The notes beneath the pieces are model-generated. The model had not been told where the DNA came from. It worked only from the letters and a program-made list of their open reading frames with translations, and searched no databases. From IMG/VR virus record IMGVR_UViG_3300010885_080481: 64,000 bases of DNA; one strand, 5' to 3'. Positions 1 through 64,000 of this stretch are shown in pieces. Position 1 is the stretch's first letter; each line of letters opens with the position of its first letter. The position numbers and the translations under genes are program-made. This DNA comes from a virus. Taxonomy: Duplodnaviria > Caudoviricetes.

Positions 1-2
1 CA

Positions 3-644
3 ATAGCCGATAAACCTATGATTTGTCACGTGTTGGAGTTAATGACTTCCGCAGGTATCGATGAAATAATGCTGATTACAGGGCCTGAAAACGCAGGCCA
101 AGTAATGGCTTTGTTGGGTTCTGGCGCAGAATATTCTTGTTCTTTGACTTACAGAATACAAGATAAAGCTAATGGCATCGCCGCCGCTTTAAATTTATGT
201 AAAGGATTTGTAGGAAATTCTAAATTTACGGTGATTTTAGGAGATAATATCTTTGGTGAATATTCAAAGTTGTCTTCACAAATAAAAGAGTTTTATCAAT
301 CAGACGAAGAATTTATGCTGTTCACAAAAAAGGTACCTGATCCTCATAGATTTGGAGTGCCTGTTTATGTAAATGGTAAAGTGATAGACATCATTGAAAA
401 GCCAAAGAACCCAAGTACAGATCGAGCCGTTGTCGGTCTTTATTGTTATTCTTCTAATGTTTTTGAAGTCATTGAAGGATTACAACCTTCAGCCCGCGGA
501 GAATATGAAATATCAGAAGTAAATTCATATTTGGTTAAGAATAAAAAAGGAAGTTTTTTTGACATAGAGTGTGGTTGGGTTGATGCAGGAACTCATGAGT
601 CTTATAAGAAAGCTAACGAAATGATTTGGGAGAAAGCAAAATGA
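3..644 (+). CDS. rmlA: Glucose-1-phosphate thymidylyltransferase (RmlA-like, short form), 5'-truncated by window edge
   Basis: Frame is open to the window edge (IADKPMI...). Motifs QDKANGIAAA, VILGDNIF, RFGV, IIEKP, SARGEYEISE, WVDAGT. Confidence 0.9.
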   Translation: MADKPMICHVLELMTSAGIDEIMLITGPENAGQVMALLGSGAEYSCSLTYRIQDKANGIAAALNLCKGFVGNSKFTVILGDNIFGEYSKLSSQIKEFYQSDEEFMLFTKKVPDPHRFGVPVYVNGKVIDIIEKPKNPSTDRAVVGLYCYSSNVFEVIEGLQPSARGEYEISEVNSYLVKNKKGSFFDIECGWVDAGTHESYKKANEMIWEKAK

Positions 645-1468
645 AAGTAATCATCGGATCAGGCAAAGTTGCTAATATCATAAAAAATGATGATGATGTT
701 ATTTTGCCTCACTCTCAAATAGAGATTAAAGATGAGACCTCGGTAGAAGAAGCTCTTTCTAAATTTCCAGCTGGTACAGTTGTCATCAATACTGCTGCAA
801 AAATTAATCTAGAATGGTGTGAAGAAAATAAAGAAGAATCTAGGTTGGTCAACGTTGATGGAGCTATAAACGTTGCTAAAGCTTGTAAAAAACATGGACA
901 TCACTTAGTTCATATAAGCAGTGGATGTATTTTTGATGGAATGGAAACTGAAAAAATATACACAGAAGTAGATGAACCTACACCTGCATCATGGTATGCA
1001 AAAACTAAGTCAGATGCTGATGCTGCAATCATGTCGCTGGGACATGACATGATAACTATAGTTCGTCCTAGACAACTAATATCAGCAATTCCTAACCCAA
1101 CTAACATGTTAACTAAGTTTATTAACTTGCAAAATGGTGATTTCATTGATTCGAAAAACTCTATTACTTGTATAGAGGATATGAAGTTAATGATTGATCA
1201 TCTAATTAATGGAAAGCATTACGGAATTTACAATCTTGCAAACATAGGGTGGCTCAGTCCTTATCAAATAGCCAATAAAGTAAAAAGCAGAATTTCAAGT
1301 AAACTTATCGTTAATAAAATAAACTACAAAGATTATTTGAAAAATATAAAAGTAAAAAGAGTTAACACTTTGTTGAGTGTTAATAAACTCATATCGACCG
1401 GATTTATGCCTAGGAATGCAATGGCCGCCTTAGAATGGTGTCTAGAAAATTATAGGAAAATAGCATGA
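641..1468 (+). CDS. rmlD: dTDP-4-dehydrorhamnose reductase-like SDR
   Basis: VINTAA, VNVDGA, HISSGCIFDG, YAKTK (YxxxK). Start moved to ATG 641, which overlaps the rmlA stop (ATGA). Confidence 0.8.
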   Translation: MKVIIGSGKVANIIKNDDDVILPHSQIEIKDETSVEEALSKFPAGTVVINTAAKINLEWCEENKEESRLVNVDGAINVAKACKKHGHHLVHISSGCIFDGMETEKIYTEVDEPTPASWYAKTKSDADAAIMSLGHDMITIVRPRQLISAIPNPTNMLTKFINLQNGDFIDSKNSITCIEDMKLMIDHLINGKHYGIYNLANIGWLSPYQIANKVKSRISSKLIVNKINYKDYLKNIKVKRVNTLLSVNKLISTGFMPRNAMAALEWCLENYRKIA

Positions 1469-2394
1469 ATGTAATCATTACGGGCGGGGCAGGATTCATA
1501 GGAGGTCACGCAGTCAAGCATTTTCAAAGTTTAGGAGATTCTGTTCTAAACGTAGACAAGCTTACGTATGCCAGCAAGAAAATCGATTTACAAGATTCAA
1601 ATTTTTTGCAACTGGATGTTTGTGAAACTGAACAGTTGATAGAACAAATAAAGAAACGTAAACCTGATTTTTTGATTCATTTTGCCGCAGAAACCCATGT
1701 AGATAACTCAATAGTTAACTGCGATGATTTTATTCACTCTAATGTAAAAGGGGTTGTTTCTGTCTTAAATGCATGTAAAGCAACAGGTACTAAGTTATGT
1801 CATATTTCCACCGACGAGGTATACGGCCCAGCTTATAATAGACCTTTTAACGAAGATGATTCTTTAAATCCTTTGAATCCTTATTCTTCTACAAAAGCTT
1901 CTGGCGATTTGCTGATTAAGTCTTATAGAAATACTTACGGATTAGAATACGTTATCGTTAGACCTTCTAACAACTATGGTCCTAATCAACACACTGAAAA
2001 GTTTATTCCCAAGTTGATTGATTGCTTGAAGAAAGGAGCTCAATTTCCTCTCTACGGAGCCGGTGATCAAGAAAGAGAGTGGACTTATGCAGAAGACACA
2101 GTTAAACTAATCAGGATGTTGTTAACTTCTAGGTTAACTGAATGGAATTCAGTTTATAACTTAAGTTCAGGAATAACATTTACAAACTTAGAAACAGCTA
2201 TGCATGTTTTAAAATCTTATAATTCGATTACGCAAAGCAACATTAAATTTGAAGACGTTATAAAGACTTCAAAAGACAGACCAGGTCATGATAGAAAATA
2301 CTGGATAACTGCTAACAAATTAAATTCCGTTGTAAAATTTGACTACACTGGATTTCAATCTGGGTTAGAAAAAACAATTTCTTCTTATGTCTAA
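1465..2394 (+). CDS. rmlB: dTDP-glucose 4,6-dehydratase
   Basis: TGGAGFIG, DKLTYA, HFAAETHVDNS, HISTDEVYG, NPYSSTKAS, NNYGPNQH, EKFIP, DRPGHDRKY. Confidence 0.92.
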   Translation: MNVIITGGAGFIGGHAVKHFQSLGDSVLNVDKLTYASKKIDLQDSNFLQLDVCETEQLIEQIKKRKPDFLIHFAAETHVDNSIVNCDDFIHSNVKGVVSVLNACKATGTKLCHISTDEVYGPAYNRPFNEDDSLNPLNPYSSTKASGDLLIKSYRNTYGLEYVIVRPSNNYGPNQHTEKFIPKLIDCLKKGAQFPLYGAGDQEREWTYAEDTVKLIRMLLTSRLTEWNSVYNLSSGITFTNLETAMHVLKSYNSITQSNIKFEDVIKTSKDRPGHDRKYWITANKLNSVVKFDYTGFQSGLEKTISSYV

Positions 2395-3127
2395 AAACAA
2401 CAAATTCGTGTTTGTGGCTCCCATGTATAACGCATCCGATACTTTACCTCGGATGCTTCATTCTATTTGTGGCCAATCTTACGAAAATTGGGAAATAGTA
2501 TTGGTCGACGATGTTTCTTCAAATGAGCATAAAGCAGCAGCATCAAAAACTTGTGAAGACTTTAAATCAATTTTAGAAGGAAAATATTCACAAAAAATTA
2601 AAGTTTTTTGGAATGATGACAAGAAATGGGAAGTTGCAAATGTCTTAAAAGGCATTTCTACATGTAAAGATGATGACATTGTCTGCAGGATTGATGCAGA
2701 TGATTGGTTGACAGACTTGGATTCTCTAGCCATTATTAATTTTGCATATAACACTTCTCAATGCGAAATTTTGTGGACTGCTCATAGGTGGAGCTTTTCT
2801 GATAAAAACATAAGCAACCATATGTCTGATGATGCGGATCCTTACAAACACCCTTGGGTCTCAAGCCATTTAAAAACTTTTAGAAAATATTTGCTTAATA
2901 ACGTAAAAGACGAAAATTACAGAGGTGAGGATGGCAATTATATACGAAGAGCTGGGGACCAAGCAATTTATTTGCCTGCTCTATATAACTCAAAAAAACG
3001 AAATTTCTTGCCAAGAGTGATGTATCACTATACTATAAAAGATGTTCCTGAAACTTATCAAACATCTGATGCTATATTCCAAAGAGATGAAGCATTGTTT
3101 TTAAGAAGTAGAGGTTATGTTAAATGA
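2387..3127 (+). CDS. Glycosyltransferase family 2 (GT-A)
   Basis: FVAPMYNA, IVLVDDVS, RIDADDWL, GDQAIYLP. Confidence 0.85.
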   Translation: MSKNNKFVFVAPMYNASDTLPRMLHSICGQSYENWEIVLVDDVSSNEHKAAASKTCEDFKSILEGKYSQKIKVFWNDDKKWEVANVLKGISTCKDDDIVCRIDADDWLTDLDSLAIINFAYNTSQCEILWTAHRWSFSDKNISNHMSDDADPYKHPWVSSHLKTFRKYLLNNVKDENYRGEDGNYIRRAGDQAIYLPALYNSKKRNFLPRVMYHYTIKDVPETYQTSDAIFQRDEALFLRSRGYVK

Positions 3128-3486
3128 ACGGTAAAAAGTTAGATGAATCTATCAGCAAATTATTAACTGTTAGATTGTCAAAAAGAAAAGGACAAAAGCT
3201 AGACAGAAGTACATGTATAGAAATTTATAATGATATATTTTTTACCTTATCAGAGGTCGTAAAAAGTGCAAGTACTCCATTGTCTAACGAATCAGTCAAT
3301 CTTTTATCTCAAATGTATTACGATTCAATAACAATAAATGATAATCAGGAGCTAGATCCTAACATCTTTACTCAAAGAGCATCATTAAAAAATATTGAAA
3401 CAAAAGAATTAACCCTAATGTCTGTTATGGTAAGTGGAACTCCTTTTGCAGTTCCTTTTATCCAAGAGGTTAAGCGGAGATCGTGA
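3124..3486 (+). CDS. Hypothetical protein (120 aa)
   Basis: ORF translationally coupled to both neighbours; no recognisable motif. Confidence 0.7.
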   Translation: MNGKKLDESISKLLTVRLSKRKGQKLDRSTCIEIYNDIFFTLSEVVKSASTPLSNESVNLLSQMYYDSITINDNQELDPNIFTQRASLKNIETKELTLMSVMVSGTPFAVPFIQEVKRRS

Positions 3487-4406
3487 AAATTCACTTAGAT
3501 AACGTTAACTTGAACTCCAGTTCAGGACCAAATTCTTTTGCAAAAAGATTGTCAAAAGGCCTAATAGAATCTGGACATGAGGTAGAATTACATGATGGTA
3601 GAAGTTCAGATGTTTCTTTGGTTTTTATTGAACCTAGCGGCAGACCCTTGGCAAAGAAAGTTGTTCAGCGTTTGGATGGAATCTGGTTTTCTCCAGAGGA
3701 ATTTGAGACCAAAAATAGCAATATAAAAAATCTATATCAAAACTCCAGTGGAGTGATTTGGCAATCCGAATTTGACAAAGAGATGGTCACGAAATGGTGG
3801 GGTATCCACAAAAATGGAGCTGTCATAAGAAATGGTATAGACATAAATCCAGTAAAAAAGTTTTCTATACCTGCTCTTGAACAAATAAGAAATCAATATG
3901 AGATGGTTTTTGTTTGTTCGGCTAATTGGCATCCACAAAAAAGGTTACTAGAAAATATAAATCTTTATAAGCATTTAAGAAAATTTTATAAATCAGCTGC
4001 TTTAATAGTGATGGGATCTAATCCTGTTCAAGTAGCCGATAATCACATTTTTTACGCGGGGCCACAACCTCATGAAGTTTGTTTAGAGGTATTTTCTGCT
4101 GCAAATTGGATGATTCATTTAGCGTGGCTTGATCATTGTCCTAATACGGTTGTGGAAGCACTATCACAAGGTACTCCCGTTATTTGTTCAGAACATGGTG
4201 GGACAAAAGAGTTAGTTAAAGATTTTGGAATCATCTTAAAAGAATCTAGAAGTTATAACTACGAATTAACAAATTATGATAATCCCCCTGTTATGGATTA
4301 TTCTAACTTGAATAAACTTCCTAAAAAAAATGAACTAGGAAAGCATTTCGATATTTCTATACAAAGAACTCTACAAGATTATTTAGAATTTCTTAAAAGC
4401 TTATGA
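3483..4406 (+). CDS. Glycosyltransferase family 4-like (GT-B)
   Basis: SGPNSFA, IRNGID, CSANWHPQKRL, DHCPNTVVEALSQGTPVICS (E-x7-E-like motif). GTG start. Confidence 0.85.
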   Translation: MKIHLDNVNLNSSSGPNSFAKRLSKGLIESGHEVELHDGRSSDVSLVFIEPSGRPLAKKVVQRLDGIWFSPEEFETKNSNIKNLYQNSSGVIWQSEFDKEMVTKWWGIHKNGAVIRNGIDINPVKKFSIPALEQIRNQYEMVFVCSANWHPQKRLLENINLYKHLRKFYKSAALIVMGSNPVQVADNHIFYAGPQPHEVCLEVFSAANWMIHLAWLDHCPNTVVEALSQGTPVICSEHGGTKELVKDFGIILKESRSYNYELTNYDNPPVMDYSNLNKLPKKNELGKHFDISIQRTLQDYLEFLKSL

Positions 4407-4735
4407 AAAAAGTAGAAAAAGGTTGGGGTTATGAACTTTGGATTCATAATGATGAAAAGTATTGCGGAAAATTATTATTCTTTAACAAGGGCAAAAAGTG
4501 TAGCTTGCATTATCATAAATTAAAGCATGAAACTTTTTACGTTCAATTAGGATCATTAAAATGTAAGTTCATCGATGGATCTAATGAAGATAACGTCATT
4601 TTAAATGCTGGAGATTCTAAAGAAATTCATCAAGGATTGATCCACCAAATGGAAGCATTAGAAGATACAGTCATGTTTGAATTTTCTACACAACACTTTG
4701 ATGAAGACAGTTATAGAATCCAAAAAGGTGATTAA
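4403..4735 (+). CDS. Cupin-fold sugar isomerase/epimerase-like protein
   Basis: KGWGYE, SLHYHKLKHETFYV and IHQMEALED cupin metal-binding motifs. Confidence 0.8.
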   Translation: MKKVEKGWGYELWIHNDEKYCGKLLFFNKGKKCSLHYHKLKHETFYVQLGSLKCKFIDGSNEDNVILNAGDSKEIHQGLIHQMEALEDTVMFEFSTQHFDEDSYRIQKGD

Positions 4736-5587
4736 ATGGGATTAGGCGGATATCTTACGTGGACAGCTGTTGCGAGAGAAATTTGTAATGCAACAGGATT
4801 AAATAAAGTTTTTCCATTTGAACAGCATAATGGTCCTTTGATTAAGACCATAAAAACTTCCATGTTTGAAAACAACCCTTATTTTCAGCAGGATTTTAAT
4901 AGTCGTTCACCGGCATTTCCTTTGCAGCTAAACAATCCTGCTACAAATTATTGTAAACAAGACACTCACGAAAAAGCTGTTCATAGGTATGATAAACACA
5001 TCATCGAACAAATTTGCGAATTTTATGGAATAAAAAATCCAAAGTTAAAATGTGAAATTTATTTTTCTGATGAGGAAAAGAAATTTGCTTTAGATGTGTT
5101 GTCTATTCATTCTTTGTCTACAAACAACTTTATTGTAATTGAACCTCAATCTAATGATGAATACACCGTTAACAAGCTTTATTCATTTAAAAAATGGCAA
5201 TTAGTAACAGACGAATTGGTTAAGCTAGGTTTTACTTTAGTTCAAGTAGGAAGAGAAAACAGGGGTAATCGATTAAAAAATGTGATTGATTTAACGGGAA
5301 AAACTAGCTTTAGAGAAGCCGCCGCAATTATAAAAAATTCCAGTTTGTTTATATCTTCAGAAGGTGGATTGATGCACGCCGCCAATGCTGTAGGCGTAAA
5401 AAGCGTGATTCTATTCACCGGATTTATTCATCCTAGAATGACAGGTTATCCTGAAAACAAAAACTTGTGGATAGGCAATGATCACGGTCCTTGTGGCATG
5501 AAAGTTCGTTGTCCTTCGTGCGCTAAGAATGTTGAAGATCATGATTACTTTGAAATTGTAGAAGCCGTCAAAGGTATAATCAAATGA
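4736..5587 (+). CDS. Glycosyltransferase family 9 (heptosyltransferase-like)
   Basis: N-terminal GLGG, KKWQ, DLTGKTSFREAAAII, FISSEGGLMHAANAVG, C-terminal Cys cluster (PCGMKVRCPSC). Adjacent to heptose genes. Confidence 0.85.
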   Translation: MGLGGYLTWTAVAREICNATGLNKVFPFEQHNGPLIKTIKTSMFENNPYFQQDFNSRSPAFPLQLNNPATNYCKQDTHEKAVHRYDKHIIEQICEFYGIKNPKLKCEIYFSDEEKKFALDVLSIHSLSTNNFIVIEPQSNDEYTVNKLYSFKKWQLVTDELVKLGFTLVQVGRENRGNRLKNVIDLTGKTSFREAAAIIKNSSLFISSEGGLMHAANAVGVKSVILFTGFIHPRMTGYPENKNLWIGNDHGPCGMKVRCPSCAKNVEDHDYFEIVEAVKGIIK

Positions 5588-6504
5588 GTATTTTAGTAAC
5601 AGGTGCAGCAGGATTTGTCGGGTCTAACATTGTAAAAAGACTTAATGATGTAGGTCACTACGATATTTATTTGGTTGATTCTATCAACGACAAAAATGAA
5701 AAAAACATTAAAAATGTTAAATACAAAGATCTTATAAGCAAAGAATCTTTTGATGCTTCCACTCTTGAAAAACTTAAAGAAATAAAAGTTGTATTTCATC
5801 AAGGCGCAATTACCGACACTACTTTTAATAATGAAATAGAGATGATGAGAGTGAACTACGATTTAAGCGTAATGATTTTCAATCACTGCGCTTTTAATAA
5901 TTGTAGCATGATTTATGCTTCATCAGCAGCGGTATATGGAATAGGTGATAATGGGTTTTCTGAAAATTCTTTTTGCGAAAACCCATTAAATGTTTATGCT
6001 GAATCTAAACTAAGATTCGATAATTACGTTAGAAGTTCAAAAGTAAATAACCAAGTTGTGGGGTTACGTTACTTCAACGTATTCGGAAAAAACGAAGACC
6101 ACAAATTGAAGATGGCTTCTCCAATAAACCAATTTTATAGACAAGCAAAGAGTATAGAAAAGGTAAGGGTTTTTGAAGGAAGCCAAAATTTTAAAAGAGA
6201 TTTTATTTGTGTAGACGACGTAGTGGACGTCAATATGTTTTTTTACGAAAATAAAAACATATCTGGAATTTTTAACTGCGGAACAGGACAAACTGCAACT
6301 TTTCAAGACGCAGCAGATATGGTGTCAAACCAGTTGAATGTCCCAATAGAAGAAATACCATTTCCAGATATTTTGAAAGGCAAGTATCAATCATACACCT
6401 GCGCTGATTTAACATCTTTAAGATCTGTCGGGTACAAAAAAGAATTTACGTCTTTTAAAAATGCTGCTTTTGATTATATAGACTTTATGAAAAATTCAGA
6501 GTGA
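5584..6504 (+). CDS. hldD: ADP-L-glycero-D-manno-heptose 6-epimerase
   Basis: VTGAAGFVGSN, FHQGAITDTT, YASSAAVYG, PLNVYAESK, LRYFNVFG, EDHK..MAS, RDFICVDDV, GKYQSYTCADL. Confidence 0.92.
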   Translation: MSILVTGAAGFVGSNIVKRLNDVGHYDIYLVDSINDKNEKNIKNVKYKDLISKESFDASTLEKLKEIKVVFHQGAITDTTFNNEIEMMRVNYDLSVMIFNHCAFNNCSMIYASSAAVYGIGDNGFSENSFCENPLNVYAESKLRFDNYVRSSKVNNQVVGLRYFNVFGKNEDHKLKMASPINQFYRQAKSIEKVRVFEGSQNFKRDFICVDDVVDVNMFFYENKNISGIFNCGTGQTATFQDAADMVSNQLNVPIEEIPFPDILKGKYQSYTCADLTSLRSVGYKKEFTSFKNAAFDYIDFMKNSE

Positions 6505-6923
6505 TGAAAAAAGTAGTTTTCACAAATGGGTGTTTCGACATTCTTCACGTTGGTCATATAAAGCTATTAGAAGAATGTAGAAAGTTGTCGTGCGATGGAA
6601 CTGTTATAATCGGGCTTAACAGCGACGATAGCATCAAAAAATTAAAAGGAAGTTCCAGACCAATCAACGATCAATATTCTAGAAAAGTATTGCTAGAGTC
6701 TATTAGATTTGTTGATGAAGTCATTATTTTTGAAGAAGAAACTCCTGAAAATTTATTATCGATTATAAGACCTGACGTATTAGTTAAAGGCGGAGATTAT
6801 TCGATTGAACAAATTGCTGGAAAACAATTTGCAAATGAAGTTATAATATTTTCTTACTTAGATGGATTCTCTACAACGTCAACCATACGAAAAATATCAC
6901 AAAATTCTGGTGATAGGCGATAG
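6501..6923 (+). CDS. rfaE2: D-glycero-beta-D-manno-heptose 1-phosphate adenylyltransferase (HldE/RfaE domain II, stand-alone)
   Basis: VFTNGCFDILHVGH, IGLNSDDSI, KGSSRPIN, PDVLVKGGDY, FSTT. GTG 6501 or ATG 6504 start. Confidence 0.92.
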   Translation: MMKKVVFTNGCFDILHVGHIKLLEECRKLSCDGTVIIGLNSDDSIKKLKGSSRPINDQYSRKVLLESIRFVDEVIIFEEETPENLLSIIRPDVLVKGGDYSIEQIAGKQFANEVIIFSYLDGFSTTSTIRKISQNSGDRR

Positions 6924-7659
6924 CTGCGAAGACATATATCAATATGGAACTTGTGATAGATTGAGTCCTGAGGCACCTGTTCCGATTTTAAAACTTAATA
7001 AGACAGAAATAAAACCTGGCATGTGTATGAATGTAGCCAAGAATCTAGAGGGTTTAGGCTTAAACGTTGATGTTCTTACGCATAAGAAAAAAATAAAAAA
7101 ATACAGGTTTGTTGAAGAAAAAAGGTTGGTTCATCTACTGAGGGTAGACGAAGAAGACTGTCCGGTAGATTCCTTAGTTTGGGATGACGCAGAGTCACTT
7201 TTAAAAAATCAAGAATATGATGCAATTGTTATATCTGATTATAATAAGGGATTTATTAAAGATGACTTGTGCAGAAAGCTAATAGAGTTTGTTGACGGAA
7301 AGACTCCTGTCTTTGTAGACACAAAGAAGCAAGACATATCTTGTTATTCAGGTTGCATAATAAAAGTCAACAAATTTGAAAAAGAAAATATAAAAAAGCT
7401 TCCTGACTCAGATTACGAATTAATAGTAACCTTAGGGGAAGAAGGAGCTTTTTGGAATGACAAAGTTTATCCTACTAAAAAATCTAAATTGTATGACGTT
7501 TGTGGAGCCGGGGATACCTTCCTAGCAGCTTTAGTTTATAGTTACGTATCTAACAATTCTTTAGAAAATTCTATCATGTTTGCCAACAGATGTGCCAGTC
7601 TATCTGTTACTCATTTTGGTAATTTTATTTTGGATAATAAAGATGTCGCCGAGATTTGA
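6862..7659 (+). CDS. rfaE1: Heptose-7-phosphate kinase (HldE/RfaE domain I, PfkB family, stand-alone)
   Basis: ILVIGD, RLSPEAPVP, ISDYNKG, VTLGEEGA, DVCGAGDTFLA. Confidence 0.88.
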   Translation: MDSLQRQPYEKYHKILVIGDSCEDIYQYGTCDRLSPEAPVPILKLNKTEIKPGMCMNVAKNLEGLGLNVDVLTHKKKIKKYRFVEEKRLVHLLRVDEEDCPVDSLVWDDAESLLKNQEYDAIVISDYNKGFIKDDLCRKLIEFVDGKTPVFVDTKKQDISCYSGCIIKVNKFEKENIKKLPDSDYELIVTLGEEGAFWNDKVYPTKKSKLYDVCGAGDTFLAALVYSYVSNNSLENSIMFANRCASLSVTHFGNFILDNKDVAEI

Positions 7660-8263
7660 GGCTTTGATATTTGACTTTGATGGAACGCTTTGCAATTCCG
7701 AAGACTTGCATAAGTCATGTTTTATTGAATCTTTGAAACTTCATGGATATTCCTGGTGTTCTAAAAAAGAATTAATTTACCAACTTTCAAAAAATAAAAA
7801 AACCTTTAATAAACTTATGTTGTTGTCTGAACAAGGTCTATTAGACAAAAAAGACATAATAAACATAAACTCATTGAAGCAAGAGTTAACGATTGACAGA
7901 ATCAAGACTTCTAAAATGGATGAAGAAGTTTTTAATTTTCTTTTATCTCTAAAGAACGTAACGTTGGCAATTGCTTCTGATGCCAATAGAAACACAATAC
8001 TTTCTTTTTTGCAGCATAATCAAGCTTTCGATTTATTCAAACTGGTGGCAACTAGCGAAGATGTTGGATTAAAAACAAAACCTTCATCTAAAGTTTATGA
8101 GTTTGCTTTAAATAAATTGTCAGTATCTTCAGATAAAGTTGCTGTTTTTGAAGACACGAACGAAGGTATTGAAGCTGCGACAAACGCAGGAATTCAATTC
8201 GTATACAATTGTACATACAAAACTTTACATAATACTTTACAGAAAATTAAGGGATCCTTATGA
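7643..8263 (+). CDS. HAD-superfamily phosphatase (beta-PGM/CbbY-like)
   Basis: IFDFDGTL (DxD), IASD, KPSS, VFEDT..GIEAA..AG. Start moved to ATG 7643 (MSPRFEALIFD). Confidence 0.85.
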   Translation: MSPRFEALIFDFDGTLCNSEDLHKSCFIESLKLHGYSWCSKKELIYQLSKNKKTFNKLMLLSEQGLLDKKDIININSLKQELTIDRIKTSKMDEEVFNFLLSLKNVTLAIASDANRNTILSFLQHNQAFDLFKLVATSEDVGLKTKPSSKVYEFALNKLSVSSDKVAVFEDTNEGIEAATNAGIQFVYNCTYKTLHNTLQKIKGSL

Positions 8264-9903
8264 AGATAGCTGGAGTTTGGCCTGGGCATGATTGTTCTTT
8301 TTGCGTTTTAGATGATGGACATCCAATCATCCATGCAGAGTTAGAAAGATACAATAGAGAAAAATCTCCTCCTGGAGATGCTGTAGAATTTATGTTCGAA
8401 AGATCTCCCGCTGAATCTCAAGAATTGGTGCACATAGCATCTGTTCATCCCACCAAAAAAACAAAGCAATATGCTGAGTCTTACAAAAAAGCAGAAGAAA
8501 TTGTAACGAAAAATGGGGGAAATATACACTTTTTCTCTCATCATAGAGCTCATGCTGCAAATGCATTTTATTCTAGCAACTTAAAAGAATCTTTGGTAAT
8601 AACGATAGATGGTGGCGGTTCTGAAGACGACTCTGGTACAGAAACTGCTTGCACCATTTGGTATGGAAATGATTGTAATTTAAAAAATCTAAAAACGTTT
8701 AAACCCTACGAACTCAATATTGGAGGAGTTTGGACCAGAATAACTAGATACGTTTTTAAGTTACAAAATGGATGGCCTCTAGGAGGTGAAGAAGGAACCA
8801 TCATGGCAATGGCAGCCTTTGGAGATGCCTCAAAGTATGCAGAAGATTTTTATAGAATGTTGACAGTAGATATCCTGCCTTCCAGCGTAAAACCTCACAA
8901 TCAACCTCCTGGAGCTACTTCTGATAAAGATCCTGTGCATCCTTATCTTGAACCTTGGGCTGCTATTGCTAGAAAATCTGAGCAAGACAAATTTGATTTA
9001 GCTGCCGGGCTTCAGGCTGCAACTGAAGTTTTAATAAAGCAATTAATAGAGTTTGCATTAACAGCCAGTCCTGCTACTAAAAATCTTTGCATTTCAGGCG
9101 GAGTCTCTCTAAATTCAGTTGCAATGGGTAAAATAAAATCTTGGTTCCCAGGAAGAATAGAAAACGTTTATATTCCGCCTGTTCCATATGACGGCGGCTT
9201 GGCTATTGGAGCAGCACAGATTGTTTGGCACGAAGTTTTAGGAAATCCTAGAATAGCTTGGCAAAAAAACTTCACTCCTTACTTAGGTGAAGTTTGGGAC
9301 AAAGGGCACTTTCATGAAACAGTCGCTAAGTATGATGTAGAAGTTTCTGAGTGTGATTCTGCTAGATTGGCTGATTTGTTAGCTGATGCAAAGATTGTTT
9401 CTGTCTTTAACGGAAAGAGTGAATCAGGCAGAAGAGCCTTAGGTAATAGAAGCATTTTAGCGGATCCTAGAAATCCGCAAATGAAAGATATTATAAATGA
9501 AAAAGTAAAGCACAGAAAATGGTTCAGGCCATTTGCTCCTTCTATCTTGGAATCAGACGTTTCTGAATGGTTTGTAGAGTATCAAGAAAGTCCATACATG
9601 CAGTTTGTTTTGAAATTTAAAGAAGATAAGAAGAGTTTGGTTCCTGCAGTGGTTCATGAAGATGGCACAGCTCGTCTACAAACAGTAAGAAAAGAAGATA
9701 ACGAGTGGTACTTTGACTTTTTAACAAAATGGAAAGAAAAATCAGGAGTGCCTCTGATTTTAAACACTAGTTTCAACGATAGAGAACCTATCTGCGAAAA
9801 CGTTTCTCATTCTATCAATTGCTTCTTGGGTACAAAGATTGATTATCTTTTCTTTCCGGAATATGGATTGATTTTAGAAAGAAAAAAGAAAGATAATTCA
9901 TGA
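8260..9903 (+). CDS. O-carbamoyltransferase (NodU/CmcH family)
   Basis: GHD, ELERYNR, HHRAHAANAF, IDGGG, EGTIMAMAAFG, GGVSLN, DGGLAIGAA, ESGRRALGNRSILADP, KHRKWFRPFAP, VVHEDGTARLQTV, LNTSFN. Confidence 0.93.
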   Translation: MKIAGVWPGHDCSFCVLDDGHPIIHAELERYNREKSPPGDAVEFMFERSPAESQELVHIASVHPTKKTKQYAESYKKAEEIVTKNGGNIHFFSHHRAHAANAFYSSNLKESLVITIDGGGSEDDSGTETACTIWYGNDCNLKNLKTFKPYELNIGGVWTRITRYVFKLQNGWPLGGEEGTIMAMAAFGDASKYAEDFYRMLTVDILPSSVKPHNQPPGATSDKDPVHPYLEPWAAIARKSEQDKFDLAAGLQAATEVLIKQLIEFALTASPATKNLCISGGVSLNSVAMGKIKSWFPGRIENVYIPPVPYDGGLAIGAAQIVWHEVLGNPRIAWQKNFTPYLGEVWDKGHFHETVAKYDVEVSECDSARLADLLADAKIVSVFNGKSESGRRALGNRSILADPRNPQMKDIINEKVKHRKWFRPFAPSILESDVSEWFVEYQESPYMQFVLKFKEDKKSLVPAVVHEDGTARLQTVRKEDNEWYFDFLTKWKEKSGVPLILNTSFNDREPICENVSHSINCFLGTKIDYLFFPEYGLILERKKKDNS

Positions 9904-10847
9904 AAAAGATTCTAATCAATAGAAAGATCGTTACTGGACCTTACGGTGGTGGTAACAATTTTCTAAAATCAATTCATGATTTTTTGCTGAGTAAAAATCA
10001 TCATATAGTCTATGACCTATCGCACAAGGACATTGATCTGATCATTATGCATGATCCTAGGTACGATGAACTGGGAATTTCTGTTAACGAAATAGCTGCT
10101 TATAAAAGAGCATTTCCAAAAACCAAAGTGTTGCATAGAATTAATGAATGTGACGCAAGAAAAGGAACTAATGAGGTAGATAAACTCCTTATGATTTCTA
10201 ATTCAATTGCTGATGAAACTGTTTTTATTAGTGAATGGTTGAAAGAATACTTTGTAAGCAGAGGATTCAATAAGAGCTCCACTGTAATCTATAATGGTTG
10301 CAATTCATCATATTTTTATCCAAGAAATAATTTCCAAAAATTGAACTTGGATTGCCCAGTAAAGATTGTCACTCATCACTGGAGTGACAATTGGATGAAA
10401 GGATTCGATGCCTACAAATATCTTGATGAGATTTGTAAGAAGAATTCAGAAAAATATCAGTTTACATACATTGGTCGCTATGCTAAACAATATTCACCTG
10501 TAGCTACAAAAATAGTAGAACCCTTACATGGTAAAGAATTAGGCGATGAGTTAAGAAAACATGACGTATATATAACAGCGTCAAGATGGGAACCTTGCGG
10601 AATGCATCACATAGAAGGCGCCGCTTCAGGATTACCAGTACTTTACCATTCTGATGGAGGCGGCATAGTAGAAGGTTGCCAGAAACACGGAGTGATGTTT
10701 TCAAACGTCGAAGAGATGATTACGAAATTGAATGATTTGTTGAATGATTATTCTTCTATAAGATCAAAAATAGATTATGATTTTTTTTCTATTGATAGAT
10801 GTATTAAAGACTACTATTCTATAATTGAAAAAATGCTGTTAGGTTAA
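9900..10847 (+). CDS. Glycosyltransferase family 4-like (GT-B)
   Basis: GPYGGGNNF, HRINE, IYNG, KGFD, EPCGMHHIEGAASGLPVLY. Confidence 0.85.
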   Translation: MKKILINRKIVTGPYGGGNNFLKSIHDFLLSKNHHIVYDLSHKDIDLIIMHDPRYDELGISVNEIAAYKRAFPKTKVLHRINECDARKGTNEVDKLLMISNSIADETVFISEWLKEYFVSRGFNKSSTVIYNGCNSSYFYPRNNFQKLNLDCPVKIVTHHWSDNWMKGFDAYKYLDEICKKNSEKYQFTYIGRYAKQYSPVATKIVEPLHGKELGDELRKHDVYITASRWEPCGMHHIEGAASGLPVLYHSDGGGIVEGCQKHGVMFSNVEEMITKLNDLLNDYSSIRSKIDYDFFSIDRCIKDYYSIIEKMLLG

Positions 10848-10850
10848 AAA

Positions 10851-11666
10851 ATGAAAAGAGCTGCAATAGGTTATCTGAGTTACGTCACAGAAAAAAACAA
10901 AAGTTTAAGATTGTTAGATTTTTATAAAAGTCTAGAATCTTTGTCACTTTTGGATAAGCAAATTTCAGATATTATTTCTATTGATAATTCTTCAATTTTT
11001 GAAGTTAGAGAGGCATTAAGTAACAACAAGTCTTTTGATTTTAAATTTCATTATGAAAAAAACTTTTACGACGTTTCTTTGTTTTACACTACGATGTGGT
11101 ATGCTAAACTAAATTGTTTAGATTATATCTGCTTTTTGTACGATGATTTTATAGTGTATGATGATGCTCTGCAAGATTCTATAGCTTTTTTAGATTCTAA
11201 TAAAGAAGTTTCTTGTGTAAGAATCCCAGCATACGATTTCAACAATCAAAAACATTTTGATACAAATTTTACGCCTAAGTCGATAAACCCAGATTCTGTT
11301 AGACATTATAATTCAGTTACAACAAAAGCTTTGACTTGGCAAGGACCGTTCAACATAAAAAATCATAATTTTTACGTGAATAATTGGCATTATACTTCTA
11401 GACCGACTATTTGGAGAAGAGAATATTTTGAAAAAATTCTAGATTCTCAAGGTTCTATAAGCAAAGTACTACAAGGTTTTGAATCATGGGCTTGTAAGGC
11501 TTTTTGTAATGCTAATTTAGTGACAGGAGTTCTAGATAAAGGGATGGTGGTAACAACTCCTGTAAAAAACTCAGCGCGAGGAATCGAGGTGAGTCCAAGA
11601 GAAGAAGCGGTTATAGACATTCAAGTCGATGAATTGAAAAAAGAATTTGAGACGTTCATAAAATGA
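10851..11666 (+). CDS. Putative GT-A-fold glycosyltransferase (divergent)
   Basis: DYICFLYDDFIV (DxD-like), RPTIWRREY..K; embedded in the glycan cluster. Confidence 0.5.
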   Translation: MKRAAIGYLSYVTEKNKSLRLLDFYKSLESLSLLDKQISDIISIDNSSIFEVREALSNNKSFDFKFHYEKNFYDVSLFYTTMWYAKLNCLDYICFLYDDFIVYDDALQDSIAFLDSNKEVSCVRIPAYDFNNQKHFDTNFTPKSINPDSVRHYNSVTTKALTWQGPFNIKNHNFYVNNWHYTSRPTIWRREYFEKILDSQGSISKVLQGFESWACKAFCNANLVTGVLDKGMVVTTPVKNSARGIEVSPREEAVIDIQVDELKKEFETFIK

Positions 11667-12652
11667 AAATAATTGCGATAACACCAGATAAAAAACTAGA
11701 TTCAGTTTGCTCAGTCGTTATCGAAGGAATGAATGAAAGCAATGTTGAAGTAATAGCAACTGATCCTGGTAACTCTGTAATTAGAGTATATTCAGAAAAA
11801 GAAGTCATTGATCATGCAAAAAACGCTGATTTTATTTTTGCATTTTGGGGAAAAATAAGAGGAAATAACTCTCCACGTTATCATCTTTTAGAAAAGATAA
11901 TTAGACCAGAAATATCAGTCTATATCGATGGAAGCGAGTGGACAGCGACTGGATATCCTGACGGAGATAAAACAATCTCCGCTCCGTGGGGCAATGTTAA
12001 TAGCCAAGTTTATGAAGCAAAATTTGACCCTAAAAGGTGTAAAGGTAATCCTTGGATTAACGAAAGAATGAAAAATTTTTGTAAATGGTATTTCAAAAGA
12101 GAATGCTATCCTGAAGATGTAAATCAAGGAATCATACCTTTACCAATAGGCTGCCAAAATAAGTTTTTTGGAAATTACAACTTAAAAAAAGACATTGATG
12201 TATTTTGTTCTTTTGGACAAGTCGCTAACGGGTATCGATACGAGATAGAAAATTTTTGTAAAGATCTTAAAAACAAAGGTTATAATGTCGTCGTAAAAAA
12301 AGGATTAGAATATCAAGATTATTTGAGACATATTAACAGATCTTATATTTCTATTTCTTCGTGGGGAGCAGGAAATAGCTGCATGAGAATGTGGGAAAAC
12401 ATGGCAAATGAATCTTGTTGCTTTGCTCAAAGAACAGAAACTCTATTTCCAGATAAACCTGTTGACGGGCAGCATTACGTAGAATACTCTGACATGGATG
12501 AATTTAGAGAAAAGATATTCTATTATCTGTCAAGAAAAGAAGAATGCAAAAAGATTGGTGAGAATGGACGAAAATTTGTTAAAGAATTTCATTCTGGAAG
12601 AGCTAGGTTTGACTACATCATTAGACATTTAACAAGTGGTATACGTAAATGA
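11663..12652 (+). CDS. Putative GT-B glycosyltransferase (CgeB-like C-terminal domain)
   Basis: KDIDVFCSFG, SYISIS, GAGNSCMRMWE, GQHYVEY, EKIFYYL...KKIGENGRKFV...HS...R. Confidence 0.7.
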   Translation: MKIIAITPDKKLDSVCSVVIEGMNESNVEVIATDPGNSVIRVYSEKEVIDHAKNADFIFAFWGKIRGNNSPRYHLLEKIIRPEISVYIDGSEWTATGYPDGDKTISAPWGNVNSQVYEAKFDPKRCKGNPWINERMKNFCKWYFKRECYPEDVNQGIIPLPIGCQNKFFGNYNLKKDIDVFCSFGQVANGYRYEIENFCKDLKNKGYNVVVKKGLEYQDYLRHINRSYISISSWGAGNSCMRMWENMANESCCFAQRTETLFPDKPVDGQHYVEYSDMDEFREKIFYYLSRKEECKKIGENGRKFVKEFHSGRARFDYIIRHLTSGIRK

Positions 12653-13452
12653 AAGCTATCAGTTTAGTTTTTGAATATGATTTTGATAAGCAGGTCGATA
12701 GTGGCAGGACCTGGGGGAAAACTGGATATAAAACTAAAGATTTTATCTTTGAGTATTCTGCTGCATCGTTTGCTACTTTCGCTCATCATAATCGTGATGT
12801 AACATTCCATCATGAAATAATGACAGATGATAAACATCTGTTGGAAGAAAAGTTAAAGCAGTATGCAGTGAATTTTTCAAAGCTTTCTATTATTGAAGAC
12901 AAGCAGGCGATAGCAGGTTGGAAAAATCACAGATATTGTTTTAATCCTGCAATGATGCATTTAAAACTTTATGAGAACGAAAAAAATCAAATACTAAAAT
13001 TGGACAATGATCTTGAATGTAAAAAACCATTAACGGATCTAATAGAAAATAAAGAAATCATTTTTTGGAAACATGAAAGGAATGTTTCTAAAGGTAGAGA
13101 ATACTGGGGAGAGAGAGAAGCATCAAGAAAAGCTTTTGGGACCGAAGACTACGAACTTTATAACATTGGGGTACTAGGTTTGCCTTCAGGAGAAAAATCT
13201 TTATTAATAAATGAGATGATTGATGCAGGTTATAAGATGTCAGAAGTTGACATAAGCAAAACAGTTCATTTTCCTGAACGACCTGAATTAAAAGTTTCTA
13301 TTTGGTCTTGCTCAGAACAGACTGCTTATTGTTACATAACTCAAAAAAATAAGTTGTCTATAAAAACCTGCGAAGATTACATCAATCATCACTGCTATGG
13401 TTTTGATTCTAAAAAAGATTGTATAAATGCAGCATCTTTTTTAAGGAAGTAA
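12649..13452 (+). CDS. Putative GT-A-fold/nucleotide-diphospho-sugar transferase (divergent)
   Basis: LKLDNDL (DxD), YNIGVLG, SEQTA; cluster context only. Confidence 0.45.
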   Translation: MKAISLVFEYDFDKQVDSGRTWGKTGYKTKDFIFEYSAASFATFAHHNRDVTFHHEIMTDDKHLLEEKLKQYAVNFSKLSIIEDKQAIAGWKNHRYCFNPAMMHLKLYENEKNQILKLDNDLECKKPLTDLIENKEIIFWKHERNVSKGREYWGEREASRKAFGTEDYELYNIGVLGLPSGEKSLLINEMIDAGYKMSEVDISKTVHFPERPELKVSIWSCSEQTAYCYITQKNKLSIKTCEDYINHHCYGFDSKKDCINAASFLRK

Positions 13453-13455
13453 ATT

Positions 13456-14223
13456 ATGAAAGCTGAAGTCTCTGATATCTGCGCAGTTACTTATACAAAT
13501 TCAAATTGTCATGATGTACTACAAGTTCATTTAGGACAATTGGATAAATTTGCATCAGGCGTAAAAAGTTATGTACTGACTGATAAGAGTCCTGCTTATC
13601 CCTTAATAGATCATGAAGTTATCTTATATGATAATAACGACTTTTATTATAAGCAGTGGTTGTCTTCCTTAGAACAAATTCAACAAAATTATATCATTTA
13701 TTTGCAAGAAGATTTTTTTCTTTATGACCACGTTAATTACGAAGAACTATCACGTTGTAAGTCTTTCTTAGAAAGTTCAGATTATTCTTTTGTCAGATTC
13801 GCAAAATTTGATTTGCGCAGAGGCATTCATGATTCAAAATTCAAACTAAAAGAATTTCCAGATAGGTTAATTTCAAACAAAATTTATGATGCTTACACAT
13901 TGGACAAAGATTGCTTCTCTTTTATGATGCAAGCAACTCTATGGAAGAAGAAAGATTTTATTAATTTGTATGATCACGTTAAGTCAGAAAAATGGTTTGA
14001 AAATTCTGATTGGGATAAAGGTATTAGAGATCTAAAGATTAAAGGAACCTTCCATCATGATGAATCTCGGCAGTTAGGAAAATTTCATTGGGAATCAAAA
14101 ATTTGGCCTCATATTTGTACTGCTGTTGGCAAAGGGAAATGGAGCTTGTCTCATCATGATCGTAAATTAACTGACATGTTAGCTGAATATAAAATAGACG
14201 TTAACAAAAGAGGGACTAGATAA
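13456..14223 (+). CDS. Putative GT-A-fold glycosyltransferase (divergent)
   Basis: YIIYLQEDFFL, QATLWKK, GKW; cluster context only. Confidence 0.5.
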   Translation: MKAEVSDICAVTYTNSNCHDVLQVHLGQLDKFASGVKSYVLTDKSPAYPLIDHEVILYDNNDFYYKQWLSSLEQIQQNYIIYLQEDFFLYDHVNYEELSRCKSFLESSDYSFVRFAKFDLRRGIHDSKFKLKEFPDRLISNKIYDAYTLDKDCFSFMMQATLWKKKDFINLYDHVKSEKWFENSDWDKGIRDLKIKGTFHHDESRQLGKFHWESKIWPHICTAVGKGKWSLSHHDRKLTDMLAEYKIDVNKRGTR

Positions 14224-14224
14224 C

Positions 14225-15253
14225 ATGAAAAAAGCGCTTGTTTGTGGAGCTGGTGGATTTATAGGTTCTCACTTAGTTAAACGTCTAAAGTCTGAGGGAT
14301 ATTGGGTTAGAGGAGTTGACTTAAAATATCCTGAATTTTCTGAGTCTGTTACGGATGAATTTGTGATAGCTGACCTTAGAAGACTTGAAAATGTGGAGTC
14401 TTCTTTGCTTGTCAATAAAAATTGCAAAAATGAATTTGAAAGCGGATTTGACGAAATTTACCAATTAGCTGCTGACATGGGCGGTGCAGGTTACATATTC
14501 ACTGGACAACATGATGCAGATGTCATGCATAATTCAGCAACTATTAATTTGAATGTAGCACATGTAGCAATTAAATTCAAAAACAAACCGAAGGTTTTTT
14601 ATTCTTCTTCTGCATGCATATATCCTGCGTATAATCAGGAAGATCCTGAAAATCCAAAGTGCACCGAAGAATCTGCATATCCCGCAGCACCAGATAGTGA
14701 ATATGGATGGGAAAAGTTATTTAGCGAAAGATTATATTTGTCCTTTGCAAGAAATTACGGTTTGACCGTGAGGATAGCTAGATTTCATAACATATTCGGT
14801 CCAGAAGGAACTTGGCGTGGCGGCAAAGAAAAAGCTCCTGCTGCGATGTGCAGAAAAGTAACAGAAGCTAATCCTGGCGACTCCATAGAAGTATGGGGCG
14901 ATGGCAAACAAACAAGATCATTTTTATATGTTGAAGAGTGTGTTGAAGCAGTCAGGCGCCTAATGGATTCAGAATTCTCTGGGCCTGTAAACGTAGGATC
15001 AGAAGAGATGATATCTCTAAATGATTTTGCTAAAATGGTCATTAGTATTTCTGGAAAAGATTTACATGTAAAAAATATAGAAGGTAAAGAGTTTGAAGAA
15101 AAATATGGATTCAAATGTCCTGTCGGCGTAAGAGGTAGAAACTCTGATAATACATTGATTAAAGAAAAAATAGGATGGGACTATACTCAAACCCTAAAGC
15201 ATGGAATGGAAAAAACTTATCAATGGATCTATGATCAGAATAAAAATTTATGA
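14225..15253 (+). CDS. GDP-mannose 3,5-epimerase-like extended SDR
   Basis: CGAGGFIGSHL, QLAADMGGAGYI, YSSSACIYP, PDSEYGWEKL, RFHNIFGP, GGKEKAPAAMCRK, GVRGRNSDN. Confidence 0.88.
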   Translation: MKKALVCGAGGFIGSHLVKRLKSEGYWVRGVDLKYPEFSESVTDEFVIADLRRLENVESSLLVNKNCKNEFESGFDEIYQLAADMGGAGYIFTGQHDADVMHNSATINLNVAHVAIKFKNKPKVFYSSSACIYPAYNQEDPENPKCTEESAYPAAPDSEYGWEKLFSERLYLSFARNYGLTVRIARFHNIFGPEGTWRGGKEKAPAAMCRKVTEANPGDSIEVWGDGKQTRSFLYVEECVEAVRRLMDSEFSGPVNVGSEEMISLNDFAKMVISISGKDLHVKNIEGKEFEEKYGFKCPVGVRGRNSDNTLIKEKIGWDYTQTLKHGMEKTYQWIYDQNKNL

Positions 15254-16071
15254 GCATTATTGACACAATTCCTGATTTGAAAAAAGTAATTTCTTCTATC
15301 TGCGATTCTAAAGAAGAATTTTCCTTTTTTTACAATTTAACCCCTAGGCAACTATTCGAACTTTCTAGTCTAGAAAGTTTTAGAAAAGATCAAGTTGAAT
15401 TTGCGAGTCTAATAGATTCATTAAACGATAATTCTTTAAAAATTTTAAGAGAAGAAGTTTTTTCTATAATAAAAAGTCCCAAGAAAAAATCAGGAAATCA
15501 GTTTGGCTTTTATCACAATAACTTTGGTAGTTCTAAAGAAAGAATGAAACTTACTTTAGAATTATTACAAAAATCTGTATGTAGAAACCCTGAACTAAAA
15601 ATCTGCGAGTTAGGAACGAACGCAGGTGGGTGGACCATGTTATGGTTTTTGCATAATAACATGATAGATCCAAAAAAGTATATTGGGTGCGATATAATCC
15701 CAGATTACTGCAGGCTGTTAAAGGTTTTTGGATCCAACATCTTACCAATAAATCTAGCAAAAGAAGATCCAACAAAGATCTTAGAAAAAAACAATGATTT
15801 GTTGATTATTACTGAAGTAGTTGAACATATGCCAGATGAACAATCTGGTATGCAACTTTTAGAAAATTCGTGTAATCTATTGTCACCTCATGCTGACATG
15901 ATTATTTCTTATCCGCGCGTAGTCAAAGATATATCTAATGATCCTATTGGGCATCATTATCAACCTATTTTACAGAAAATTAATGAAAGAGTAGGATTAA
16001 AATTCTCTAAAATTGAGATGTATTTTGATGGCGTCAGAGAATATCATTATTTCATTGATTATAAAACTTGA
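15250..16071 (+). CDS. Class I SAM-dependent methyltransferase
   Basis: ICELGTNAGG, IGCDI, TEVVEHMP. Confidence 0.65.
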   Translation: MSIIDTIPDLKKVISSICDSKEEFSFFYNLTPRQLFELSSLESFRKDQVEFASLIDSLNDNSLKILREEVFSIIKSPKKKSGNQFGFYHNNFGSSKERMKLTLELLQKSVCRNPELKICELGTNAGGWTMLWFLHNNMIDPKKYIGCDIIPDYCRLLKVFGSNILPINLAKEDPTKILEKNNDLLIITEVVEHMPDEQSGMQLLENSCNLLSPHADMIISYPRVVKDISNDPIGHHYQPILQKINERVGLKFSKIEMYFDGVREYHYFIDYKT

Positions 16072-16097
16072 TTAAAACTAAAATATAAAATTTAATT

Positions 16098-16877
16098 ATG
16101 AAAATTGGACTTTGCATAACAAATCATTCTTCACAAAAAATCAGACCATATGGTAGGGATTTACTAGTAAATGCATTTCAAAGCTTTATAAAAAATTGCA
16201 AATATAATTTTGAGATCATCATAGTAGATAACCAATCAGATTTTCGTCTTGACAATTCTTCTCATGAACTGTTAACGAATTCCAACGTTCATTACATCTA
16301 TGTAGAAGATCAATGGAAACGTGGCCTAACTGGGGCCTGGAATGAAGGAATAAAAAAAGCTGTTGAATTAAATTGCGATATTATCTTAAACTCAAATGAT
16401 GATTTAATTTTTAATGAATCTATTAATGATTTTATCGAAAAAATAATTTTGAATGAGCATAAAGATATTTCCGTATTTGGTCCATTGACTAATGGTGTGA
16501 ATGGATCTTTTGTAAAGATCCAATATTCAGAAAATACGAATCCAAACTTATCTAAAGAAATAGTAGCTAACGGTTGGGAAGGGTTTGTCAGCGGTTTCTT
16601 TTTTGGTTTCACTAAAAACTTCTACAAAAAATTTACTTATCCTGACGGGGATCTATTTGCTGAATTTGATAAATTCGATAAATCTTACATTCACAAGTAT
16701 GCAGGAGATTGTGGCAAATGGGGCGGACAAGAGATGGAAATTTTGAGATTTAAGGAGTCTGGTGGTAAGGTTTTCGTTATTGGAGAATGTTGGATTTATC
16801 ATCTAAAAAAGAGAGACTGGAACAAAGCTAGACAAATTGCAGGCGAGTATGGATGGCATTTGTCTGAAAAATTTTGA
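16098..16877 (+). CDS. Glycosyltransferase family 2
   Basis: IIIVDNQS, GLTGAWNEGIK, LNSNDDL, GPLTN, GFFFG, WIYHLK. Confidence 0.85.
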   Translation: MKIGLCITNHSSQKIRPYGRDLLVNAFQSFIKNCKYNFEIIIVDNQSDFRLDNSSHELLTNSNVHYIYVEDQWKRGLTGAWNEGIKKAVELNCDIILNSNDDLIFNESINDFIEKIILNEHKDISVFGPLTNGVNGSFVKIQYSENTNPNLSKEIVANGWEGFVSGFFFGFTKNFYKKFTYPDGDLFAEFDKFDKSYIHKYAGDCGKWGGQEMEILRFKESGGKVFVIGECWIYHLKKRDWNKARQIAGEYGWHLSEKF

Positions 16878-16892
16878 GTTAAAGGACAAAAT

Positions 16893-17531
16893 ATGTTGAA
16901 AGTAAGCGAAAAAAACTATGAAAAAGACTTTGAAACTTCAACTCGTCTGGTAGGCAAAGAAAGAAATTCATGCCATTACTTGAAAGCTCTTTTTAACACT
17001 TTGGTAGAATTCAAGCCTCGTGTTTGTATTGAGATAGGTACTAACACAGGAAACACTACGAAGGTGTTTCAAAGATATTTTGATCAGCATATGCCATCTG
17101 GCCTTTTAGTCACTTGCGATATAAAAAAATATGTTGATTTGTCACCACTGAAAAACGTAAAACAATTGATAGTAGCCCACCACATTCCACACATAGAAAA
17201 ATTCCATAAAGTAAAAAAAGAAGAACTTAGCTTTTTTCCAGAAAATTCTGTTTCAGTTAACACACAATTGTTAAAAGATGTTGCTCAAGAGTATGATTTC
17301 GCATTTATTGACGGAGATCATACGAAAGATTCTTTTTTCAAAGACATTGAAATTTGTGAAAATGTGCTGAAAGATCCTAAGTTAATGTTGTTGGACGACA
17401 CAAAGGAGCCTTTCCATGAATGCTCTCAAGCATATTTTGACATTGTGAAAAAAGATGAAAAATATGAAACTTACGATTTCGAAGATTGGAAAAAGTTTGT
17501 TGGTTGTTCTTTAATAAGAAAGAAATTATGA
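16893..17531 (+). CDS. SAM-dependent methyltransferase (Methyltransf_24-like)
   Basis: IEIGTNTGNT, YDFAFIDGDH, LLDDT. Confidence 0.85.
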   Translation: MLKVSEKNYEKDFETSTRLVGKERNSCHYLKALFNTLVEFKPRVCIEIGTNTGNTTKVFQRYFDQHMPSGLLVTCDIKKYVDLSPLKNVKQLIVAHHIPHIEKFHKVKKEELSFFPENSVSVNTQLLKDVAQEYDFAFIDGDHTKDSFFKDIEICENVLKDPKLMLLDDTKEPFHECSQAYFDIVKKDEKYETYDFEDWKKFVGCSLIRKKL

Positions 17532-18568
17532 AAACTTGTCTTGTAACTGGAGCAGCTGGGTTAATTGGGTCAGAAGTAGCTAGATACTTCCTTGATCTTG
17601 GATGTAAGGTCGTCGGCGTTGACAACAACATGAGAAAATGGTTCTTCGGTCCCAGTGGCGACACCGAACATGTTGCGGAATCTTTGTTAAATAATGTAAA
17701 CTATTTTCATGAAAGTTGCGACATAAGAGACAGAGCCGAAATTGAAAGAATCTTTAAACAAAAGAAACCTGATTTCATCGTCCATGCCGCCGCTCAACCT
17801 TCTCACGATTTGGCTGCAAAAATACCTTACGAAGATTTTCATACAAATGCAGTAGGTACCTTGAATTTGTTAGAATCAACAAGGCAATTTTGTAAAGATT
17901 CGCCATTCATCCAAGTCAGCACAAATAAGGTTTACGGCGACACGCCTAATAGGCTTAAGCTGGTAGAAAAAGATACACGTTACGATTATTTTGAAAAAGA
18001 TTTGTACGAAGGTATCGATGAAACGATGTCGATAGATCAGACTACTCATTCTTTGTTCGGAGCATCAAAAACAGCAGGAGATCTACTAGCACAAGAATAT
18101 GGTAGGTATTTCAACATGCCAGTTGGCGTGTTTAGAGGAGGATGTCTAACGGGTCCTCAGCATGCCGGTGTCGAATTACACGGATTTTTATCGTATATTG
18201 TGAAATGTGCAGTACAGAATAAACCATACACAATTTTTGGGTATAAAGGGAAACAAGTTAGAGATCAAATACACTCTTACGATGTGTGCACAGCCTTCTA
18301 CGAATTTATAAAATCGCCACGTGCGGGTGAAGTCTATAATATCGGAGGTTGTCGCGACAATAGTGCTTCTATCTTGGAGATTATTCATGTCTTAAAAGAC
18401 ATGGGTTATGATTTGAAATTTTCTATTTCAGATACACCTCGAATGGGTGATCACATTTGTTACATCACTAACATGTCCAAATTCAAATCACACTTTCCAG
18501 CTTGGAAACACGAAAAAGATTTGAACACAACAATTAAAGAGATTGTAGAATCTTCCAAAATTAAATGA
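17528..18568 (+). CDS. CDP-paratose 2-epimerase (RfbE/Tyv)-like extended SDR
   Basis: VTGAAGLIG, HAAAQPSHD, STNKVYGD, HSLFGASK, FRGGCLTGP, GKQVRDQIH, RMGDHICY. Start moved to ATG 17528 (ATGA overlap). Confidence 0.82.
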   Translation: MKTCLVTGAAGLIGSEVARYFLDLGCKVVGVDNNMRKWFFGPSGDTEHVAESLLNNVNYFHESCDIRDRAEIERIFKQKKPDFIVHAAAQPSHDLAAKIPYEDFHTNAVGTLNLLESTRQFCKDSPFIQVSTNKVYGDTPNRLKLVEKDTRYDYFEKDLYEGIDETMSIDQTTHSLFGASKTAGDLLAQEYGRYFNMPVGVFRGGCLTGPQHAGVELHGFLSYIVKCAVQNKPYTIFGYKGKQVRDQIHSYDVCTAFYEFIKSPRAGEVYNIGGCRDNSASILEIIHVLKDMGYDLKFSISDTPRMGDHICYITNMSKFKSHFPAWKHEKDLNTTIKEIVESSKIK

Positions 18569-19503
18569 AAAAAGTATCCTTTGGAATAGTCAACTGTAAC
18601 CGGCTTTTCTATCTTAGAAGTTGTTTAGAGTCTTTGTTGGACACCACATCAGGTTACGAAAATAAAGAGTTCTTTGTAGTAGATAATGCATCTGTCGAAT
18701 CAGGGACGGAAGAGTACCTAAAGAACATAGAATCTAGAGGCGTAACTGTCATTAGAAAAAAAGAAAGAAATCCGGCAAATGAATTTGCAATTGGATTAAA
18801 TTCAATTATTTCTGAAGCCTCTGGTGATTATGTTTGTTTGTTACAAGGTGACATGCAGTTCGTGCTTCCTGATTGGCTGAATGACATCATCAGTTTTTAT
18901 GAAAAGAACCTTGACATCGTTGGAAGCGTTATGTTGGATGCTCAAAGAAGAATCACGCATGATTCTCATCAAATTGTCAAGTTTTCTCAGGACAGACATC
19001 CTACGTTTTGCAAGAATATATTCTATGCAGACGTGTCTAGAGATCCAATCAGCCCCGCTGCCGACGCCATTTTTAGCAGAAAAGTAATAGAACAAATCGC
19101 TCCCTGGAGTGAGAGAAATGTGAACCATGAAGGAAGTCTAGATTCAGAGAATGAAATGCGTTATAGGGTTCTTAGAATGATGAAGGAAGGTAGCATACCG
19201 CAGTATACAACGGCGTTATCATCTGTTCCTCAAGCTATTGCAATTTACACGGACCCGCGCGGGACGCAAGGTCGAGTCCGAGGAAATAAAAGGTACGGTC
19301 AGTACTGGCCCGCAAAAGATGCTTCAGGTTGGAAATACTATGAGTATATAAATGAGCATCAGTTTGATTTGTCAAAGGTAAATTCGATAGAAGAAGTGGC
19401 AAATCCCATTGGATTTGCGAAGTTTCTTGATGAAAAAGGTAACTGGTTAAAGAACCCGATTAGACCGGAATCAGCATCAACAGAAGATTGGACAGAACTG
19501 TAA
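18565..19503 (+). CDS. Glycosyltransferase family 2
   Basis: GIVNCNR, VVDNASVESGT, GDYVCLLQGD. Confidence 0.8.
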   Translation: MKKVSFGIVNCNRLFYLRSCLESLLDTTSGYENKEFFVVDNASVESGTEEYLKNIESRGVTVIRKKERNPANEFAIGLNSIISEASGDYVCLLQGDMQFVLPDWLNDIISFYEKNLDIVGSVMLDAQRRITHDSHQIVKFSQDRHPTFCKNIFYADVSRDPISPAADAIFSRKVIEQIAPWSERNVNHEGSLDSENEMRYRVLRMMKEGSIPQYTTALSSVPQAIAIYTDPRGTQGRVRGNKRYGQYWPAKDASGWKYYEYINEHQFDLSKVNSIEEVANPIGFAKFLDEKGNWLKNPIRPESASTEDWTEL

Positions 19504-19539
19504 AACAATCATCAAACTGAGTATATAGTCATACTTCAT

Positions 19540-20457
19540 ATGAATAATTCATCAATTGCAGTTATTGGTCAAGGTTTCGTAGGGGGTTCTCTCACAACTG
19601 TCTTCTCAGAAAGAGGCTTCAACGTACTGGTATACGATAAGGCAGGTAAGGTCTCACCTGGTGCACACGATTATCGACCTGACTCTCTAAAAAGTCTTGT
19701 TAATTTTGCCGAAGGATCTGTCGTAGGATTTTCCAAAGTTTATTTCGTGTGTCTTCCAACACCAATGTATGAGGATGGAAGTGCTGACCTCAGCATTGTT
19801 GAGGGTGTACTAACAGAGCTTTCGCAGATCCCGGGCGAGAGGATTGCAGTAGTAAAGTCCACCATTCCACCTGGCTCAACTGAGAGATGGAATAAAAAGT
19901 TTGCAGAAACAGGTCTTCGTGTTGTTTTCAATCCTGAGTTTTTGACAGAGGCCAACGCTCTGGATGATATGCGAAACCAAAACAGGATCGTCCTAGGCGG
20001 ACCTCGTCCGTACATCAACACTGTGAAGCAGGTATTCCAGACGGCATTCCCAAAGGTGCCGCTTGTAAAGACTTCTTCGACCACTGCCGAGATGGTGAAG
20101 TATGTCACAAACAACTTCCTGACTGTAAAGGTGGCCTTTGCAAATGAGATGTTCCAGGTCTGCGAAGCCCTAGATAAATCCGGACTAAATGTGGATTATG
20201 ATAAGGTAATTGAATATGCTAAGTATGATTCTAGGTTAGGCTCCAGCCACTGGAGTGTACCTGGACCGGATGGCCAACCTGGGTTCGGGGGTCACTGTTT
20301 CCCGAAGGATGTGAATGCAATGATTGATGTGGCAAAGACGCTGGGCGTGAAACCGACAGTTCTAAAGTCCGCATGGGAAAAGAACCTTGAGGTACGATCT
20401 GACAAGGATTGGGAGAAGATGGCAGGTCGTGCAGTTTCTAAAAAACCGAAGGGTTGA
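19540..20457 (+). CDS. ugd: UDP-glucose/GDP-mannose dehydrogenase family protein, short form lacking the C-terminal domain
   Basis: IGQGFVG, FVCLPTP, VKSTIPPG, FNPEFLTE, AEMVKY..N.FL..KVAFANE, GFGGHCFPKD (catalytic Cys). Confidence 0.88.
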   Translation: MNNSSIAVIGQGFVGGSLTTVFSERGFNVLVYDKAGKVSPGAHDYRPDSLKSLVNFAEGSVVGFSKVYFVCLPTPMYEDGSADLSIVEGVLTELSQIPGERIAVVKSTIPPGSTERWNKKFAETGLRVVFNPEFLTEANALDDMRNQNRIVLGGPRPYINTVKQVFQTAFPKVPLVKTSSTTAEMVKYVTNNFLTVKVAFANEMFQVCEALDKSGLNVDYDKVIEYAKYDSRLGSSHWSVPGPDGQPGFGGHCFPKDVNAMIDVAKTLGVKPTVLKSAWEKNLEVRSDKDWEKMAGRAVSKKPKG

Positions 20458-20492
20458 TGAACTAATATGGTGACATAAGTTACCATATAGCA

Positions 20493-21308
20493 ATGCAAGA
20501 AAATAACTCCTTCCAAACTCTACCTACGGGAAAACCCCACGTTTCTTTCTCCGAGGTAAAGTTATGGAAGGAGTGTTCATTTAGACACCACCTCATCCAC
20601 ATCAAAAAGATTGACCTATCGAAACCTTCTCCCGTACTTGACTTTGGTACCGCAGTTCATGCATCATGCGAAAAATATCTGCTGACTCGTGAGATGGATC
20701 CGCAGGTTGCTTTTGATCATATGGATGCAGCTTGGAAGAAACACGAAGGTAATCCTGATTTCTCTCCTGCATCACTAGAAAAAGCCAAGATCGAAGTATC
20801 ACAGATACTTGCTGAGGTGCCTCAGTTCCTAGACAGGGAATTTCCTGAGTGGCAAGTCGTTGATGCTGAGCACCAACTATATGAGGCAGTTGAAGGTCAT
20901 CCTCATGCCTTCAAGGGTTTCATTGACGGTGTTATCAAGGCTAAGGGCAAGAGAGGCGAGACGATCTATTGGATCCTCGACTGGAAGACAACAGTTCGTG
21001 GTTGGTTTCGCGAGAAAAGATCTGATGATATGGTCAAGGCACAGTTGGCACTATACAAAAACTATTGGTGCCAAAAGAATCCAGAAGTCCCATTCAAGGA
21101 TGTCAGGTGTGGATTCGTTTTGCTAAAGAAGTCGGCAAAGCCAGGCGAACATTGCGAGTTGTTTTCAGTTTCTCTAGGTGAGGTTCCTATAAAAAAATCT
21201 CTTAAAGTTGTTGGTAACATGTTGACTTCTGTAAAACGAGGTATTGCTATCAAGAATAGAGATGCTTGCACTTACTGTGAGTATAAAGGTACTGATCACT
21301 GCAAATAA
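20493..21308 (+). CDS. PD-(D/E)XK RecB/Cas4-like exonuclease with probable Fe-S cluster
   Basis: SFS...W..C, FGTAVH, E...FKGFIDG, ILDWKT, QLALY, C-terminal CTYC.....HC. Confidence 0.88.
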   Translation: MQENNSFQTLPTGKPHVSFSEVKLWKECSFRHHLIHIKKIDLSKPSPVLDFGTAVHASCEKYLLTREMDPQVAFDHMDAAWKKHEGNPDFSPASLEKAKIEVSQILAEVPQFLDREFPEWQVVDAEHQLYEAVEGHPHAFKGFIDGVIKAKGKRGETIYWILDWKTTVRGWFREKRSDDMVKAQLALYKNYWCQKNPEVPFKDVRCGFVLLKKSAKPGEHCELFSVSLGEVPIKKSLKVVGNMLTSVKRGIAIKNRDACTYCEYKGTDHCK

Positions 21309-21316
21309 TTTTTGAG

Positions 21317-21328
21317 TTGTGCTATAAA
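21317..21328 (+). promoter_or_regulatory. Candidate extended -10 element TTGTGCTATAAA
   Basis: Intergenic; TGnTATAAA. A near-identical 12-mer lies on the minus strand at 42999-43010, upstream of another non-structural gene. Confidence 0.35.
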
Positions 21329-21367
21329 ATTTATTACAACTTTTAGAAAGTTAGTAATATATCGTTG

Positions 21368-22612
21368 ATGCAGAAAAAAACGATTTTATTGCTTTCGGAC
21401 CACCCTTTATCCACTTCTGGAGTAGGAACCCAGGCCCGCTGGTTAATTCATGGATTAATTGCTACTGGCAAATATAAGTTCAAGTGCTTTGGTGGTGCAG
21501 TAAGACATGAAGACTACAGAACTGTAGTCGTAAATGAAGATTTTATCATAAAGCCGACTAACGGCTTTGGCGATAGAAACATGCTTCGACAAGTTCTTGC
21601 TACAGAACGACCGGATGTTCTAATGTTGTTTACAGATCCTAGATTTTTTATTTGGGCATGGGAAATGGAAGATGAAATTCATCAGATATGCCCGATAGCA
21701 TACAACCATCTGTGGGATAACGGACCATGGCCAGAATTCAATAGGGTTCTTTACGAATCGACTGATCTCGTTAACTGCATCAATTGGCCGACATATCAGA
21801 TGGTTAAAGAGAGATTTCCGGAAAAAACCAATTACATTCCACATGGTGTACCAAAAGAATTGTATTATCCAGTTTCTGATGAAGATTCTATCAAGTTTAA
21901 GAAAAAAGTTCTAGGAAATGATAGAGTCGATCACTTTGTTCCCATGTACGTTTCTAGGAACGCCCGCCGCAAGATGCCAAGCGATATTTTAGTTTCATGG
22001 AAACAATTTTTAGATGCGTTGCAAGCAAAGCATGGTCATAAGAAAGCAACATTGTTAATGCATACCGACCCGCTTGATCATGAAGGACCCAACCTTTATC
22101 ATGTAGTAGAGATGTTAGGAATAACTGATAACGTCAAGTTTTCAAAGAACAGGGTTGATTTTAATGAAATGAGAGAAATCTATGCAGCTTGTGACACGGT
22201 AGTGAATCGTAGTTCTAATGAAGGGTTCGGTCTTCCTACGTTGGAGGCAATGATGTGTGGTAAACCTATTATTGCAATAAAGACGGGCGGGTTGAGTCGT
22301 CAAGTGGAAGATATAGAGACTGGAGAACAATATGGGATTGCTTTAGAGCCTGATGTTAAGTCTCTTGTTGGAAATCAAATGGTGCCTTACATCTATGAAG
22401 ACTTGATATCTCATGAAAAGTTATCTAATGCATTCATGGAGATGTATGAATGGGGTCCTGAGAAAAGAAAGCAGGTTGGAAAACGTGCTTTAGAACATGC
22501 TCATAAAGATTATGATTTGAAAGAGATTGTTTCTTCTTGGGATAATTCTTTATCCAAATTAATTTCTGATTGGGAAAATCGACCGCAGCGATGGGAGGTC
22601 AAGTCTTTATGA
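21368..22612 (+). CDS. Glycosyltransferase family 4 (GT-B)
   Basis: SDHP...SGVG.Q, YIPHGV, SRNARRK, EGFGLPTLEAMMCGKPIIA. Confidence 0.9.
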   Translation: MQKKTILLLSDHPLSTSGVGTQARWLIHGLIATGKYKFKCFGGAVRHEDYRTVVVNEDFIIKPTNGFGDRNMLRQVLATERPDVLMLFTDPRFFIWAWEMEDEIHQICPIAYNHLWDNGPWPEFNRVLYESTDLVNCINWPTYQMVKERFPEKTNYIPHGVPKELYYPVSDEDSIKFKKKVLGNDRVDHFVPMYVSRNARRKMPSDILVSWKQFLDALQAKHGHKKATLLMHTDPLDHEGPNLYHVVEMLGITDNVKFSKNRVDFNEMREIYAACDTVVNRSSNEGFGLPTLEAMMCGKPIIAIKTGGLSRQVEDIETGEQYGIALEPDVKSLVGNQMVPYIYEDLISHEKLSNAFMEMYEWGPEKRKQVGKRALEHAHKDYDLKEIVSSWDNSLSKLISDWENRPQRWEVKSL

Positions 22613-23766
22613 AAAAAGTTGTTGTTAAAGGACCAGTACTGACGCAGTCAGGCTATGGGGTACATAGCAGGCAAGTCGCAAAATGGTTGCTGGATCAACC
22701 TCAAATTGAGGTAAAGTTTATGGCTACGCCATGGGGAGATACGCCTTGGATTTTAGACAAAAATTCCAATGATGGATTGGTAGCCAAAATAATGAATAAT
22801 ACAGTAGGTCCTGAATATAAGGCAGATGTCTCATTTCAAATACAGTTGCCTAATGAATGGGATTCAAAGCTAGCCACAGAAAATGTAGGTATCACAGCTG
22901 CTGTAGAGACAGATAGATCAAATCCAGAATGGGTTTCTGCTTGTAACAACATGAGTGTTGTGGTGTTTCCATCTGAACATGCCAAAAAGAGCATCACAAA
23001 TGCAGGAGAGCTAACTACAAAAAGTTTTGTGATACCTGAATCATATGCAGAAGAGATAAGAAGAGAAAATGTTTTAGAACTACCAGAAATAACAACTGAC
23101 TTTAATTTTTTATTGTTTGGTCAGTTAACAGGTAATAATCCTTATAATGATAGAAAAAATCTTCTTTTTACTATAAAATGGATCTGCGAAGCTTTTAAAG
23201 ATGATCCTGATGTGGGAATAGTCCTGAAAACTAATTCAGGAAGAAATACCAGGATTGATAGAAACTTGGTGTCAAAAGTTATCAGCACTGTTCTTAGTGA
23301 AGTTCGGAAAGGTCCATATCCTAAAGTACATTTAGTTCATGGAGAGATGAGCGATCTTGATGTGGCAGGGTTGTACAGAAGTCCAAAAATTAAAGCATTG
23401 GTCTCCTTGACAAGAGGAGAAGGATATGGATTGCCTATACTTGAAGCTGCTGCATCAGGATTACCAACCATAGTCACAGGCTGGTCTGGTCACACTGAAT
23501 TTTTGAAAGACATAAAGTTTGTTTCTGTGGATTATAATCTTACGCAAGTACATCCTTCTAGAATCGATGGTAAGATCTTTATGCCAACAGCTAAGTGGGC
23601 AGAACCTATCGAGCAAGATTTTAAAAAGAAAATTTTGAAGTTTAAGTCATCATCTTCAGTTCCTAAGAAGTGGGCAGTTGAAGGTTCGTTGCACATCCAA
23701 GAGAAGTATTCTTTTAATGAAATTTCAAAGATGTATAGTCAACTATTAGGTTCATACTTGCAATGA
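22609..23766 (+). CDS. Glycosyltransferase family 4 (GT-B)
   Basis: GPVLTQSGYG, RKN, TRGEGYGLPILEAAASGLP..TGWSGH.EF. Start moved to ATG 22609 (ATGA overlap). Confidence 0.9.
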   Translation: MKKVVVKGPVLTQSGYGVHSRQVAKWLLDQPQIEVKFMATPWGDTPWILDKNSNDGLVAKIMNNTVGPEYKADVSFQIQLPNEWDSKLATENVGITAAVETDRSNPEWVSACNNMSVVVFPSEHAKKSITNAGELTTKSFVIPESYAEEIRRENVLELPEITTDFNFLLFGQLTGNNPYNDRKNLLFTIKWICEAFKDDPDVGIVLKTNSGRNTRIDRNLVSKVISTVLSEVRKGPYPKVHLVHGEMSDLDVAGLYRSPKIKALVSLTRGEGYGLPILEAAASGLPTIVTGWSGHTEFLKDIKFVSVDYNLTQVHPSRIDGKIFMPTAKWAEPIEQDFKKKILKFKSSSSVPKKWAVEGSLHIQEKYSFNEISKMYSQLLGSYLQ

Positions 23767-24050
23767 TCTATGGATTAATTTTTACTAATATTTTGGCATT
23801 TTTTTCTTTAGGTTGGTTGATAAGAAAACACCTAAGTTTGCTAGAAAAATTTGATACGATTGTTGAACAAGTAGAGGAGTCATTAGACGTGATAGACTCC
23901 TCTTATAACAGAATGACTAACCTTCTTGAAACGCCAGTTTTGTTAGATGATCCTATTGTAGTAGAGTTAGTACAAAGTGCAAAAAATGCTAAAGATTCTT
24001 TGCTCCTCGTCGCAAATAAAATCACAATTAATGAAGATTCAAATCAGTAA
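23763..24050 (+). CDS. Small protein with N-terminal membrane anchor and coiled coil
   Basis: Hydrophobic residues 2-20 followed by a heptad-like segment; coupled to the upstream gene. Confidence 0.65.
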   Translation: MIYGLIFTNILAFFSLGWLIRKHLSLLEKFDTIVEQVEESLDVIDSSYNRMTNLLETPVLLDDPIVVELVQSAKNAKDSLLLVANKITINEDSNQ

Positions 24051-24059
24051 AGAGAAAAC

Positions 24060-24842
24060 GTGCAAAATACAAGAAATAAAAAAGATCGTAAAGATCTTGA
24101 AAAAAATAAAAAGCCGCAGCCCTCCACAGAAGCTGGAGATACTCTCACAGTTAATCCAAAGTTCTATTTCACCCCTAAAACGCAGGAAGCAATCTGTAAG
24201 TTTCAACAGGCTACTGAAAAACGTGAAAGAGAAAAGTTATACGTAGAAGAGATCTCGCCTGCCTTTGAAAAGTTGGTTGAAAATCTGATCAACATTCATA
24301 AGTTTAGCAGCATGTATGATTCGTATGATGACTTAAAGAGCGACTGCGTCAATTTCTTGTTTGAGACAATACACAAGTTCAATAAGTCGATGGGAACAAA
24401 CGCATTTTCTTATTTTAATGTCGTCGCAAAAAACTGGTTGATAATTAAGACGAAACAAAAAGTTCAAAAAACAAAAAAGAACGTTAGTTTAAACGACGTG
24501 GCTTCATTAACCATGGCTGAGCTACAGACGATAGAAGAATACAACACAATTCCTGCTCAAGATGTAGAGCTAGACAAAGTCGCTCATTCAGCAAAAATTT
24601 TAAAGGTTCTTTATGACATTAGATCTAAAGTCAAGGTAGAGAACGAACTTGCATGCATCAATTCAGTCATCACAATCTTTGAAAACATCAATGATATAGA
24701 CATTCTCAACAAGAGCGCAATTCTTCTTTACATAAGAGAGTTATCAGGTTTGACCCCTAAACAGTTGACGACGTCAATTCAGTCAATAAAAAAACATTAC
24801 AATAAATTAAGACCTGGATTGCTTTTCGACGTATTCGAATAA
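24060..24842 (+). CDS. Phage sigma-like late transcription factor (T4 gp55-like)
   Basis: YFT...AI...Q, AFEKLVENLI..HKF, DDLK.DCV.FL...HKF...TNAFSYFNVVAKN, resembling the sigma region-2 core of gp55. Lies directly before the baseplate genes. Confidence 0.65.
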   Translation: MQNTRNKKDRKDLEKNKKPQPSTEAGDTLTVNPKFYFTPKTQEAICKFQQATEKREREKLYVEEISPAFEKLVENLINIHKFSSMYDSYDDLKSDCVNFLFETIHKFNKSMGTNAFSYFNVVAKNWLIIKTKQKVQKTKKNVSLNDVASLTMAELQTIEEYNTIPAQDVELDKVAHSAKILKVLYDIRSKVKVENELACINSVITIFENINDIDILNKSAILLYIRELSGLTPKQLTTSIQSIKKHYNKLRPGLLFDVFE

Positions 24843-24858
24843 TTTTTAAGGGTAACTT

Positions 24859-25233
24859 ATGAATGAACCTGACATGTCTGAGCCTATAGAGATAAGTGAT
24901 CGTTCGATACAGGAGAAAGTAAAAGATTTTAGCGTTCTTCTAAATCAAATAGAAACTGTAAATGACAAGAAGAAGCAGTTGTGGAAAGAAATCTACGAAA
25001 ACGCAATTTGTGATAGGCAAAATGCTTACATAATGTTCGTGAAGTTGGTGATGATAGTTCAAGATAAGAGCACTGAACATGCTGTTCATGGAAGATCACT
25101 GTCGTCTTACATAGAGAGAATGAGTAAAGCCAATGAGCAGTTGATTAAACTTGCAGAGCTCGTCGCAAAAGCAGAAGCAGCGTCGGAAGCAATAGATCCA
25201 GATGATGTCTTTGACAAGATAAGAGATAATTGA
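24859..25233 (+). CDS. Hypothetical helical protein
   Basis: 124-aa ORF coupled to the next gene; no recognisable motif. Confidence 0.7.
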   Translation: MNEPDMSEPIEISDRSIQEKVKDFSVLLNQIETVNDKKKQLWKEIYENAICDRQNAYIMFVKLVMIVQDKSTEHAVHGRSLSSYIERMSKANEQLIKLAELVAKAEAASEAIDPDDVFDKIRDN

Positions 25234-25234
25234 A

Positions 25235-26734
25235 ATGAATTGGAAGCTTGCAGAAGAAGTAGCCCAAGGCGTTTATAAAGAAAATGGAATGCTTAGGTCT
25301 GCGTTCAACTCGATCACATCCAATATAGTCAATTTAAATCCAATTTTTCTCAGGTACGTTGTTGAAGAAGTTATTTTTTCTCCTAAGCTTTTGAATGATG
25401 ATGAGTTATCTGATATAAATCGACGTATAGGTTACATTGATAACATTCTATATGCCAAAGGTAAAATATTGCCTAGGAATACTATCATTGCTAAGGAAAT
25501 AAGAGACGTTAACCGTGGAAACGATACTCGAGCCGCAAAGTCTAGAATTTTATTACCTTTTTTCTCATCACATCTTGCAATGCCTTGTAAACCTGGAGAA
25601 CATGTCTGGGTCATATATGAAGACGTAATGAATCAGCAAGGGTTGGGATATTGGGTTAGTAGAGTTGTTGGGTTTGATCACATAGATGACGTAAATCATT
25701 CTCATTTCCCACGTAACGATGATTCTTCATTCAACGCTCAAGTAGACTTGAACACCGTTCCTCGTTATCATTTTAAGAATGGACACTTCATTGAGATTGT
25801 TGATAGAGAAACTCAAAATAGAGGTTCTCGCTTAGATTTTTTCTTTGTAAAGAATAAAGAAAATCAAAATCCTGATAACGTGTACGAAGATATTTTATTT
25901 TCTTCCAATGGAACGAAAGCCACGGTTAAAGAACCAGTTCCTAGATTTAAAAAACGTCCTGGAGATCTTGCGTTGGAAGGAAGTAACAACTCTTTAATCG
26001 TGTTGGGTAATGAAAGATCTTTTTCGGAAGACGCTAAAGTTTCTTCAGCTGAGGTTTTAGATGGATTCAAGGATAGTGCAGGAACCATTGACATGGTTGT
26101 TGGTAGAGGTTCTACCCAACAGACGATGGGAAAAATCATTAAAAATGATTTAAAATTTGATGAATTAGATAAGTTTGCTTTAAACGTTCAAGCTAAAGAA
26201 GGAGATCCTGATTTTAATTCTGATAGAAGCAGAATTTTATTATCTCAAAGAACGTTGCCTGATTCTAAGTTCTCTATAGCAACTTATAATCAGGAAAAAA
26301 ATAAAATTTCAGATTCAGCCGACGGCGATGCCGCCGTCGTGATTAAAACAGATAAAGTTCGTATAATAGCTAGATCAGATGTGCAGCTGTTGGTCCAAGG
26401 ATTCCAACCAGCCACAGATCCAGTCGGCAAAAATATAAAAGAGTCATTAACTGACGCTAAAAATTGGGCATCAATCACTATTAAGTCAGATGGAAACATA
26501 GTTTTTACTCCTTCAGAAATGGGGTATATAAAGTTAGGAGGAGATGATGCAGATAAAGGTATTTTATGCACAGCTACTCCTGTTTCAGCTGTTAATGGTG
26601 GCGTAGAAGGTCAACCAATCGGTAATGATGCTGGCGGTCGGTCAGGCGGGTCTTTGGCTGCAAGCCCGCAAGGAAATACCCCTGCAATACATCCAGCCAA
26701 TGGAACTTTTGCAAATAAGGTTTTAGTGAAATAA
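25235..26734 (+). CDS. Baseplate hub/spike protein (gp5/VgrG-like)
   Basis: N-terminal OB-like motif (LPFF...PCKPGEHVWVIYE...GYWVSRV) and C-terminal short beta-strand repeats (IKTDKVRIIAR, ITIKSDGNIVFT, YIKLGG). Baseplate context. Confidence 0.6.
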   Translation: MNWKLAEEVAQGVYKENGMLRSAFNSITSNIVNLNPIFLRYVVEEVIFSPKLLNDDELSDINRRIGYIDNILYAKGKILPRNTIIAKEIRDVNRGNDTRAAKSRILLPFFSSHLAMPCKPGEHVWVIYEDVMNQQGLGYWVSRVVGFDHIDDVNHSHFPRNDDSSFNAQVDLNTVPRYHFKNGHFIEIVDRETQNRGSRLDFFFVKNKENQNPDNVYEDILFSSNGTKATVKEPVPRFKKRPGDLALEGSNNSLIVLGNERSFSEDAKVSSAEVLDGFKDSAGTIDMVVGRGSTQQTMGKIIKNDLKFDELDKFALNVQAKEGDPDFNSDRSRILLSQRTLPDSKFSIATYNQEKNKISDSADGDAAVVIKTDKVRIIARSDVQLLVQGFQPATDPVGKNIKESLTDAKNWASITIKSDGNIVFTPSEMGYIKLGGDDADKGILCTATPVSAVNGGVEGQPIGNDAGGRSGGSLAASPQGNTPAIHPANGTFANKVLVK

Positions 26735-26737
26735 ACT

Positions 26738-29242
26738 ATGGGTTGTTTAGTAGACGCAGGAATTTTAAATCCTGATAAAACGCTGTCTCAAAATGCAAAA
26801 GACAACTTTATCAAGGAGGTAAAAGAGATAATAATTTACGGATCAGCGAATACTCCTACTCCTTCTCTTTTTGGATGTGGAGATGAAATACCTCCGACAC
26901 CTGGAGCTACTTTTGAAAATATTAAACTAGAAGACGAAACAATCTACGGTTCATTCCATAGAGATATATTAAAAAATAAGTATGAAAAATTTGCAGCTGC
27001 TTTAGATGTAGAATCCACACACAGCTTGTTACCTCTAATCGCTGATCCTCTTGCATTGGCTGGCAAGTTAGGAGTTGACCTTCCTGCACCATCATTCCCG
27101 GATGGATTTATACCGTACTTTTCAGGTCTTTTAATTCCAAAACTTAGTTTAGATCTTTTTGACGCAGGAATACCAGACTATCTATTCCCGCCTGCCCTCG
27201 CCGCAAAATTACCAGATTTTATTTCAATACCACAACCACCAGCCTTGTTTCCTCTTCCTGCAGCTCTTCCCCCTCCTATTCCGGGAGTGACTCCTCCCCC
27301 GCTGCCAGAAATAACTCCTCCAGAGTTTCCTGACATACCTCAACCTATTGACCTAGCAATACCACAAGTTCCTACTCCTCCAGTTGAGTTAGCTTTAGGA
27401 GAACTCTTGTCCGTCGACGCCGCAATAGTTACAACCATACCTAAGTTATTGGGCGGCATAATCGCGGATATTCCAAAATTAGTTTTGAAATTGACTGATT
27501 TACCTTCATTATTTTCTGATATTTGCAAAAATGTTTCTGAGTCAGGGATATTTGGTGAAGAAAAAGAAAATGAAAAATTAAAAAAGATCTATAACAGAGT
27601 TTTGTCAAAAAAACTTTCTTCTTGTTTATTTGTTGCTGCACTGGCTTCGACGATAGGTTCTGGAAAAGGTAGCGTATCTTCCGCTGTTTCTGAGAAAGCT
27701 ACGAACGTACCTGCTCCTCCTGCTCCTCCTCCAACTCAGGCCGAGGCTCCTTCTTGGCAAGATAGAATAAAATCAAAAGCTGATCAGTGCGCTGGTTTGT
27801 CTTACGGAGGAGATCGAGAAAACTACGTTCAAACTCTTTATTACATCGAATACGTAAATTCGACCCTTGCGAGTAACAACGTGTCGGTTTATGGAAAGCC
27901 TGTAATACCAGCTAGATTACCAGAAAAGGGAACCAAATATCAATATCAAGAAGATCTAGTAGAAGCTTTTTCTTCCAATATTATTTCTGGAACCAACGTC
28001 AGCGGCGGCCCACAAGAATTAGGCGAAGCAAATAAATACGGCGTAGAAGATAGCTACGGATTCTATAAATATGTTTTGCTTTCAGGACAAACAGATTCAT
28101 CTTGTGCTCTGTTTGCAAGATCTTGTCTTTATTCAGCAGGGTCAAAAAATGAATTTATGATATCTCAATATCCACCTTCAACTGCAATAGCTGGTCTCAG
28201 AGGGTTGGCTACGTTAAAAAATTACAATTGGTTAATAAAACAAAACGATTCTACTTTTGTGACAAACGATCCATTGTTTACATACTCCAACAGTGTCCTT
28301 GACAAAACTGACATAACAGTACTCACAGACGGGTGGTCTCTAAAAGCAGATTTAACGCCTGTATATGAAAACCCAATATTACAAAATAGTGTTAAGAAGC
28401 AAGAAGAATTAGCTTGTATTTCTTTGTATATGCTGCAAGGAATTGCAGAGTCTTCAGGAAAGTTTCCTGCTCTTGAAATCGGGGATATTTTAATAATGAA
28501 ATCTCCGGCGTCTGCAAAAAGGACATTTGATGATACTCACATAGCAGTCGTTTACGGAGATGTGAATGACGGGATCGAATTTAAGAGACAACAAGATATT
28601 AAAGACGGGAATTATACTTTACCAAAATCTATACTGGTCGTTGAAGGTGGATTAGAAGATGATTTGAATAAAGGACCTGTAAATAAAAATGCCAATAATC
28701 TTTTGCCACAAGCCGCGTATGATGAGTGGGTAAAATTGAGAGATGATTTTGTAAAAAGCAAGAAAAATGATGAAGGACAAAAAAATAAATTAAAAGGATA
28801 CGCAAAAAAAGCATTTTTTTTAGATGATGGATCGGTTCGGGTGATAGCTCCTGACGGTCTTGTTTCTAGTGATGAAACTGAAAGACTTACCGTCCCTCGG
28901 CCGACAAGAATAGATCGCGGAAATTTCAGCGAAGGATATATTAAAACCGGAGGAAATAAGGAAACAGATGGATTTTACATAAGAAAGGTGGGGACAAATA
29001 AAATTGGAGGAGATGGTCCTTTTAGACGAGTGGAAATGATTATAAAAACAAAGAATTTTTTGTCGATAGAATTAATTGAAAAAGAAAACCCTGAAGCGAA
29101 AGATCAGTGTCGTTTAGCTTTAGCAATGCAAGATAAGCATCCGATAATGAAGAAATTTGTTGGTGGGTTGAAAGATAAAGTTAGGTTAGGTTTATTAATA
29201 CCTGAATTATTCCCTTCTTGGCCCCGCCGCCCCAAAAAGTAA
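26738..29242 (+). CDS. Baseplate-associated protein with Pro-rich N-half and putative CHAP/NlpC-like papain-fold domain
   Basis: Pro-rich tract ~27180-27385; SCALFARSC (Cys456), GDILIM, HIAVV (His601), VVEGG (Glu636). Confidence 0.5.
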   Translation: MGCLVDAGILNPDKTLSQNAKDNFIKEVKEIIIYGSANTPTPSLFGCGDEIPPTPGATFENIKLEDETIYGSFHRDILKNKYEKFAAALDVESTHSLLPLIADPLALAGKLGVDLPAPSFPDGFIPYFSGLLIPKLSLDLFDAGIPDYLFPPALAAKLPDFISIPQPPALFPLPAALPPPIPGVTPPPLPEITPPEFPDIPQPIDLAIPQVPTPPVELALGELLSVDAAIVTTIPKLLGGIIADIPKLVLKLTDLPSLFSDICKNVSESGIFGEEKENEKLKKIYNRVLSKKLSSCLFVAALASTIGSGKGSVSSAVSEKATNVPAPPAPPPTQAEAPSWQDRIKSKADQCAGLSYGGDRENYVQTLYYIEYVNSTLASNNVSVYGKPVIPARLPEKGTKYQYQEDLVEAFSSNIISGTNVSGGPQELGEANKYGVEDSYGFYKYVLLSGQTDSSCALFARSCLYSAGSKNEFMISQYPPSTAIAGLRGLATLKNYNWLIKQNDSTFVTNDPLFTYSNSVLDKTDITVLTDGWSLKADLTPVYENPILQNSVKKQEELACISLYMLQGIAESSGKFPALEIGDILIMKSPASAKRTFDDTHIAVVYGDVNDGIEFKRQQDIKDGNYTLPKSILVVEGGLEDDLNKGPVNKNANNLLPQAAYDEWVKLRDDFVKSKKNDEGQKNKLKGYAKKAFFLDDGSVRVIAPDGLVSSDETERLTVPRPTRIDRGNFSEGYIKTGGNKETDGFYIRKVGTNKIGGDGPFRRVEMIIKTKNFLSIELIEKENPEAKDQCRLALAMQDKHPIMKKFVGGLKDKVRLGLLIPELFPSWPRRPKK

Positions 29243-29246
29243 AAAT

Positions 29247-29269
29247 AAAAAGGCGGACCGTCTTTTTTT
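29247..29269 (+). terminator. Candidate intrinsic terminator
   Basis: AAAAAGGCG-GAC-CGTCTTTTTTT: stem with one G.U pair, then a T7 tract, right after the 29242 stop. Confidence 0.55.
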
Positions 29270-29276
29270 GCTTTCG

Positions 29277-29283
29277 ATATTTA
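29277..29283 (+). promoter_or_regulatory. Candidate late-promoter motif ATATTTA
   Basis: 5 nt upstream of the GTG start of the gp25-like gene; one of five exact ATAYTTA intergenic copies. Confidence 0.4.
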
Positions 29284-29288
29284 ATCGA

Positions 29289-29756
29289 GTGGCATCTTTT
29301 AGCTTCAAAAGTTCTGGTAGAAATACTTCGTTTAAAACTACCGACGTCCAACCGCCTACTGTCATCATTCCCGTTGGCATAAAAACGCCTCTTCAGTTGG
29401 GCGAAAAAGATGTATTTGCGATGCATTACAGCCTCGTCGATCAAGTTCACGATAATTTGCGAAATTTATTGTTGACTAACTGGGGTGAACGTTTGGGATT
29501 TTACTACTTTGGCGCAAATTTAAGAGAGCTGACGACAGAGATATCCAACGTTGACACTTTCGATGAACTAGCTATTCAAAGAATTAAGCAAGCAGTGGGA
29601 ACCTGGATGCCATTTGTTAATTTAAAAAACTTTTCCTCTCAAATAGATGATGCCAGCGATAACAAGACAGGAATTATAAAAATTACTATCACCTACAGCG
29701 TTCCTCAACTATTTATTGAGAATCGAGCTCTTCAGATATCTTTGTTCGTAATATAA
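29289..29756 (+). CDS. Baseplate wedge protein, gp25/lysozyme-like fold
   Basis: DNLRNLLLTNWGERLG.Y.FGANL, I..AV..WMPFV.L, KITITYS. GTG start at 29289. Confidence 0.85.
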   Translation: MASFSFKSSGRNTSFKTTDVQPPTVIIPVGIKTPLQLGEKDVFAMHYSLVDQVHDNLRNLLLTNWGERLGFYYFGANLRELTTEISNVDTFDELAIQRIKQAVGTWMPFVNLKNFSSQIDDASDNKTGIIKITITYSVPQLFIENRALQISLFVI

Positions 29757-29772
29757 TAAGAGTTAAGTTTAT

Positions 29773-31614
29773 ATGGCTTCAGATAACAACTTAAAACAGT
29801 TTAGAATTAGAAACTATCTCGCTAAAGACTTTGATTCTTTAAGAGCTCAATTGCTTGAATACGCTCGGCTGTATTATCCCGATAAAATTCAAGATTTTTC
29901 TGAAGCTTCAGTCGGTGGATTACTTCTAGACCTTGCGGCTTACGCAGGCGATGTGATGACTTTTTATTTGGATCACCAATATAACGAACTAGATCCAAAT
30001 ACGGCCGTAGAAACTAGAAATATAGAAAAAATCATTAGAAATTCAGGCGTCGTTATCACTGGAGCTTCTCCCGCTGTTGTCGAAGCCACGTTATCCTTGG
30101 AAGTACCAGCTACCTTAAATACTTCTACTAACTCTTATGAGCCTGTGGTCAGCGCAATGCCCGTGGTAAGGCAGAATACGCAGTTTACTTCTTTTTCCGG
30201 GATAGATTTTACTCTCTTGCAAGATTTAGATTACAGCAGAAAAAAGTCAGATGGAACATACGCGGCTAACATAAAAATTGCCAGAGTCGGTCTTGACGGA
30301 AATCCATTGACATTTTCTATGTCTCTTTCAGGAGTTTGCATTTCTGGTAAGCAAGCTACTGAAACTTTTCCTTTGGGGGTTTTTACACCTTTTCCTACAA
30401 TTACGCTTTCAAATAATAACGTGACCGATGTCTTATCTGTGGTCGATAACAAAGGTAACACTTATTATCAAGTCAATTATTTGACAGATGATGTCGTCTA
30501 TAAGAACGTAATAAATCTAGCAAAGGATTCTGAAGAAATTTCAGACGCTTTAAAAGTTATACCTGCTCCTTACAGGTTTGTGACGAAAGTAGATCTATCT
30601 AATAGAGCTACAACTCTTATATTAGGCGGCGGAGAAGATACAAGCATAGACGATGATGTGGTACCAGACCCATCTGATTTTGCTGTTTCTTTTCCATACT
30701 CAAAAATCTTTACCAGATCTACGCTAAATCCTTTACAACTATTGAAGACTAGAACGTTGGGTGTTTATGCGCCTAATTCTGTTTTAACTGTCACTTATCG
30801 TTACGGCGGCGGCTTATCTCACAACGTTTCTGCAAAATCTTTAAACTATATTTCTACTCTTTTGATAGATTTTCCCAAGAATCCTCCTTTAGAGATAATC
30901 TCTACCGTAAGAAATAGCTTGTTGGTAACCAATGAAGCCCCTTCGTCAGGAGGAGAAGATGCTCCGTCTACTGATCTCTTGAAGAACTTAATACCTTCTT
31001 CAAAAAATTCACAGGATAGAATCGTGACGAAAGAAGACTTGTTGGCTAGAGTTTATTCAATACCGACAAACTTTGGTAAGGTTTTCAGGGCCGCGATTAG
31101 ATCTAACGAAAACAACCCGATGGCTTCTCAACTCTTTATAGTTTGCAGAAATTCAAACTCCAAGTTGATGTACGCATCTGATACGTTGAAAGAAAATCTC
31201 AGAAAGTATTTGAATCCTTATAGATTAGTGAATGACGCCATCGACATTTTAGATGCTTACATAGTGAATCTTACTTTTGCGTTTGATGTTCTTGTAGACC
31301 CATCATTGAATAAACAAATTGTGTTACAAAATGCATTAATAGAAGTTAAAAATCTGCTAAGGACTACAAATTTTTCGATAGATCAGCCGATCATTATTTC
31401 TGAAATCACTAATGTAATATCTAGAACGCCTGGGGTCGTTTCGGTCATTAATGCTACATTCTATGGCATAAATGATGTAGTAAATAACCGTACCTATAGT
31501 AACGTAACATTTAACGTAAAAGATAACACGCGAAGAGGAATGATCTACCCTCCTCCTGGCGGAATATTTGAGATAAAATATCCTGAGGTTGATATAGTTG
31601 GAAGGGCAGTCTGA
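29773..31614 (+). CDS. Baseplate wedge subunit (T4 gp6 / baseplate J-like)
   Basis: KDFDSLRAQL, DFSEAS.GG.LLDLAAY.GD, YRYGGG..HNV, SSGGED, QDRIVTKED...R, YL..YR..ND.I.I.DA.IVN. Confidence 0.88.
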   Translation: MASDNNLKQFRIRNYLAKDFDSLRAQLLEYARLYYPDKIQDFSEASVGGLLLDLAAYAGDVMTFYLDHQYNELDPNTAVETRNIEKIIRNSGVVITGASPAVVEATLSLEVPATLNTSTNSYEPVVSAMPVVRQNTQFTSFSGIDFTLLQDLDYSRKKSDGTYAANIKIARVGLDGNPLTFSMSLSGVCISGKQATETFPLGVFTPFPTITLSNNNVTDVLSVVDNKGNTYYQVNYLTDDVVYKNVINLAKDSEEISDALKVIPAPYRFVTKVDLSNRATTLILGGGEDTSIDDDVVPDPSDFAVSFPYSKIFTRSTLNPLQLLKTRTLGVYAPNSVLTVTYRYGGGLSHNVSAKSLNYISTLLIDFPKNPPLEIISTVRNSLLVTNEAPSSGGEDAPSTDLLKNLIPSSKNSQDRIVTKEDLLARVYSIPTNFGKVFRAAIRSNENNPMASQLFIVCRNSNSKLMYASDTLKENLRKYLNPYRLVNDAIDILDAYIVNLTFAFDVLVDPSLNKQIVLQNALIEVKNLLRTTNFSIDQPIIISEITNVISRTPGVVSVINATFYGINDVVNNRTYSNVTFNVKDNTRRGMIYPPPGGIFEIKYPEVDIVGRAV

Positions 31615-33146
31615 TGTATAAGATACTATCTGCAGACAAAGATTCTTACATAACCAACAGAGTAATAGGTACCGTTGGCTCTGGTACTTTGATGGTCAAT
31701 TCCAACGTGGGACAAGCAGGTACTCTGGATCTATTTAAACTCTATGGAGCAACGTATGCTTCAGGCAACATACCTAACACAGAGTTAACTAGATTGCTAG
31801 TTCATTTTGATCTATCACCAGTTCAAACGTTGGTAAATGATGGCAAGCTAAACGTCAATGACAGCAGCTTCAATTGTTACCTGAAAATGTTTGATGTCTA
31901 TGGTGGTCAAACAACACCTCAAGATTTTGATGTAAAAGTTTTCCCTTTGTCCAGATCATTCTCTGAAGGGAATGGAAGAGATGTAGTTTATTATTCTGAC
32001 TTTGATGTTTGCAACTTTTTAAGTTCTTCTTACTCTGACGGCGCATGGTTTATCACCGGTTGTGCGAAAGGTGGCGGGTCTGATGAACTTTGCGACTATA
32101 TTACTTCTTCAAATGGAATCAGCTTTAATTCTACGCAACACTTTACGATTGGAGAAGAAGACTTAAATGTTGATGTCACAAAGATAGTGTCTGCAACCCT
32201 AGCAGGAACGATACCTGATAGCGGCATGAGAATATCATTCTCCCAGCAAATAGAGAATGACAAATACTCTTACTTCGTTAAGAGATTTGCCTCTAGGTCA
32301 GCATATAATACTTCAAAACGTCCTAGATTGATCGTCAAGTACGATGATTCTCTACAGGATGATACTCAACTTTTGCGTTTTGATACGCCTGCAAATGTTT
32401 TCTTAAGAAATTATTCTTATGGAGATCTATCAAATATACTGAGCGGTTCAGCCCTTTCAGCGATCACAGGATCTAATTGTTTGACTTTGAAGTTATCAAC
32501 TCAACGCTCTGATGGTAGCGGATCATACAACATTTATTTTACTGGTTCTCAATATTCTAATGGTCTTAACTCGTTTACTGGAATATATTCAGCTTCTGTG
32601 TTTTTGCCGCAGACAGATGCCGTCCTAAAGACAGAGTTGTTAAAATCAGGATCCGTCAAATTTACACCAATCTGGAGTTCTTTGGATGGAACAGTCACGT
32701 ATTTGACAGGTACTTCGATCTACGCTTATCCTCCTCAGACATCCACAAAAGCGATAGATTTTTCTAACTATGTAATCTCTACTTCTGGTCTAAAGACTTC
32801 TCATAGATCTGATGAGGAAGTCTTTGTTAGGTTGAACATATTCAACCATTCCTCACCGTACATAAAATTGGTAAAAAGACCAATGGAATTACCAGGAATC
32901 GTGATAAAGAAATGTTATTATCAAATTAGAGATTATTCATCAAATGAAATTTTGATACCCTTCGATGAGACATATAACTCAACGAGAGTATCAAGCGATG
33001 ATTCAGGAATGTATTTTAAGATTGACATGACGAATCTGTATAAGGATAGAAGTTATGCCTTAGACGTAATGATCTCTTTGGCCGGTAACAAAAATGTCTA
33101 TAAGACAGTCAACGTGTTCAATGTTAGCGATTCTGCTTTAATGTGA
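31614..33146 (+). CDS. Baseplate/virion structural protein
   Basis: Coupled to the gp6-like gene; YKILSADKDSYI, LLVHFDL, KRFASR...PRL, RVSSD..GMYF. Confidence 0.65.
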   Translation: MYKILSADKDSYITNRVIGTVGSGTLMVNSNVGQAGTLDLFKLYGATYASGNIPNTELTRLLVHFDLSPVQTLVNDGKLNVNDSSFNCYLKMFDVYGGQTTPQDFDVKVFPLSRSFSEGNGRDVVYYSDFDVCNFLSSSYSDGAWFITGCAKGGGSDELCDYITSSNGISFNSTQHFTIGEEDLNVDVTKIVSATLAGTIPDSGMRISFSQQIENDKYSYFVKRFASRSAYNTSKRPRLIVKYDDSLQDDTQLLRFDTPANVFLRNYSYGDLSNILSGSALSAITGSNCLTLKLSTQRSDGSGSYNIYFTGSQYSNGLNSFTGIYSASVFLPQTDAVLKTELLKSGSVKFTPIWSSLDGTVTYLTGTSIYAYPPQTSTKAIDFSNYVISTSGLKTSHRSDEEVFVRLNIFNHSSPYIKLVKRPMELPGIVIKKCYYQIRDYSSNEILIPFDETYNSTRVSSDDSGMYFKIDMTNLYKDRSYALDVMISLAGNKNVYKTVNVFNVSDSALM

Positions 33147-33150
33147 GTAT

Positions 33151-36100
33151 ATGGCAAACTATAACGTCAACCAATACATTCCTTCTTTTATCAAGGCAGC
33201 TTCTGCTGGTGATAATCGTTTATACGTTCTGAGGTTTGAGGATTTACCTGAATCAGATGTCGAAAATGATGATTCTTTTGCCTATACCTCTGAAGGAACA
33301 GCGCTCAAATCAACGCAACAGCTGAACGTAGATTGGACCAAATTTGAGAATCATACATTTTTTATGTCTGCAGAAGCCAAGGTTAACTTGGCTTTTGAAC
33401 AGATCATAAACAACTATCCATTCGACGGTACTAAAGAAGAAATAGAGAGTTTTTTTACTAAATTAACTGGATACGAAAAGTGGGTATTTGATCAATTCCC
33501 TAAATACAAAGGAGAATTGCTCTTTTCAGGTACACAACTCTCAGAAACAACTCCTAATAAAGGCACTTACATAATCGTTAAAGACATGCCTGGTGCCTTG
33601 TTTCCTGAATTGAGTCCAAAGGTGACGACTAATTCAGCTGTGTTGAATCCAAAAAACAAGAAATCGATGAGTATAGAATTTCATCTATACATCCCTAACA
33701 TCTCGACTGATGGAACGCAGGTTGTGTTTCAAAAGATAAATGATGTAGATAATCATGGATTTTCTTTTAGATTAAAGCCGACGATGTCAACCACCCAGGC
33801 AGAATCTCAATTTGAGATCTTTGCTGGAACTTCCGCGATGACTGTCGCCGCGAATCTAGAGAAAGGAAATTTTAATCATATTTGTTTGATTTACAATCGA
33901 GAAAAAAATCTACCAATTTTACAGTTTTACGTGAATGAGAGTCTAGTGGCTGAGTCTTCACAAAATATTGAGTTCAGCGATTTGAAAATAGATTATTCAG
34001 ATTTTATCATAGGGTCAGGCTCTCAATACAACATCTCCACCACCATAGTGACGCCGCAACAAACATTGTCTGGTGTGTTGGACGAATTTAGGGTTTTTCA
34101 TGAGGTTCGTTCACCTTCTCAGCAAACTTCTTTTGCTAAAAAATCGATATATTCAACCCCTAGCTTAAAGCTTTATTACAGATTTAACGAGCCTCCTCCA
34201 CCTCTTTCTCCGTTTGCTAACGACGTTGTCAATTCAATTGTCTTGGATAGCTCTGGAAACTCTCTGCATGCATATATTTCAAACTTTTCAGATGAATTAA
34301 GAAAAGATGCAGAGACGGACACGAATAGCAAGATGATTTACGAGAAAAATCTGCTGTCTCCGATTCTGTTTCCTGCTAATGAAGACGTTTTATCTCTAAA
34401 TGCTAATCTGTTGGCAGCGGCAAAAGAGTATGACGAAGTTAATCCTAACCTAATAACCAAACTCATACCTCGGCATTATTTGCTGGAAGGTGCCGCGCAA
34501 GAAGGGTTAGAGACCGTAAACCAGAACAATGGATCTCCGTATGGCGGAACGGGGATACCAGGACAGGGCAAGCTTAACAACGTTCAGTTAATGCTTTCTT
34601 TGCTTTACATATGGGCCAAATTTTTTGATGAAATCAGGTTGTTCATTGACGCATTTTCTAACTTAAAAAATGTTGAATATGACACCAACGAAAGTATTCC
34701 TAACAATTTCTTATTTGACATAGCGAAGAGTTACGGATTGTTTCTGCCTCCATTATTGAACAACTCTACAATCGAGCAGTACGTCGATGGTGAGAATATA
34801 GACGCAGCTCAAAAAAGCAATGAACAGTTATCGTTACGATCTGTACAACATGAGTTATTGAGACGAATTTTGATAAACGTTCCTTCCGTTATTCGATCAA
34901 AAGGTACTCAACATTCTATTAAGAGCTTTTTAAGAGCTGTTGGAATAGATCCTGATAGCAGCATGCGTTTTAGGGAATATGGCGGGCCGACGTACAAACA
35001 CCTCATAAAGTCTAGAGAACAAAAGACAGACTTAAATGCGATGATAAATTTCGCAACATCGTCTTACGTGTTCTCCACGTATCTATCTGCCTCCAGATAT
35101 GAACCAGGTTATCCGCACCCAGCAGGTACGTTTACAAGCAAAGATCAGTATGGTTTATCTATATCAAATGATCCTGATGACGGTTTATTCACCTCAGGTT
35201 CATGGTCTTATGAGTCAATTGTCAAGTACAACTTGAAGTCTGTTCCCCTGCAGAACTTAACTCAATCTATTGTTAGAATGTGTGTGACGGGTTCGAACAT
35301 AGCAAACCCTGGTCTGCTAGCAAACCTGGTCGCATTTTATGATGAAAATCAACCAAAAGTAGAGTTGTACCTACGTCCAGGTAATGCCGCCGCCTCCCCG
35401 TTGCTTTCCATGGGATTGCAATTACCAAAAGAAGCCATCTTTGGTGGAGACATTTGGAACATTTCCTTTGGATGTAATCGCAATGACAACTTCGGTTCTG
35501 TCGCCTCTTCTTCGTACTATCTTCGTGTGGGTTCTCAATCGGATGGGGAGTTGAGATATTACGAGACGACATCTTCTTACTTTTATGAGTTATCTTCTGG
35601 AATGCCTAATGAAAACGCTTTCCGACAGTTGAACTCTCAAACAAATGCTTCAGGAACTTTTTTGGCGTTCGGTTCAAACCAGGTGGTGCCTGTTGGAACA
35701 ACTTCGGCCTACCTGTACTTGAATAATTCTAACTATTCACCTGCAGCTGCCAGAGTGACAGACTTTAATGGTAGGCTTGCTAAGGCCAGATTTTGGTCTA
35801 AACAATTTTCAGAAAATGAATGGATTGAACACATACGGAATTATCAATCATTAGGTGTCGAAGATCCTAAGAAAAACTACAACTACCAAAAATACATCTC
35901 TGGTTCTTTTGAGAAGCTTAGGTTAGATTCGTTCACCAAACAGACCGAGAAGATTGCATCAAATTCTGGTCAAATAACATTTTTGGATTTTAGCGAAAAT
36001 GAAATGCATCTTTTTGGTTCAGGATTCCCAACAAATGAAAGCAGCGTGACTCCTGAGTTCTTCAGGTACTCTTATCTTTCTCCCTACTTCGATGAAGCTA

Positions 36101-36612
36101 TATCCAGCGATAAGATAAGGGTTAGAGGGTACAATGATGAAAGTTTAATTCAACAGTATCCCTGGGCATCTTTTGCTCCTGTTCACGAAATACCAAGATC
36201 AGAAAGCCCCACAGACGATGTTAGGTTTTCTATAGATTTTTCGCTTGTTGACTCGATCAACAGAGACATTGCAAATATGTTCTCTACCTTTGAGTCTTTA
36301 GAAAATTACATAGGGTCTCCTGAGCTCGTCTACTCTCCCGACTATCCTGATCTAGAAAGATTGAGGGTGAATTATTTCAATCGTTTAAAAAAGAAATTAG
36401 ACTTCAAAGCATTCTTTGAGTTTTATAGCTGGTTTGACAGCACTGTTAGCACATTCATCGAACAGTTGTTACCTAGAAAGACGGCATACAAAGGAACAAA
36501 CTTTATCGTAGAATCTCACATGTTAGAAAGAGCCAAGCACGAATATTATAGCACCGATATATACTTAGGAACTCCTAACAGAAATAACATTGTCGATAAA
36601 TTTTCTACGTAA
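33151..36612 (+). CDS. Large baseplate protein with LamG/concanavalin-like domain(s) (gp7-like wedge candidate)
   Basis: SIEFHL, FNHICL.YN, FIIGSG, SGVLDEFRVF, LKLYYRFNE (LamG). C-terminal half has RSKGT..SIK..LR..G and NFIVESHMLER.K. Confidence 0.7.
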   Translation: MANYNVNQYIPSFIKAASAGDNRLYVLRFEDLPESDVENDDSFAYTSEGTALKSTQQLNVDWTKFENHTFFMSAEAKVNLAFEQIINNYPFDGTKEEIESFFTKLTGYEKWVFDQFPKYKGELLFSGTQLSETTPNKGTYIIVKDMPGALFPELSPKVTTNSAVLNPKNKKSMSIEFHLYIPNISTDGTQVVFQKINDVDNHGFSFRLKPTMSTTQAESQFEIFAGTSAMTVAANLEKGNFNHICLIYNREKNLPILQFYVNESLVAESSQNIEFSDLKIDYSDFIIGSGSQYNISTTIVTPQQTLSGVLDEFRVFHEVRSPSQQTSFAKKSIYSTPSLKLYYRFNEPPPPLSPFANDVVNSIVLDSSGNSLHAYISNFSDELRKDAETDTNSKMIYEKNLLSPILFPANEDVLSLNANLLAAAKEYDEVNPNLITKLIPRHYLLEGAAQEGLETVNQNNGSPYGGTGIPGQGKLNNVQLMLSLLYIWAKFFDEIRLFIDAFSNLKNVEYDTNESIPNNFLFDIAKSYGLFLPPLLNNSTIEQYVDGENIDAAQKSNEQLSLRSVQHELLRRILINVPSVIRSKGTQHSIKSFLRAVGIDPDSSMRFREYGGPTYKHLIKSREQKTDLNAMINFATSSYVFSTYLSASRYEPGYPHPAGTFTSKDQYGLSISNDPDDGLFTSGSWSYESIVKYNLKSVPLQNLTQSIVRMCVTGSNIANPGLLANLVAFYDENQPKVELYLRPGNAAASPLLSMGLQLPKEAIFGGDIWNISFGCNRNDNFGSVASSSYYLRVGSQSDGELRYYETTSSYFYELSSGMPNENAFRQLNSQTNASGTFLAFGSNQVVPVGTTSAYLYLNNSNYSPAAARVTDFNGRLAKARFWSKQFSENEWIEHIRNYQSLGVEDPKKNYNYQKYISGSFEKLRLDSFTKQTEKIASNSGQITFLDFSENEMHLFGSGFPTNESSVTPEFFRYSYLSPYFDEAISSDKIRVRGYNDESLIQQYPWASFAPVHEIPRSESPTDDVRFSIDFSLVDSINRDIANMFSTFESLENYIGSPELVYSPDYPDLERLRVNYFNRLKKKLDFKAFFEFYSWFDSTVSTFIEQLLPRKTAYKGTNFIVESHMLERAKHEYYSTDIYLGTPNRNNIVDKFST

Positions 36613-36627
36613 AAGGTACTACCTGAT

Positions 36628-37542
36628 ATGAGCGATGAACTTAGTAGAGCTTTTCAACTTTTAACGCCGAAAAAAGACACAGCATTTTTCTACGGTTTTT
36701 TGCCAGAAAATAAAAACGAGTACTTTGAAGACAATACAAACGTAGATCTAGATTCTAAGCTAAAAAATTCAAATTCAAACCAATATTTCATCACGGGTTC
36801 CGTGATTGACACTTCGCAAATTGATCCTTATAGACAAGGCGTAGAGCTAACCAGCTATAAACAATTTTACGTAGGCATTGATAGAGGAGTCTGTAAGATA
36901 CATGCAGGTGAACCTGGACACGTTCTAAGGAAGAACCACTTTGGAACTGATAGAAATTTTAGAAAAGAAAACTACTACTATGACATCGAATACTTCAACG
37001 CGGTAACTTACTTAAATTCTGACAGGGTCTACACCTATCCCATTATAACAGGAGATAACTCAGAAACAGAAAATTACAATTTTAACGGCGTCATCGAGCC
37101 ATTGACCATCCGAGCTTTGGTTTCTTTCTTCAGCATTGACGTTCCGTTTGAAGCTCATGATATAAAAGCAAATATTGAAGACGGAAATGGTGACATAACG
37201 AGGTCTCACAGCAAGGTTATCAACATCTATGAAAGAAATCCTTCTCATAGAATTGTTCCTTGGCTTGATATGATTGATATGGTTGGAGAAGTAAAGAAAA
37301 TTCCAACTATGGGATTTTTTAATGATGATAAATCTTTTATTACACCTTTTAACGATCAAAAATTTAAGGTAGAATTATCAAACAACTTAGAAGGAATTAT
37401 GAAATCAGCCGTTATGCGTTTGCAAGGTTCGACTGAAAATTATGTGCCTGATCTTTATGTATCAGCTCCTTGCGGGTGGATGTACGATGATGCAACCATG
37501 AAAGGAACTGATTCTTTAGCATTTGGAGGCCTTGCTTATTAA
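36628..37542 (+). CDS. Hypothetical virion structural protein
   Basis: In the baseplate operon; NGVIEPLTIR; ends GTDSLAFGGLAY. Confidence 0.6.
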   Translation: MSDELSRAFQLLTPKKDTAFFYGFLPENKNEYFEDNTNVDLDSKLKNSNSNQYFITGSVIDTSQIDPYRQGVELTSYKQFYVGIDRGVCKIHAGEPGHVLRKNHFGTDRNFRKENYYYDIEYFNAVTYLNSDRVYTYPIITGDNSETENYNFNGVIEPLTIRALVSFFSIDVPFEAHDIKANIEDGNGDITRSHSKVINIYERNPSHRIVPWLDMIDMVGEVKKIPTMGFFNDDKSFITPFNDQKFKVELSNNLEGIMKSAVMRLQGSTENYVPDLYVSAPCGWMYDDATMKGTDSLAFGGLAY

Positions 37543-40424
37543 TGCCTACGTCCCGATCTTCTCGTACTCCTCCTCCGCGTTTATTTGCTGACTACATTCT
37601 AACCTGGGAGGTCGGTAAAAATTCTGGTTTATCTAGAGTAGATAAGACTCTATTTTCTCCGATACCTGGTAGTGTGGGACAACCTGACACCGATGATGCA
37701 GTTTCTGCTGTTCTAGACATCGGATTTATTTTTAAGTTTGAAAATAAAAACTATACAAAGTATGTCGTTTCGACAGACGGATGGATAGCTTTAATAGATC
37801 CAGATTTTTCGACATTTACGTTGACAGACATTCTTGAATCAGGAGCTGCTACGCGTAATAACTCCAAAATTAAAGATACATTTACAAAAAACCACGTTTT
37901 ATTAGCTCCGTGGTTTGACGATCTTGTCAATAAAAAAGGTAATTTAAACTACATCTTGTCTTTGGCGACTCGTGATAGGATGGAAAAAGGTATCGCTCCT
38001 TTATTACCGAACTATCACCCTTCCGAAAATGGAGTCCAATACTATTTGGATAAAAATTCGAGGTTAGGGAAGCGTTTGATAATCCGTTGGAACTCGATAC
38101 ATTCTCAATCTACTCACATTTTAACTTTTGAGAGCGTGATTTACGAAAATGGTCGAATTGAATTTAGATATGCCCCTAGATCTAATTGGTTTACATCACC
38201 CAATGATGGTAAGCAAGCTGCAACTTGCGGCATTTTTTTAAATAACGATCAGGATATTAAACACGGACCTTTTAGAGATTTTTCTCCTTTGTTTGGGTAT
38301 AGACCCTATGATAGACCTGAATACGTTTATGGGGGCGCTACATATAATGCGGCGTACACTGATACTGATGCAATAGAAAGTGACTCAGTTAATTACACTG
38401 TTAATTTAGATCCCAGCATCCATTGGCCAGGACAAAATCGTTTAGGGGCAACTGTTATATTCCAACCTCCATTAAATCGAAGGAAGATTTTACCTAGACA
38501 AACATTGAGAGATAGAGATAATAGATTAAACTTACCTGTAGTTTCTAGAACCGGTGCTGGCTATAATTCTAATTCTTCTTTTTTTGACGATAGAACTTCA
38601 ATTACCTATGGAGTACGCAAAAGAACCGTTAATAGACAAACTGTCTATTTAAGCGGATCTAATCTGTTAAATTACCCTACAACGATTCCTCGTTTTTATG
38701 GGAATTCGCAGGAAGGGATTTCTGATAGACAAAACTTGTTTGCTGGAGATTTTCTTGTCACAGCTTCCACTTCAAAATCTCTGGTTCAAGACCTAATAGG
38801 CAATTCAGTTCAAGAATACGTTACACCCTTTAATGAATCTTTACTGTTTGCTAACGAAAATAAAGCATCTCAGGATCCATTTTTCTCAGTAGGCACTTCA
38901 ATCGAAGATGTTGGTCTTGGATTTTCTCAACCATTAAAATCCAAGACGCAGATTCGCATGTCTATGAGAGTTGATCATAAGACAAGAATGTTTGAAGCAT
39001 CCTCCAGCATTTATTACTTTAGTCCCACCACTAAACGTTGGCAGTATCCAACTTCATCTTTTGTTGGTGGAGGAGATGACATAGCCAGTCCATACTCAGA
39101 AGTCTATCGATCCAGGTTGGTCGAGGTTGATAGAGGATTTAACGCATTCGGATTCAATATCTGTTCAGGATCTAACTCTGCGATTCGTCGATTTTTTGAA
39201 TATGGGACTGATGATATCTTTAATCAAGGGTGGACTAAAGAGAATGAAACGATTGCTCTTAACAAAACCTACAGTAAAAGTGTACAAAATGATACAAGAT
39301 ATTCTGCCACCAATAATGAATTTTTTACCGTACCTATTTCTCATCCTTTTTTGTTAGAAAAAGCAGTTATAGAAATACCGATAGAAGCTGGACCTGGATG
39401 GTTTAATGATAAGACTCAATGCTTTTTACCAATCGCCAACACGTATAGCGGATGGAGTCCATTTGCTAGAAGTTATCCTTTCGACGTAGGCGGCCCAGGA
39501 GTTACGATTGCATTGTTCAATCAAGTCAACATTGGTGGGGGGAGAACTAGAAGAGATCTCATTCTTTCTGGAACAATCACTCATGAGTTTGATGACGTCA
39601 CCAATATTGTATACTCTCGTGCTCCTGACCTAGGAAGTCTTGGTGGCGACGTTTGGCAGATAGTTCCTCAAGGATTTAACGCTTATGGCACGCCTTCAAC
39701 TGTCGTAAGCGGGTCAAATCAATTTTTCACTGGCACTGTACGAGTAAAGTGCGAAGCAGCCATATCGAATGGCGTGATGGTCAGGGACACAATTTATGCA
39801 AACCAAACCAGCTACGTTGATTACCTGACAGGGTCTCTAGAAAACATATTCAATTTTCCAGAGTGGTCGTTGGTAGGTAGAGGTAACATTGAAAACTTCA
39901 ATCAAGATCCAGGAGGGAATGGGTTTAGAGAACGCACCATCGTAGCTGTCAACAATCTCGGCCGCGGGGGCACCGGATTTGAACCTTCTGGCAGGTCTAT
40001 ATTTGGTAAAGAATACGTGACGTCCCAAGGATTATCTCAAAAGTCTTATCCAAACGTTTTTTACAAATACAAGAATAGTAGCATCTTGAATGAATTAAAA
40101 ACGATTGCCTCCACCGCAAGCCCAACTCCCGAATTTTATGCGACTTCTGTTGTAAACCAACAAACGAGTAAAGCATCTCCTTATTTGCTGTTTCCTAACG
40201 ATAAATTGATTTTATCTGTTTCCAAGACTAGACCTTACTTCTTTTCAACTGAAGTTTCTTCGCCTTATACGACAGGTTCTATTCAACATGATATAAAGTT
40301 AAGCACTGGTAGCATTAACATTACGTTGTATGGAAGTTTGGTCGCAAATGGTCAAGAGTTTCATAATAATTCTAGTCAAATAGCATCTGATGCTGTCCAC
40401 GAAGTGATTTTTGGAGATATTTGA
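37542..40424 (+). CDS. Large virion structural protein with N-terminal NIDO-like beta domain
   Basis: FIFKFENKNY...VSTDGWI, LLAPWFDDL, LIIRWN, FESVIYENGRIEFRY. Confidence 0.6.
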   Translation: MPTSRSSRTPPPRLFADYILTWEVGKNSGLSRVDKTLFSPIPGSVGQPDTDDAVSAVLDIGFIFKFENKNYTKYVVSTDGWIALIDPDFSTFTLTDILESGAATRNNSKIKDTFTKNHVLLAPWFDDLVNKKGNLNYILSLATRDRMEKGIAPLLPNYHPSENGVQYYLDKNSRLGKRLIIRWNSIHSQSTHILTFESVIYENGRIEFRYAPRSNWFTSPNDGKQAATCGIFLNNDQDIKHGPFRDFSPLFGYRPYDRPEYVYGGATYNAAYTDTDAIESDSVNYTVNLDPSIHWPGQNRLGATVIFQPPLNRRKILPRQTLRDRDNRLNLPVVSRTGAGYNSNSSFFDDRTSITYGVRKRTVNRQTVYLSGSNLLNYPTTIPRFYGNSQEGISDRQNLFAGDFLVTASTSKSLVQDLIGNSVQEYVTPFNESLLFANENKASQDPFFSVGTSIEDVGLGFSQPLKSKTQIRMSMRVDHKTRMFEASSSIYYFSPTTKRWQYPTSSFVGGGDDIASPYSEVYRSRLVEVDRGFNAFGFNICSGSNSAIRRFFEYGTDDIFNQGWTKENETIALNKTYSKSVQNDTRYSATNNEFFTVPISHPFLLEKAVIEIPIEAGPGWFNDKTQCFLPIANTYSGWSPFARSYPFDVGGPGVTIALFNQVNIGGGRTRRDLILSGTITHEFDDVTNIVYSRAPDLGSLGGDVWQIVPQGFNAYGTPSTVVSGSNQFFTGTVRVKCEAAISNGVMVRDTIYANQTSYVDYLTGSLENIFNFPEWSLVGRGNIENFNQDPGGNGFRERTIVAVNNLGRGGTGFEPSGRSIFGKEYVTSQGLSQKSYPNVFYKYKNSSILNELKTIASTASPTPEFYATSVVNQQTSKASPYLLFPNDKLILSVSKTRPYFFSTEVSSPYTTGSIQHDIKLSTGSINITLYGSLVANGQEFHNNSSQIASDAVHEVIFGDI

Positions 40425-40428
40425 TAAC

Positions 40429-41880
40429 ATGATAACGTTGTTAGACCAATACGAGGTTGAGTATAAGGAATCTTATATATCGGGAAGCCATGACCAAGTG
40501 GTCATGGGAAAGATGTTTTACCGTGTTGTAGATAGAGGAATTAAAAAATACGTATATGGATCTAGAGGCGTCGCTTATGGAGCTATAAATGCTCAATATG
40601 CGTCCACACCGGGTACATCTATTTTTGATTTTAACACATCTAGATCCTACAGAGCTCAACCTTACAGAGAGAAAGCTGGCAATACTAGAGCAACTAAACA
40701 TTCATGTTTAGAAGAAAGAATATATGATTCCATGCCCCCAGATGCATTGTCATGTTTTAAAAGAAATAACGCGAATGTTTTTGTAATAGAAAGAACGGCA
40801 GACGAAGCGCCCGGATATTCTGCGGGTACTTCTGGAGTAGATATTTTTTTAAATGGATTTTTGATGTTTGATAGTTACATCCCTCCATATTCAGGACATA
40901 GAGATAATTTTAATTTAGGTACAGACAAATACTGGACAAGATCTTTTCCCTTTGAGCCTAGATACGCAGATGTTAAAAGAGAAAAATCTCAAAATTTTTC
41001 CAATTCGGTGCTTGCAAATTTTAAAGCTCTTTTTAGACATGATTCTTCACAAAATTTCGTAGCTTTAAGAACTAAAAGAAAAGTAAAAGGCCTCATATTA
41101 GGAACTTTCGCACCCGCCCGCGGCGTTCTTAAACATGATACTGCAAATTTACTATCATCCTATCTGCTTCCAACCCCCTGGAAGCATAGATGGGTAGTAG
41201 ATATGGATTCTACAAAAAAGGTTTTTGTCGGCAGCGCCGCCAATTTAACTTCATCATGCGGTGATGATGACATGATGAAAGTCTTATATGGATTTGGTGA
41301 TATTAATACTATTTTCTACACGTCTTCGTATACCGACAGCGAAAATTCCACTGGATATGCAATGTTAGGTACAAACAATTGGCCTGATTTTAGAATAAAT
41401 AACAACACCAACTATGCAGCTCCAAGTGGATCTTACGAATGGATCACCGGTAGTGTGTGGTCAGCATCACCTGTTATACGCGGGTGGAAATACGGATTGT
41501 ATAGCGGATTACCTGCTTATACTTCTGCTTATTATAGACAAGGTCGTTACGGCCAATTTAGAGACATGTTAGAACAAAGACAGTTTACCAAGTTGTTGAA
41601 TAAGTCAACTTCTCAAAAATCAAATTTAAACAATGAAAGTTTATTTAGCGTCGAAAAGTCAAGCATTGGCACTTCTCCTGTAACTGTAAAATTTTTAGAC
41701 GCAGATGGTAACTTAGTTGAACCAGGTAGAACGCAGTCTCAAAACCTAAGCGAAGAGGTGACGTCTTCTTTGCCTTTCTTTGATCTAACACAACGTAACA
41801 GGCCTGAAAATGTTCGTTCTTTGACAAACCTTAAGCTGCTAAACTTCACCGTAGATCAGTTTAGAAATACGATCTTGTGA
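40429..41880 (+). CDS. Hypothetical virion structural protein
   Basis: Continuous ORF in the baseplate operon; start set at ATG 40429 after the upstream stop; C-terminal GRYGQFRDMLEQR, NLS.EVTSSLPFFD. Confidence 0.6.
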   Translation: MITLLDQYEVEYKESYISGSHDQVVMGKMFYRVVDRGIKKYVYGSRGVAYGAINAQYASTPGTSIFDFNTSRSYRAQPYREKAGNTRATKHSCLEERIYDSMPPDALSCFKRNNANVFVIERTADEAPGYSAGTSGVDIFLNGFLMFDSYIPPYSGHRDNFNLGTDKYWTRSFPFEPRYADVKREKSQNFSNSVLANFKALFRHDSSQNFVALRTKRKVKGLILGTFAPARGVLKHDTANLLSSYLLPTPWKHRWVVDMDSTKKVFVGSAANLTSSCGDDDMMKVLYGFGDINTIFYTSSYTDSENSTGYAMLGTNNWPDFRINNNTNYAAPSGSYEWITGSVWSASPVIRGWKYGLYSGLPAYTSAYYRQGRYGQFRDMLEQRQFTKLLNKSTSQKSNLNNESLFSVEKSSIGTSPVTVKFLDADGNLVEPGRTQSQNLSEEVTSSLPFFDLTQRNRPENVRSLTNLKLLNFTVDQFRNTIL

Positions 41881-41881
41881 C

Positions 41882-42340
41882 ATGACAATCGCCAAATACA
41901 ACATAGATAGTTCACCTTTCATCTTTGCTCAAGACTCGCAAAGTAAAAACGTAGAACTAGTAGTAGTTCCTTCTAACTTCCAGGTTGGGATAAAGGATTC
42001 CCCTGCGGATACCACACTCATGGGAAGGCTGTCCGTTTCGACTGCTGTATACCAACCTAACAGCAAGAATAGATACACTGTAAATCTAGACTCATTTGTG
42101 ACAGTAGCAATAATAGACGTAATCGATAGGCAGCCCACGACGGTGAACCTACCAGGAGCCGTAAGGAATGGTCACATCGTGTATGTGAAAGACAAGAATG
42201 GGATGGCAGGTAGCTTTACCATAACTGTTTCTGCGAATAACTCAAAAATTGACGGTTCTTTAACGACAACGATTTCTACTAATTATGGCAGCAAGTGTTT
42301 TTGCTGGTATGTTGATCGATGGTCCATTATTTCTGCTTAA
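41882..42340 (+). CDS. Small tail-fibre-like protein
   Basis: C-terminal module LP...NG...VKD...IDG...ISTNYGS...W, also found at the C-terminus of the 49388 fibre. Confidence 0.6.
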   Translation: MTIAKYNIDSSPFIFAQDSQSKNVELVVVPSNFQVGIKDSPADTTLMGRLSVSTAVYQPNSKNRYTVNLDSFVTVAIIDVIDRQPTTVNLPGAVRNGHIVYVKDKNGMAGSFTITVSANNSKIDGSLTTTISTNYGSKCFCWYVDRWSIISA

Positions 42341-42475
42341 CGTTTCTACAAGCTGTAATTGAAGTTGCGATTCTTCTGATCGATTTACTTTAGGATCGCC
42401 GCCGCTCTTTTCAGCTTCTTGCGTTACTTCTACCAACAACGTCTCTGAGTTGCCCAATAGGTCTATAGTAATCAT
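42260..42475 (-). CDS. Possible small hypothetical protein (71 aa)
   Basis: SD-like AAGGTG 4 nt before the ATG; overlaps the 3' end of 41882-42340 convergently by 81 nt. Confidence 0.35.
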   Translation of the reverse strand: MITIDLLGNSETLLVEVTQEAEKSGGDPKVNRSEESQLQLQLVETLSRNNGPSINIPAKTLAAIISRNRCR

Positions 42476-42505
42476 AGATCACCTTATAAATAATTATTCA
42501 TAATG

Positions 42506-42985
42506 TCATACTATATTTTCCTTCGTTGATTTTTTGATTAAATCTTCGATTGTTTCGTTGTCTTGGAACAATTCTTCGAAATTAAATTGTTCGTCTTCAT
42601 CATGCAACGATCTTATGTGAATTCCACTTTTTTCTCCTTCGATTAATCGTAGATGATCCGTTAATATCCATCCGAAATGAACTGATATCAACGACCCATC
42701 ATTTTTCCTCTTAGGAGACATCGTGGCCTTAATTAATCTTAAAAAGCTCGTTGAAGTGGGGGTAGGCTTGCTGTAATCTATATGACATCCGTTCCATTCA
42801 ACCTCTAACCATTGTCCTCGTCGTAAAGAGACAGTCTCTACCTCTGGATGCTTCTTCAAAAGATTTACGATATTTTTCTTTTCTGAGTTTGCGACAAGAG
42901 AATGCAAAAGAGACGATTCAGGAAACAAATAGAAATATTTTGTCTTTGTTTCCTCACCAGACAACGATACTTTGCATTTTTTCAT
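42506..42985 (-). CDS. Hypothetical protein
   Basis: 159-aa ORF in the minus-strand islet; no recognisable motif. Confidence 0.7.
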   Translation of the reverse strand: MKKCKVSLSGEETKTKYFYLFPESSLLHSLVANSEKKNIVNLLKKHPEVETVSLRRGQWLEVEWNGCHIDYSKPTPTSTSFLRLIKATMSPKRKNDGSLISVHFGWILTDHLRLIEGEKSGIHIRSLHDEDEQFNFEELFQDNETIEDLIKKSTKENIV

Positions 42986-42998
42986 TATTGTTTACGAA

Positions 42999-43010
42999 TT
43001 TATAACACAA
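42999..43010 (-). promoter_or_regulatory. Candidate extended -10 element TTGTGTTATAAA
   Basis: Intergenic, 13 nt upstream of ATG 42985; 11/12 match to 21317-21328. Confidence 0.35.
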
Positions 43011-43035
43011 TGTAACGTAAAGTTTATTGAAGATC

Positions 43036-43398
43036 TTAAATGGGTTTCAACCTGTGCACGATTTTATTGATGACTGAAGCCTCATCTGGACCTAGAGCTA
43101 CGCACGCGATTTTATTGCCTTTTGCGTTGGCATGCGTTTCTATTCCCATAAATTCAGCCCTAGACATTATGTCTTGTAGCTGTTCTTCTGAATCCACTCC
43201 TAAGACGACTTGATTAACAGAACCTGTTAACCAGCATGCTTCATTGTTCGATAGCGTGACAAATATTTGATCACCCCTAGAAGATTCATTGTTTTCAATC
43301 AAAAATTTCAACGAAGCGGCAGCAACTTGAGCAGCAATTTCTCCTTTTTTCATGTTTAAATCGTTACGAACCACGATGACTTGTTTTATATCGTCCAT
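43036..43398 (-). CDS. pth2: Peptidyl-tRNA hydrolase 2 (Pth2) homologue, catalytic motifs degenerate
   Basis: KQVIVVRNDLNM.KG.IAAQVA, V.SEEQL, CVALGP...I.KI...L. GK becomes GE, HA becomes AA, and DAGxT is absent. Confidence 0.85.
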   Translation of the reverse strand: MDDIKQVIVVRNDLNMKKGEIAAQVAAASLKFLIENNESSRGDQIFVTLSNNEACWLTGSVNQVVLGVDSEEQLQDIMSRAEFMGIETHANAKGNKIACVALGPDEASVINKIVHRLKPI

Positions 43399-43422
43399 TT
43401 ACGACCTCACTTCAATAAGAGT

Positions 43423-43902
43423 CTACGTTTCTTCATTCAAAATTTCTTGTCGAACCTCCTGAAGAATTCTACCCAACCAGTTTTCTCCTTTCCCGTTGAC
43501 AACACCCCAAAATTTATCATTCCAGCAGTTTTCGTTAATCAACTCTTTATTATTCGTTTCTAACAATCTCCACTTCAAAAATGGATTTTCGAACTTTTCT
43601 TTGATTAGAAATTTCATGATGTTGACACGTACCTCGCGCCAATCAGGACGCACTAAAATAGATTGCCCTAACCTCTTTGCTTTGTTCGGGTCAGGGGCTT
43701 TTCTTATAATTTCTCTTGTGCTATTGTCTAAAGTTTTGGACGCCTGATATGCATGCTCGACCGTCGGGTATAATGCACCTTCGTACGCAACGGTCGATGC
43801 AAAGAAGTTAGATAAAAAATCATAACCGGTTTTTCTTGAAAACCCGACGATCGAGTCTCTTTCATTATTTTTGAGATTTTGCTCTTCGGAGTCCTTCTTC
43901 AT
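43423..43902 (-). CDS. NADAR (YbiA-like) family protein
   Basis: FLSNF, YPTVEHAYQASK, AKRLG, W...R..IM...KF, LL.T...EL, WNDKFWG, GENWLGRIL.EVR. Confidence 0.9.
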   Translation of the reverse strand: MKKDSEEQNLKNNERDSIVGFSRKTGYDFLSNFFASTVAYEGALYPTVEHAYQASKTLDNSTREIIRKAPDPNKAKRLGQSILVRPDWREVRVNIMKFLIKEKFENPFLKWRLLETNNKELINENCWNDKFWGVVNGKGENWLGRILQEVRQEILNEET

Positions 43903-44404
43903 ATAAAGCGGCCAAATTTCTCGAGTATAGCTCTTCGTCAGATCTATAATAATTACATCTTTTCAAAGAAGAAGCTGCCGCTCGTGGATCTCTAAGTCTA
44001 AAATTTTTTATTGTTATAGGACATCTGTCTTGCAAAAATAGCCAGTATGCCTCGGCTCCCTTTATGAAATTAGGAAAAGACTTGAATGTGCTTTTACCAA
44101 AATGACTATAATAAGGACCGTCAAACTTGTCTGGAAAATACCCGATGTTCCCCAAGTTGTAGTTCCAAACCTTTTTACCTTTTGCATTTTCTAGAGAAAT
44201 TTGTGCCCACGCCCCCGCCACGACATTTTCGTGGGGTATATCTCCATTTATGTTCAAATAAGACTCATTCAATATTTTTACTAGATCATCTTTGTCTACT
44301 GGCGTGGATATTCTATCATGTTTTATGTTCAAACTATTTGTCGACGCTAAGGTTAAAATTCCACTAACTGCAAAAGAATACAAAACTTTTATAGACGCTG
44401 CCAT
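43865..44404 (-). CDS. GH73/FlgJ-like glucosaminidase-type peptidoglycan hydrolase with N-terminal hydrophobic segment
   Basis: AQISLENA.G...NYNLGNI, F.SF..F..GA.AY..FL, A..L....YY; N-terminal VLYSFAVSGILTLAS. Confidence 0.55.
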   Translation of the reverse strand: MAASIKVLYSFAVSGILTLASTNSLNIKHDRISTPVDKDDLVKILNESYLNINGDIPHENVVAGAWAQISLENAKGKKVWNYNLGNIGYFPDKFDGPYYSHFGKSTFKSFPNFIKGAEAYWLFLQDRCPITIKNFRLRDPRAAASSLKRCNYYRSDEELYSRNLAALYEEGLRRAKSQK

Positions 44405-44444
44405 AAAGAACCTTTTATCTTACATTAGATTACAAAAGTTTACA

Positions 44445-44451
44445 TAAATAT
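44445..44451 (-). promoter_or_regulatory. Candidate late-promoter motif ATATTTA (minus strand)
   Basis: 40 nt upstream of ATG 44404; lies inside the inverted repeat TACAAAAGTT / AACTTTGTA (44431-44461). Confidence 0.35.
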
Positions 44452-44576
44452 CAACTTTGTAAGTTAAAGCGTGGTTGCATATTTGCTAAGTTTGATAAAT
44501 ACTGAAAGTATGACGCCACGTTAATTTATTAATTCGCAAAGAATCATACAATTGGTCTACCTAATTTGAGCTCTAG

Positions 44577-45545
44577 ATGGCAACCAACGATAAAAATAGA
44601 TTTAGAAAAACCTATTCATTCTTTAGAAACCCGCCTGTCTATGCTAGCGGTGGAGGAGGAGGCGGAGGTGGCTCGTCTGAACAATATTGGTATTCTACAA
44701 CAAATGATTCGATATACACCACTGGATCTGTCATCATTAGAGGAGATGAAACAGGATTAGATTCGCCATATGACGTCGGAACTGATGTGTTCTTTTTCGT
44801 CAGCGGTTCTATTGAGGCAACAGATCCAAACGAAAACAGGGTTTCAGTCTTTGGCGGAGATCTCGTAGTCAGCGGTACGTTTTTATTAGAGAGCGATTAC
44901 CTTGAGATAACTGGCACGTTAGTCGTGACAGAAGGCATCAGTGGGTCTCTTACAAGACTTGCTGACGGTACTTCGTATCTAATAGCTGGCAGCAATGTTA
45001 CGATAACTTCTCAATCTAACGGTTCTGTTATAATCTCTTCGACGGCCGGTGGCGGCGGCGGATCTTCAATCAACTTTTTTGACTCTACAACTGCTGGATC
45101 AGTGTACACGACTGGATCATTCGCATTTAGAGGTCAAGAGCTAATTGATTCTCCTTCAGACATAGGAACCGATGTTTTCTTTTTTGTTAGCGGCTCTGCG
45201 GGAACTATTAGCAACGAAAAATCTCTTTTTGGTGGCGATCTAGTCGTTAGCGGTTCATTCTCAACTTTTGCTGATACGTTAGAGATTACAGGATCTTTAA
45301 TTGTAACAGGAAGCTTACGGGTAACAGGTTCTATTGGAATAAGGGGATCGATAATTCCAGACGAAGATACGACATACACTCTTGGAACTTCCAATAAAAG
45401 ATGGAGTCACGTTTATACAGGCGATTTGCATCTGAGGAATGATCGAGGAGATTGGACCATCGTGGAAGAAAGAGATTTTTTGTGCGTAGTTAATAACATA
45501 ACTGGAAAAAAATACAAAATGATGTTGCAGCCGCTTGAAGACTGA
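44577..45545 (+). CDS. Tail-fibre/virion structural protein
   Basis: Two GTDVFFFVSGS...FGGDLVVSG modules, poly-Gly linkers, C-terminal [21 protein letters not shown] domain. Confidence 0.7.
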   Translation: MATNDKNRFRKTYSFFRNPPVYASGGGGGGGGSSEQYWYSTTNDSIYTTGSVIIRGDETGLDSPYDVGTDVFFFVSGSIEATDPNENRVSVFGGDLVVSGTFLLESDYLEITGTLVVTEGISGSLTRLADGTSYLIAGSNVTITSQSNGSVIISSTAGGGGGSSINFFDSTTAGSVYTTGSFAFRGQELIDSPSDIGTDVFFFVSGSAGTISNEKSLFGGDLVVSGSFSTFADTLEITGSLIVTGSLRVTGSIGIRGSIIPDEDTTYTLGTSNKRWSHVYTGDLHLRNDRGDWTIVEERDFLCVVNNITGKKYKMMLQPLED

Positions 45546-45552
45546 GATTCGT

Positions 45553-45559
45553 ATATTTA
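45553..45559 (+). promoter_or_regulatory. Candidate late-promoter motif ATATTTA
   Basis: Intergenic, 35 nt upstream of ATG 45595, which has a GGGGGA SD. Confidence 0.4.
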
Positions 45560-45594
45560 TCTCCGATGTTCATACATGAACTGGGGGATACAAG

Positions 45595-46986
<1,392 letters not shown>

Positions 46987-46994
46987 TAATCTAT

Positions 46995-47038
46995 CGGCCC
47001 GTTGCGGTTCACCCCTCCCGACTACAGCGGGCCGTTTT
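46995..47038 (+). terminator. Candidate intrinsic terminator hairpin
   Basis: CGGCCCGTTG ... CAGCGGGCCG (10 bp, one G.U pair, 20-nt loop) followed by TTTT, just after the 46986 stop. Confidence 0.55.
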
Positions 47039-47081
47039 ACGTGTTCCTAAACTATCAAAAAATTTGTAGTAGAATCGGTGT

Positions 47082-49343
47082 GTGGCTCCAAAGATCTCCG
47101 TAATCATCCCGCACTTGTCCGAGGTTGGAAGCACCGACCTACCTGAAAGAGAAGATGGCCTTCGTAGGTGCATCGAGTCGATAGACAGGCAGGTTGGATT
47201 CCTTCACAGCGACATAGAGAAGATCGTCTTAGATGGCCCAGGAACGGTGCCCGAAAAGGTAGTTGCCGGGCTCAAGAAGTCTTCAGGAGATTACATCGTC
47301 TTTGCCGCAAACGACGTTGAGTTCTCGATGGATTCTTTTCGCCTCGCTGTGAAAGATTCCACAGAAAACAACAAGGCTCTCGTTGCCTTTGATGGTGGCT
47401 CTGTGCTGCCTGACGAAGGAAACATCTGCGAGCACTTCTTGATCAGGAAGGACTTTGTTCCATCACTCGAAGATGGCCAGATCTTCAGCACCGACTTTCA
47501 CCACGTTGGTTGTGATAACTGGCTGTGGGCCCAGGCAAAAAGGTTGGGCCAGGCCATGAGATCGCCTCGCGCAAAGATCACACACCACCACTTCTCAAAG
47601 AATAGAGGGACGAAGGATGCCGTGTACGAGCTTGGGTGGTCAAGAGCAGAAGAAGACAGAAAAATGTTGGGGGAAAAGATAGAAAAGCTCAAGAACAACA
47701 GGACCTACTCTAACAATTGGTTCGAATTAAGAATTGGTAACTTTGAAAACTTTATTTCAAAATTTTCTGGGCGTCAGGTGCGTTGCCTGGAGGTTGGTTC
47801 CTTTGAAGGGCAATCAGCCAACTGGATCGTGGAGAACTGGTGCACGCATGCAGGCTCTCACCTGACCTGTGTGGATCCTTTTACGGGAAGCGTGGAGCAC
47901 AGTTCGGAAGAAAAGGAAGGCCTTTTTGAACGGTTCGAACGCAACACGGTGGGCAATTCCACAAAGATCAAGGTGATAAAGATGGAATCTCACGTGGCGC
48001 TTCGGCGGTTGATCGCCACCGGAGAAAAGTTTGATTTTATCTACATAGATGGCGATCACCACAGGGATGCAGTGGCCAAGGATGCCGAACTTGCACACCA
48101 ACTGCTAGTACCAGGTGGCCTTCTTGCCTTCGATGATTACACTTGGGGTGCCGGGCTTGAATCCTGGCAGAAGCCTCAGGAAGCCATCGATGATTTCTTG
48201 AGTGCCATGGGGGATGAGTACGAGGTGGCCATCAAGAACGCCCAGGTGTTCGCTTGGAAAAAAAGGCCGCGGATCGGAAAGACTCCGCGGCCAAAAATAG
48301 CTGTGTACGCAATATCCAAGAACGAAAGCAAGTTCGTGGAGAGGTTTTGCAGATCCTGCAGGGATGCCGATCTCATCGTGATCACCGATACCGGAAGCAC
48401 TGATGGAACGGTGGAGGCGGCAAGAGCTTTAAACGCGGTGGTGCACTCGGTGTCTATATCTCCCTGGAGGTTCGACATAGCCCGCAACGCCTCGATCGCC
48501 TTGATCCCATCCGACATTGACATCTGTGTCAACCTGGACCTGGACGAGGTGCTAGAACCTGGTTGGAGGGAAGAGATCGAAAAGCTGTGGAAGCCTGGCA
48601 CCACTCGACTTCGTTACCTGTTTGATTGGGGCAGCGGGGTACGGTTCATGTCCAACAAGATCCATTCCCGCAATGGGTACATGTGGAAGCACCCCTGCCA
48701 CGAGCTTCTTGTTCCTGATCCACGAACCACCGAGGTGTATGCCCACACCGAAAAGCTGCTGGTTCGCCACCTTCCGGACCCAACCAAGAGTCGTGGCCAG
48801 TACATCGATCTCCTGGAGATAGGTGTGAAGGAGGATCCGTACTGCCCACGAAACTCCTTCTACTACGCTCGCGAGCTCACCTTCTATAATCGGCACACTG
48901 ATGCCCTCAAGGAGCTCAAGAGGTACCTGGATCTTCCAACCGCCACGTGGGCTGATGAACGGGCTTTTGCGATGAGGCTGCTTGGATCCACGTACCATGC
49001 CCTTGGGAACAAAGAGCTGGCTTTGGATTGGTACACGAGAGGAGCAGCGGAGGCACCTCATCGCAGAGAATCCTGGTTTGCCCTGGCCGAACACTGCTAC
49101 AAGGTAGGCACGTGGGATACCTGTTACGATGCAGCCACGCGCTGCATATCCACCCCAAACAGTAACCAGTGGCCAACTGATTCCAGGGCGAGCAGCGCGG
49201 CTCCTCATGATATCGCCGCCATCGCCGCGCACCACCTAGGAAAGAAGGAAGAATCGGTGAAACACGGAAGGGCTGCCTTGGAGCTATCTCCGGGAGATGA
49301 GCGGCTCAAGGCCAACATGAGATGGTATCTCGGCGAGAAGTGA
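47082..49343 (+). CDS. Multidomain GT2 - methyltransferase - GT2 - TPR fusion protein
   Basis: GT-A #1 (ISVIIP, GDYIVFAANDVEF, DFHHVGCDNWL); Methyltransf_24-like (LEVGSFEGQS, FDFIYIDGDH, LAFDDY); GT2 #2 (YAISKNE, DTGSTDGT, WRFD.ARN, VNLDLDE, HELL); TPR helices (FYYAREL, AP.RRE.W). GTG start. Confidence 0.9.
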   Translation: MAPKISVIIPHLSEVGSTDLPEREDGLRRCIESIDRQVGFLHSDIEKIVLDGPGTVPEKVVAGLKKSSGDYIVFAANDVEFSMDSFRLAVKDSTENNKALVAFDGGSVLPDEGNICEHFLIRKDFVPSLEDGQIFSTDFHHVGCDNWLWAQAKRLGQAMRSPRAKITHHHFSKNRGTKDAVYELGWSRAEEDRKMLGEKIEKLKNNRTYSNNWFELRIGNFENFISKFSGRQVRCLEVGSFEGQSANWIVENWCTHAGSHLTCVDPFTGSVEHSSEEKEGLFERFERNTVGNSTKIKVIKMESHVALRRLIATGEKFDFIYIDGDHHRDAVAKDAELAHQLLVPGGLLAFDDYTWGAGLESWQKPQEAIDDFLSAMGDEYEVAIKNAQVFAWKKRPRIGKTPRPKIAVYAISKNESKFVERFCRSCRDADLIVITDTGSTDGTVEAARALNAVVHSVSISPWRFDIARNASIALIPSDIDICVNLDLDEVLEPGWREEIEKLWKPGTTRLRYLFDWGSGVRFMSNKIHSRNGYMWKHPCHELLVPDPRTTEVYAHTEKLLVRHLPDPTKSRGQYIDLLEIGVKEDPYCPRNSFYYARELTFYNRHTDALKELKRYLDLPTATWADERAFAMRLLGSTYHALGNKELALDWYTRGAAEAPHRRESWFALAEHCYKVGTWDTCYDAATRCISTPNSNQWPTDSRASSAAPHDIAAIAAHHLGKKEESVKHGRAALELSPGDERLKANMRWYLGEK

Positions 49344-49387
49344 CATATTTCCGCGCTAAATGATACATAGAAATTAGAGAAGAAAAC

Positions 49388-51712
49388 ATGGCACTAGTAA
49401 CGAACAACATCTCAGGATCCTCATCCGGTAGCCGCATCGGAATCACCGGCAGCGTTATCTTTGCGAACCAACCAGGTCCGCAGTTCCCGCCGATGCCAGG
49501 AACCGATGTTACTTTCTTCGTTTCAGGTTCCTCCACGGAACGATCTGTGTTCGGTGGAAACATGGTGGTTTCAGGAACCTTGTTCGTGGATGGCGATACC
49601 TACATTGGCGATTCAAGCTCCGATAAGCTCATCATCTCGGCCTCAACTTCCTTTCTTGGCGATCTATTCGAGATGACAGGTTCCCTAACGGTTACCGGTG
49701 GAATCTCTGGTTCGCTCACCCGCCTATCGAACGGAACCTCGTACCTCATTGCGGGAGATAACGTCACAGTCACATCCAGCTCCTCCGGACAAATCACCAT
49801 CTCTTCGATCCAGGGCCCCGCTTATTGGGAATCTGTCCAGACAGACGTCATCTTCACAACAGGTTCGGTCGAGATGACAGGATCGCTCACTGTCAAGTCC
49901 AACTTCATACTTGACGGAACTTTCAGACAGGGAGACACCAACCTCGTCACGGGCCTCGTTTCTCACGCGCAAGGATTCTTGACCACTGGTTCAGGAAACT
50001 ATTCGCATGCAGAGGGTTTTGTCACCATCGCTTCTGGTGACTATTCCCATGCCGAAGGAGAACAAACTCTAGCCTTGGGGCAATCTTCACATGCTGAAGG
50101 CCACTATACCTTGGCCCTTGGCGACAAATCCCATGCAGAAGGTTATCTCACCACGGGTTCGGGTGTTTCTTCTCACGCCGAGGGTGGAGAAACGTGGGCC
50201 ATCGGAATCTACTCTCATGCTGAAGGCTATAGGACTATCGCATCGGGAACTTTCTCTCACGCCGAAGGCCACGAATCTTATGCGTCAGGTACTCAATCCC
50301 ACGCAGAAGGCTATCACTCGTTAGCCATCGGCGTGAGTTCACACGCTGAAGGTTACTTCACCACAGCTTCGGCAGATGATTCTCACTCGGAAGGCTTCAG
50401 GACTATAACTTATGGTTATGCTTCCCACGCCGAAGGCAGCGAGACGATAGCATGGGGTGTAAAATCTCATGCCGAAGGTTTCAACACCCTTGCATACGGA
50501 GACGGCTCACACGCCGAAGGAAGCTTCACGACTGCATCTTTGTTTGTGTCCCATGCCGAGGGTCAAAACACTCATGCATCAGGTTCGTCCTCCCATGCCG
50601 AAGGTTACTACTCAATAACATTCGGATTCGGATCACATGCTGAAGGTTACATCACTACTGCCTCAGTAGATTATTCTCACGCTGAGGGAAACCAAACGCA
50701 CGCATCTGGCAACTTTTCACACGCTGAAGGTGGAAATACCCTAACGATCGGTGAATCCAGCCATGCTGAAGGTGGTAGCACCACTACCATAGGTTTCGCT
50801 TCCCATGCCGAAGGATTTTTTACTACAACAACAGGCCTAGGAAGCCACGCTGAAGGAGGCTACTCAACTGCTGCTGGATCGGTTTCCCACGCTGAGGGTG
50901 CTTATACACTTACAACTTCTGAAGCCGCTCACGCAGAGGGTTACCTCACGACAGGATCCGGTTTAGGATCACACTCTGAGGGTTACCTCACAATCGCGTC
51001 GGGAAATTATTCACATGCTGGTGGCATTGGAACCATCGCGTCGGGTTCCGGTCAGACAGTTTTCGGGTCCTACAATACACGTGATAACGACTTCTCGCTC
51101 TTCGTGATTGGTGACGGGACAGGAGACGCAGACATCGACCGAAGCGATGTTTTCAGGGTGAACACGGACAGAGTCGAGGTGACAGGTTCACTCTCCGTCA
51201 CTGGCTCGCTAGATCTGACGGGTTCCTTCTTTGCCGTGGGCGACATCCTAGAGATGACAGGCTCTATCGCTGCCACGCTTGGATTCAGCGGGTCATTGAC
51301 AAAGTTGACTGATGGTACCTCATATCTTGTCGCCGGAGCAAACGTGACGATCGCATCGGCTTCGAATGGAGCCGTAACAATCGGCTTGATGCCTTCTCTT
51401 ACCGGTTCTTTCTCAGGAACATTTAGTCACACGACCTACGCATTCACGGGAACGGGTCCTTTCACGGCGTCGCTCAGAAGTTTCTTCCTAGTCGACGTCG
51501 ACACCGACCCCACGACCCTCTACCTCCCATCAGCAGCACCAAATGGTTTCCAGGTCATTGTGAAACGCCACGACCCGACCGCGAACAACAGGGTGTTGTG
51601 GGTCTCTGGGTCCAACTCCGACACCGTCGACGACATCGGAGGTACAACGATATCAGCGAACTACGGTTCGTCTACTTTCATCAAGTTGGGGTCAGGTTGG
51701 TACATCACCTGA
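49388..51712 (+). CDS. Tail fibre/adhesin with YadA-head-like SHAEG repeats
   Basis: 26 tandem 14-aa repeats flanked by modules shared with neighbouring fibre genes. Confidence 0.85.
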   Translation: MALVTNNISGSSSGSRIGITGSVIFANQPGPQFPPMPGTDVTFFVSGSSTERSVFGGNMVVSGTLFVDGDTYIGDSSSDKLIISASTSFLGDLFEMTGSLTVTGGISGSLTRLSNGTSYLIAGDNVTVTSSSSGQITISSIQGPAYWESVQTDVIFTTGSVEMTGSLTVKSNFILDGTFRQGDTNLVTGLVSHAQGFLTTGSGNYSHAEGFVTIASGDYSHAEGEQTLALGQSSHAEGHYTLALGDKSHAEGYLTTGSGVSSHAEGGETWAIGIYSHAEGYRTIASGTFSHAEGHESYASGTQSHAEGYHSLAIGVSSHAEGYFTTASADDSHSEGFRTITYGYASHAEGSETIAWGVKSHAEGFNTLAYGDGSHAEGSFTTASLFVSHAEGQNTHASGSSSHAEGYYSITFGFGSHAEGYITTASVDYSHAEGNQTHASGNFSHAEGGNTLTIGESSHAEGGSTTTIGFASHAEGFFTTTTGLGSHAEGGYSTAAGSVSHAEGAYTLTTSEAAHAEGYLTTGSGLGSHSEGYLTIASGNYSHAGGIGTIASGSGQTVFGSYNTRDNDFSLFVIGDGTGDADIDRSDVFRVNTDRVEVTGSLSVTGSLDLTGSFFAVGDILEMTGSIAATLGFSGSLTKLTDGTSYLVAGANVTIASASNGAVTIGLMPSLTGSFSGTFSHTTYAFTGTGPFTASLRSFFLVDVDTDPTTLYLPSAAPNGFQVIVKRHDPTANNRVLWVSGSNSDTVDDIGGTTISANYGSSTFIKLGSGWYIT
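49961..51052 (+). repeat. 26 x 42-bp degenerate repeat encoding SHAEGxxTxAxGxx
   Basis: Exact 14-aa period from SHAQG (49961) to SHAGG (51011); conserved at protein level and diverged at DNA level. Confidence 0.95.
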
Positions 51713-51730
51713 GAAATTCGGAGGAAAATC

Positions 51731-52981
51731 ATGTCGCATCTAATATCAACGCCGCCTTTCTTCGGAAGGGTAATCCAAGTCGACGCCATCAACGGCAACG
51801 ACTCGACCGGAAAGAGGGGACGGTCTCCCTTCAAGACCATCAACGCCGCGGTCTCGGCCTCGACGTCAGGAGACACGATCTGGGTGTCGCCCGGCACTTA
51901 TGAATTGACCTCTCCCATCACACTGACGAACGGAACTGCCCTCCGCGGCATGAGTCTACAGACGACCCTGATACAGATGACCAACGTGACAGGGGACACG
52001 ACTCTTCTGACGATGGGAGAAAACTGTCGCGTGGAGGACGTGACTCTGACGTTGACGTCCACCGGACACCACACCCTCGTCGGAGTCGACTTCCCAGGTA
52101 CATCTTCAGTCACGTCGAAACTCCGACCGACAGTCGTCACGGTCGACAACTCCTCTGCGTCGACGGGCGGGTCCTCGAACGTCTACGGCGTCCTGTGCTC
52201 AGGGACAGGTTCGCTGGGGACTGGTAACTTCTCGTTCAACTCCCTGAAGGGTATTACGGTCAATGTCCGCTCGGCGGGAGGCGGCAATAAGCGGGGGATC
52301 TACGTCACCGGAGCCGGGGCAATAACCACTCGTGACTTCAACCTGTACGTGACGGGATCTGCCGCAGGAGGCGGGTCGTTCGTCGGGGTCGAGACCGTCA
52401 ATCCCGCGGGACAGGTTCAGCTCAGATCCTCTACAGTATACGGCATGACGTCCGACATTAAGCAGAGCTCAGGGTCGATCGAGTTGGGACCAGGAACCGA
52501 CCTCGTCAACAAGACAGCGGGTGGAAAAAACTTCACTACTTATGTGTATCCCACCACAATCTTCTACGGCTGCATAGGATCGCTTAGTTCGTCATACGAT
52601 CCGGTGGTCGCTAACTACACGGCGTACCTCACACCGGGTGCCGGAACTGTACAGGCTGCAGCTACATCTCCGAGAGTAATCCACAGATTTCCTGACAAAG
52701 ATATCAACTTCTATTCGTCCCAACAGAAGGCGATCTGCTTCGGGTTGTTTGTCTCTGCTTCTATGGGTCCAGGCGCACCCGGGAACGTAACAAAAGTTGT
52801 GGTAATGAAAAATCGTGTTGACACACTTCTTACAGGAAGTTTGACCGGCAGCATGTTAGACGCAAGAAATTACAGCATATCCACCGACTTCAACCAATTC
52901 GACCTCCTGTCACTCAGGTTGGAATACACGGGATCGACGAACACAACCCATGACCTTTTCTGTCAGGTCGACATGTACTAA
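51731..52981 (+). CDS. Right-handed beta-helix (pectate-lyase-like) fibre/tailspike protein
   Basis: VDAINGNDS...PFKTINAAV...GDTIWVSPGTY (DUF1565-like start), then beta-helix-like Thr/Gly/Val-rich repeats; GGAGG SD. Confidence 0.65.
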   Translation: MSHLISTPPFFGRVIQVDAINGNDSTGKRGRSPFKTINAAVSASTSGDTIWVSPGTYELTSPITLTNGTALRGMSLQTTLIQMTNVTGDTTLLTMGENCRVEDVTLTLTSTGHHTLVGVDFPGTSSVTSKLRPTVVTVDNSSASTGGSSNVYGVLCSGTGSLGTGNFSFNSLKGITVNVRSAGGGNKRGIYVTGAGAITTRDFNLYVTGSAAGGGSFVGVETVNPAGQVQLRSSTVYGMTSDIKQSSGSIELGPGTDLVNKTAGGKNFTTYVYPTTIFYGCIGSLSSSYDPVVANYTAYLTPGAGTVQAAATSPRVIHRFPDKDINFYSSQQKAICFGLFVSASMGPGAPGNVTKVVVMKNRVDTLLTGSLTGSMLDARNYSISTDFNQFDLLSLRLEYTGSTNTTHDLFCQVDMY

Positions 52982-53018
52982 TTCGTCACATTTTGTAACG
53001 TCGCTGAAAGGTTAGATT

Positions 53019-53987
53019 ATGCCTGTTAAATTTAGAAGAGTTGGAATAACCAATAACATTTATAATTCTGGATTTCCGGTTGGGAGACCAGCACTTGGTC
53101 CTGCTGGGCCGCAAGGAGAAACAGGACTAGCTGGTCCGACCGGACCTACCGGTCCAACAGGTCCGACCGGATCTGTTGGTCCAACTGGTACAGCTGGTTC
53201 CGCTGGTCCGCAAGGACCGACTGGGCCATCAGGATCGACTGGGTCGCAAGGTGATAAAGGCGAAACAGGAGCCGCTGGCGATCGAGGAGAGACAGGGCCG
53301 ACAGGACCTGCTGGTTCGACAGGTCCTCAGGGTGACAGAGGCGACAATGGTGCTACGGGAGCAACCGGTGATAGAGGAGAAGCAGGACCGACAGGCCCGT
53401 CTGGGTCTACAGGACCTCAAGGTGACAGAGGCGACAATGGTGCTACAGGCGATCAAGGTCCCACAGGCGCCGCAGGGCCGACTGGTCCGACAGGACCTCA
53501 AGGTAATCGTGGCGATAACGGCGCGACGGGTGCCACGGGTGCCACGGGCGCCACGGGTGATCGCGGCGAAGTAGGCGCTACAGGGGCGACTGGCCCTACG
53601 GGGACAGCCGTCGGAAGTTTCTTGTTTTACTTTGGTGCTACAAGCATAAGCATTGATGCAACGAGATACTTGTATCCGGGAAGCTCCACTTCTGCAGCAT
53701 CATCTACCATCGTCCAAATTCCTATGCCAATAAGAGGTAATATCACTAAAATGTACCTTGCTCAATTAGCTGGTTCAGGAACTCGATCTATTGATTATAA
53801 ACTTTACGTAAATGGATCTGCATCAGGCATGGGCGTATCAACAACCACTAGTGGCACCGACGCAAATACCACAGACTCTATCTCGATATCCTTAGGCGAT
53901 AAAATTGCCGTGGCATCAGTACCAGCTGCAGGGACGGGCACAACTCCATCTAATATAATGATAGTAGTAGTTCTTGAGCCTACGTGA
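53019..53987 (+). CDS. Collagen-like protein with C-terminal beta-sandwich (BclA-like architecture)
   Basis: 26-aa N-terminus, 57 uninterrupted Gly-X-Y triplets, ~125-aa beta-rich C-terminus. Confidence 0.85.
53097..53609 (+). repeat. Collagen Gly-X-Y tract (57 triplets) with an internal ~90-bp duplication
   Basis: GDRGE(T/A)GPTGP(A/S)[15 protein letters not shown] occurs twice with a 30-aa period. Confidence 0.95.
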
Positions 53988-54030
53988 TTCCGCAATTTAC
54001 TTTAACAAAAACAGAAATATCATATAAGTC

Positions 54031-54210
54031 ATGCCAGCAACAACAGATGTATTATTGGTGAAGATAAAGCAGCTAGAGCTTCAAATCCAGGAAATCATTA
54101 AAAAAGGTCACGATGCGTCTGCTTTACAAGAGCAATTGAATGAAATGAAAAATTCTTTCATTCTAAAAAACGAAGCTCTAGGCAATAAATCCAACATTCT
54201 AAAAGGTTAA
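54031..54210 (+). CDS. Small coiled-coil protein (59 aa; below the ORF-track cutoff)
   Basis: MPATTDVLLVKIKQLELQIQEIIKKG...ILKG*; fills the gap between 53987 and 54223. Confidence 0.6.
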   Translation: MPATTDVLLVKIKQLELQIQEIIKKGHDASALQEQLNEMKNSFILKNEALGNKSNILKG

Positions 54211-54222
54211 TAAAAATAACAT

Positions 54223-54441
54223 ATGCAAAAGGTAGACTTATATCAGCCCATGATCAGCGCCCGTGTTGGAGCACCACCGTTGGTTCTTAACGTAGGTGTA
54301 CAAAGAAGCTCAGCAGAAATCATGGGAGGTCCAGTGGAGAATGCTCTCCGCGCCGAATATTATGTGTTGTTGTCAGCTCTTCCTGATGAACTAAGAGAAA
54401 GAGTCAAGACGGCAGTGCAAGCAATTTTGTCTTCTACGTGA
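54223..54441 (+). CDS. Hypothetical protein (72 aa)
   Basis: ORF coupled to the endolysin gene. Confidence 0.6.
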   Translation: MQKVDLYQPMISARVGAPPLVLNVGVQRSSAEIMGGPVENALRAEYYVLLSALPDELRERVKTAVQAILSST

Positions 54442-54444
54442 ATT

Positions 54445-55233
54445 ATGAAAACGTTGTATCCAGGAATGAAAGGTGCCGATGTAAAGCGTTGGCAAATTTT
54501 TCTTAGAGGATTATTCAATGACTCCAATGTGATCGTCAATGGAGAATATGACTCCGTTACTCTTGAGGCAACACGAGCATTTCAAGCCTCTAAGGATCTT
54601 GACGCAGATGGTATCGTAGGTCCTAAAACCATATCTGCAGCTTTATTAGACGGATTCGACGTAATGAAAGATAATTCATCTGGAGAATTTGGACCTAACT
54701 GGCCTTCTAGACCTGTGAATAACCCGTTGACTCCTCTTGAAAGAATGCGTTTGTTTGGGAAATTTTCTTTTATTTCGTCCCCAACGCAGACAAATCCAGA
54801 GTCGATTAAGATTACTGATAATTGGTCGAAAGACAACATAATCGTGGTGCAAGTCCCTCAACTAGTGGGGATCCCAGGATCTTTACATGACGGGACAGCC
54901 CACGTTCATAGAAAGATATCAAGACAATTCTTGAAATTGTTTGATGATTGGCAATCAGCAAATTTAACTGAAAAAATTCTAGCCTGGGGTGGGTCATGGG
55001 TGCCGAGGTTCGTGAGAGGGTCAAGGACTTCTTTATCTAATCATGCTTGGGGCACGGCCTTTGATATAAATCACCAATGGAACGGGCTGGGTGTCCGTCC
55101 TGCACTTCGAGATGAAAAAGGATCGGTTAGAGAACTAGTCGATATTGCATATCAAAACGGATTTTATTGGGGAGGATGGTTCAAATCTAGACCTGATGGA
55201 ATGCATTTTGAGGCTTACAAAATAATCGAGTGA
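54445..55233 (+). CDS. Endolysin: peptidoglycan-binding domain plus M15 Zn peptidase
   Basis: G..G.DVKRWQ..L, FQ....L.ADGIVGPKT (PG_binding_1); SNHAWGTAFDIN, WGG.F, DGMHFE (M15). Confidence 0.9.
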   Translation: MKTLYPGMKGADVKRWQIFLRGLFNDSNVIVNGEYDSVTLEATRAFQASKDLDADGIVGPKTISAALLDGFDVMKDNSSGEFGPNWPSRPVNNPLTPLERMRLFGKFSFISSPTQTNPESIKITDNWSKDNIIVVQVPQLVGIPGSLHDGTAHVHRKISRQFLKLFDDWQSANLTEKILAWGGSWVPRFVRGSRTSLSNHAWGTAFDINHQWNGLGVRPALRDEKGSVRELVDIAYQNGFYWGGWFKSRPDGMHFEAYKIIE

Positions 55234-55251
55234 CTATTTAATCAACACTAT

Positions 55252-55632
55252 ATGGCATTCAGAGACGCATCGCGAACCAGAAAAGCTTACTCGTACTATA
55301 GACCTAGACCACAAATCCAGATGGTAACAAGTGTAGCTGAGACCAAAAGTCTTCTACAGCAGATCAGCAACTTAGCCTCGCTCACTACTGTTTCCATGAT
55401 ATGGAATGAAACGCTTTCAGGACCGGCTGACGATTCAAACATGACTTTTGAATTGTCTTATACTCCTGTTGCTGACACCGAAATAATGTTGTTCATAAAC
55501 GGAGTTCTTCAACATAGAAATAATGGAGAAAACAAAGATTTTAGCATATCAGGCAAAGTAATCACCATGAATTTTCCTCCGCACACGGGAGATGAAGTCA
55601 CCGCGACATATGCGTACGATCCTTCAGCTTAA
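55252..55632 (+). CDS. Small virion structural protein
   Basis: F.L...P.....LFINGVLQ...DF.ISG..IT.N.PP..GD.V.ATY module; N-terminal motif shared with 44577. Confidence 0.65.
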   Translation: MAFRDASRTRKAYSYYRPRPQIQMVTSVAETKSLLQQISNLASLTTVSMIWNETLSGPADDSNMTFELSYTPVADTEIMLFINGVLQHRNNGENKDFSISGKVITMNFPPHTGDEVTATYAYDPSA

Positions 55633-55691
55633 TTTGAATCATTCTTGATAGATTCTTCATAAATTCGTGGCTGTCGCTGATACGTAGTATT

Positions 55692-56867
55692 ATGGCTACG
55701 TTTTCTGAGACTATTAACCCAACGCCTTTTGGTTTTTTCGATTCAGATACAAATTTTCAATCTGAAGCCGATGCCATGGTTCTTTTCGTTAAACGTAAGC
55801 TAGGAGACGATGTTCTTTCAGTCGAGTTAACGAAAAAAGAGATATGGGCATGCTTTGAAGAGGCATGCTGTGAGTATAGTCGTCTAATACATGAAACAAA
55901 AATCACTTCTGAGTTGACCAACCTTTTGGGCCTTCCCACGGGATCTGCCGACATTACCAACAGATATGCTAAAATGACGTTGGATCATTTACTTAGGCTA
56001 GCAGAACCCTATGCTTCAAATGCATTTGTTGGAGGTTCTTACGATGCAACTTTGGGGTACATAGATTTAATTGCAGGCCGCCAAGATTACGACATTTATT
56101 CTGACGTCAAGGATAACGAAACCGGGATAGGAATTTATGATAGTATGCCTTCCGGGTCCAAGGGAAAGCTAAAGGTTGTAGAGGTATTTCATTTTGAACC
56201 GTTGGCTGCTCAGCAATTTTTATTGAATGCATCGAATATTACGAACTTTTTGGCGACGAATTTTAATTACGAATCTTACGTAAATTCGACGGTTTTTTAT
56301 GTGTTACCTGTATTTGAAGACGTTCTTAGAAGAGGAATGTTGGAAACAGCTTTTAGGGTAAGAAGGTCCAATTACAGCTATGAAATTTTAGGTAGGAAAT
56401 TGAGAATTTTTCCTATTCCGACGACCGATTTGCAAACAGGACGTCTGTATATGAAACTTATGAAACCTCAGAATCCATTGTCACCATCATATCATGATGA
56501 TTCAATATATGGAGTATCTGGACCCAGCAACGTACCATTGGGTAACATACCATTTAAATCAATAAATCAACCTGGAAGACAGTGGATACGACAGATGACC
56601 CTCGCGTTGAGCAAAGAACTTTTAGGGTTAATTCGTTCTAAATTTCAAACAGTCCCCATCCCCAATGCAGATCTGCAACTCAATGGTGATGCTCTTATCT
56701 CACAGGCTCGTGAAGACAAAGACAAATTAACGACGCAAATGAAAGAATTTTTGGCTAACTTGACGTACCAAAAGTTGATGGAAGCTGATGCATTGGCGGC
56801 AGAAAACATAAATAAGCAATTACGTTTTATACCTATGCCGCTCGGAAAAGCCATTAGCATAGGATGA
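55692..56867 (+). CDS. Neck/head-tail adaptor protein (T4 gp13-like)
   Basis: KRKLG..V.SVELT...I.ACFEEA; W.R..TLALSKE.LG..RSKF...P.P...LQLNG..L...A..DK. Upstream of the gp14-, gp15-like and sheath genes. Confidence 0.75.
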   Translation: MATFSETINPTPFGFFDSDTNFQSEADAMVLFVKRKLGDDVLSVELTKKEIWACFEEACCEYSRLIHETKITSELTNLLGLPTGSADITNRYAKMTLDHLLRLAEPYASNAFVGGSYDATLGYIDLIAGRQDYDIYSDVKDNETGIGIYDSMPSGSKGKLKVVEVFHFEPLAAQQFLLNASNITNFLATNFNYESYVNSTVFYVLPVFEDVLRRGMLETAFRVRRSNYSYEILGRKLRIFPIPTTDLQTGRLYMKLMKPQNPLSPSYHDDSIYGVSGPSNVPLGNIPFKSINQPGRQWIRQMTLALSKELLGLIRSKFQTVPIPNADLQLNGDALISQAREDKDKLTTQMKEFLANLTYQKLMEADALAAENINKQLRFIPMPLGKAISIG

Positions 56868-56878
56868 AAGGATGACCT

Positions 56879-57547
56879 ATGGCTCGCCTTTTTATTACTC
56901 AAAGAGAAATAAATTTTATATCAGACATCACAAAAGAAGTAATAAAGGATGTCATAGGTCAAAAAATCTATTACTATCCCATCTCTGAAACAAAAACAAA
57001 AACTCACACAGTCTATGCAGAAGCTATCCAAAAGATATTCGACAATCCTTTGATAATAGATGCGATTGTTAGCAGCCAGTTCCAAATAGACACGAAGATA
57101 GATAAATTCGGTATAGACACCAATTTCAAATCTGAAGTCTTCATTCAACACAGAGACATGGTAGAAAAAGGCATATCTCCTGCAATAGGAGATTATTACT
57201 CTTTCAGCGACGTGTTTTATGAAATAACTGAATACAGATACATGCGTAACATCTACGGTCAACCTGAAAACATCGACGGAATTGCGCTTGTGGGAACCAG
57301 AGTTCGTGAAAGCCAGTTCAAGACGATTCTCAAGGGTCCGACAGACATTGTCTACACAGATCCAGATGCAGCTCAAACAACTTTCGTACAACAACGTGGA
57401 TTTGCTGATAATGCCGATGGCCCCACCGCCGACGTTAGAGACCTGGTGAGGCAAGGAGTTCTCGATCCGCCAATCACGGGTCCCAGGGAAGTATCACCTC
57501 GCGGAGACTCTACGGGAGCCGGCAACTCTTTTTATGATGAGGAATGA
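56879..57547 (+). CDS. Neck/head-closure protein (T4 gp14-like)
   Basis: E.I.DVIGQ.IYYY, KFGID, P.IGD...F.D.FYEI; synteny. Confidence 0.65.
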   Translation: MARLFITQREINFISDITKEVIKDVIGQKIYYYPISETKTKTHTVYAEAIQKIFDNPLIIDAIVSSQFQIDTKIDKFGIDTNFKSEVFIQHRDMVEKGISPAIGDYYSFSDVFYEITEYRYMRNIYGQPENIDGIALVGTRVRESQFKTILKGPTDIVYTDPDAAQTTFVQQRGFADNADGPTADVRDLVRQGVLDPPITGPREVSPRGDSTGAGNSFYDEE

Positions 57548-57550
57548 AGC

Positions 57551-58891
57551 ATGGCGACAAGATTTAATTCCAAGAGTTCTCCAAAGTATGGAGTTTCAGG
57601 CATAGCCGATAAAACCCATCAAGATTCACCTGACCTTTCAATTCCGTCAGTCGGGATTGAAGATGTCGACGTGTCGCTTTTCAATCTATTTGAAAAAGAA
57701 ATTCCTCTTCAGGTAAGCGGAGACAATTCTACCCCTAAGAAAGTGCCTGTAATTTTTGCCTCTGGCGAAAAGTGGGCAATGTTAAAAAAGTATCAAGCTA
57801 TCAGGGATAGAAATGGATCATTAATATTGCCTCTGATCACAATCTTAAGAAATTCGATAGAACAGGATCTCACAAACGACATTGCTGGTAGAGGTATCAA
57901 TCAGCAGACCAACGAAATCGTGATCCGCAGAAGGTTGGATAAATCTGATAGAAGCTACCAAAATTTGATCAACCGTTACTTAGTAAAGAATCAAAAAAAT
58001 GTGGCGACTAACAACTATAGAGAGCATCTGCCTGATCAACTGTTGACCAACAGAAGTGTTGGCGAAGATCAAGATGACCCCACTATAATAGATGGTGGAT
58101 GGTTGGCTGATATAAAATCTAAAAATATTTACGAGACGATCGTCATACCATCACCTCGATTTTGTTCTATCAAATATGATGTATCACTATGGACACAATA
58201 CACCCAGCATATGAATCAGTTGCTAGAACAAATAATGTCATCATTTTTACCGCAAGGTAATGCGTGGCGTTTAGATACGCCTAAAGGCTATTGGTTCATC
58301 GCGACAGTTGACGGGTCATTTGATCCAGAAACTAATTTCGAAGCGATAGAGCAAGAAGAAAGATTGGTGAGACATAAATTTTCTGTGAACGTAAATGCTT
58401 ATATCTTCGCCGGAGCCGCGCCTGGCGTCAATGTGCCAATCAAACGTTACGTTTCTTCGCCCGTGGTCACTTTTGATACGGGTTTAGAACCGAATGTTGG
58501 CTCAGGTATGAGTAAGACGGCAAACACGACTGGCAATCCATTTCTAGGGTCTGATGATCCGACCTTACCTTTGTCCAATGACAAAAATCGTCGACCAGAT
58601 CAAAGAAATACTGGAACCAGACTGTATGATCCAAAAACCGACAATTTGGCGACAACTGATCCTGCTCTCAACGCCAGAACCGCTCAGCAGTATAACCCCG
58701 TGTACACGAAAGTTGTGTCTCAAGATTCAACGGGCAAACAAGTCATTAAATATGATAGGTCTTATAGGGTTACAGCAGCATCTGGGGAGACAGTCTTGAA
58801 ACCAGCTTCGGATTTTGTATCAAAACCAGGAATAGCTACGGCCGATGCAATCTTAGGCGGGTTGACTTACGAGAGCGGCAACGACCTCTAA
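57551..58891 (+). CDS. Tail terminator / sheath stabiliser (T4 gp15-like)
   Basis: KVPVIFA.GEKW, LILPLI.I.R..I, P....I.Y....WT.Y..HMNQL.EQI; precedes the sheath gene. Confidence 0.7.
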   Translation: MATRFNSKSSPKYGVSGIADKTHQDSPDLSIPSVGIEDVDVSLFNLFEKEIPLQVSGDNSTPKKVPVIFASGEKWAMLKKYQAIRDRNGSLILPLITILRNSIEQDLTNDIAGRGINQQTNEIVIRRRLDKSDRSYQNLINRYLVKNQKNVATNNYREHLPDQLLTNRSVGEDQDDPTIIDGGWLADIKSKNIYETIVIPSPRFCSIKYDVSLWTQYTQHMNQLLEQIMSSFLPQGNAWRLDTPKGYWFIATVDGSFDPETNFEAIEQEERLVRHKFSVNVNAYIFAGAAPGVNVPIKRYVSSPVVTFDTGLEPNVGSGMSKTANTTGNPFLGSDDPTLPLSNDKNRRPDQRNTGTRLYDPKTDNLATTDPALNARTAQQYNPVYTKVVSQDSTGKQVIKYDRSYRVTAASGETVLKPASDFVSKPGIATADAILGGLTYESGNDL

Positions 58892-58936
58892 AAACATGTT
58901 AGATTAATTGACAAAAGTTTTTTGGATTTATCCATA

Positions 58937-58943
58937 ATACTTA
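58937..58943 (+). promoter_or_regulatory. Candidate late-promoter motif ATACTTA
   Basis: 41 nt upstream of sheath-1 ATG 58985 (SD AGGAG at 58973-58977). Confidence 0.45.
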
Positions 58944-58984
58944 TAGAAAAGTTTTTCTATAGTGTTTTTAGAAGGAGAATTATA

Positions 58985-61900
58985 ATGGCCGAGCAAGTAT
59001 TCAGATCGCCTAATTTTTTTGAACGTGAAATTGAGCTCAAAGCTCCACCCCCTGGAGGTCCTGTAGGGGTTCCTGCTGGAGTAATCGGGACTGCTAGAAA
59101 GGGTCCTGCGTTCGTTCCTGTCACGGTCGCAAGCTGGAATGAGTTCGTTAGCGTCTTTGGCGATCTTGATCCAAAGAAGTTCGGTCCTTATGCCGTCAAT
59201 GAATTTTTGAAAAATCGTGCTTCTCTCACCTACATGCGTGTTCTCGGTGCAGGTGCCAATCGCACCGTTGGTGATATCTCGGATACGACTTCAACAGGTA
59301 GAGTTAAAAATGCGGGATTCAAGCTGACACCAACTCCGCTCGGCGGAGACAAGGATGCGCACGCAAGATCTACTGGAGACTTGCAGTTTTTGGTAGCTGA
59401 TCATACGATCGCCACCAACGAATCGGCAGGCATGCCGATGTTCACTGACAACGATTCTCGCACCCAAGCCAATAACATTTCTTTGGTCAGGGGTATGGTC
59501 ATGTTGGCTTCTGGTGCCAGAATGTTGGTATTGGATGGAGATGAGGTCCTTGGTACTAAAGCAGATACAGCTGTGGCAATTGATGATTCTGCTCAAATCA
59601 AATCAGGAAAGTTTAAGATAGTCATTTCTTCTTCTTTAGGCAGCAGCTTCTCTTTCGATGACAAGAAGACAGGCATCAAAATTTATACTGCCTCTATGAA
59701 TCCATCGAGCGCGGATTATTTCGGCAAGATCTTAAATAGAGATCCTGAGAAATTCGCTCAATATCAGCATCTTTTGTATACCGACTTTGCGGTGGACGAA
59801 GAAGTTGCTGGCGTTCTAGAAGGAGATTACATTGCAGTTCTATCAGGAACCGCGAACAAGAGTCTTACATCAGGTGACGTCACATCTGATTTTAGCTCTT
59901 CTTACACTTCTTTTAACACGAGATTCTCAACTCCAAAGACGACGTTCTTCATATCTCAACCTTTCGGTTCTACGGAATATGATCTATTCGCCGTTGAAGC
60001 AATCGACGACGGCGAGTATGCAAACAGTCTCTACAAGATTTCAATAAGCAATCTTAAAGTTTCAGAAAATGAAGCTTACGAGTATGGCACGTTCAATCTG
60101 CAGATCCGCGATTTTAATGACACTGACATTAATCCACGCGTGATTGAAGAGTTCGTCAACTGTTCTTTGGATCCTGATTCTAGTAACTACGTCGCAAAAC
60201 TTGTCGGTGACCGTAAGGTGACGTACGATTTTGATCAAGACATATCGACAGAGCGCCGCATCGTCACGACTGGTAAATATCAAAATGTGTCGAAGTTCGT
60301 CAGAGTCGTCATGTCAACGGCCGTCGAAGAGAAGAAGGTTCCTGCTCGAACGTTGCCTTTCGGCTTCCGCGGCGCAGAGGTGTTAAAGACCAATGATAGT
60401 TTAAGCGATCTTGCACCTTCTTTAACATTGAAGAGACTCGGCGGAAGACTTTTAAATAATGCTGATAGTTTTCTTTCAGGCGCAATACTCCCGCCGGTTC
60501 CATTTAGATACAAGGTAACAAAGGGTGCCGTTGATTCAACTCCTTCTTGGGACGGTGATCCTGGTCCTCTAGAGGCAGCAATGCCTTCTCTATACTGGGG
60601 CGTCAAATTCGAAAGAAACAACGATCCGTTGAATTGTAACCTTTCGGAAGAAAAGAATGTTTTGATTGAAAGCTATACCAAGTTCTTGGGAATCAAGAAG
60701 CTAGATGTTCTGGTTACGGGTTCTGGTGCTGATTCTTTCAACAACAACAAGTTCACATTAGCAAAGGTGGCTTTTGCCAACGCGGCGATTTCCGATCTCA
60801 CAGGGACAATCAGATCTCATATGAGAGAGGCAGCATATATCAGAAATGCGAAGGTAGATCCATCGACGTATGTCGTGAAAGACCCAGTGTTGGGTGACAG
60901 AATAACATTCGCATCTTTGTTATCAAACGGTCAAGCTTACGAGTTCAACAAATACTCTAGCTTTGCTAAGTTCACTACGTTTATGCAAGGCGGATTTGAT
61001 GGTTTAAACATACTCGACCCCGCTGCCCGCCGCATGAATGATAAAGCTACTTCTTTTGAAACTCCAAATGGAGCTGCTTCATCGATTTATGTATCACCAG
61101 GACTCAAAACCAATGTGGCAGGATCTGATGTGTCTAACAATGCTATCAGCTCTTATACTACAGCCATTGATTTAATGACAGACCCACTACAGGTTAACGT
61201 CAATCTCTTGGCAATTCCTGGAATTAGAGAGGATTACATAACTAACTACACGTCTAAGAAAGTTAGAGATTATGGTTTATCCATGTACGTTATGGACATT
61301 CCAAACTATGATGATAATGGCGATCGTTTGTATGACGACTCAACCAACCGTATCAATATTGAGAACACGGCGTCGGTTTTTGAAGACAGAACGTTCGATA
61401 ACAATTATGTAGCCACTTACTTCCCGAACGTTTACGTAAATGATCCGACTAACAAACGTTATGTAAAAGTACCTGCATCTGTTGCGGCCTTGGGTGCAAT
61501 TGGATTCAATGATCAAAATGCATATCCATGGTTCGCTCCTGCCGGATTTAATAGAGCAGCCTTGGACTTCGTTAACAATGTTGAAGTCAGATTGAACGTT
61601 TCCGATAGAGATAGATTGTATGATGCTAGGATCAATCCGATCGCAACGTTCCCTCGTCTGGGATTCGTTATCTACGGTCAAAAGACGTTGCAAATCAGAA
61701 AATCTGCTCTTGATAGAGTAAACGTTCGTAGATTGCTTCTCGAGGTGAAGAGAATCATCATAGGAATTGCCAACAGAATCATCTTTGAGCAAAATACACC
61801 AGCGGTTCGCAACAAGTTTGTAGCCGACGCAATTCTTCAGTTAGGTCTCATTCAGACGCAGGCTGGCATCGAAGCATATCAGGTCATTATGAATGAAACA

Positions 61901-62026
61901 AATAACACGCAGGAAGACGTCGACTTGAATCGTCTGAATGGTAGGATCGTTGTTGTCCCGACAAGAGCGATCGAGTTCATTGCTATCGACTTTATCGTAA
62001 CCAATTCTGGTGTCGAATTTGTTTGA
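58985..62026 (+). CDS. Contractile tail sheath protein 1 (T4 gp18-like)
   Basis: SPNFFEREI, IGTARKGPAFVP, F...FG, C-terminal WFAPAGFNR, RINPI, YGQKTL, SALDRVNVRRLL, P.RAIEFI..DF. ATG 58985 chosen from the SD. Confidence 0.95.
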   Translation: MAEQVFRSPNFFEREIELKAPPPGGPVGVPAGVIGTARKGPAFVPVTVASWNEFVSVFGDLDPKKFGPYAVNEFLKNRASLTYMRVLGAGANRTVGDISDTTSTGRVKNAGFKLTPTPLGGDKDAHARSTGDLQFLVADHTIATNESAGMPMFTDNDSRTQANNISLVRGMVMLASGARMLVLDGDEVLGTKADTAVAIDDSAQIKSGKFKIVISSSLGSSFSFDDKKTGIKIYTASMNPSSADYFGKILNRDPEKFAQYQHLLYTDFAVDEEVAGVLEGDYIAVLSGTANKSLTSGDVTSDFSSSYTSFNTRFSTPKTTFFISQPFGSTEYDLFAVEAIDDGEYANSLYKISISNLKVSENEAYEYGTFNLQIRDFNDTDINPRVIEEFVNCSLDPDSSNYVAKLVGDRKVTYDFDQDISTERRIVTTGKYQNVSKFVRVVMSTAVEEKKVPARTLPFGFRGAEVLKTNDSLSDLAPSLTLKRLGGRLLNNADSFLSGAILPPVPFRYKVTKGAVDSTPSWDGDPGPLEAAMPSLYWGVKFERNNDPLNCNLSEEKNVLIESYTKFLGIKKLDVLVTGSGADSFNNNKFTLAKVAFANAAISDLTGTIRSHMREAAYIRNAKVDPSTYVVKDPVLGDRITFASLLSNGQAYEFNKYSSFAKFTTFMQGGFDGLNILDPAARRMNDKATSFETPNGAASSIYVSPGLKTNVAGSDVSNNAISSYTTAIDLMTDPLQVNVNLLAIPGIREDYITNYTSKKVRDYGLSMYVMDIPNYDDNGDRLYDDSTNRINIENTASVFEDRTFDNNYVATYFPNVYVNDPTNKRYVKVPASVAALGAIGFNDQNAYPWFAPAGFNRAALDFVNNVEVRLNVSDRDRLYDARINPIATFPRLGFVIYGQKTLQIRKSALDRVNVRRLLLEVKRIIIGIANRIIFEQNTPAVRNKFVADAILQLGLIQTQAGIEAYQVIMNETNNTQEDVDLNRLNGRIVVVPTRAIEFIAIDFIVTNSGVEFV

Positions 62027-62045
62027 TGCAAACGTCGGGAGATTT

Positions 62046-62052
62046 ATACTTA
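62046..62052 (+). promoter_or_regulatory. Candidate late-promoter motif ATACTTA
   Basis: 26 nt upstream of sheath-2 ATG 62079 (SD AGGAG at 62066-62070). Confidence 0.45.
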
Positions 62053-62078
62053 TCATGCAAAGCTTAGGAGCGATATAA

Positions 62079-64000
62079 ATGGCACAGCTCAAATTTGGAA
62101 GCGCAGGAGTAACATCAAGAGAAATCGACCTATCAGGTCCAGTAGAAACCTCACCAACAGGTGTTCCAGCTGGCGTGATTGGAACATCTGTTAAAGGACC
62201 AGCTTTCGTACCTCTGACGTACGGAAACTTAAAAGACTTTTTTGCTAAGTTTGGTGAAAGCGATTCAAAAAAGTTTGGTCCTATCGCTGTGGCTGAGTGG
62301 TTGAACAACGCAACTTCGGTCACGTATTTACGCGTTCTCGGTGTGGGTGATGGTAAGAAACGTACGGCCTCCGGTGCTGTGACGAATGCTGGTTTTACGG
62401 TAGGCGAAAAGCAACCTGATTCTACCGGAATGTTGTCTTACAATTCTTATGCAAATCAAGAAGGATCCCCTGGCAGAACTTACTTCTTGGGTTGCTTTAT
62501 GTCAGAGTCTGCAGGTTCTACTTTCTTCAGCGACGCAGGCCTTCAAGGGTTGAACAGAGTAACATCTCCTAATTCGTTAGATGCAGCCGTGCCAATTGTC
62601 AGAGGAGTTTTAATGGCTCCTTCTGGAGTTCTAATTAGACTATCTGCCTCACACGGTCCGGCCTTTTCTTCAGCTCCTACATTAACGACAACAGGTCGTG
62701 AGTTAGATCCCAATTTGAGAGGTACTACGCTGGGTTCAGTAGTGCTGGACTCTTCCAAACAAGAGTTCACATTACTTCTAAATGGGCATAGAGGCCTTGA
62801 TTCCGCTTATCCCAACGTATTGACCGCTTCTTTCGACGTTAATTCGGCTAACTTCTTGACGAAGGTTTTAAATACAGATCCTTACAAAATACAACAAGCA
62901 GGTCATTATTTAGCGGCTCACTGGGATATTCATCCTGCAGTTGCTGTCGTAACGGGGACGGGACTAATTTCAGCCGGCGCTTTTTCGTATGGATTAGCGG
63001 ATCTTCGACGTGGCAAAGAATCTTCTGCTTTCTTGTTGACTTCGTCTCAAGCATACGATGCAGGAACAACGTCTGTTCCAAACTTTGAATCATTCAAAGA
63101 TAGGTTCTCTAATGCAAAATCTCCCTGGGTGATCTCGCAAAAGTTTGGCGGAAATCCAATAAACCTATTTAGATTTCATTCTTTGGACTCTGGCGTTGGC
63201 GTATCTAACAAGTTTAAAATTACTATCGCCAACATCGTCCCTTCAACCGCAGCAAATTACAAATACGGTTCGTTCAATGTCGTAATTCGAGCTTTCGAAG
63301 ATAATGATATAGATCAAAAAGTTTTAGAAAGCTTCAACGGAGTCAATCTAGACCCATCATCCGATAGATACATCGCTAAGGTTCTAGGCGATATTAACGC
63401 ATACTATGATTTTGACAGAGATGAAGCAAGCCAAAAACTTGTCATCGAAGGAAACTATACGTTACGATCTCGTTTCGTTCGTGTTGAAGTATCGAACGAG
63501 GTGTTGGACATGGCAGTAGACTCCACCGCTCTACCAATGGGATTCAGAGGAATTGCTCACCTTGTAACATCTGGATCTGTTCTTAAGACTCTCTCCGCCG
63601 CCGACGCGGCTGAGTTAACAGCCGCAGAGTACATAAAAAATGTTGTAGAGTCTCCGTTGCCTTTCAGAAAAACGATCATAGACGGAACAGGATTACAAGC
63701 TCAAGAAAACGCTAGGTATTGTTGGGGCGTTAAGTTTGAACACACGACAGATCTTGCGGAACAGAACAGCGGTAACTCCCCAGACAAATCCTTAAATTAC
63801 TTCACAAGTTACTTCCCTGATTTTTCAACAACAAATATGAACTTTGTTGTCGGCGATAATTCAGGAGCTCCGGACACATCCACAAATGGTATTCTGGACG
63901 CTGACAGATTCTGTAACAATCTTTTCACTCTTGAACACATTAAGATTACGACAGGATCTAATGGCACCGTTGATCAACCAGATTCTTGGAAGTATGCAGA
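62079..64000 (+). CDS. Contractile tail sheath protein 2, 3'-truncated by window edge (not in ORF track)
   Basis: MAQLKFGSAGVTSREIDLS...GVPAGVIGTSVKGPAFVP...FFAKFG...KFGP.AV.EWL..ATSVTYLRVLG, clearly paralogous to the sheath-1 N-terminus. The end of the window also matches sheath 1 (LPMGFRG, WGVKFE). Confidence 0.92.
   Translation, partial: MAQLKFGSAGVTSREIDLSGPVETSPTGVPAGVIGTSVKGPAFVPLTYGNLKDFFAKFGESDSKKFGPIAVAEWLNNATSVTYLRVLGVGDGKKRTASGAVTNAGFTVGEKQPDSTGMLSYNSYANQEGSPGRTYFLGCFMSESAGSTFFSDAGLQGLNRVTSPNSLDAAVPIVRGVLMAPSGVLIRLSASHGPAFSSAPTLTTTGRELDPNLRGTTLGSVVLDSSKQEFTLLLNGHRGLDSAYPNVLTASFDVNSANFLTKVLNTDPYKIQQAGHYLAAHWDIHPAVAVVTGTGLISAGAFSYGLADLRRGKESSAFLLTSSQAYDAGTTSVPNFESFKDRFSNAKSPWVISQKFGGNPINLFRFHSLDSGVGVSNKFKITIANIVPSTAANYKYGSFNVVIRAFEDNDIDQKVLESFNGVNLDPSSDRYIAKVLGDINAYYDFDRDEASQKLVIEGNYTLRSRFVRVEVSNEVLDMAVDSTALPMGFRGIAHLVTSGSVLKTLSAADAAELTAAEYIKNVVESPLPFRKTIIDGTGLQAQENARYCWGVKFEHTTDLAEQNSGNSPDKSLNYFTSYFPDFSTTNMNFVVGDNSGAPDTSTNGILDADRFCNNLFTLEHIKITTGSNGTVDQPDSWKYA

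What the first reader, a model, noticed from the sequence alone, without database searches (positions are those of the whole stretch)
1..23766. ~24-kb all-soluble glycan factory in a myophage, using up to five nucleotide-sugar classes
Seen: 27 tightly packed genes including 9 clear and 3 tentative glycosyltransferases, plus enzymes resembling dTDP (RmlA/B/D), ADP (HldD/E), GDP (3,5-epimerase), CDP (RfbE-like) and UDP (Ugd) sugar pathways. They are contiguous with a late sigma factor and baseplate genes. No Wzx/Wzy/Wzz, ABC transporter or polytopic WecA/WbaP-type initiating transferase is visible. Established: O-antigen and capsule loci need lipid-carrier and export components, whereas giant viruses glycosylate virion proteins with soluble enzymes. 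Inference: the glycan is built in the cytoplasm directly on phage proteins (a virion glycan coat), not exported as host surface polysaccharide.
Basis: partly seen in the sequence, partly recalled or inferred. Interest (0 to 1): 0.8.

Follow-up and report, generated by a model that had tools for sequence, protein, structure and literature searches.

The report
Large sugar-building gene cluster in jumbo phage
An uncultured freshwater jumbo phage carries a 26-kb block of 29 genes that make unusual sugars and join them into a glycan without any export machinery; such clusters are known in other large phages, and it is still unproven whether the glycan coats the virus particle or alters the host surface.

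Summary
Window 1-23766 has 28 tightly packed + strand ORFs: 9 glycosyltransferases (GTs) above Pfam cut-offs, 3 tentative GT-A-like proteins, and enzymes whose best matches are RmlA/B/D, HldD/HldE, GDP-mannose 3,5-epimerase, CDP-tyvelose 2-epimerase and an N-terminal Ugd. The cluster starts 2.0 kb upstream with a soluble 643-aa GT2, giving 29 genes over 25.8 kb.

No polytopic protein lies in the cluster. There are no Wzx, Wzy, WecA, WbaP or ABC-2 genes in it, in the 6.5 kb upstream, or in three 205-278 kb relatives.

The phage is a far-T4-like freshwater jumbo myophage. All 17 relatives keep PDDEXK-GT4-GT4-gp55. The closest keep the 5' Rml block but carry a different centre, so the locus has a swappable cassette.

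The inference of a virion glycan coat is only partly supported. LPS-core and O-antigen GTs are also soluble, and the host could supply carrier and export. Homologous clusters in T4-like cyanophages are published as "LPS" clusters.

My odds: virion-protein glycosylation about 0.45, host envelope remodelling about 0.3, DNA glycans about 0.07. This is a large new member of a known kind. This scan has noted many candidate phage virion-glycosylation cassettes on other DNA.

The parts
1..4406 (+). Conserved 5' block. RmlA-like nucleotidyltransferase (1-644; the gene starts 79 nt before the window), RmlD-like reductase (626-1468), RmlB-like 4,6-dehydratase (1465-2394), GT2 (2387-3127), unknown 120-aa protein (3124-3486) and GT4 (3483-4406). 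A 643-aa soluble GT2 precedes it outside the window (L001:6530-8461).
   Evidence: Pfam, NCBIfam and upstream contig L001. The block is 72-81% identical in protein to the 278-kb relative L020.
4403..8263 (+). Heptose module in the variable centre. Small cupin (4403-4735), GT9 heptosyltransferase-like protein (4736-5587), HldD ADP-heptose 6-epimerase (5584-6504), HldE-type adenylyltransferase (6501-6923), HldE-type PfkB kinase (6862-7659) and a HAD phosphatase (7580-8263, likely true start about 7643).
   Evidence: Pfam. NCBIfam: HldD passes its equivalog cut-off; rfaE domains II and I are the best hits but fall below their cut-offs; the HAD is beta-phosphoglucomutase-type. No GmhA or RmlC was found. 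The module is absent from relative L020.
8260..16071 (+). Variable centre, continued. NodU/CmcH-type carbamoyltransferase (8260-9903), GT4 (9900-10847), tentative GT2 (10851-11666), Glyco_trans_1_2 (11663-12652), tentative GT8-like (12649-13452), tentative GT-A (13456-14223), GDP-mannose 3,5-epimerase-like SDR (14225-15253) and a weak methyltransferase-like protein (15250-16071).
   Evidence: Pfam, NCBIfam, PDB sequence search, atlas look-alikes. A mosaic relative, L035, shares most of these genes at 45-79% identity with gene-level swaps. The epimerase is 59-62% identical to homologues in T4-like cyanophages.
16098..19503 (+). Semi-conserved block. GT2 (16098-16877), O-methyltransferase of the Methyltransf_24 type (16893-17531), CDP-tyvelose 2-epimerase-like SDR (17486-18568) and GT2 (18565-19503).
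   Evidence: Pfam and PDB 1orr at E 6e-41. Shared at 71-77% with relatives L004, L005, L016 and L035, but not with L003 or L020.
19540..24050 (+). Conserved 3' block. Two-domain Ugd-like dehydrogenase lacking the C-terminal domain (19540-20457), PD-(D/E)XK nuclease (20493-21308), GT4c (21365-22612), GT4d (22570-23766) and a 95-aa protein with an N-terminal hydrophobic helix (23763-24050).
   Evidence: Pfam and PHROGs. GT4c/GT4d are present in all 17 related loci. The nuclease-GT4c-GT4d trio also occurs in Flavobacterium phage immuto and Microcystis phage Mel-JY01. The GT4c model has pLDDT 95.6 and a generic GT4 fold.
24060..31614 (+). Phage backbone directly downstream. gp55-like late sigma factor (24060-24842), three unknown proteins, gp25-like (29268-29756) and gp6-like (29773-31614) baseplate wedge proteins.
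   Evidence: PHROGs. Synteny with all relatives.
45595..53987 (+). Context: candidate glycan acceptors and a protein-directed transferase. Collagen-like fibre with repeated [10 protein letters not shown] nonamers (45595-46986), a fusion with methyltransferase, GT2 and TPR domains (47082-49343; its N-terminal region reads GT2-like by eye, without a Pfam match), a YadA-head-like fibre (49388-51712), a fibre/wedge-like protein (51731-52981) and a second Thr-rich collagen (53019-53987).
   Evidence: Translations, PHROGs and Pfam. GXY counts are 40 triplets with 26 Thr at Y, and 57 triplets with 27 Thr at Y. The only PDB match outside the TPR region is GmaR, E 1.5e-4. The fusion was not found in relatives G001-G003.

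Best explanation
The locus is a phage-encoded, purely cytoplasmic glycan assembly line. It makes or tailors several activated sugars: a dTDP-6-deoxyhexose, ADP-heptose that is probably carbamoylated, a GDP-L-galactose or L-gulose type sugar, a 2-epimerised NDP-hexose, and O-methylated residues. Ten to thirteen soluble glycosyltransferases then join them.

My preferred reading is that the glycan is attached directly to the phage's own virion proteins before or during assembly. Candidate acceptors are the Thr-rich collagen-like fibres, other fibres, and possibly capsid or sheath decoration domains. This would give the particle a strain-specific sugar coat.

Shown: gene content, solubility, absence of export genes, presence in every related contig examined, and cassette-like variation. 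Inferred: the sugars made, the acceptor, and the timing of expression.
For: Gene content and solubility.

No lipid-carrier initiating enzyme, flippase, polymerase or ABC exporter lies in the cluster, in the 6.5 kb upstream, or in three 205-278 kb relatives.

The cluster behaves like a core part of the lineage, not a sporadic accessory:
- GT4c (21365-22612) and GT4d (22570-23766) sit next to gp55 in 17 of 17 related loci.
- Every relative with enough upstream sequence carries sugar genes there.

The nuclease-GT4c-GT4d trio with adjacent variable sugar genes recurs in cultured phages of different host phyla: Flavobacterium phage immuto and Microcystis phage Mel-JY01. Rhodothermus phage RM378 has GT4c. 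This fits a phage-intrinsic acceptor better than one host's envelope glycan.

At least 15 of the 150 best GT4c representatives are about 570-910 aa long with a split match at about residue 284. The four I scanned (P0004, P0005, P0011, P0019) carry an intein there, next to the invariant EGFGL motif. This is typical of essential phage genes.

The centre is swapped or mosaic between relatives, independently of backbone similarity. The clade-specific fibril glycan clusters of Mimivirus behave the same way (PMC9614988).

The same phage encodes Thr-rich collagen-like fibres beside a GT2+TPR fusion whose only PDB match outside the TPR region is the flagellin O-GlcNAc transferase GmaR.

Virion glycosylation by phage-encoded soluble glycosyltransferases is experimentally established for mycobacteriophages (Freeman et al. 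2023, cited in PMC11256854 and PMC12582341).
Against: There is no direct evidence for any acceptor.

Soluble or peripheral glycosyltransferases are also what LPS-core and O-antigen loci contain. A GT9 enzyme, an ADP-heptose pathway and a carbamoyltransferase together are classic LPS inner-core features (established knowledge).

Homologous genes sit in cyanophage clusters that the literature reads as host-surface modification (PMC7824862).

The fibre-module GT fusion is absent from the three large relatives that still carry the cluster.

No poly-Thr C-terminal tags occur on the window's virion proteins.

The GT4c fold is generic and does not reveal an acceptor.

Expression timing is unknown.
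Confidence: 0.45

Rival explanations
1. Host envelope remodelling. The phage enzymes act at the inner face of the host membrane on host lipid A-core or on undecaprenyl-phosphate-linked intermediates. The host's own initiating transferase, flippase or ABC transporter, ligase and Lpt machinery then export the altered LPS or capsule. The benefit would be to block superinfection or to alter recognition of infected cells. This is the published interpretation of cyanophage and pelagiphage 'LPS' clusters.
For: The cluster holds a GT9 heptosyltransferase-like enzyme, HldD/HldE and a carbamoyltransferase, the hallmarks of LPS inner-core chemistry.

GmhA and RmlC are missing, so the pathway depends on host metabolism.

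The GDP-mannose 3,5-epimerase-like protein (14225-15253) is 59-62% identical, and HldD 37-38% identical, to genes in the sugar clusters of T4-like cyanophages such as S-SSM7 and S-SCSM2R. The literature interprets those clusters as host O-antigen or capsule modification (PMC7824862 section 3.4.10; PMC7029224; PMC12801897).

Conserved flanks with a variable centre are also the architecture of bacterial O-antigen loci.
Against: No known phage route to surface glycan modification is present: no GtrA/B/C-like membrane proteins, no initiating transferase, no flippase.

The cluster is present in every relative examined rather than sporadically.

The GT4c (21365-22612) / GT4d (22570-23766) core is shared by phages of hosts with very different envelopes.

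GT4c homologues carry inteins, like essential phage genes.

The host-surface function has never been demonstrated for any such phage cluster, as far as the papers read here show.
Confidence: 0.3
2. DNA hypermodification. Some or all of the transferases, above all the conserved GT4c (21365-22612) / GT4d (22570-23766) pair beside the nuclease, extend sugars on hydroxymethylated pyrimidines in phage DNA. This would protect the DNA from host nucleases.
For: Phage glycosyltransferases related to LPS enzymes put mono- to trisaccharides, including heptose, on 5hmC (bioRxiv 10.1101/2023.12.21.572611).

The order nuclease-GT-gp55 parallels T4's 46/47 - alpha-gt - 55.

In RM378 and Mel-JY01 the GT4c homologue lies among DNA-metabolism genes.

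A thymidylate-synthase-family homologue is present in all three large relatives.
Against: The lineage has a separate compact module about 90 kb away, of the type associated with DNA sugar modification: DnaE, a GT-B-like protein, two SDR epimerases, a ThyS homologue, TK and dCMP deaminase (note e1-5319061 reports the same for the window's own genome).

No ThyS or TET-type enzyme lies in or near the cluster.

Thirteen transferases and five sugar classes go far beyond any DNA glycan described in that preprint.

GT4c and GT4d show no sequence similarity to T4 alpha-gt, and alpha-gt is not among the top 50 structural matches.
Confidence: 0.07
3. Another product. The cluster could make a soluble or secreted glycoside or secondary metabolite, or glycosylate host cytoplasmic proteins as a takeover mechanism.
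For: Iyer et al. propose a secondary-metabolite role for the carbamoyltransferase-, HAD- and methyltransferase-containing clusters of jumbo cyanophages (PMC7824862). No acceptor is identifiable here.
Against: The cluster has no aglycone-building enzymes: no NRPS or PKS, halogenase or 2OG oxygenase. Ten to thirteen transferases suggest an oligo- or polysaccharide rather than a decorated small molecule.
Confidence: 0.1

Closest known systems
'LPS' or cell-wall-modification gene clusters of T4-like cyanophages and pelagimyophages (P-SSM2, S-SSM7, S-SCSM2R; Iyer et al. 2021 PMC7824862; PMC7029224; PMC12801897)
   Same: The enzyme repertoire matches: several SDR epimerases or dehydratases, a cupin, a PfkB kinase, a HIGH-type nucleotidyltransferase, a HAD phosphatase, a carbamoyltransferase, methyltransferases, Ugd and many glycosyltransferases of several families. 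These clusters also lack export genes, vary between related phages, and lie near tail and baseplate genes. There is direct homology: the GDP-mannose 3,5-epimerase-like protein is 59-62% identical and HldD 37-38% identical.
   Different: This cluster is about twice as large: 29 genes over 25.8 kb against about 12 kb in S-SSM7. It has 10 clear and 3 tentative transferases in one block; 13 in a whole genome was called the highest number for a marine phage (PMC12801897). It sits in a different, far-T4 freshwater jumbo lineage. It is present in every relative examined, with conserved flanks and a swapped centre, whereas the cyanophage clusters are described as sporadic. The function of the cyanophage clusters is itself untested.
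Virion glycosylation of mycobacteriophages (Che8, Corndog, Myrna; Freeman et al. 2023, cited in PMC11256854 and PMC12582341)
   Same: Soluble phage-encoded glycosyltransferases, sometimes with sugar-tailoring enzymes and methyltransferases, glycosylate capsid and tail proteins in the cytoplasm. No export machinery is involved.
   Different: Those cassettes have 2-4 genes in 50-70 kb siphophages of Actinobacteria. No sequence relationship was tested here. No acceptor tags of the poly-Thr C-terminal type, a lead from other notes of this scan, were found on this window's virion proteins.
Clade-specific fibril glycan gene clusters of Mimivirus and relatives, and the CroV 38-kb cluster (PMC9614988)
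   Same: They are large, at 6-33 genes. They are virus-encoded, soluble and bacterial-like, with nucleotide-sugar pathways (rhamnose, 4-amino-6-deoxy sugars), several transferases and methyltransferases. Their content differs between clades. They decorate virion fibrils.
   Different: Those are eukaryotic giant viruses with genes under individual promoters. Here the host is a bacterium and the acceptor is not shown.
Collagen-like glycoprotein BclA of the Bacillus anthracis exosporium (named in PMC9614988) and Listeria GmaR, a GT2+TPR flagellin O-GlcNAc transferase (PDB 22ao)
   Same: The phage has collagen-like fibres with GPT-type triplets rich in Thr at the Y position, next to a soluble GT2+TPR enzyme. 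Rhamnose-type (rml) genes lie in the same genome.
   Different: The match to GmaR is weak (E 1.5e-4 over about 90 residues). That BclA is glycosylated on Thr in its collagen region is my own knowledge, not tested here. The fusion is absent from the large relatives.
Bacterial LPS inner-core (waa) loci
   Same: Both contain a GT9 enzyme, ADP-heptose synthesis, GT4 and GT8-like transferases, all without transmembrane helices. A carbamoyltransferase suggests carbamoyl-heptose, as I recall for Pseudomonas core.
   Different: There is no Kdo transferase, no core kinases and no WaaL ligase (one search finds no Wzy_C or WaaL family match in the relatives). GmhA is missing. The GT9 protein is short (283 aa) and scores only 21-31 bits against every heptosyltransferase model.

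Membership tests
Wzx/Wzy-dependent O-antigen or capsule locus | A polytopic initiating phosphoglycosyltransferase (WecA/MraY type PF00953, or WbaP/PglC type PF02397) | tested here: not met
   None appears among the cluster's Pfam hits. The hydropathy scan finds no membrane-spanning protein. Three 205-278 kb relatives have no match.
Wzx/Wzy-dependent O-antigen or capsule locus | Wzx flippase (PF01943) and Wzy polymerase or WaaL ligase (PF04932) | tested here: not met
   Neither is in the cluster or in the 6.5 kb upstream. The three relatives have no match. The window's own full genome could not be searched.
ABC-transporter-dependent polysaccharide locus | Wzm-type ABC-2 membrane protein (PF01061) with an ATPase | tested here: not met
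   None is in the cluster. The three relatives have no match at E <= 0.01.
Synthase-dependent polysaccharide system | A polytopic GT2 synthase that couples polymerisation to export | tested here: not met
   All GT2 proteins, including the 643-aa first gene, lack hydrophobic segments.
Gtr-type phage seroconversion (GtrA/GtrB/GtrC) | A small membrane flippase, a bactoprenol glucosyltransferase with C-terminal transmembrane helices, and a polytopic serotype-specific transferase | tested here: not met
   No membrane-spanning protein lies in the cluster apart from a 95-aa protein with one hydrophobic helix.
Phage 'LPS / cell-wall modification' sugar clusters of large T4-like phages (Iyer et al. 2021) | Co-located SDR epimerases, cupin, PfkB kinase, HIGH nucleotidyltransferase and several glycosyltransferase families, differing between related phages | tested here: met
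   All listed enzyme types are present. The locus varies between relatives. It shares homologues with S-SSM7 and S-SCSM2R. The description is in PMC7824862.
Phage virion glycosylation system | Glycan covalently attached to virion structural proteins | not testable with these tools
   This needs purified virions. Only indirect context is available: Thr-rich collagen fibres and a GmaR-like GT2+TPR fusion.
Phage virion glycosylation system | Soluble phage-encoded transferases located with or next to structural genes | tested here: met
   The cluster is contiguous and co-directional with gp55 and the baseplate genes. A further GT fusion lies inside the fibre module.
DNA sugar-hypermodification gene cluster (Pyle et al. 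preprint) | A glycosyltransferase next to a 5-methylpyrimidine dioxygenase or a thymidylate-synthase-type hydroxymethylase | tested here: not met
   Neither lies in the cluster or its flanks. In relative G001 the ThyS homologue, with its own GT-B-like gene and two SDRs, lies about 90 kb away.
[quoted passage not shown] | GmhA isomerase, HldE or HldA kinase, GmhB phosphatase, HldE or HldC adenylyltransferase and HldD epimerase | tested here: inconclusive
   HldD passes the equivalog cut-off. The kinase and adenylyltransferase are the best hits but fall below their cut-offs. The phosphatase is a HAD-IA beta-phosphoglucomutase type, not a GmhB type. No GmhA is in the cluster.
dTDP-L-rhamnose pathway (RmlABCD) | All four enzymes, including the RmlC 3,5-epimerase | tested here: not met
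   RmlA-, RmlB- and RmlD-like proteins are present, all below the equivalog cut-offs. No RmlC family match was found; there is only a 110-aa WbuC-like cupin in the variable centre. A 6-deoxy-D-hexose is therefore as likely as L-rhamnose.

The most novel reading that the evidence does not exclude
A whole lineage of freshwater jumbo phages builds a complex heteroglycan directly on its virion, on collagen-like fibres or on capsid and sheath decorations. The glycan would contain heptose, 6-deoxyhexose, L-galactose-type, carbamoylated and O-methylated sugars. Relatives exchange the central cassette of the locus, which would create phage 'serotypes', the bacterial-virus counterpart of Mimivirus fibril glycans. 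The conserved, intein-prone GT4 pair would be the priming enzymes.
Probability: 0.35. Interest if true: 0.75.

Novelty: new member of a known kind. Interest (0 to 1): 0.5.

Why it matters
Large sugar-building clusters have been known in big phages since the first cyanophage genomes. Their acceptor has never been determined; the usual reading, host O-antigen change, is an assumption.

This locus is one of the largest and most complete examples. It is present in every relative examined, it has a clear conserved-flank and swappable-centre design, and it is anchored on a glycosyltransferase pair shared with cultured phages: Flavobacterium phage immuto and Microcystis phage Mel-JY01. Those cultured relatives give a practical route to testing whether such clusters coat the virion, the host or the DNA.

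If virions are glycosylated, that would affect how phage adsorption, grazing, particle stability and antigenic diversity in lakes are understood.

Tried and rejected
- Megablast of the cluster and of the structural region against 50,697 phage records found no match. The phage has no close cultured relative.
- There is no tRNA or Rfam match in the window. The 0.53-GC stretch at 46-54 kb is not rRNA; it is collagen-like (Gly-X-Y) coding sequence.
- The T4 late promoter TATAAATA is not enriched (2 found against 4.05 expected in the window; 1 against 1.56 in L001). Sigma-70-like promoters and terminators are at chance level. No statement on expression timing is possible.
- No whole genome is held for the window. 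Exporters were therefore searched only in relatives and in 8.5 kb of upstream sequence.
- A genome-contig scan with HldD gave one MAG hit at 49% identity. It gives no host clue.
- PDB sequence searches with the three tentative transferases, the GT9 protein and the 643-aa GT2 gave nothing useful.
- GT4c and GT4d against T4 alpha-glucosyltransferase showed no similarity.
- The GT4c structure prediction and fold searches give a generic GT4 fold: MshA, chlorovirus B736L, HepE, BshA. The fold does not reveal the acceptor.
- I searched for poly-Thr C-terminal tags, a lead from other notes of this scan. None occurs on this window's virion proteins.
- No complex prediction was run, because I do not claim that any particular pair of proteins binds.

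Full report
**What is in the window**

All ORFs from position 1 to 42340 lie on the + strand. In 1-23766 there are 28 ORFs. Most overlap by a few bases. Only five gaps are 10 nt or longer, and the largest is 56 nt.

Pfam places nine proteins above the gathering cut-offs of glycosyltransferase families (GT2 x3, GT1/GT4 x4, Glyco_trans_1_2 x1, GT9 x1).

Three further proteins are tentative transferases:
- 10851-11666 matches GT2 at 18.2 bits, below the cut-off.
- 12649-13452 has a weak match to an LPS alpha-galactosyltransferase model.
- 13456-14223 has a weak TIGR04440 match.

Their protein-language-model neighbours are phage clusters carrying GT2, GT8 or Nucleotid_trans domains. They have no PDB sequence match.

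**Sugar pathways**

| Nucleotide class | Evidence |
|---|---|
| dTDP | RmlA-like (206-209 bits), RmlB-like (282 bits) and RmlD-like (99 bits) are best hits, all below NCBIfam equivalog cut-offs |
| ADP-heptose | HldD passes its cut-off (318.6 against 274.6); separate HldE-type adenylyltransferase and kinase ORFs are best hits below cut-off |
| GDP | 14225-15253 matches plant GDP-mannose 3,5-epimerase structures at E 8e-85 |
| CDP | 17486-18568 matches CDP-tyvelose 2-epimerase at E 6e-41, ahead of dTDP-glucose dehydratases |
| UDP | 19540-20457 passes the nucleotide-sugar dehydrogenase subfamily cut-off but covers only model positions 2-295 of 413 |

So 'up to five nucleotide-sugar classes' is a fair upper bound. 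The short dehydrogenase form is conserved in relatives.

Some steps are missing. There is no RmlC and no GmhA. The phosphatase is a beta-phosphoglucomutase-type HAD. No GDP- or CDP-forming nucleotidyltransferase is present. The locus also holds a NodU/CmcH-type carbamoyltransferase, one clear and one weak methyltransferase, a small cupin and a PD-(D/E)XK nuclease.

**Solubility and the missing machinery**

A Kyte-Doolittle scan (19-residue window, threshold 1.6) finds no hydrophobic segment in any cluster protein, with two exceptions:
- The N-terminal 21 residues of the ORF called from TTG 7580. The Pfam match and an in-frame ATG at about 7643 indicate these residues are not translated.
- The 95-aa protein at 23763-24050.

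A metagenome contig that is 100% identical to window 1-4952 supplies 8.5 kb of upstream sequence. The cluster starts there with a soluble 643-aa GT2 protein (L001:6530-8461). That gene faces a divergently transcribed block of unknown genes, ClpP, a helicase and PhoH. The whole locus is therefore 29 genes over 25,773 bp, with 10 clear and 3 tentative transferases.

No initiating transferase, flippase, polymerase or ABC exporter lies upstream. Three related phage records (278, 213 and 205 kb; the largest is 84% complete by CheckV) have no match to Wzx, WecA/MraY, WbaP/PglC, Wzy/WaaL or ABC-2 families. The same searches hit 10-14 of 14 control genomes. The window's own complete genome is not held.

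**What kind of phage**

PHROGs identify a gp55-like late sigma factor, gp25- and gp6-like baseplate wedge proteins, tail fibres, an endolysin and a 1,034-aa tail sheath. There is no nucleotide-level match to any of 50,697 phage records.

The sheath is at best 31% identical to that of Microcystis phage Mel-JY01. The next matches are an uncultured 484-kb phage, Rhodothermus phage RM378 and Flavobacterium phage immuto. Related IMG/VR contigs reach 278-282 kb.

The variable centre of the cluster occurs nearly identically in freshwater and lake metagenomes. Twenty listed runs from 12 studies hold at least part of it, including two that may be the source of this DNA; six runs hold half or more of its sampled words. 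This is a far-T4-like freshwater jumbo myophage with an unknown host.

**Comparative anatomy of the locus**

All 17 related loci keep GT4c - GT4d - small hydrophobic protein - gp55 - p124 - p499. GT4c is the transferase at 21365-22612 and GT4d the one at 22570-23766. The PD-(D/E)XK nuclease lies upstream of GT4c wherever the sequence reaches that far.

The closest backbone relatives (gp55 81%, nuclease 94%, GT4c 87% identical) also keep the 5' block at 72-81%. That block is GT2-643, RmlA, RmlD, RmlB, GT2, unknown-120 and GT4. Between the flanks, however, they carry a different set of genes, with two further transferases, an SDR, a DegT aminotransferase and a GNAT, which suggests a 4-acetamido-4,6-dideoxyhexose.

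A more distant relative (gp55 70% identical) shares ten of the window's centre genes at 45-79%. It has gene-level swaps: GT17 replaces Glyco_trans_1_2, there is a second carbamoyltransferase, and DegT+GNAT replaces the weak methyltransferase. A fourth arrangement exists in L037.

The locus is therefore always present but mosaic, and its content is uncoupled from backbone similarity. G+C is 0.34 in the 5' block and centre, against 0.38-0.42 for the neighbouring backbone.

**A deeply conserved core**

GT4c homologues (25-32% identity, 85-99% coverage) occur in the same cultured phages that match the sheath. The nuclease-GT4c-GT4d trio, followed by further transferases, an aminotransferase and methyltransferases, is conserved in Flavobacterium phage immuto and Microcystis phage Mel-JY01. 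A metagenomic relative at 37% identity has the same trio next to other sugar-tailoring genes.

An exhaustive profile search finds 215 representative clusters at E <= 1e-30. At least 15 of the best 150 are about 570-910 aa long with a split match. The four I scanned carry a Hint domain, with a LAGLIDADG domain in three of them. The insertion lies at about residue 284, directly before the invariant E286-G-F-G-L motif. Inteins normally lodge in essential replication or packaging genes, so GT4c behaves like a core gene.

Its predicted structure (pLDDT 95.6) is a generic retaining GT4 fold. The nearest structures are MshA, chlorovirus NY-2A B736L, HepE and BshA. The fold does not reveal the acceptor.

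**Possible acceptors in the same phage**

The 0.53-GC block at 45.6-54.0 kb encodes:
- two collagen-like fibres: 40 triplets with 26 Thr at the Y position, from repeated [10 protein letters not shown] nonamers, and 57 triplets with 27 Thr at Y;
- a YadA-head-like Ser/Thr-rich fibre;
- a 753-aa fusion containing a Methyltransf_24 domain, a GT2 domain and TPR repeats.

Outside the TPR region, the fusion's only PDB sequence match is Listeria GmaR, the GT2+TPR flagellin O-GlcNAc transferase (E 1.5e-4). This fits the separate note e1-5319032.

The fusion is not found in the three large relatives. One of them does carry a Thr-rich collagen, with 57 triplets and 32 Thr at Y. No virion protein in the window ends in a poly-Thr tag.

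**Weighing the explanations**

That is suggestive but not compelling. LPS-core and O-antigen transferases are also free of transmembrane helices, and a lytic phage can rely on host carrier lipid, MsbA or Wzx, and Lpt. A GT9 enzyme, ADP-heptose synthesis and a carbamoyltransferase together are typical LPS inner-core chemistry.

The kind of cluster is already described. Iyer et al. list the same enzyme set in jumbo cyanophages and read it as O-antigen or capsule diversification against superinfection (PMC7824862). Similar readings exist for pelagimyophages (PMC7029224) and for S-SCSM2R (PMC12801897). The homology is direct: the GDP-mannose 3,5-epimerase-like protein is 59-62% identical to genes in those cyanophage clusters. 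None of these papers shows the function experimentally.

Against the host reading and for a phage-intrinsic acceptor, I count four points:
- constant presence in the lineage;
- the conserved GT pair across phages of Bacteroidota and Cyanobacteria;
- the intein-bearing alleles;
- the fibre-associated GmaR-like enzyme.

There are also established precedents of soluble viral transferases glycosylating virions: mycobacteriophages (Freeman et al. 2023, via PMC11256854 and PMC12582341) and Mimivirus clade-specific clusters (PMC9614988).

A DNA-glycan role is a real but weaker rival. Phage transferases can put up to trisaccharides, including heptose, on 5hmC (preprint), and nuclease-GT-gp55 mirrors T4's 46/47 - alpha-gt - 55. 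However, the 278-kb relative has a separate compact module about 90 kb away: DnaE, a GT-B-like protein, two SDRs, a ThyS homologue, TK and dCMP deaminase. GT4c and GT4d also show no similarity to alpha-gt.

Adjacency to gp55 says nothing about late expression. In T4, gene 55 itself is expressed before late genes (established knowledge). No promoter motif, terminator or RNA data could settle the timing.

**Verdict**

| Reading | Odds |
|---|---|
| Virion-protein glycosylation | about 0.45 |
| Host envelope remodelling through host machinery | about 0.30 |
| DNA glycans | about 0.07 |
| Other | about 0.1 |

The locus is a very large new member of the known class of phage sugar-building clusters. 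Its useful new features are presence in every relative examined, the swappable centre, and the intein-prone GT4 pair shared with cultured phages. This scan has already noted many candidate virion-glycosylation cassettes in other phages. Those notes are leads, not support.

Noticed in passing
window 21365-22612 (GT4c) and homologues P0004, P0005, P0011, P0019: Many homologues of this glycosyltransferase carry an intein (Hint, with LAGLIDADG in three of the four scanned) inserted at about residue 284, directly before the invariant EGFGL motif. At least 15 of the 150 best representative clusters are lengthened in this way; four were scanned. The window's own copy has no intein. Inteins in a glycosyltransferase are unusual.
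   Followed up: partly
window 19540-20457: The Ugd-like nucleotide-sugar dehydrogenase lacks the whole C-terminal (UDP-binding) domain at 305 aa, against about 413 model positions. The short form is conserved at 67-80% identity in all relatives that have it, so it is probably functional in some other way rather than a pseudogene.
   Followed up: partly
window 20493-24842 compared with T4 (L039): The order recombination nuclease - glycosyltransferase(s) - gp55 parallels T4's 46/47 - alpha-glucosyltransferase - 55. The transferases share no detectable sequence similarity, and the transcription order is reversed.
   Followed up: yes
window 45595-53987: This 0.53-GC block sits in a 0.37-0.42-GC genome. 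It encodes two Thr-rich collagen-like fibres, a YadA-head-like fibre and a methyltransferase-GT2-TPR fusion. The fusion is absent from three large relatives, so the block looks like an exchangeable fibre module.
   Followed up: partly
L041 (G001:231000-243000): The 278-kb relative carries DnaE, an unknown protein, a GT-B-like protein, an SDR, two unknown proteins, a second SDR, a thymidylate-synthase homologue, thymidine kinase and dCMP deaminase. This is a compact candidate module for sugar modification of DNA pyrimidines. It matches note e1-5319061 for the window's own genome.
   Followed up: partly
window 58922-62026: The tail sheath protein is unusually long at 1,034 aa. It has a Ser/Thr-rich stretch around residues 310-345 (50% Ser+Thr in a 30-residue window) within a region that may be an extra surface domain.
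   Followed up: no
window 23763-24050: A 95-aa protein with one N-terminal hydrophobic helix is conserved between GT4d and gp55 in all 17 relatives (35-63% identical). Its function is unknown.
   Followed up: no
L001:6395-6529 (upstream of the first cluster gene): The AT-rich divergent intergenic region contains repeated AGATTTA / TCTAGAT-like words. It could be a regulatory site for the cluster. I did not analyse it further.
   Followed up: no
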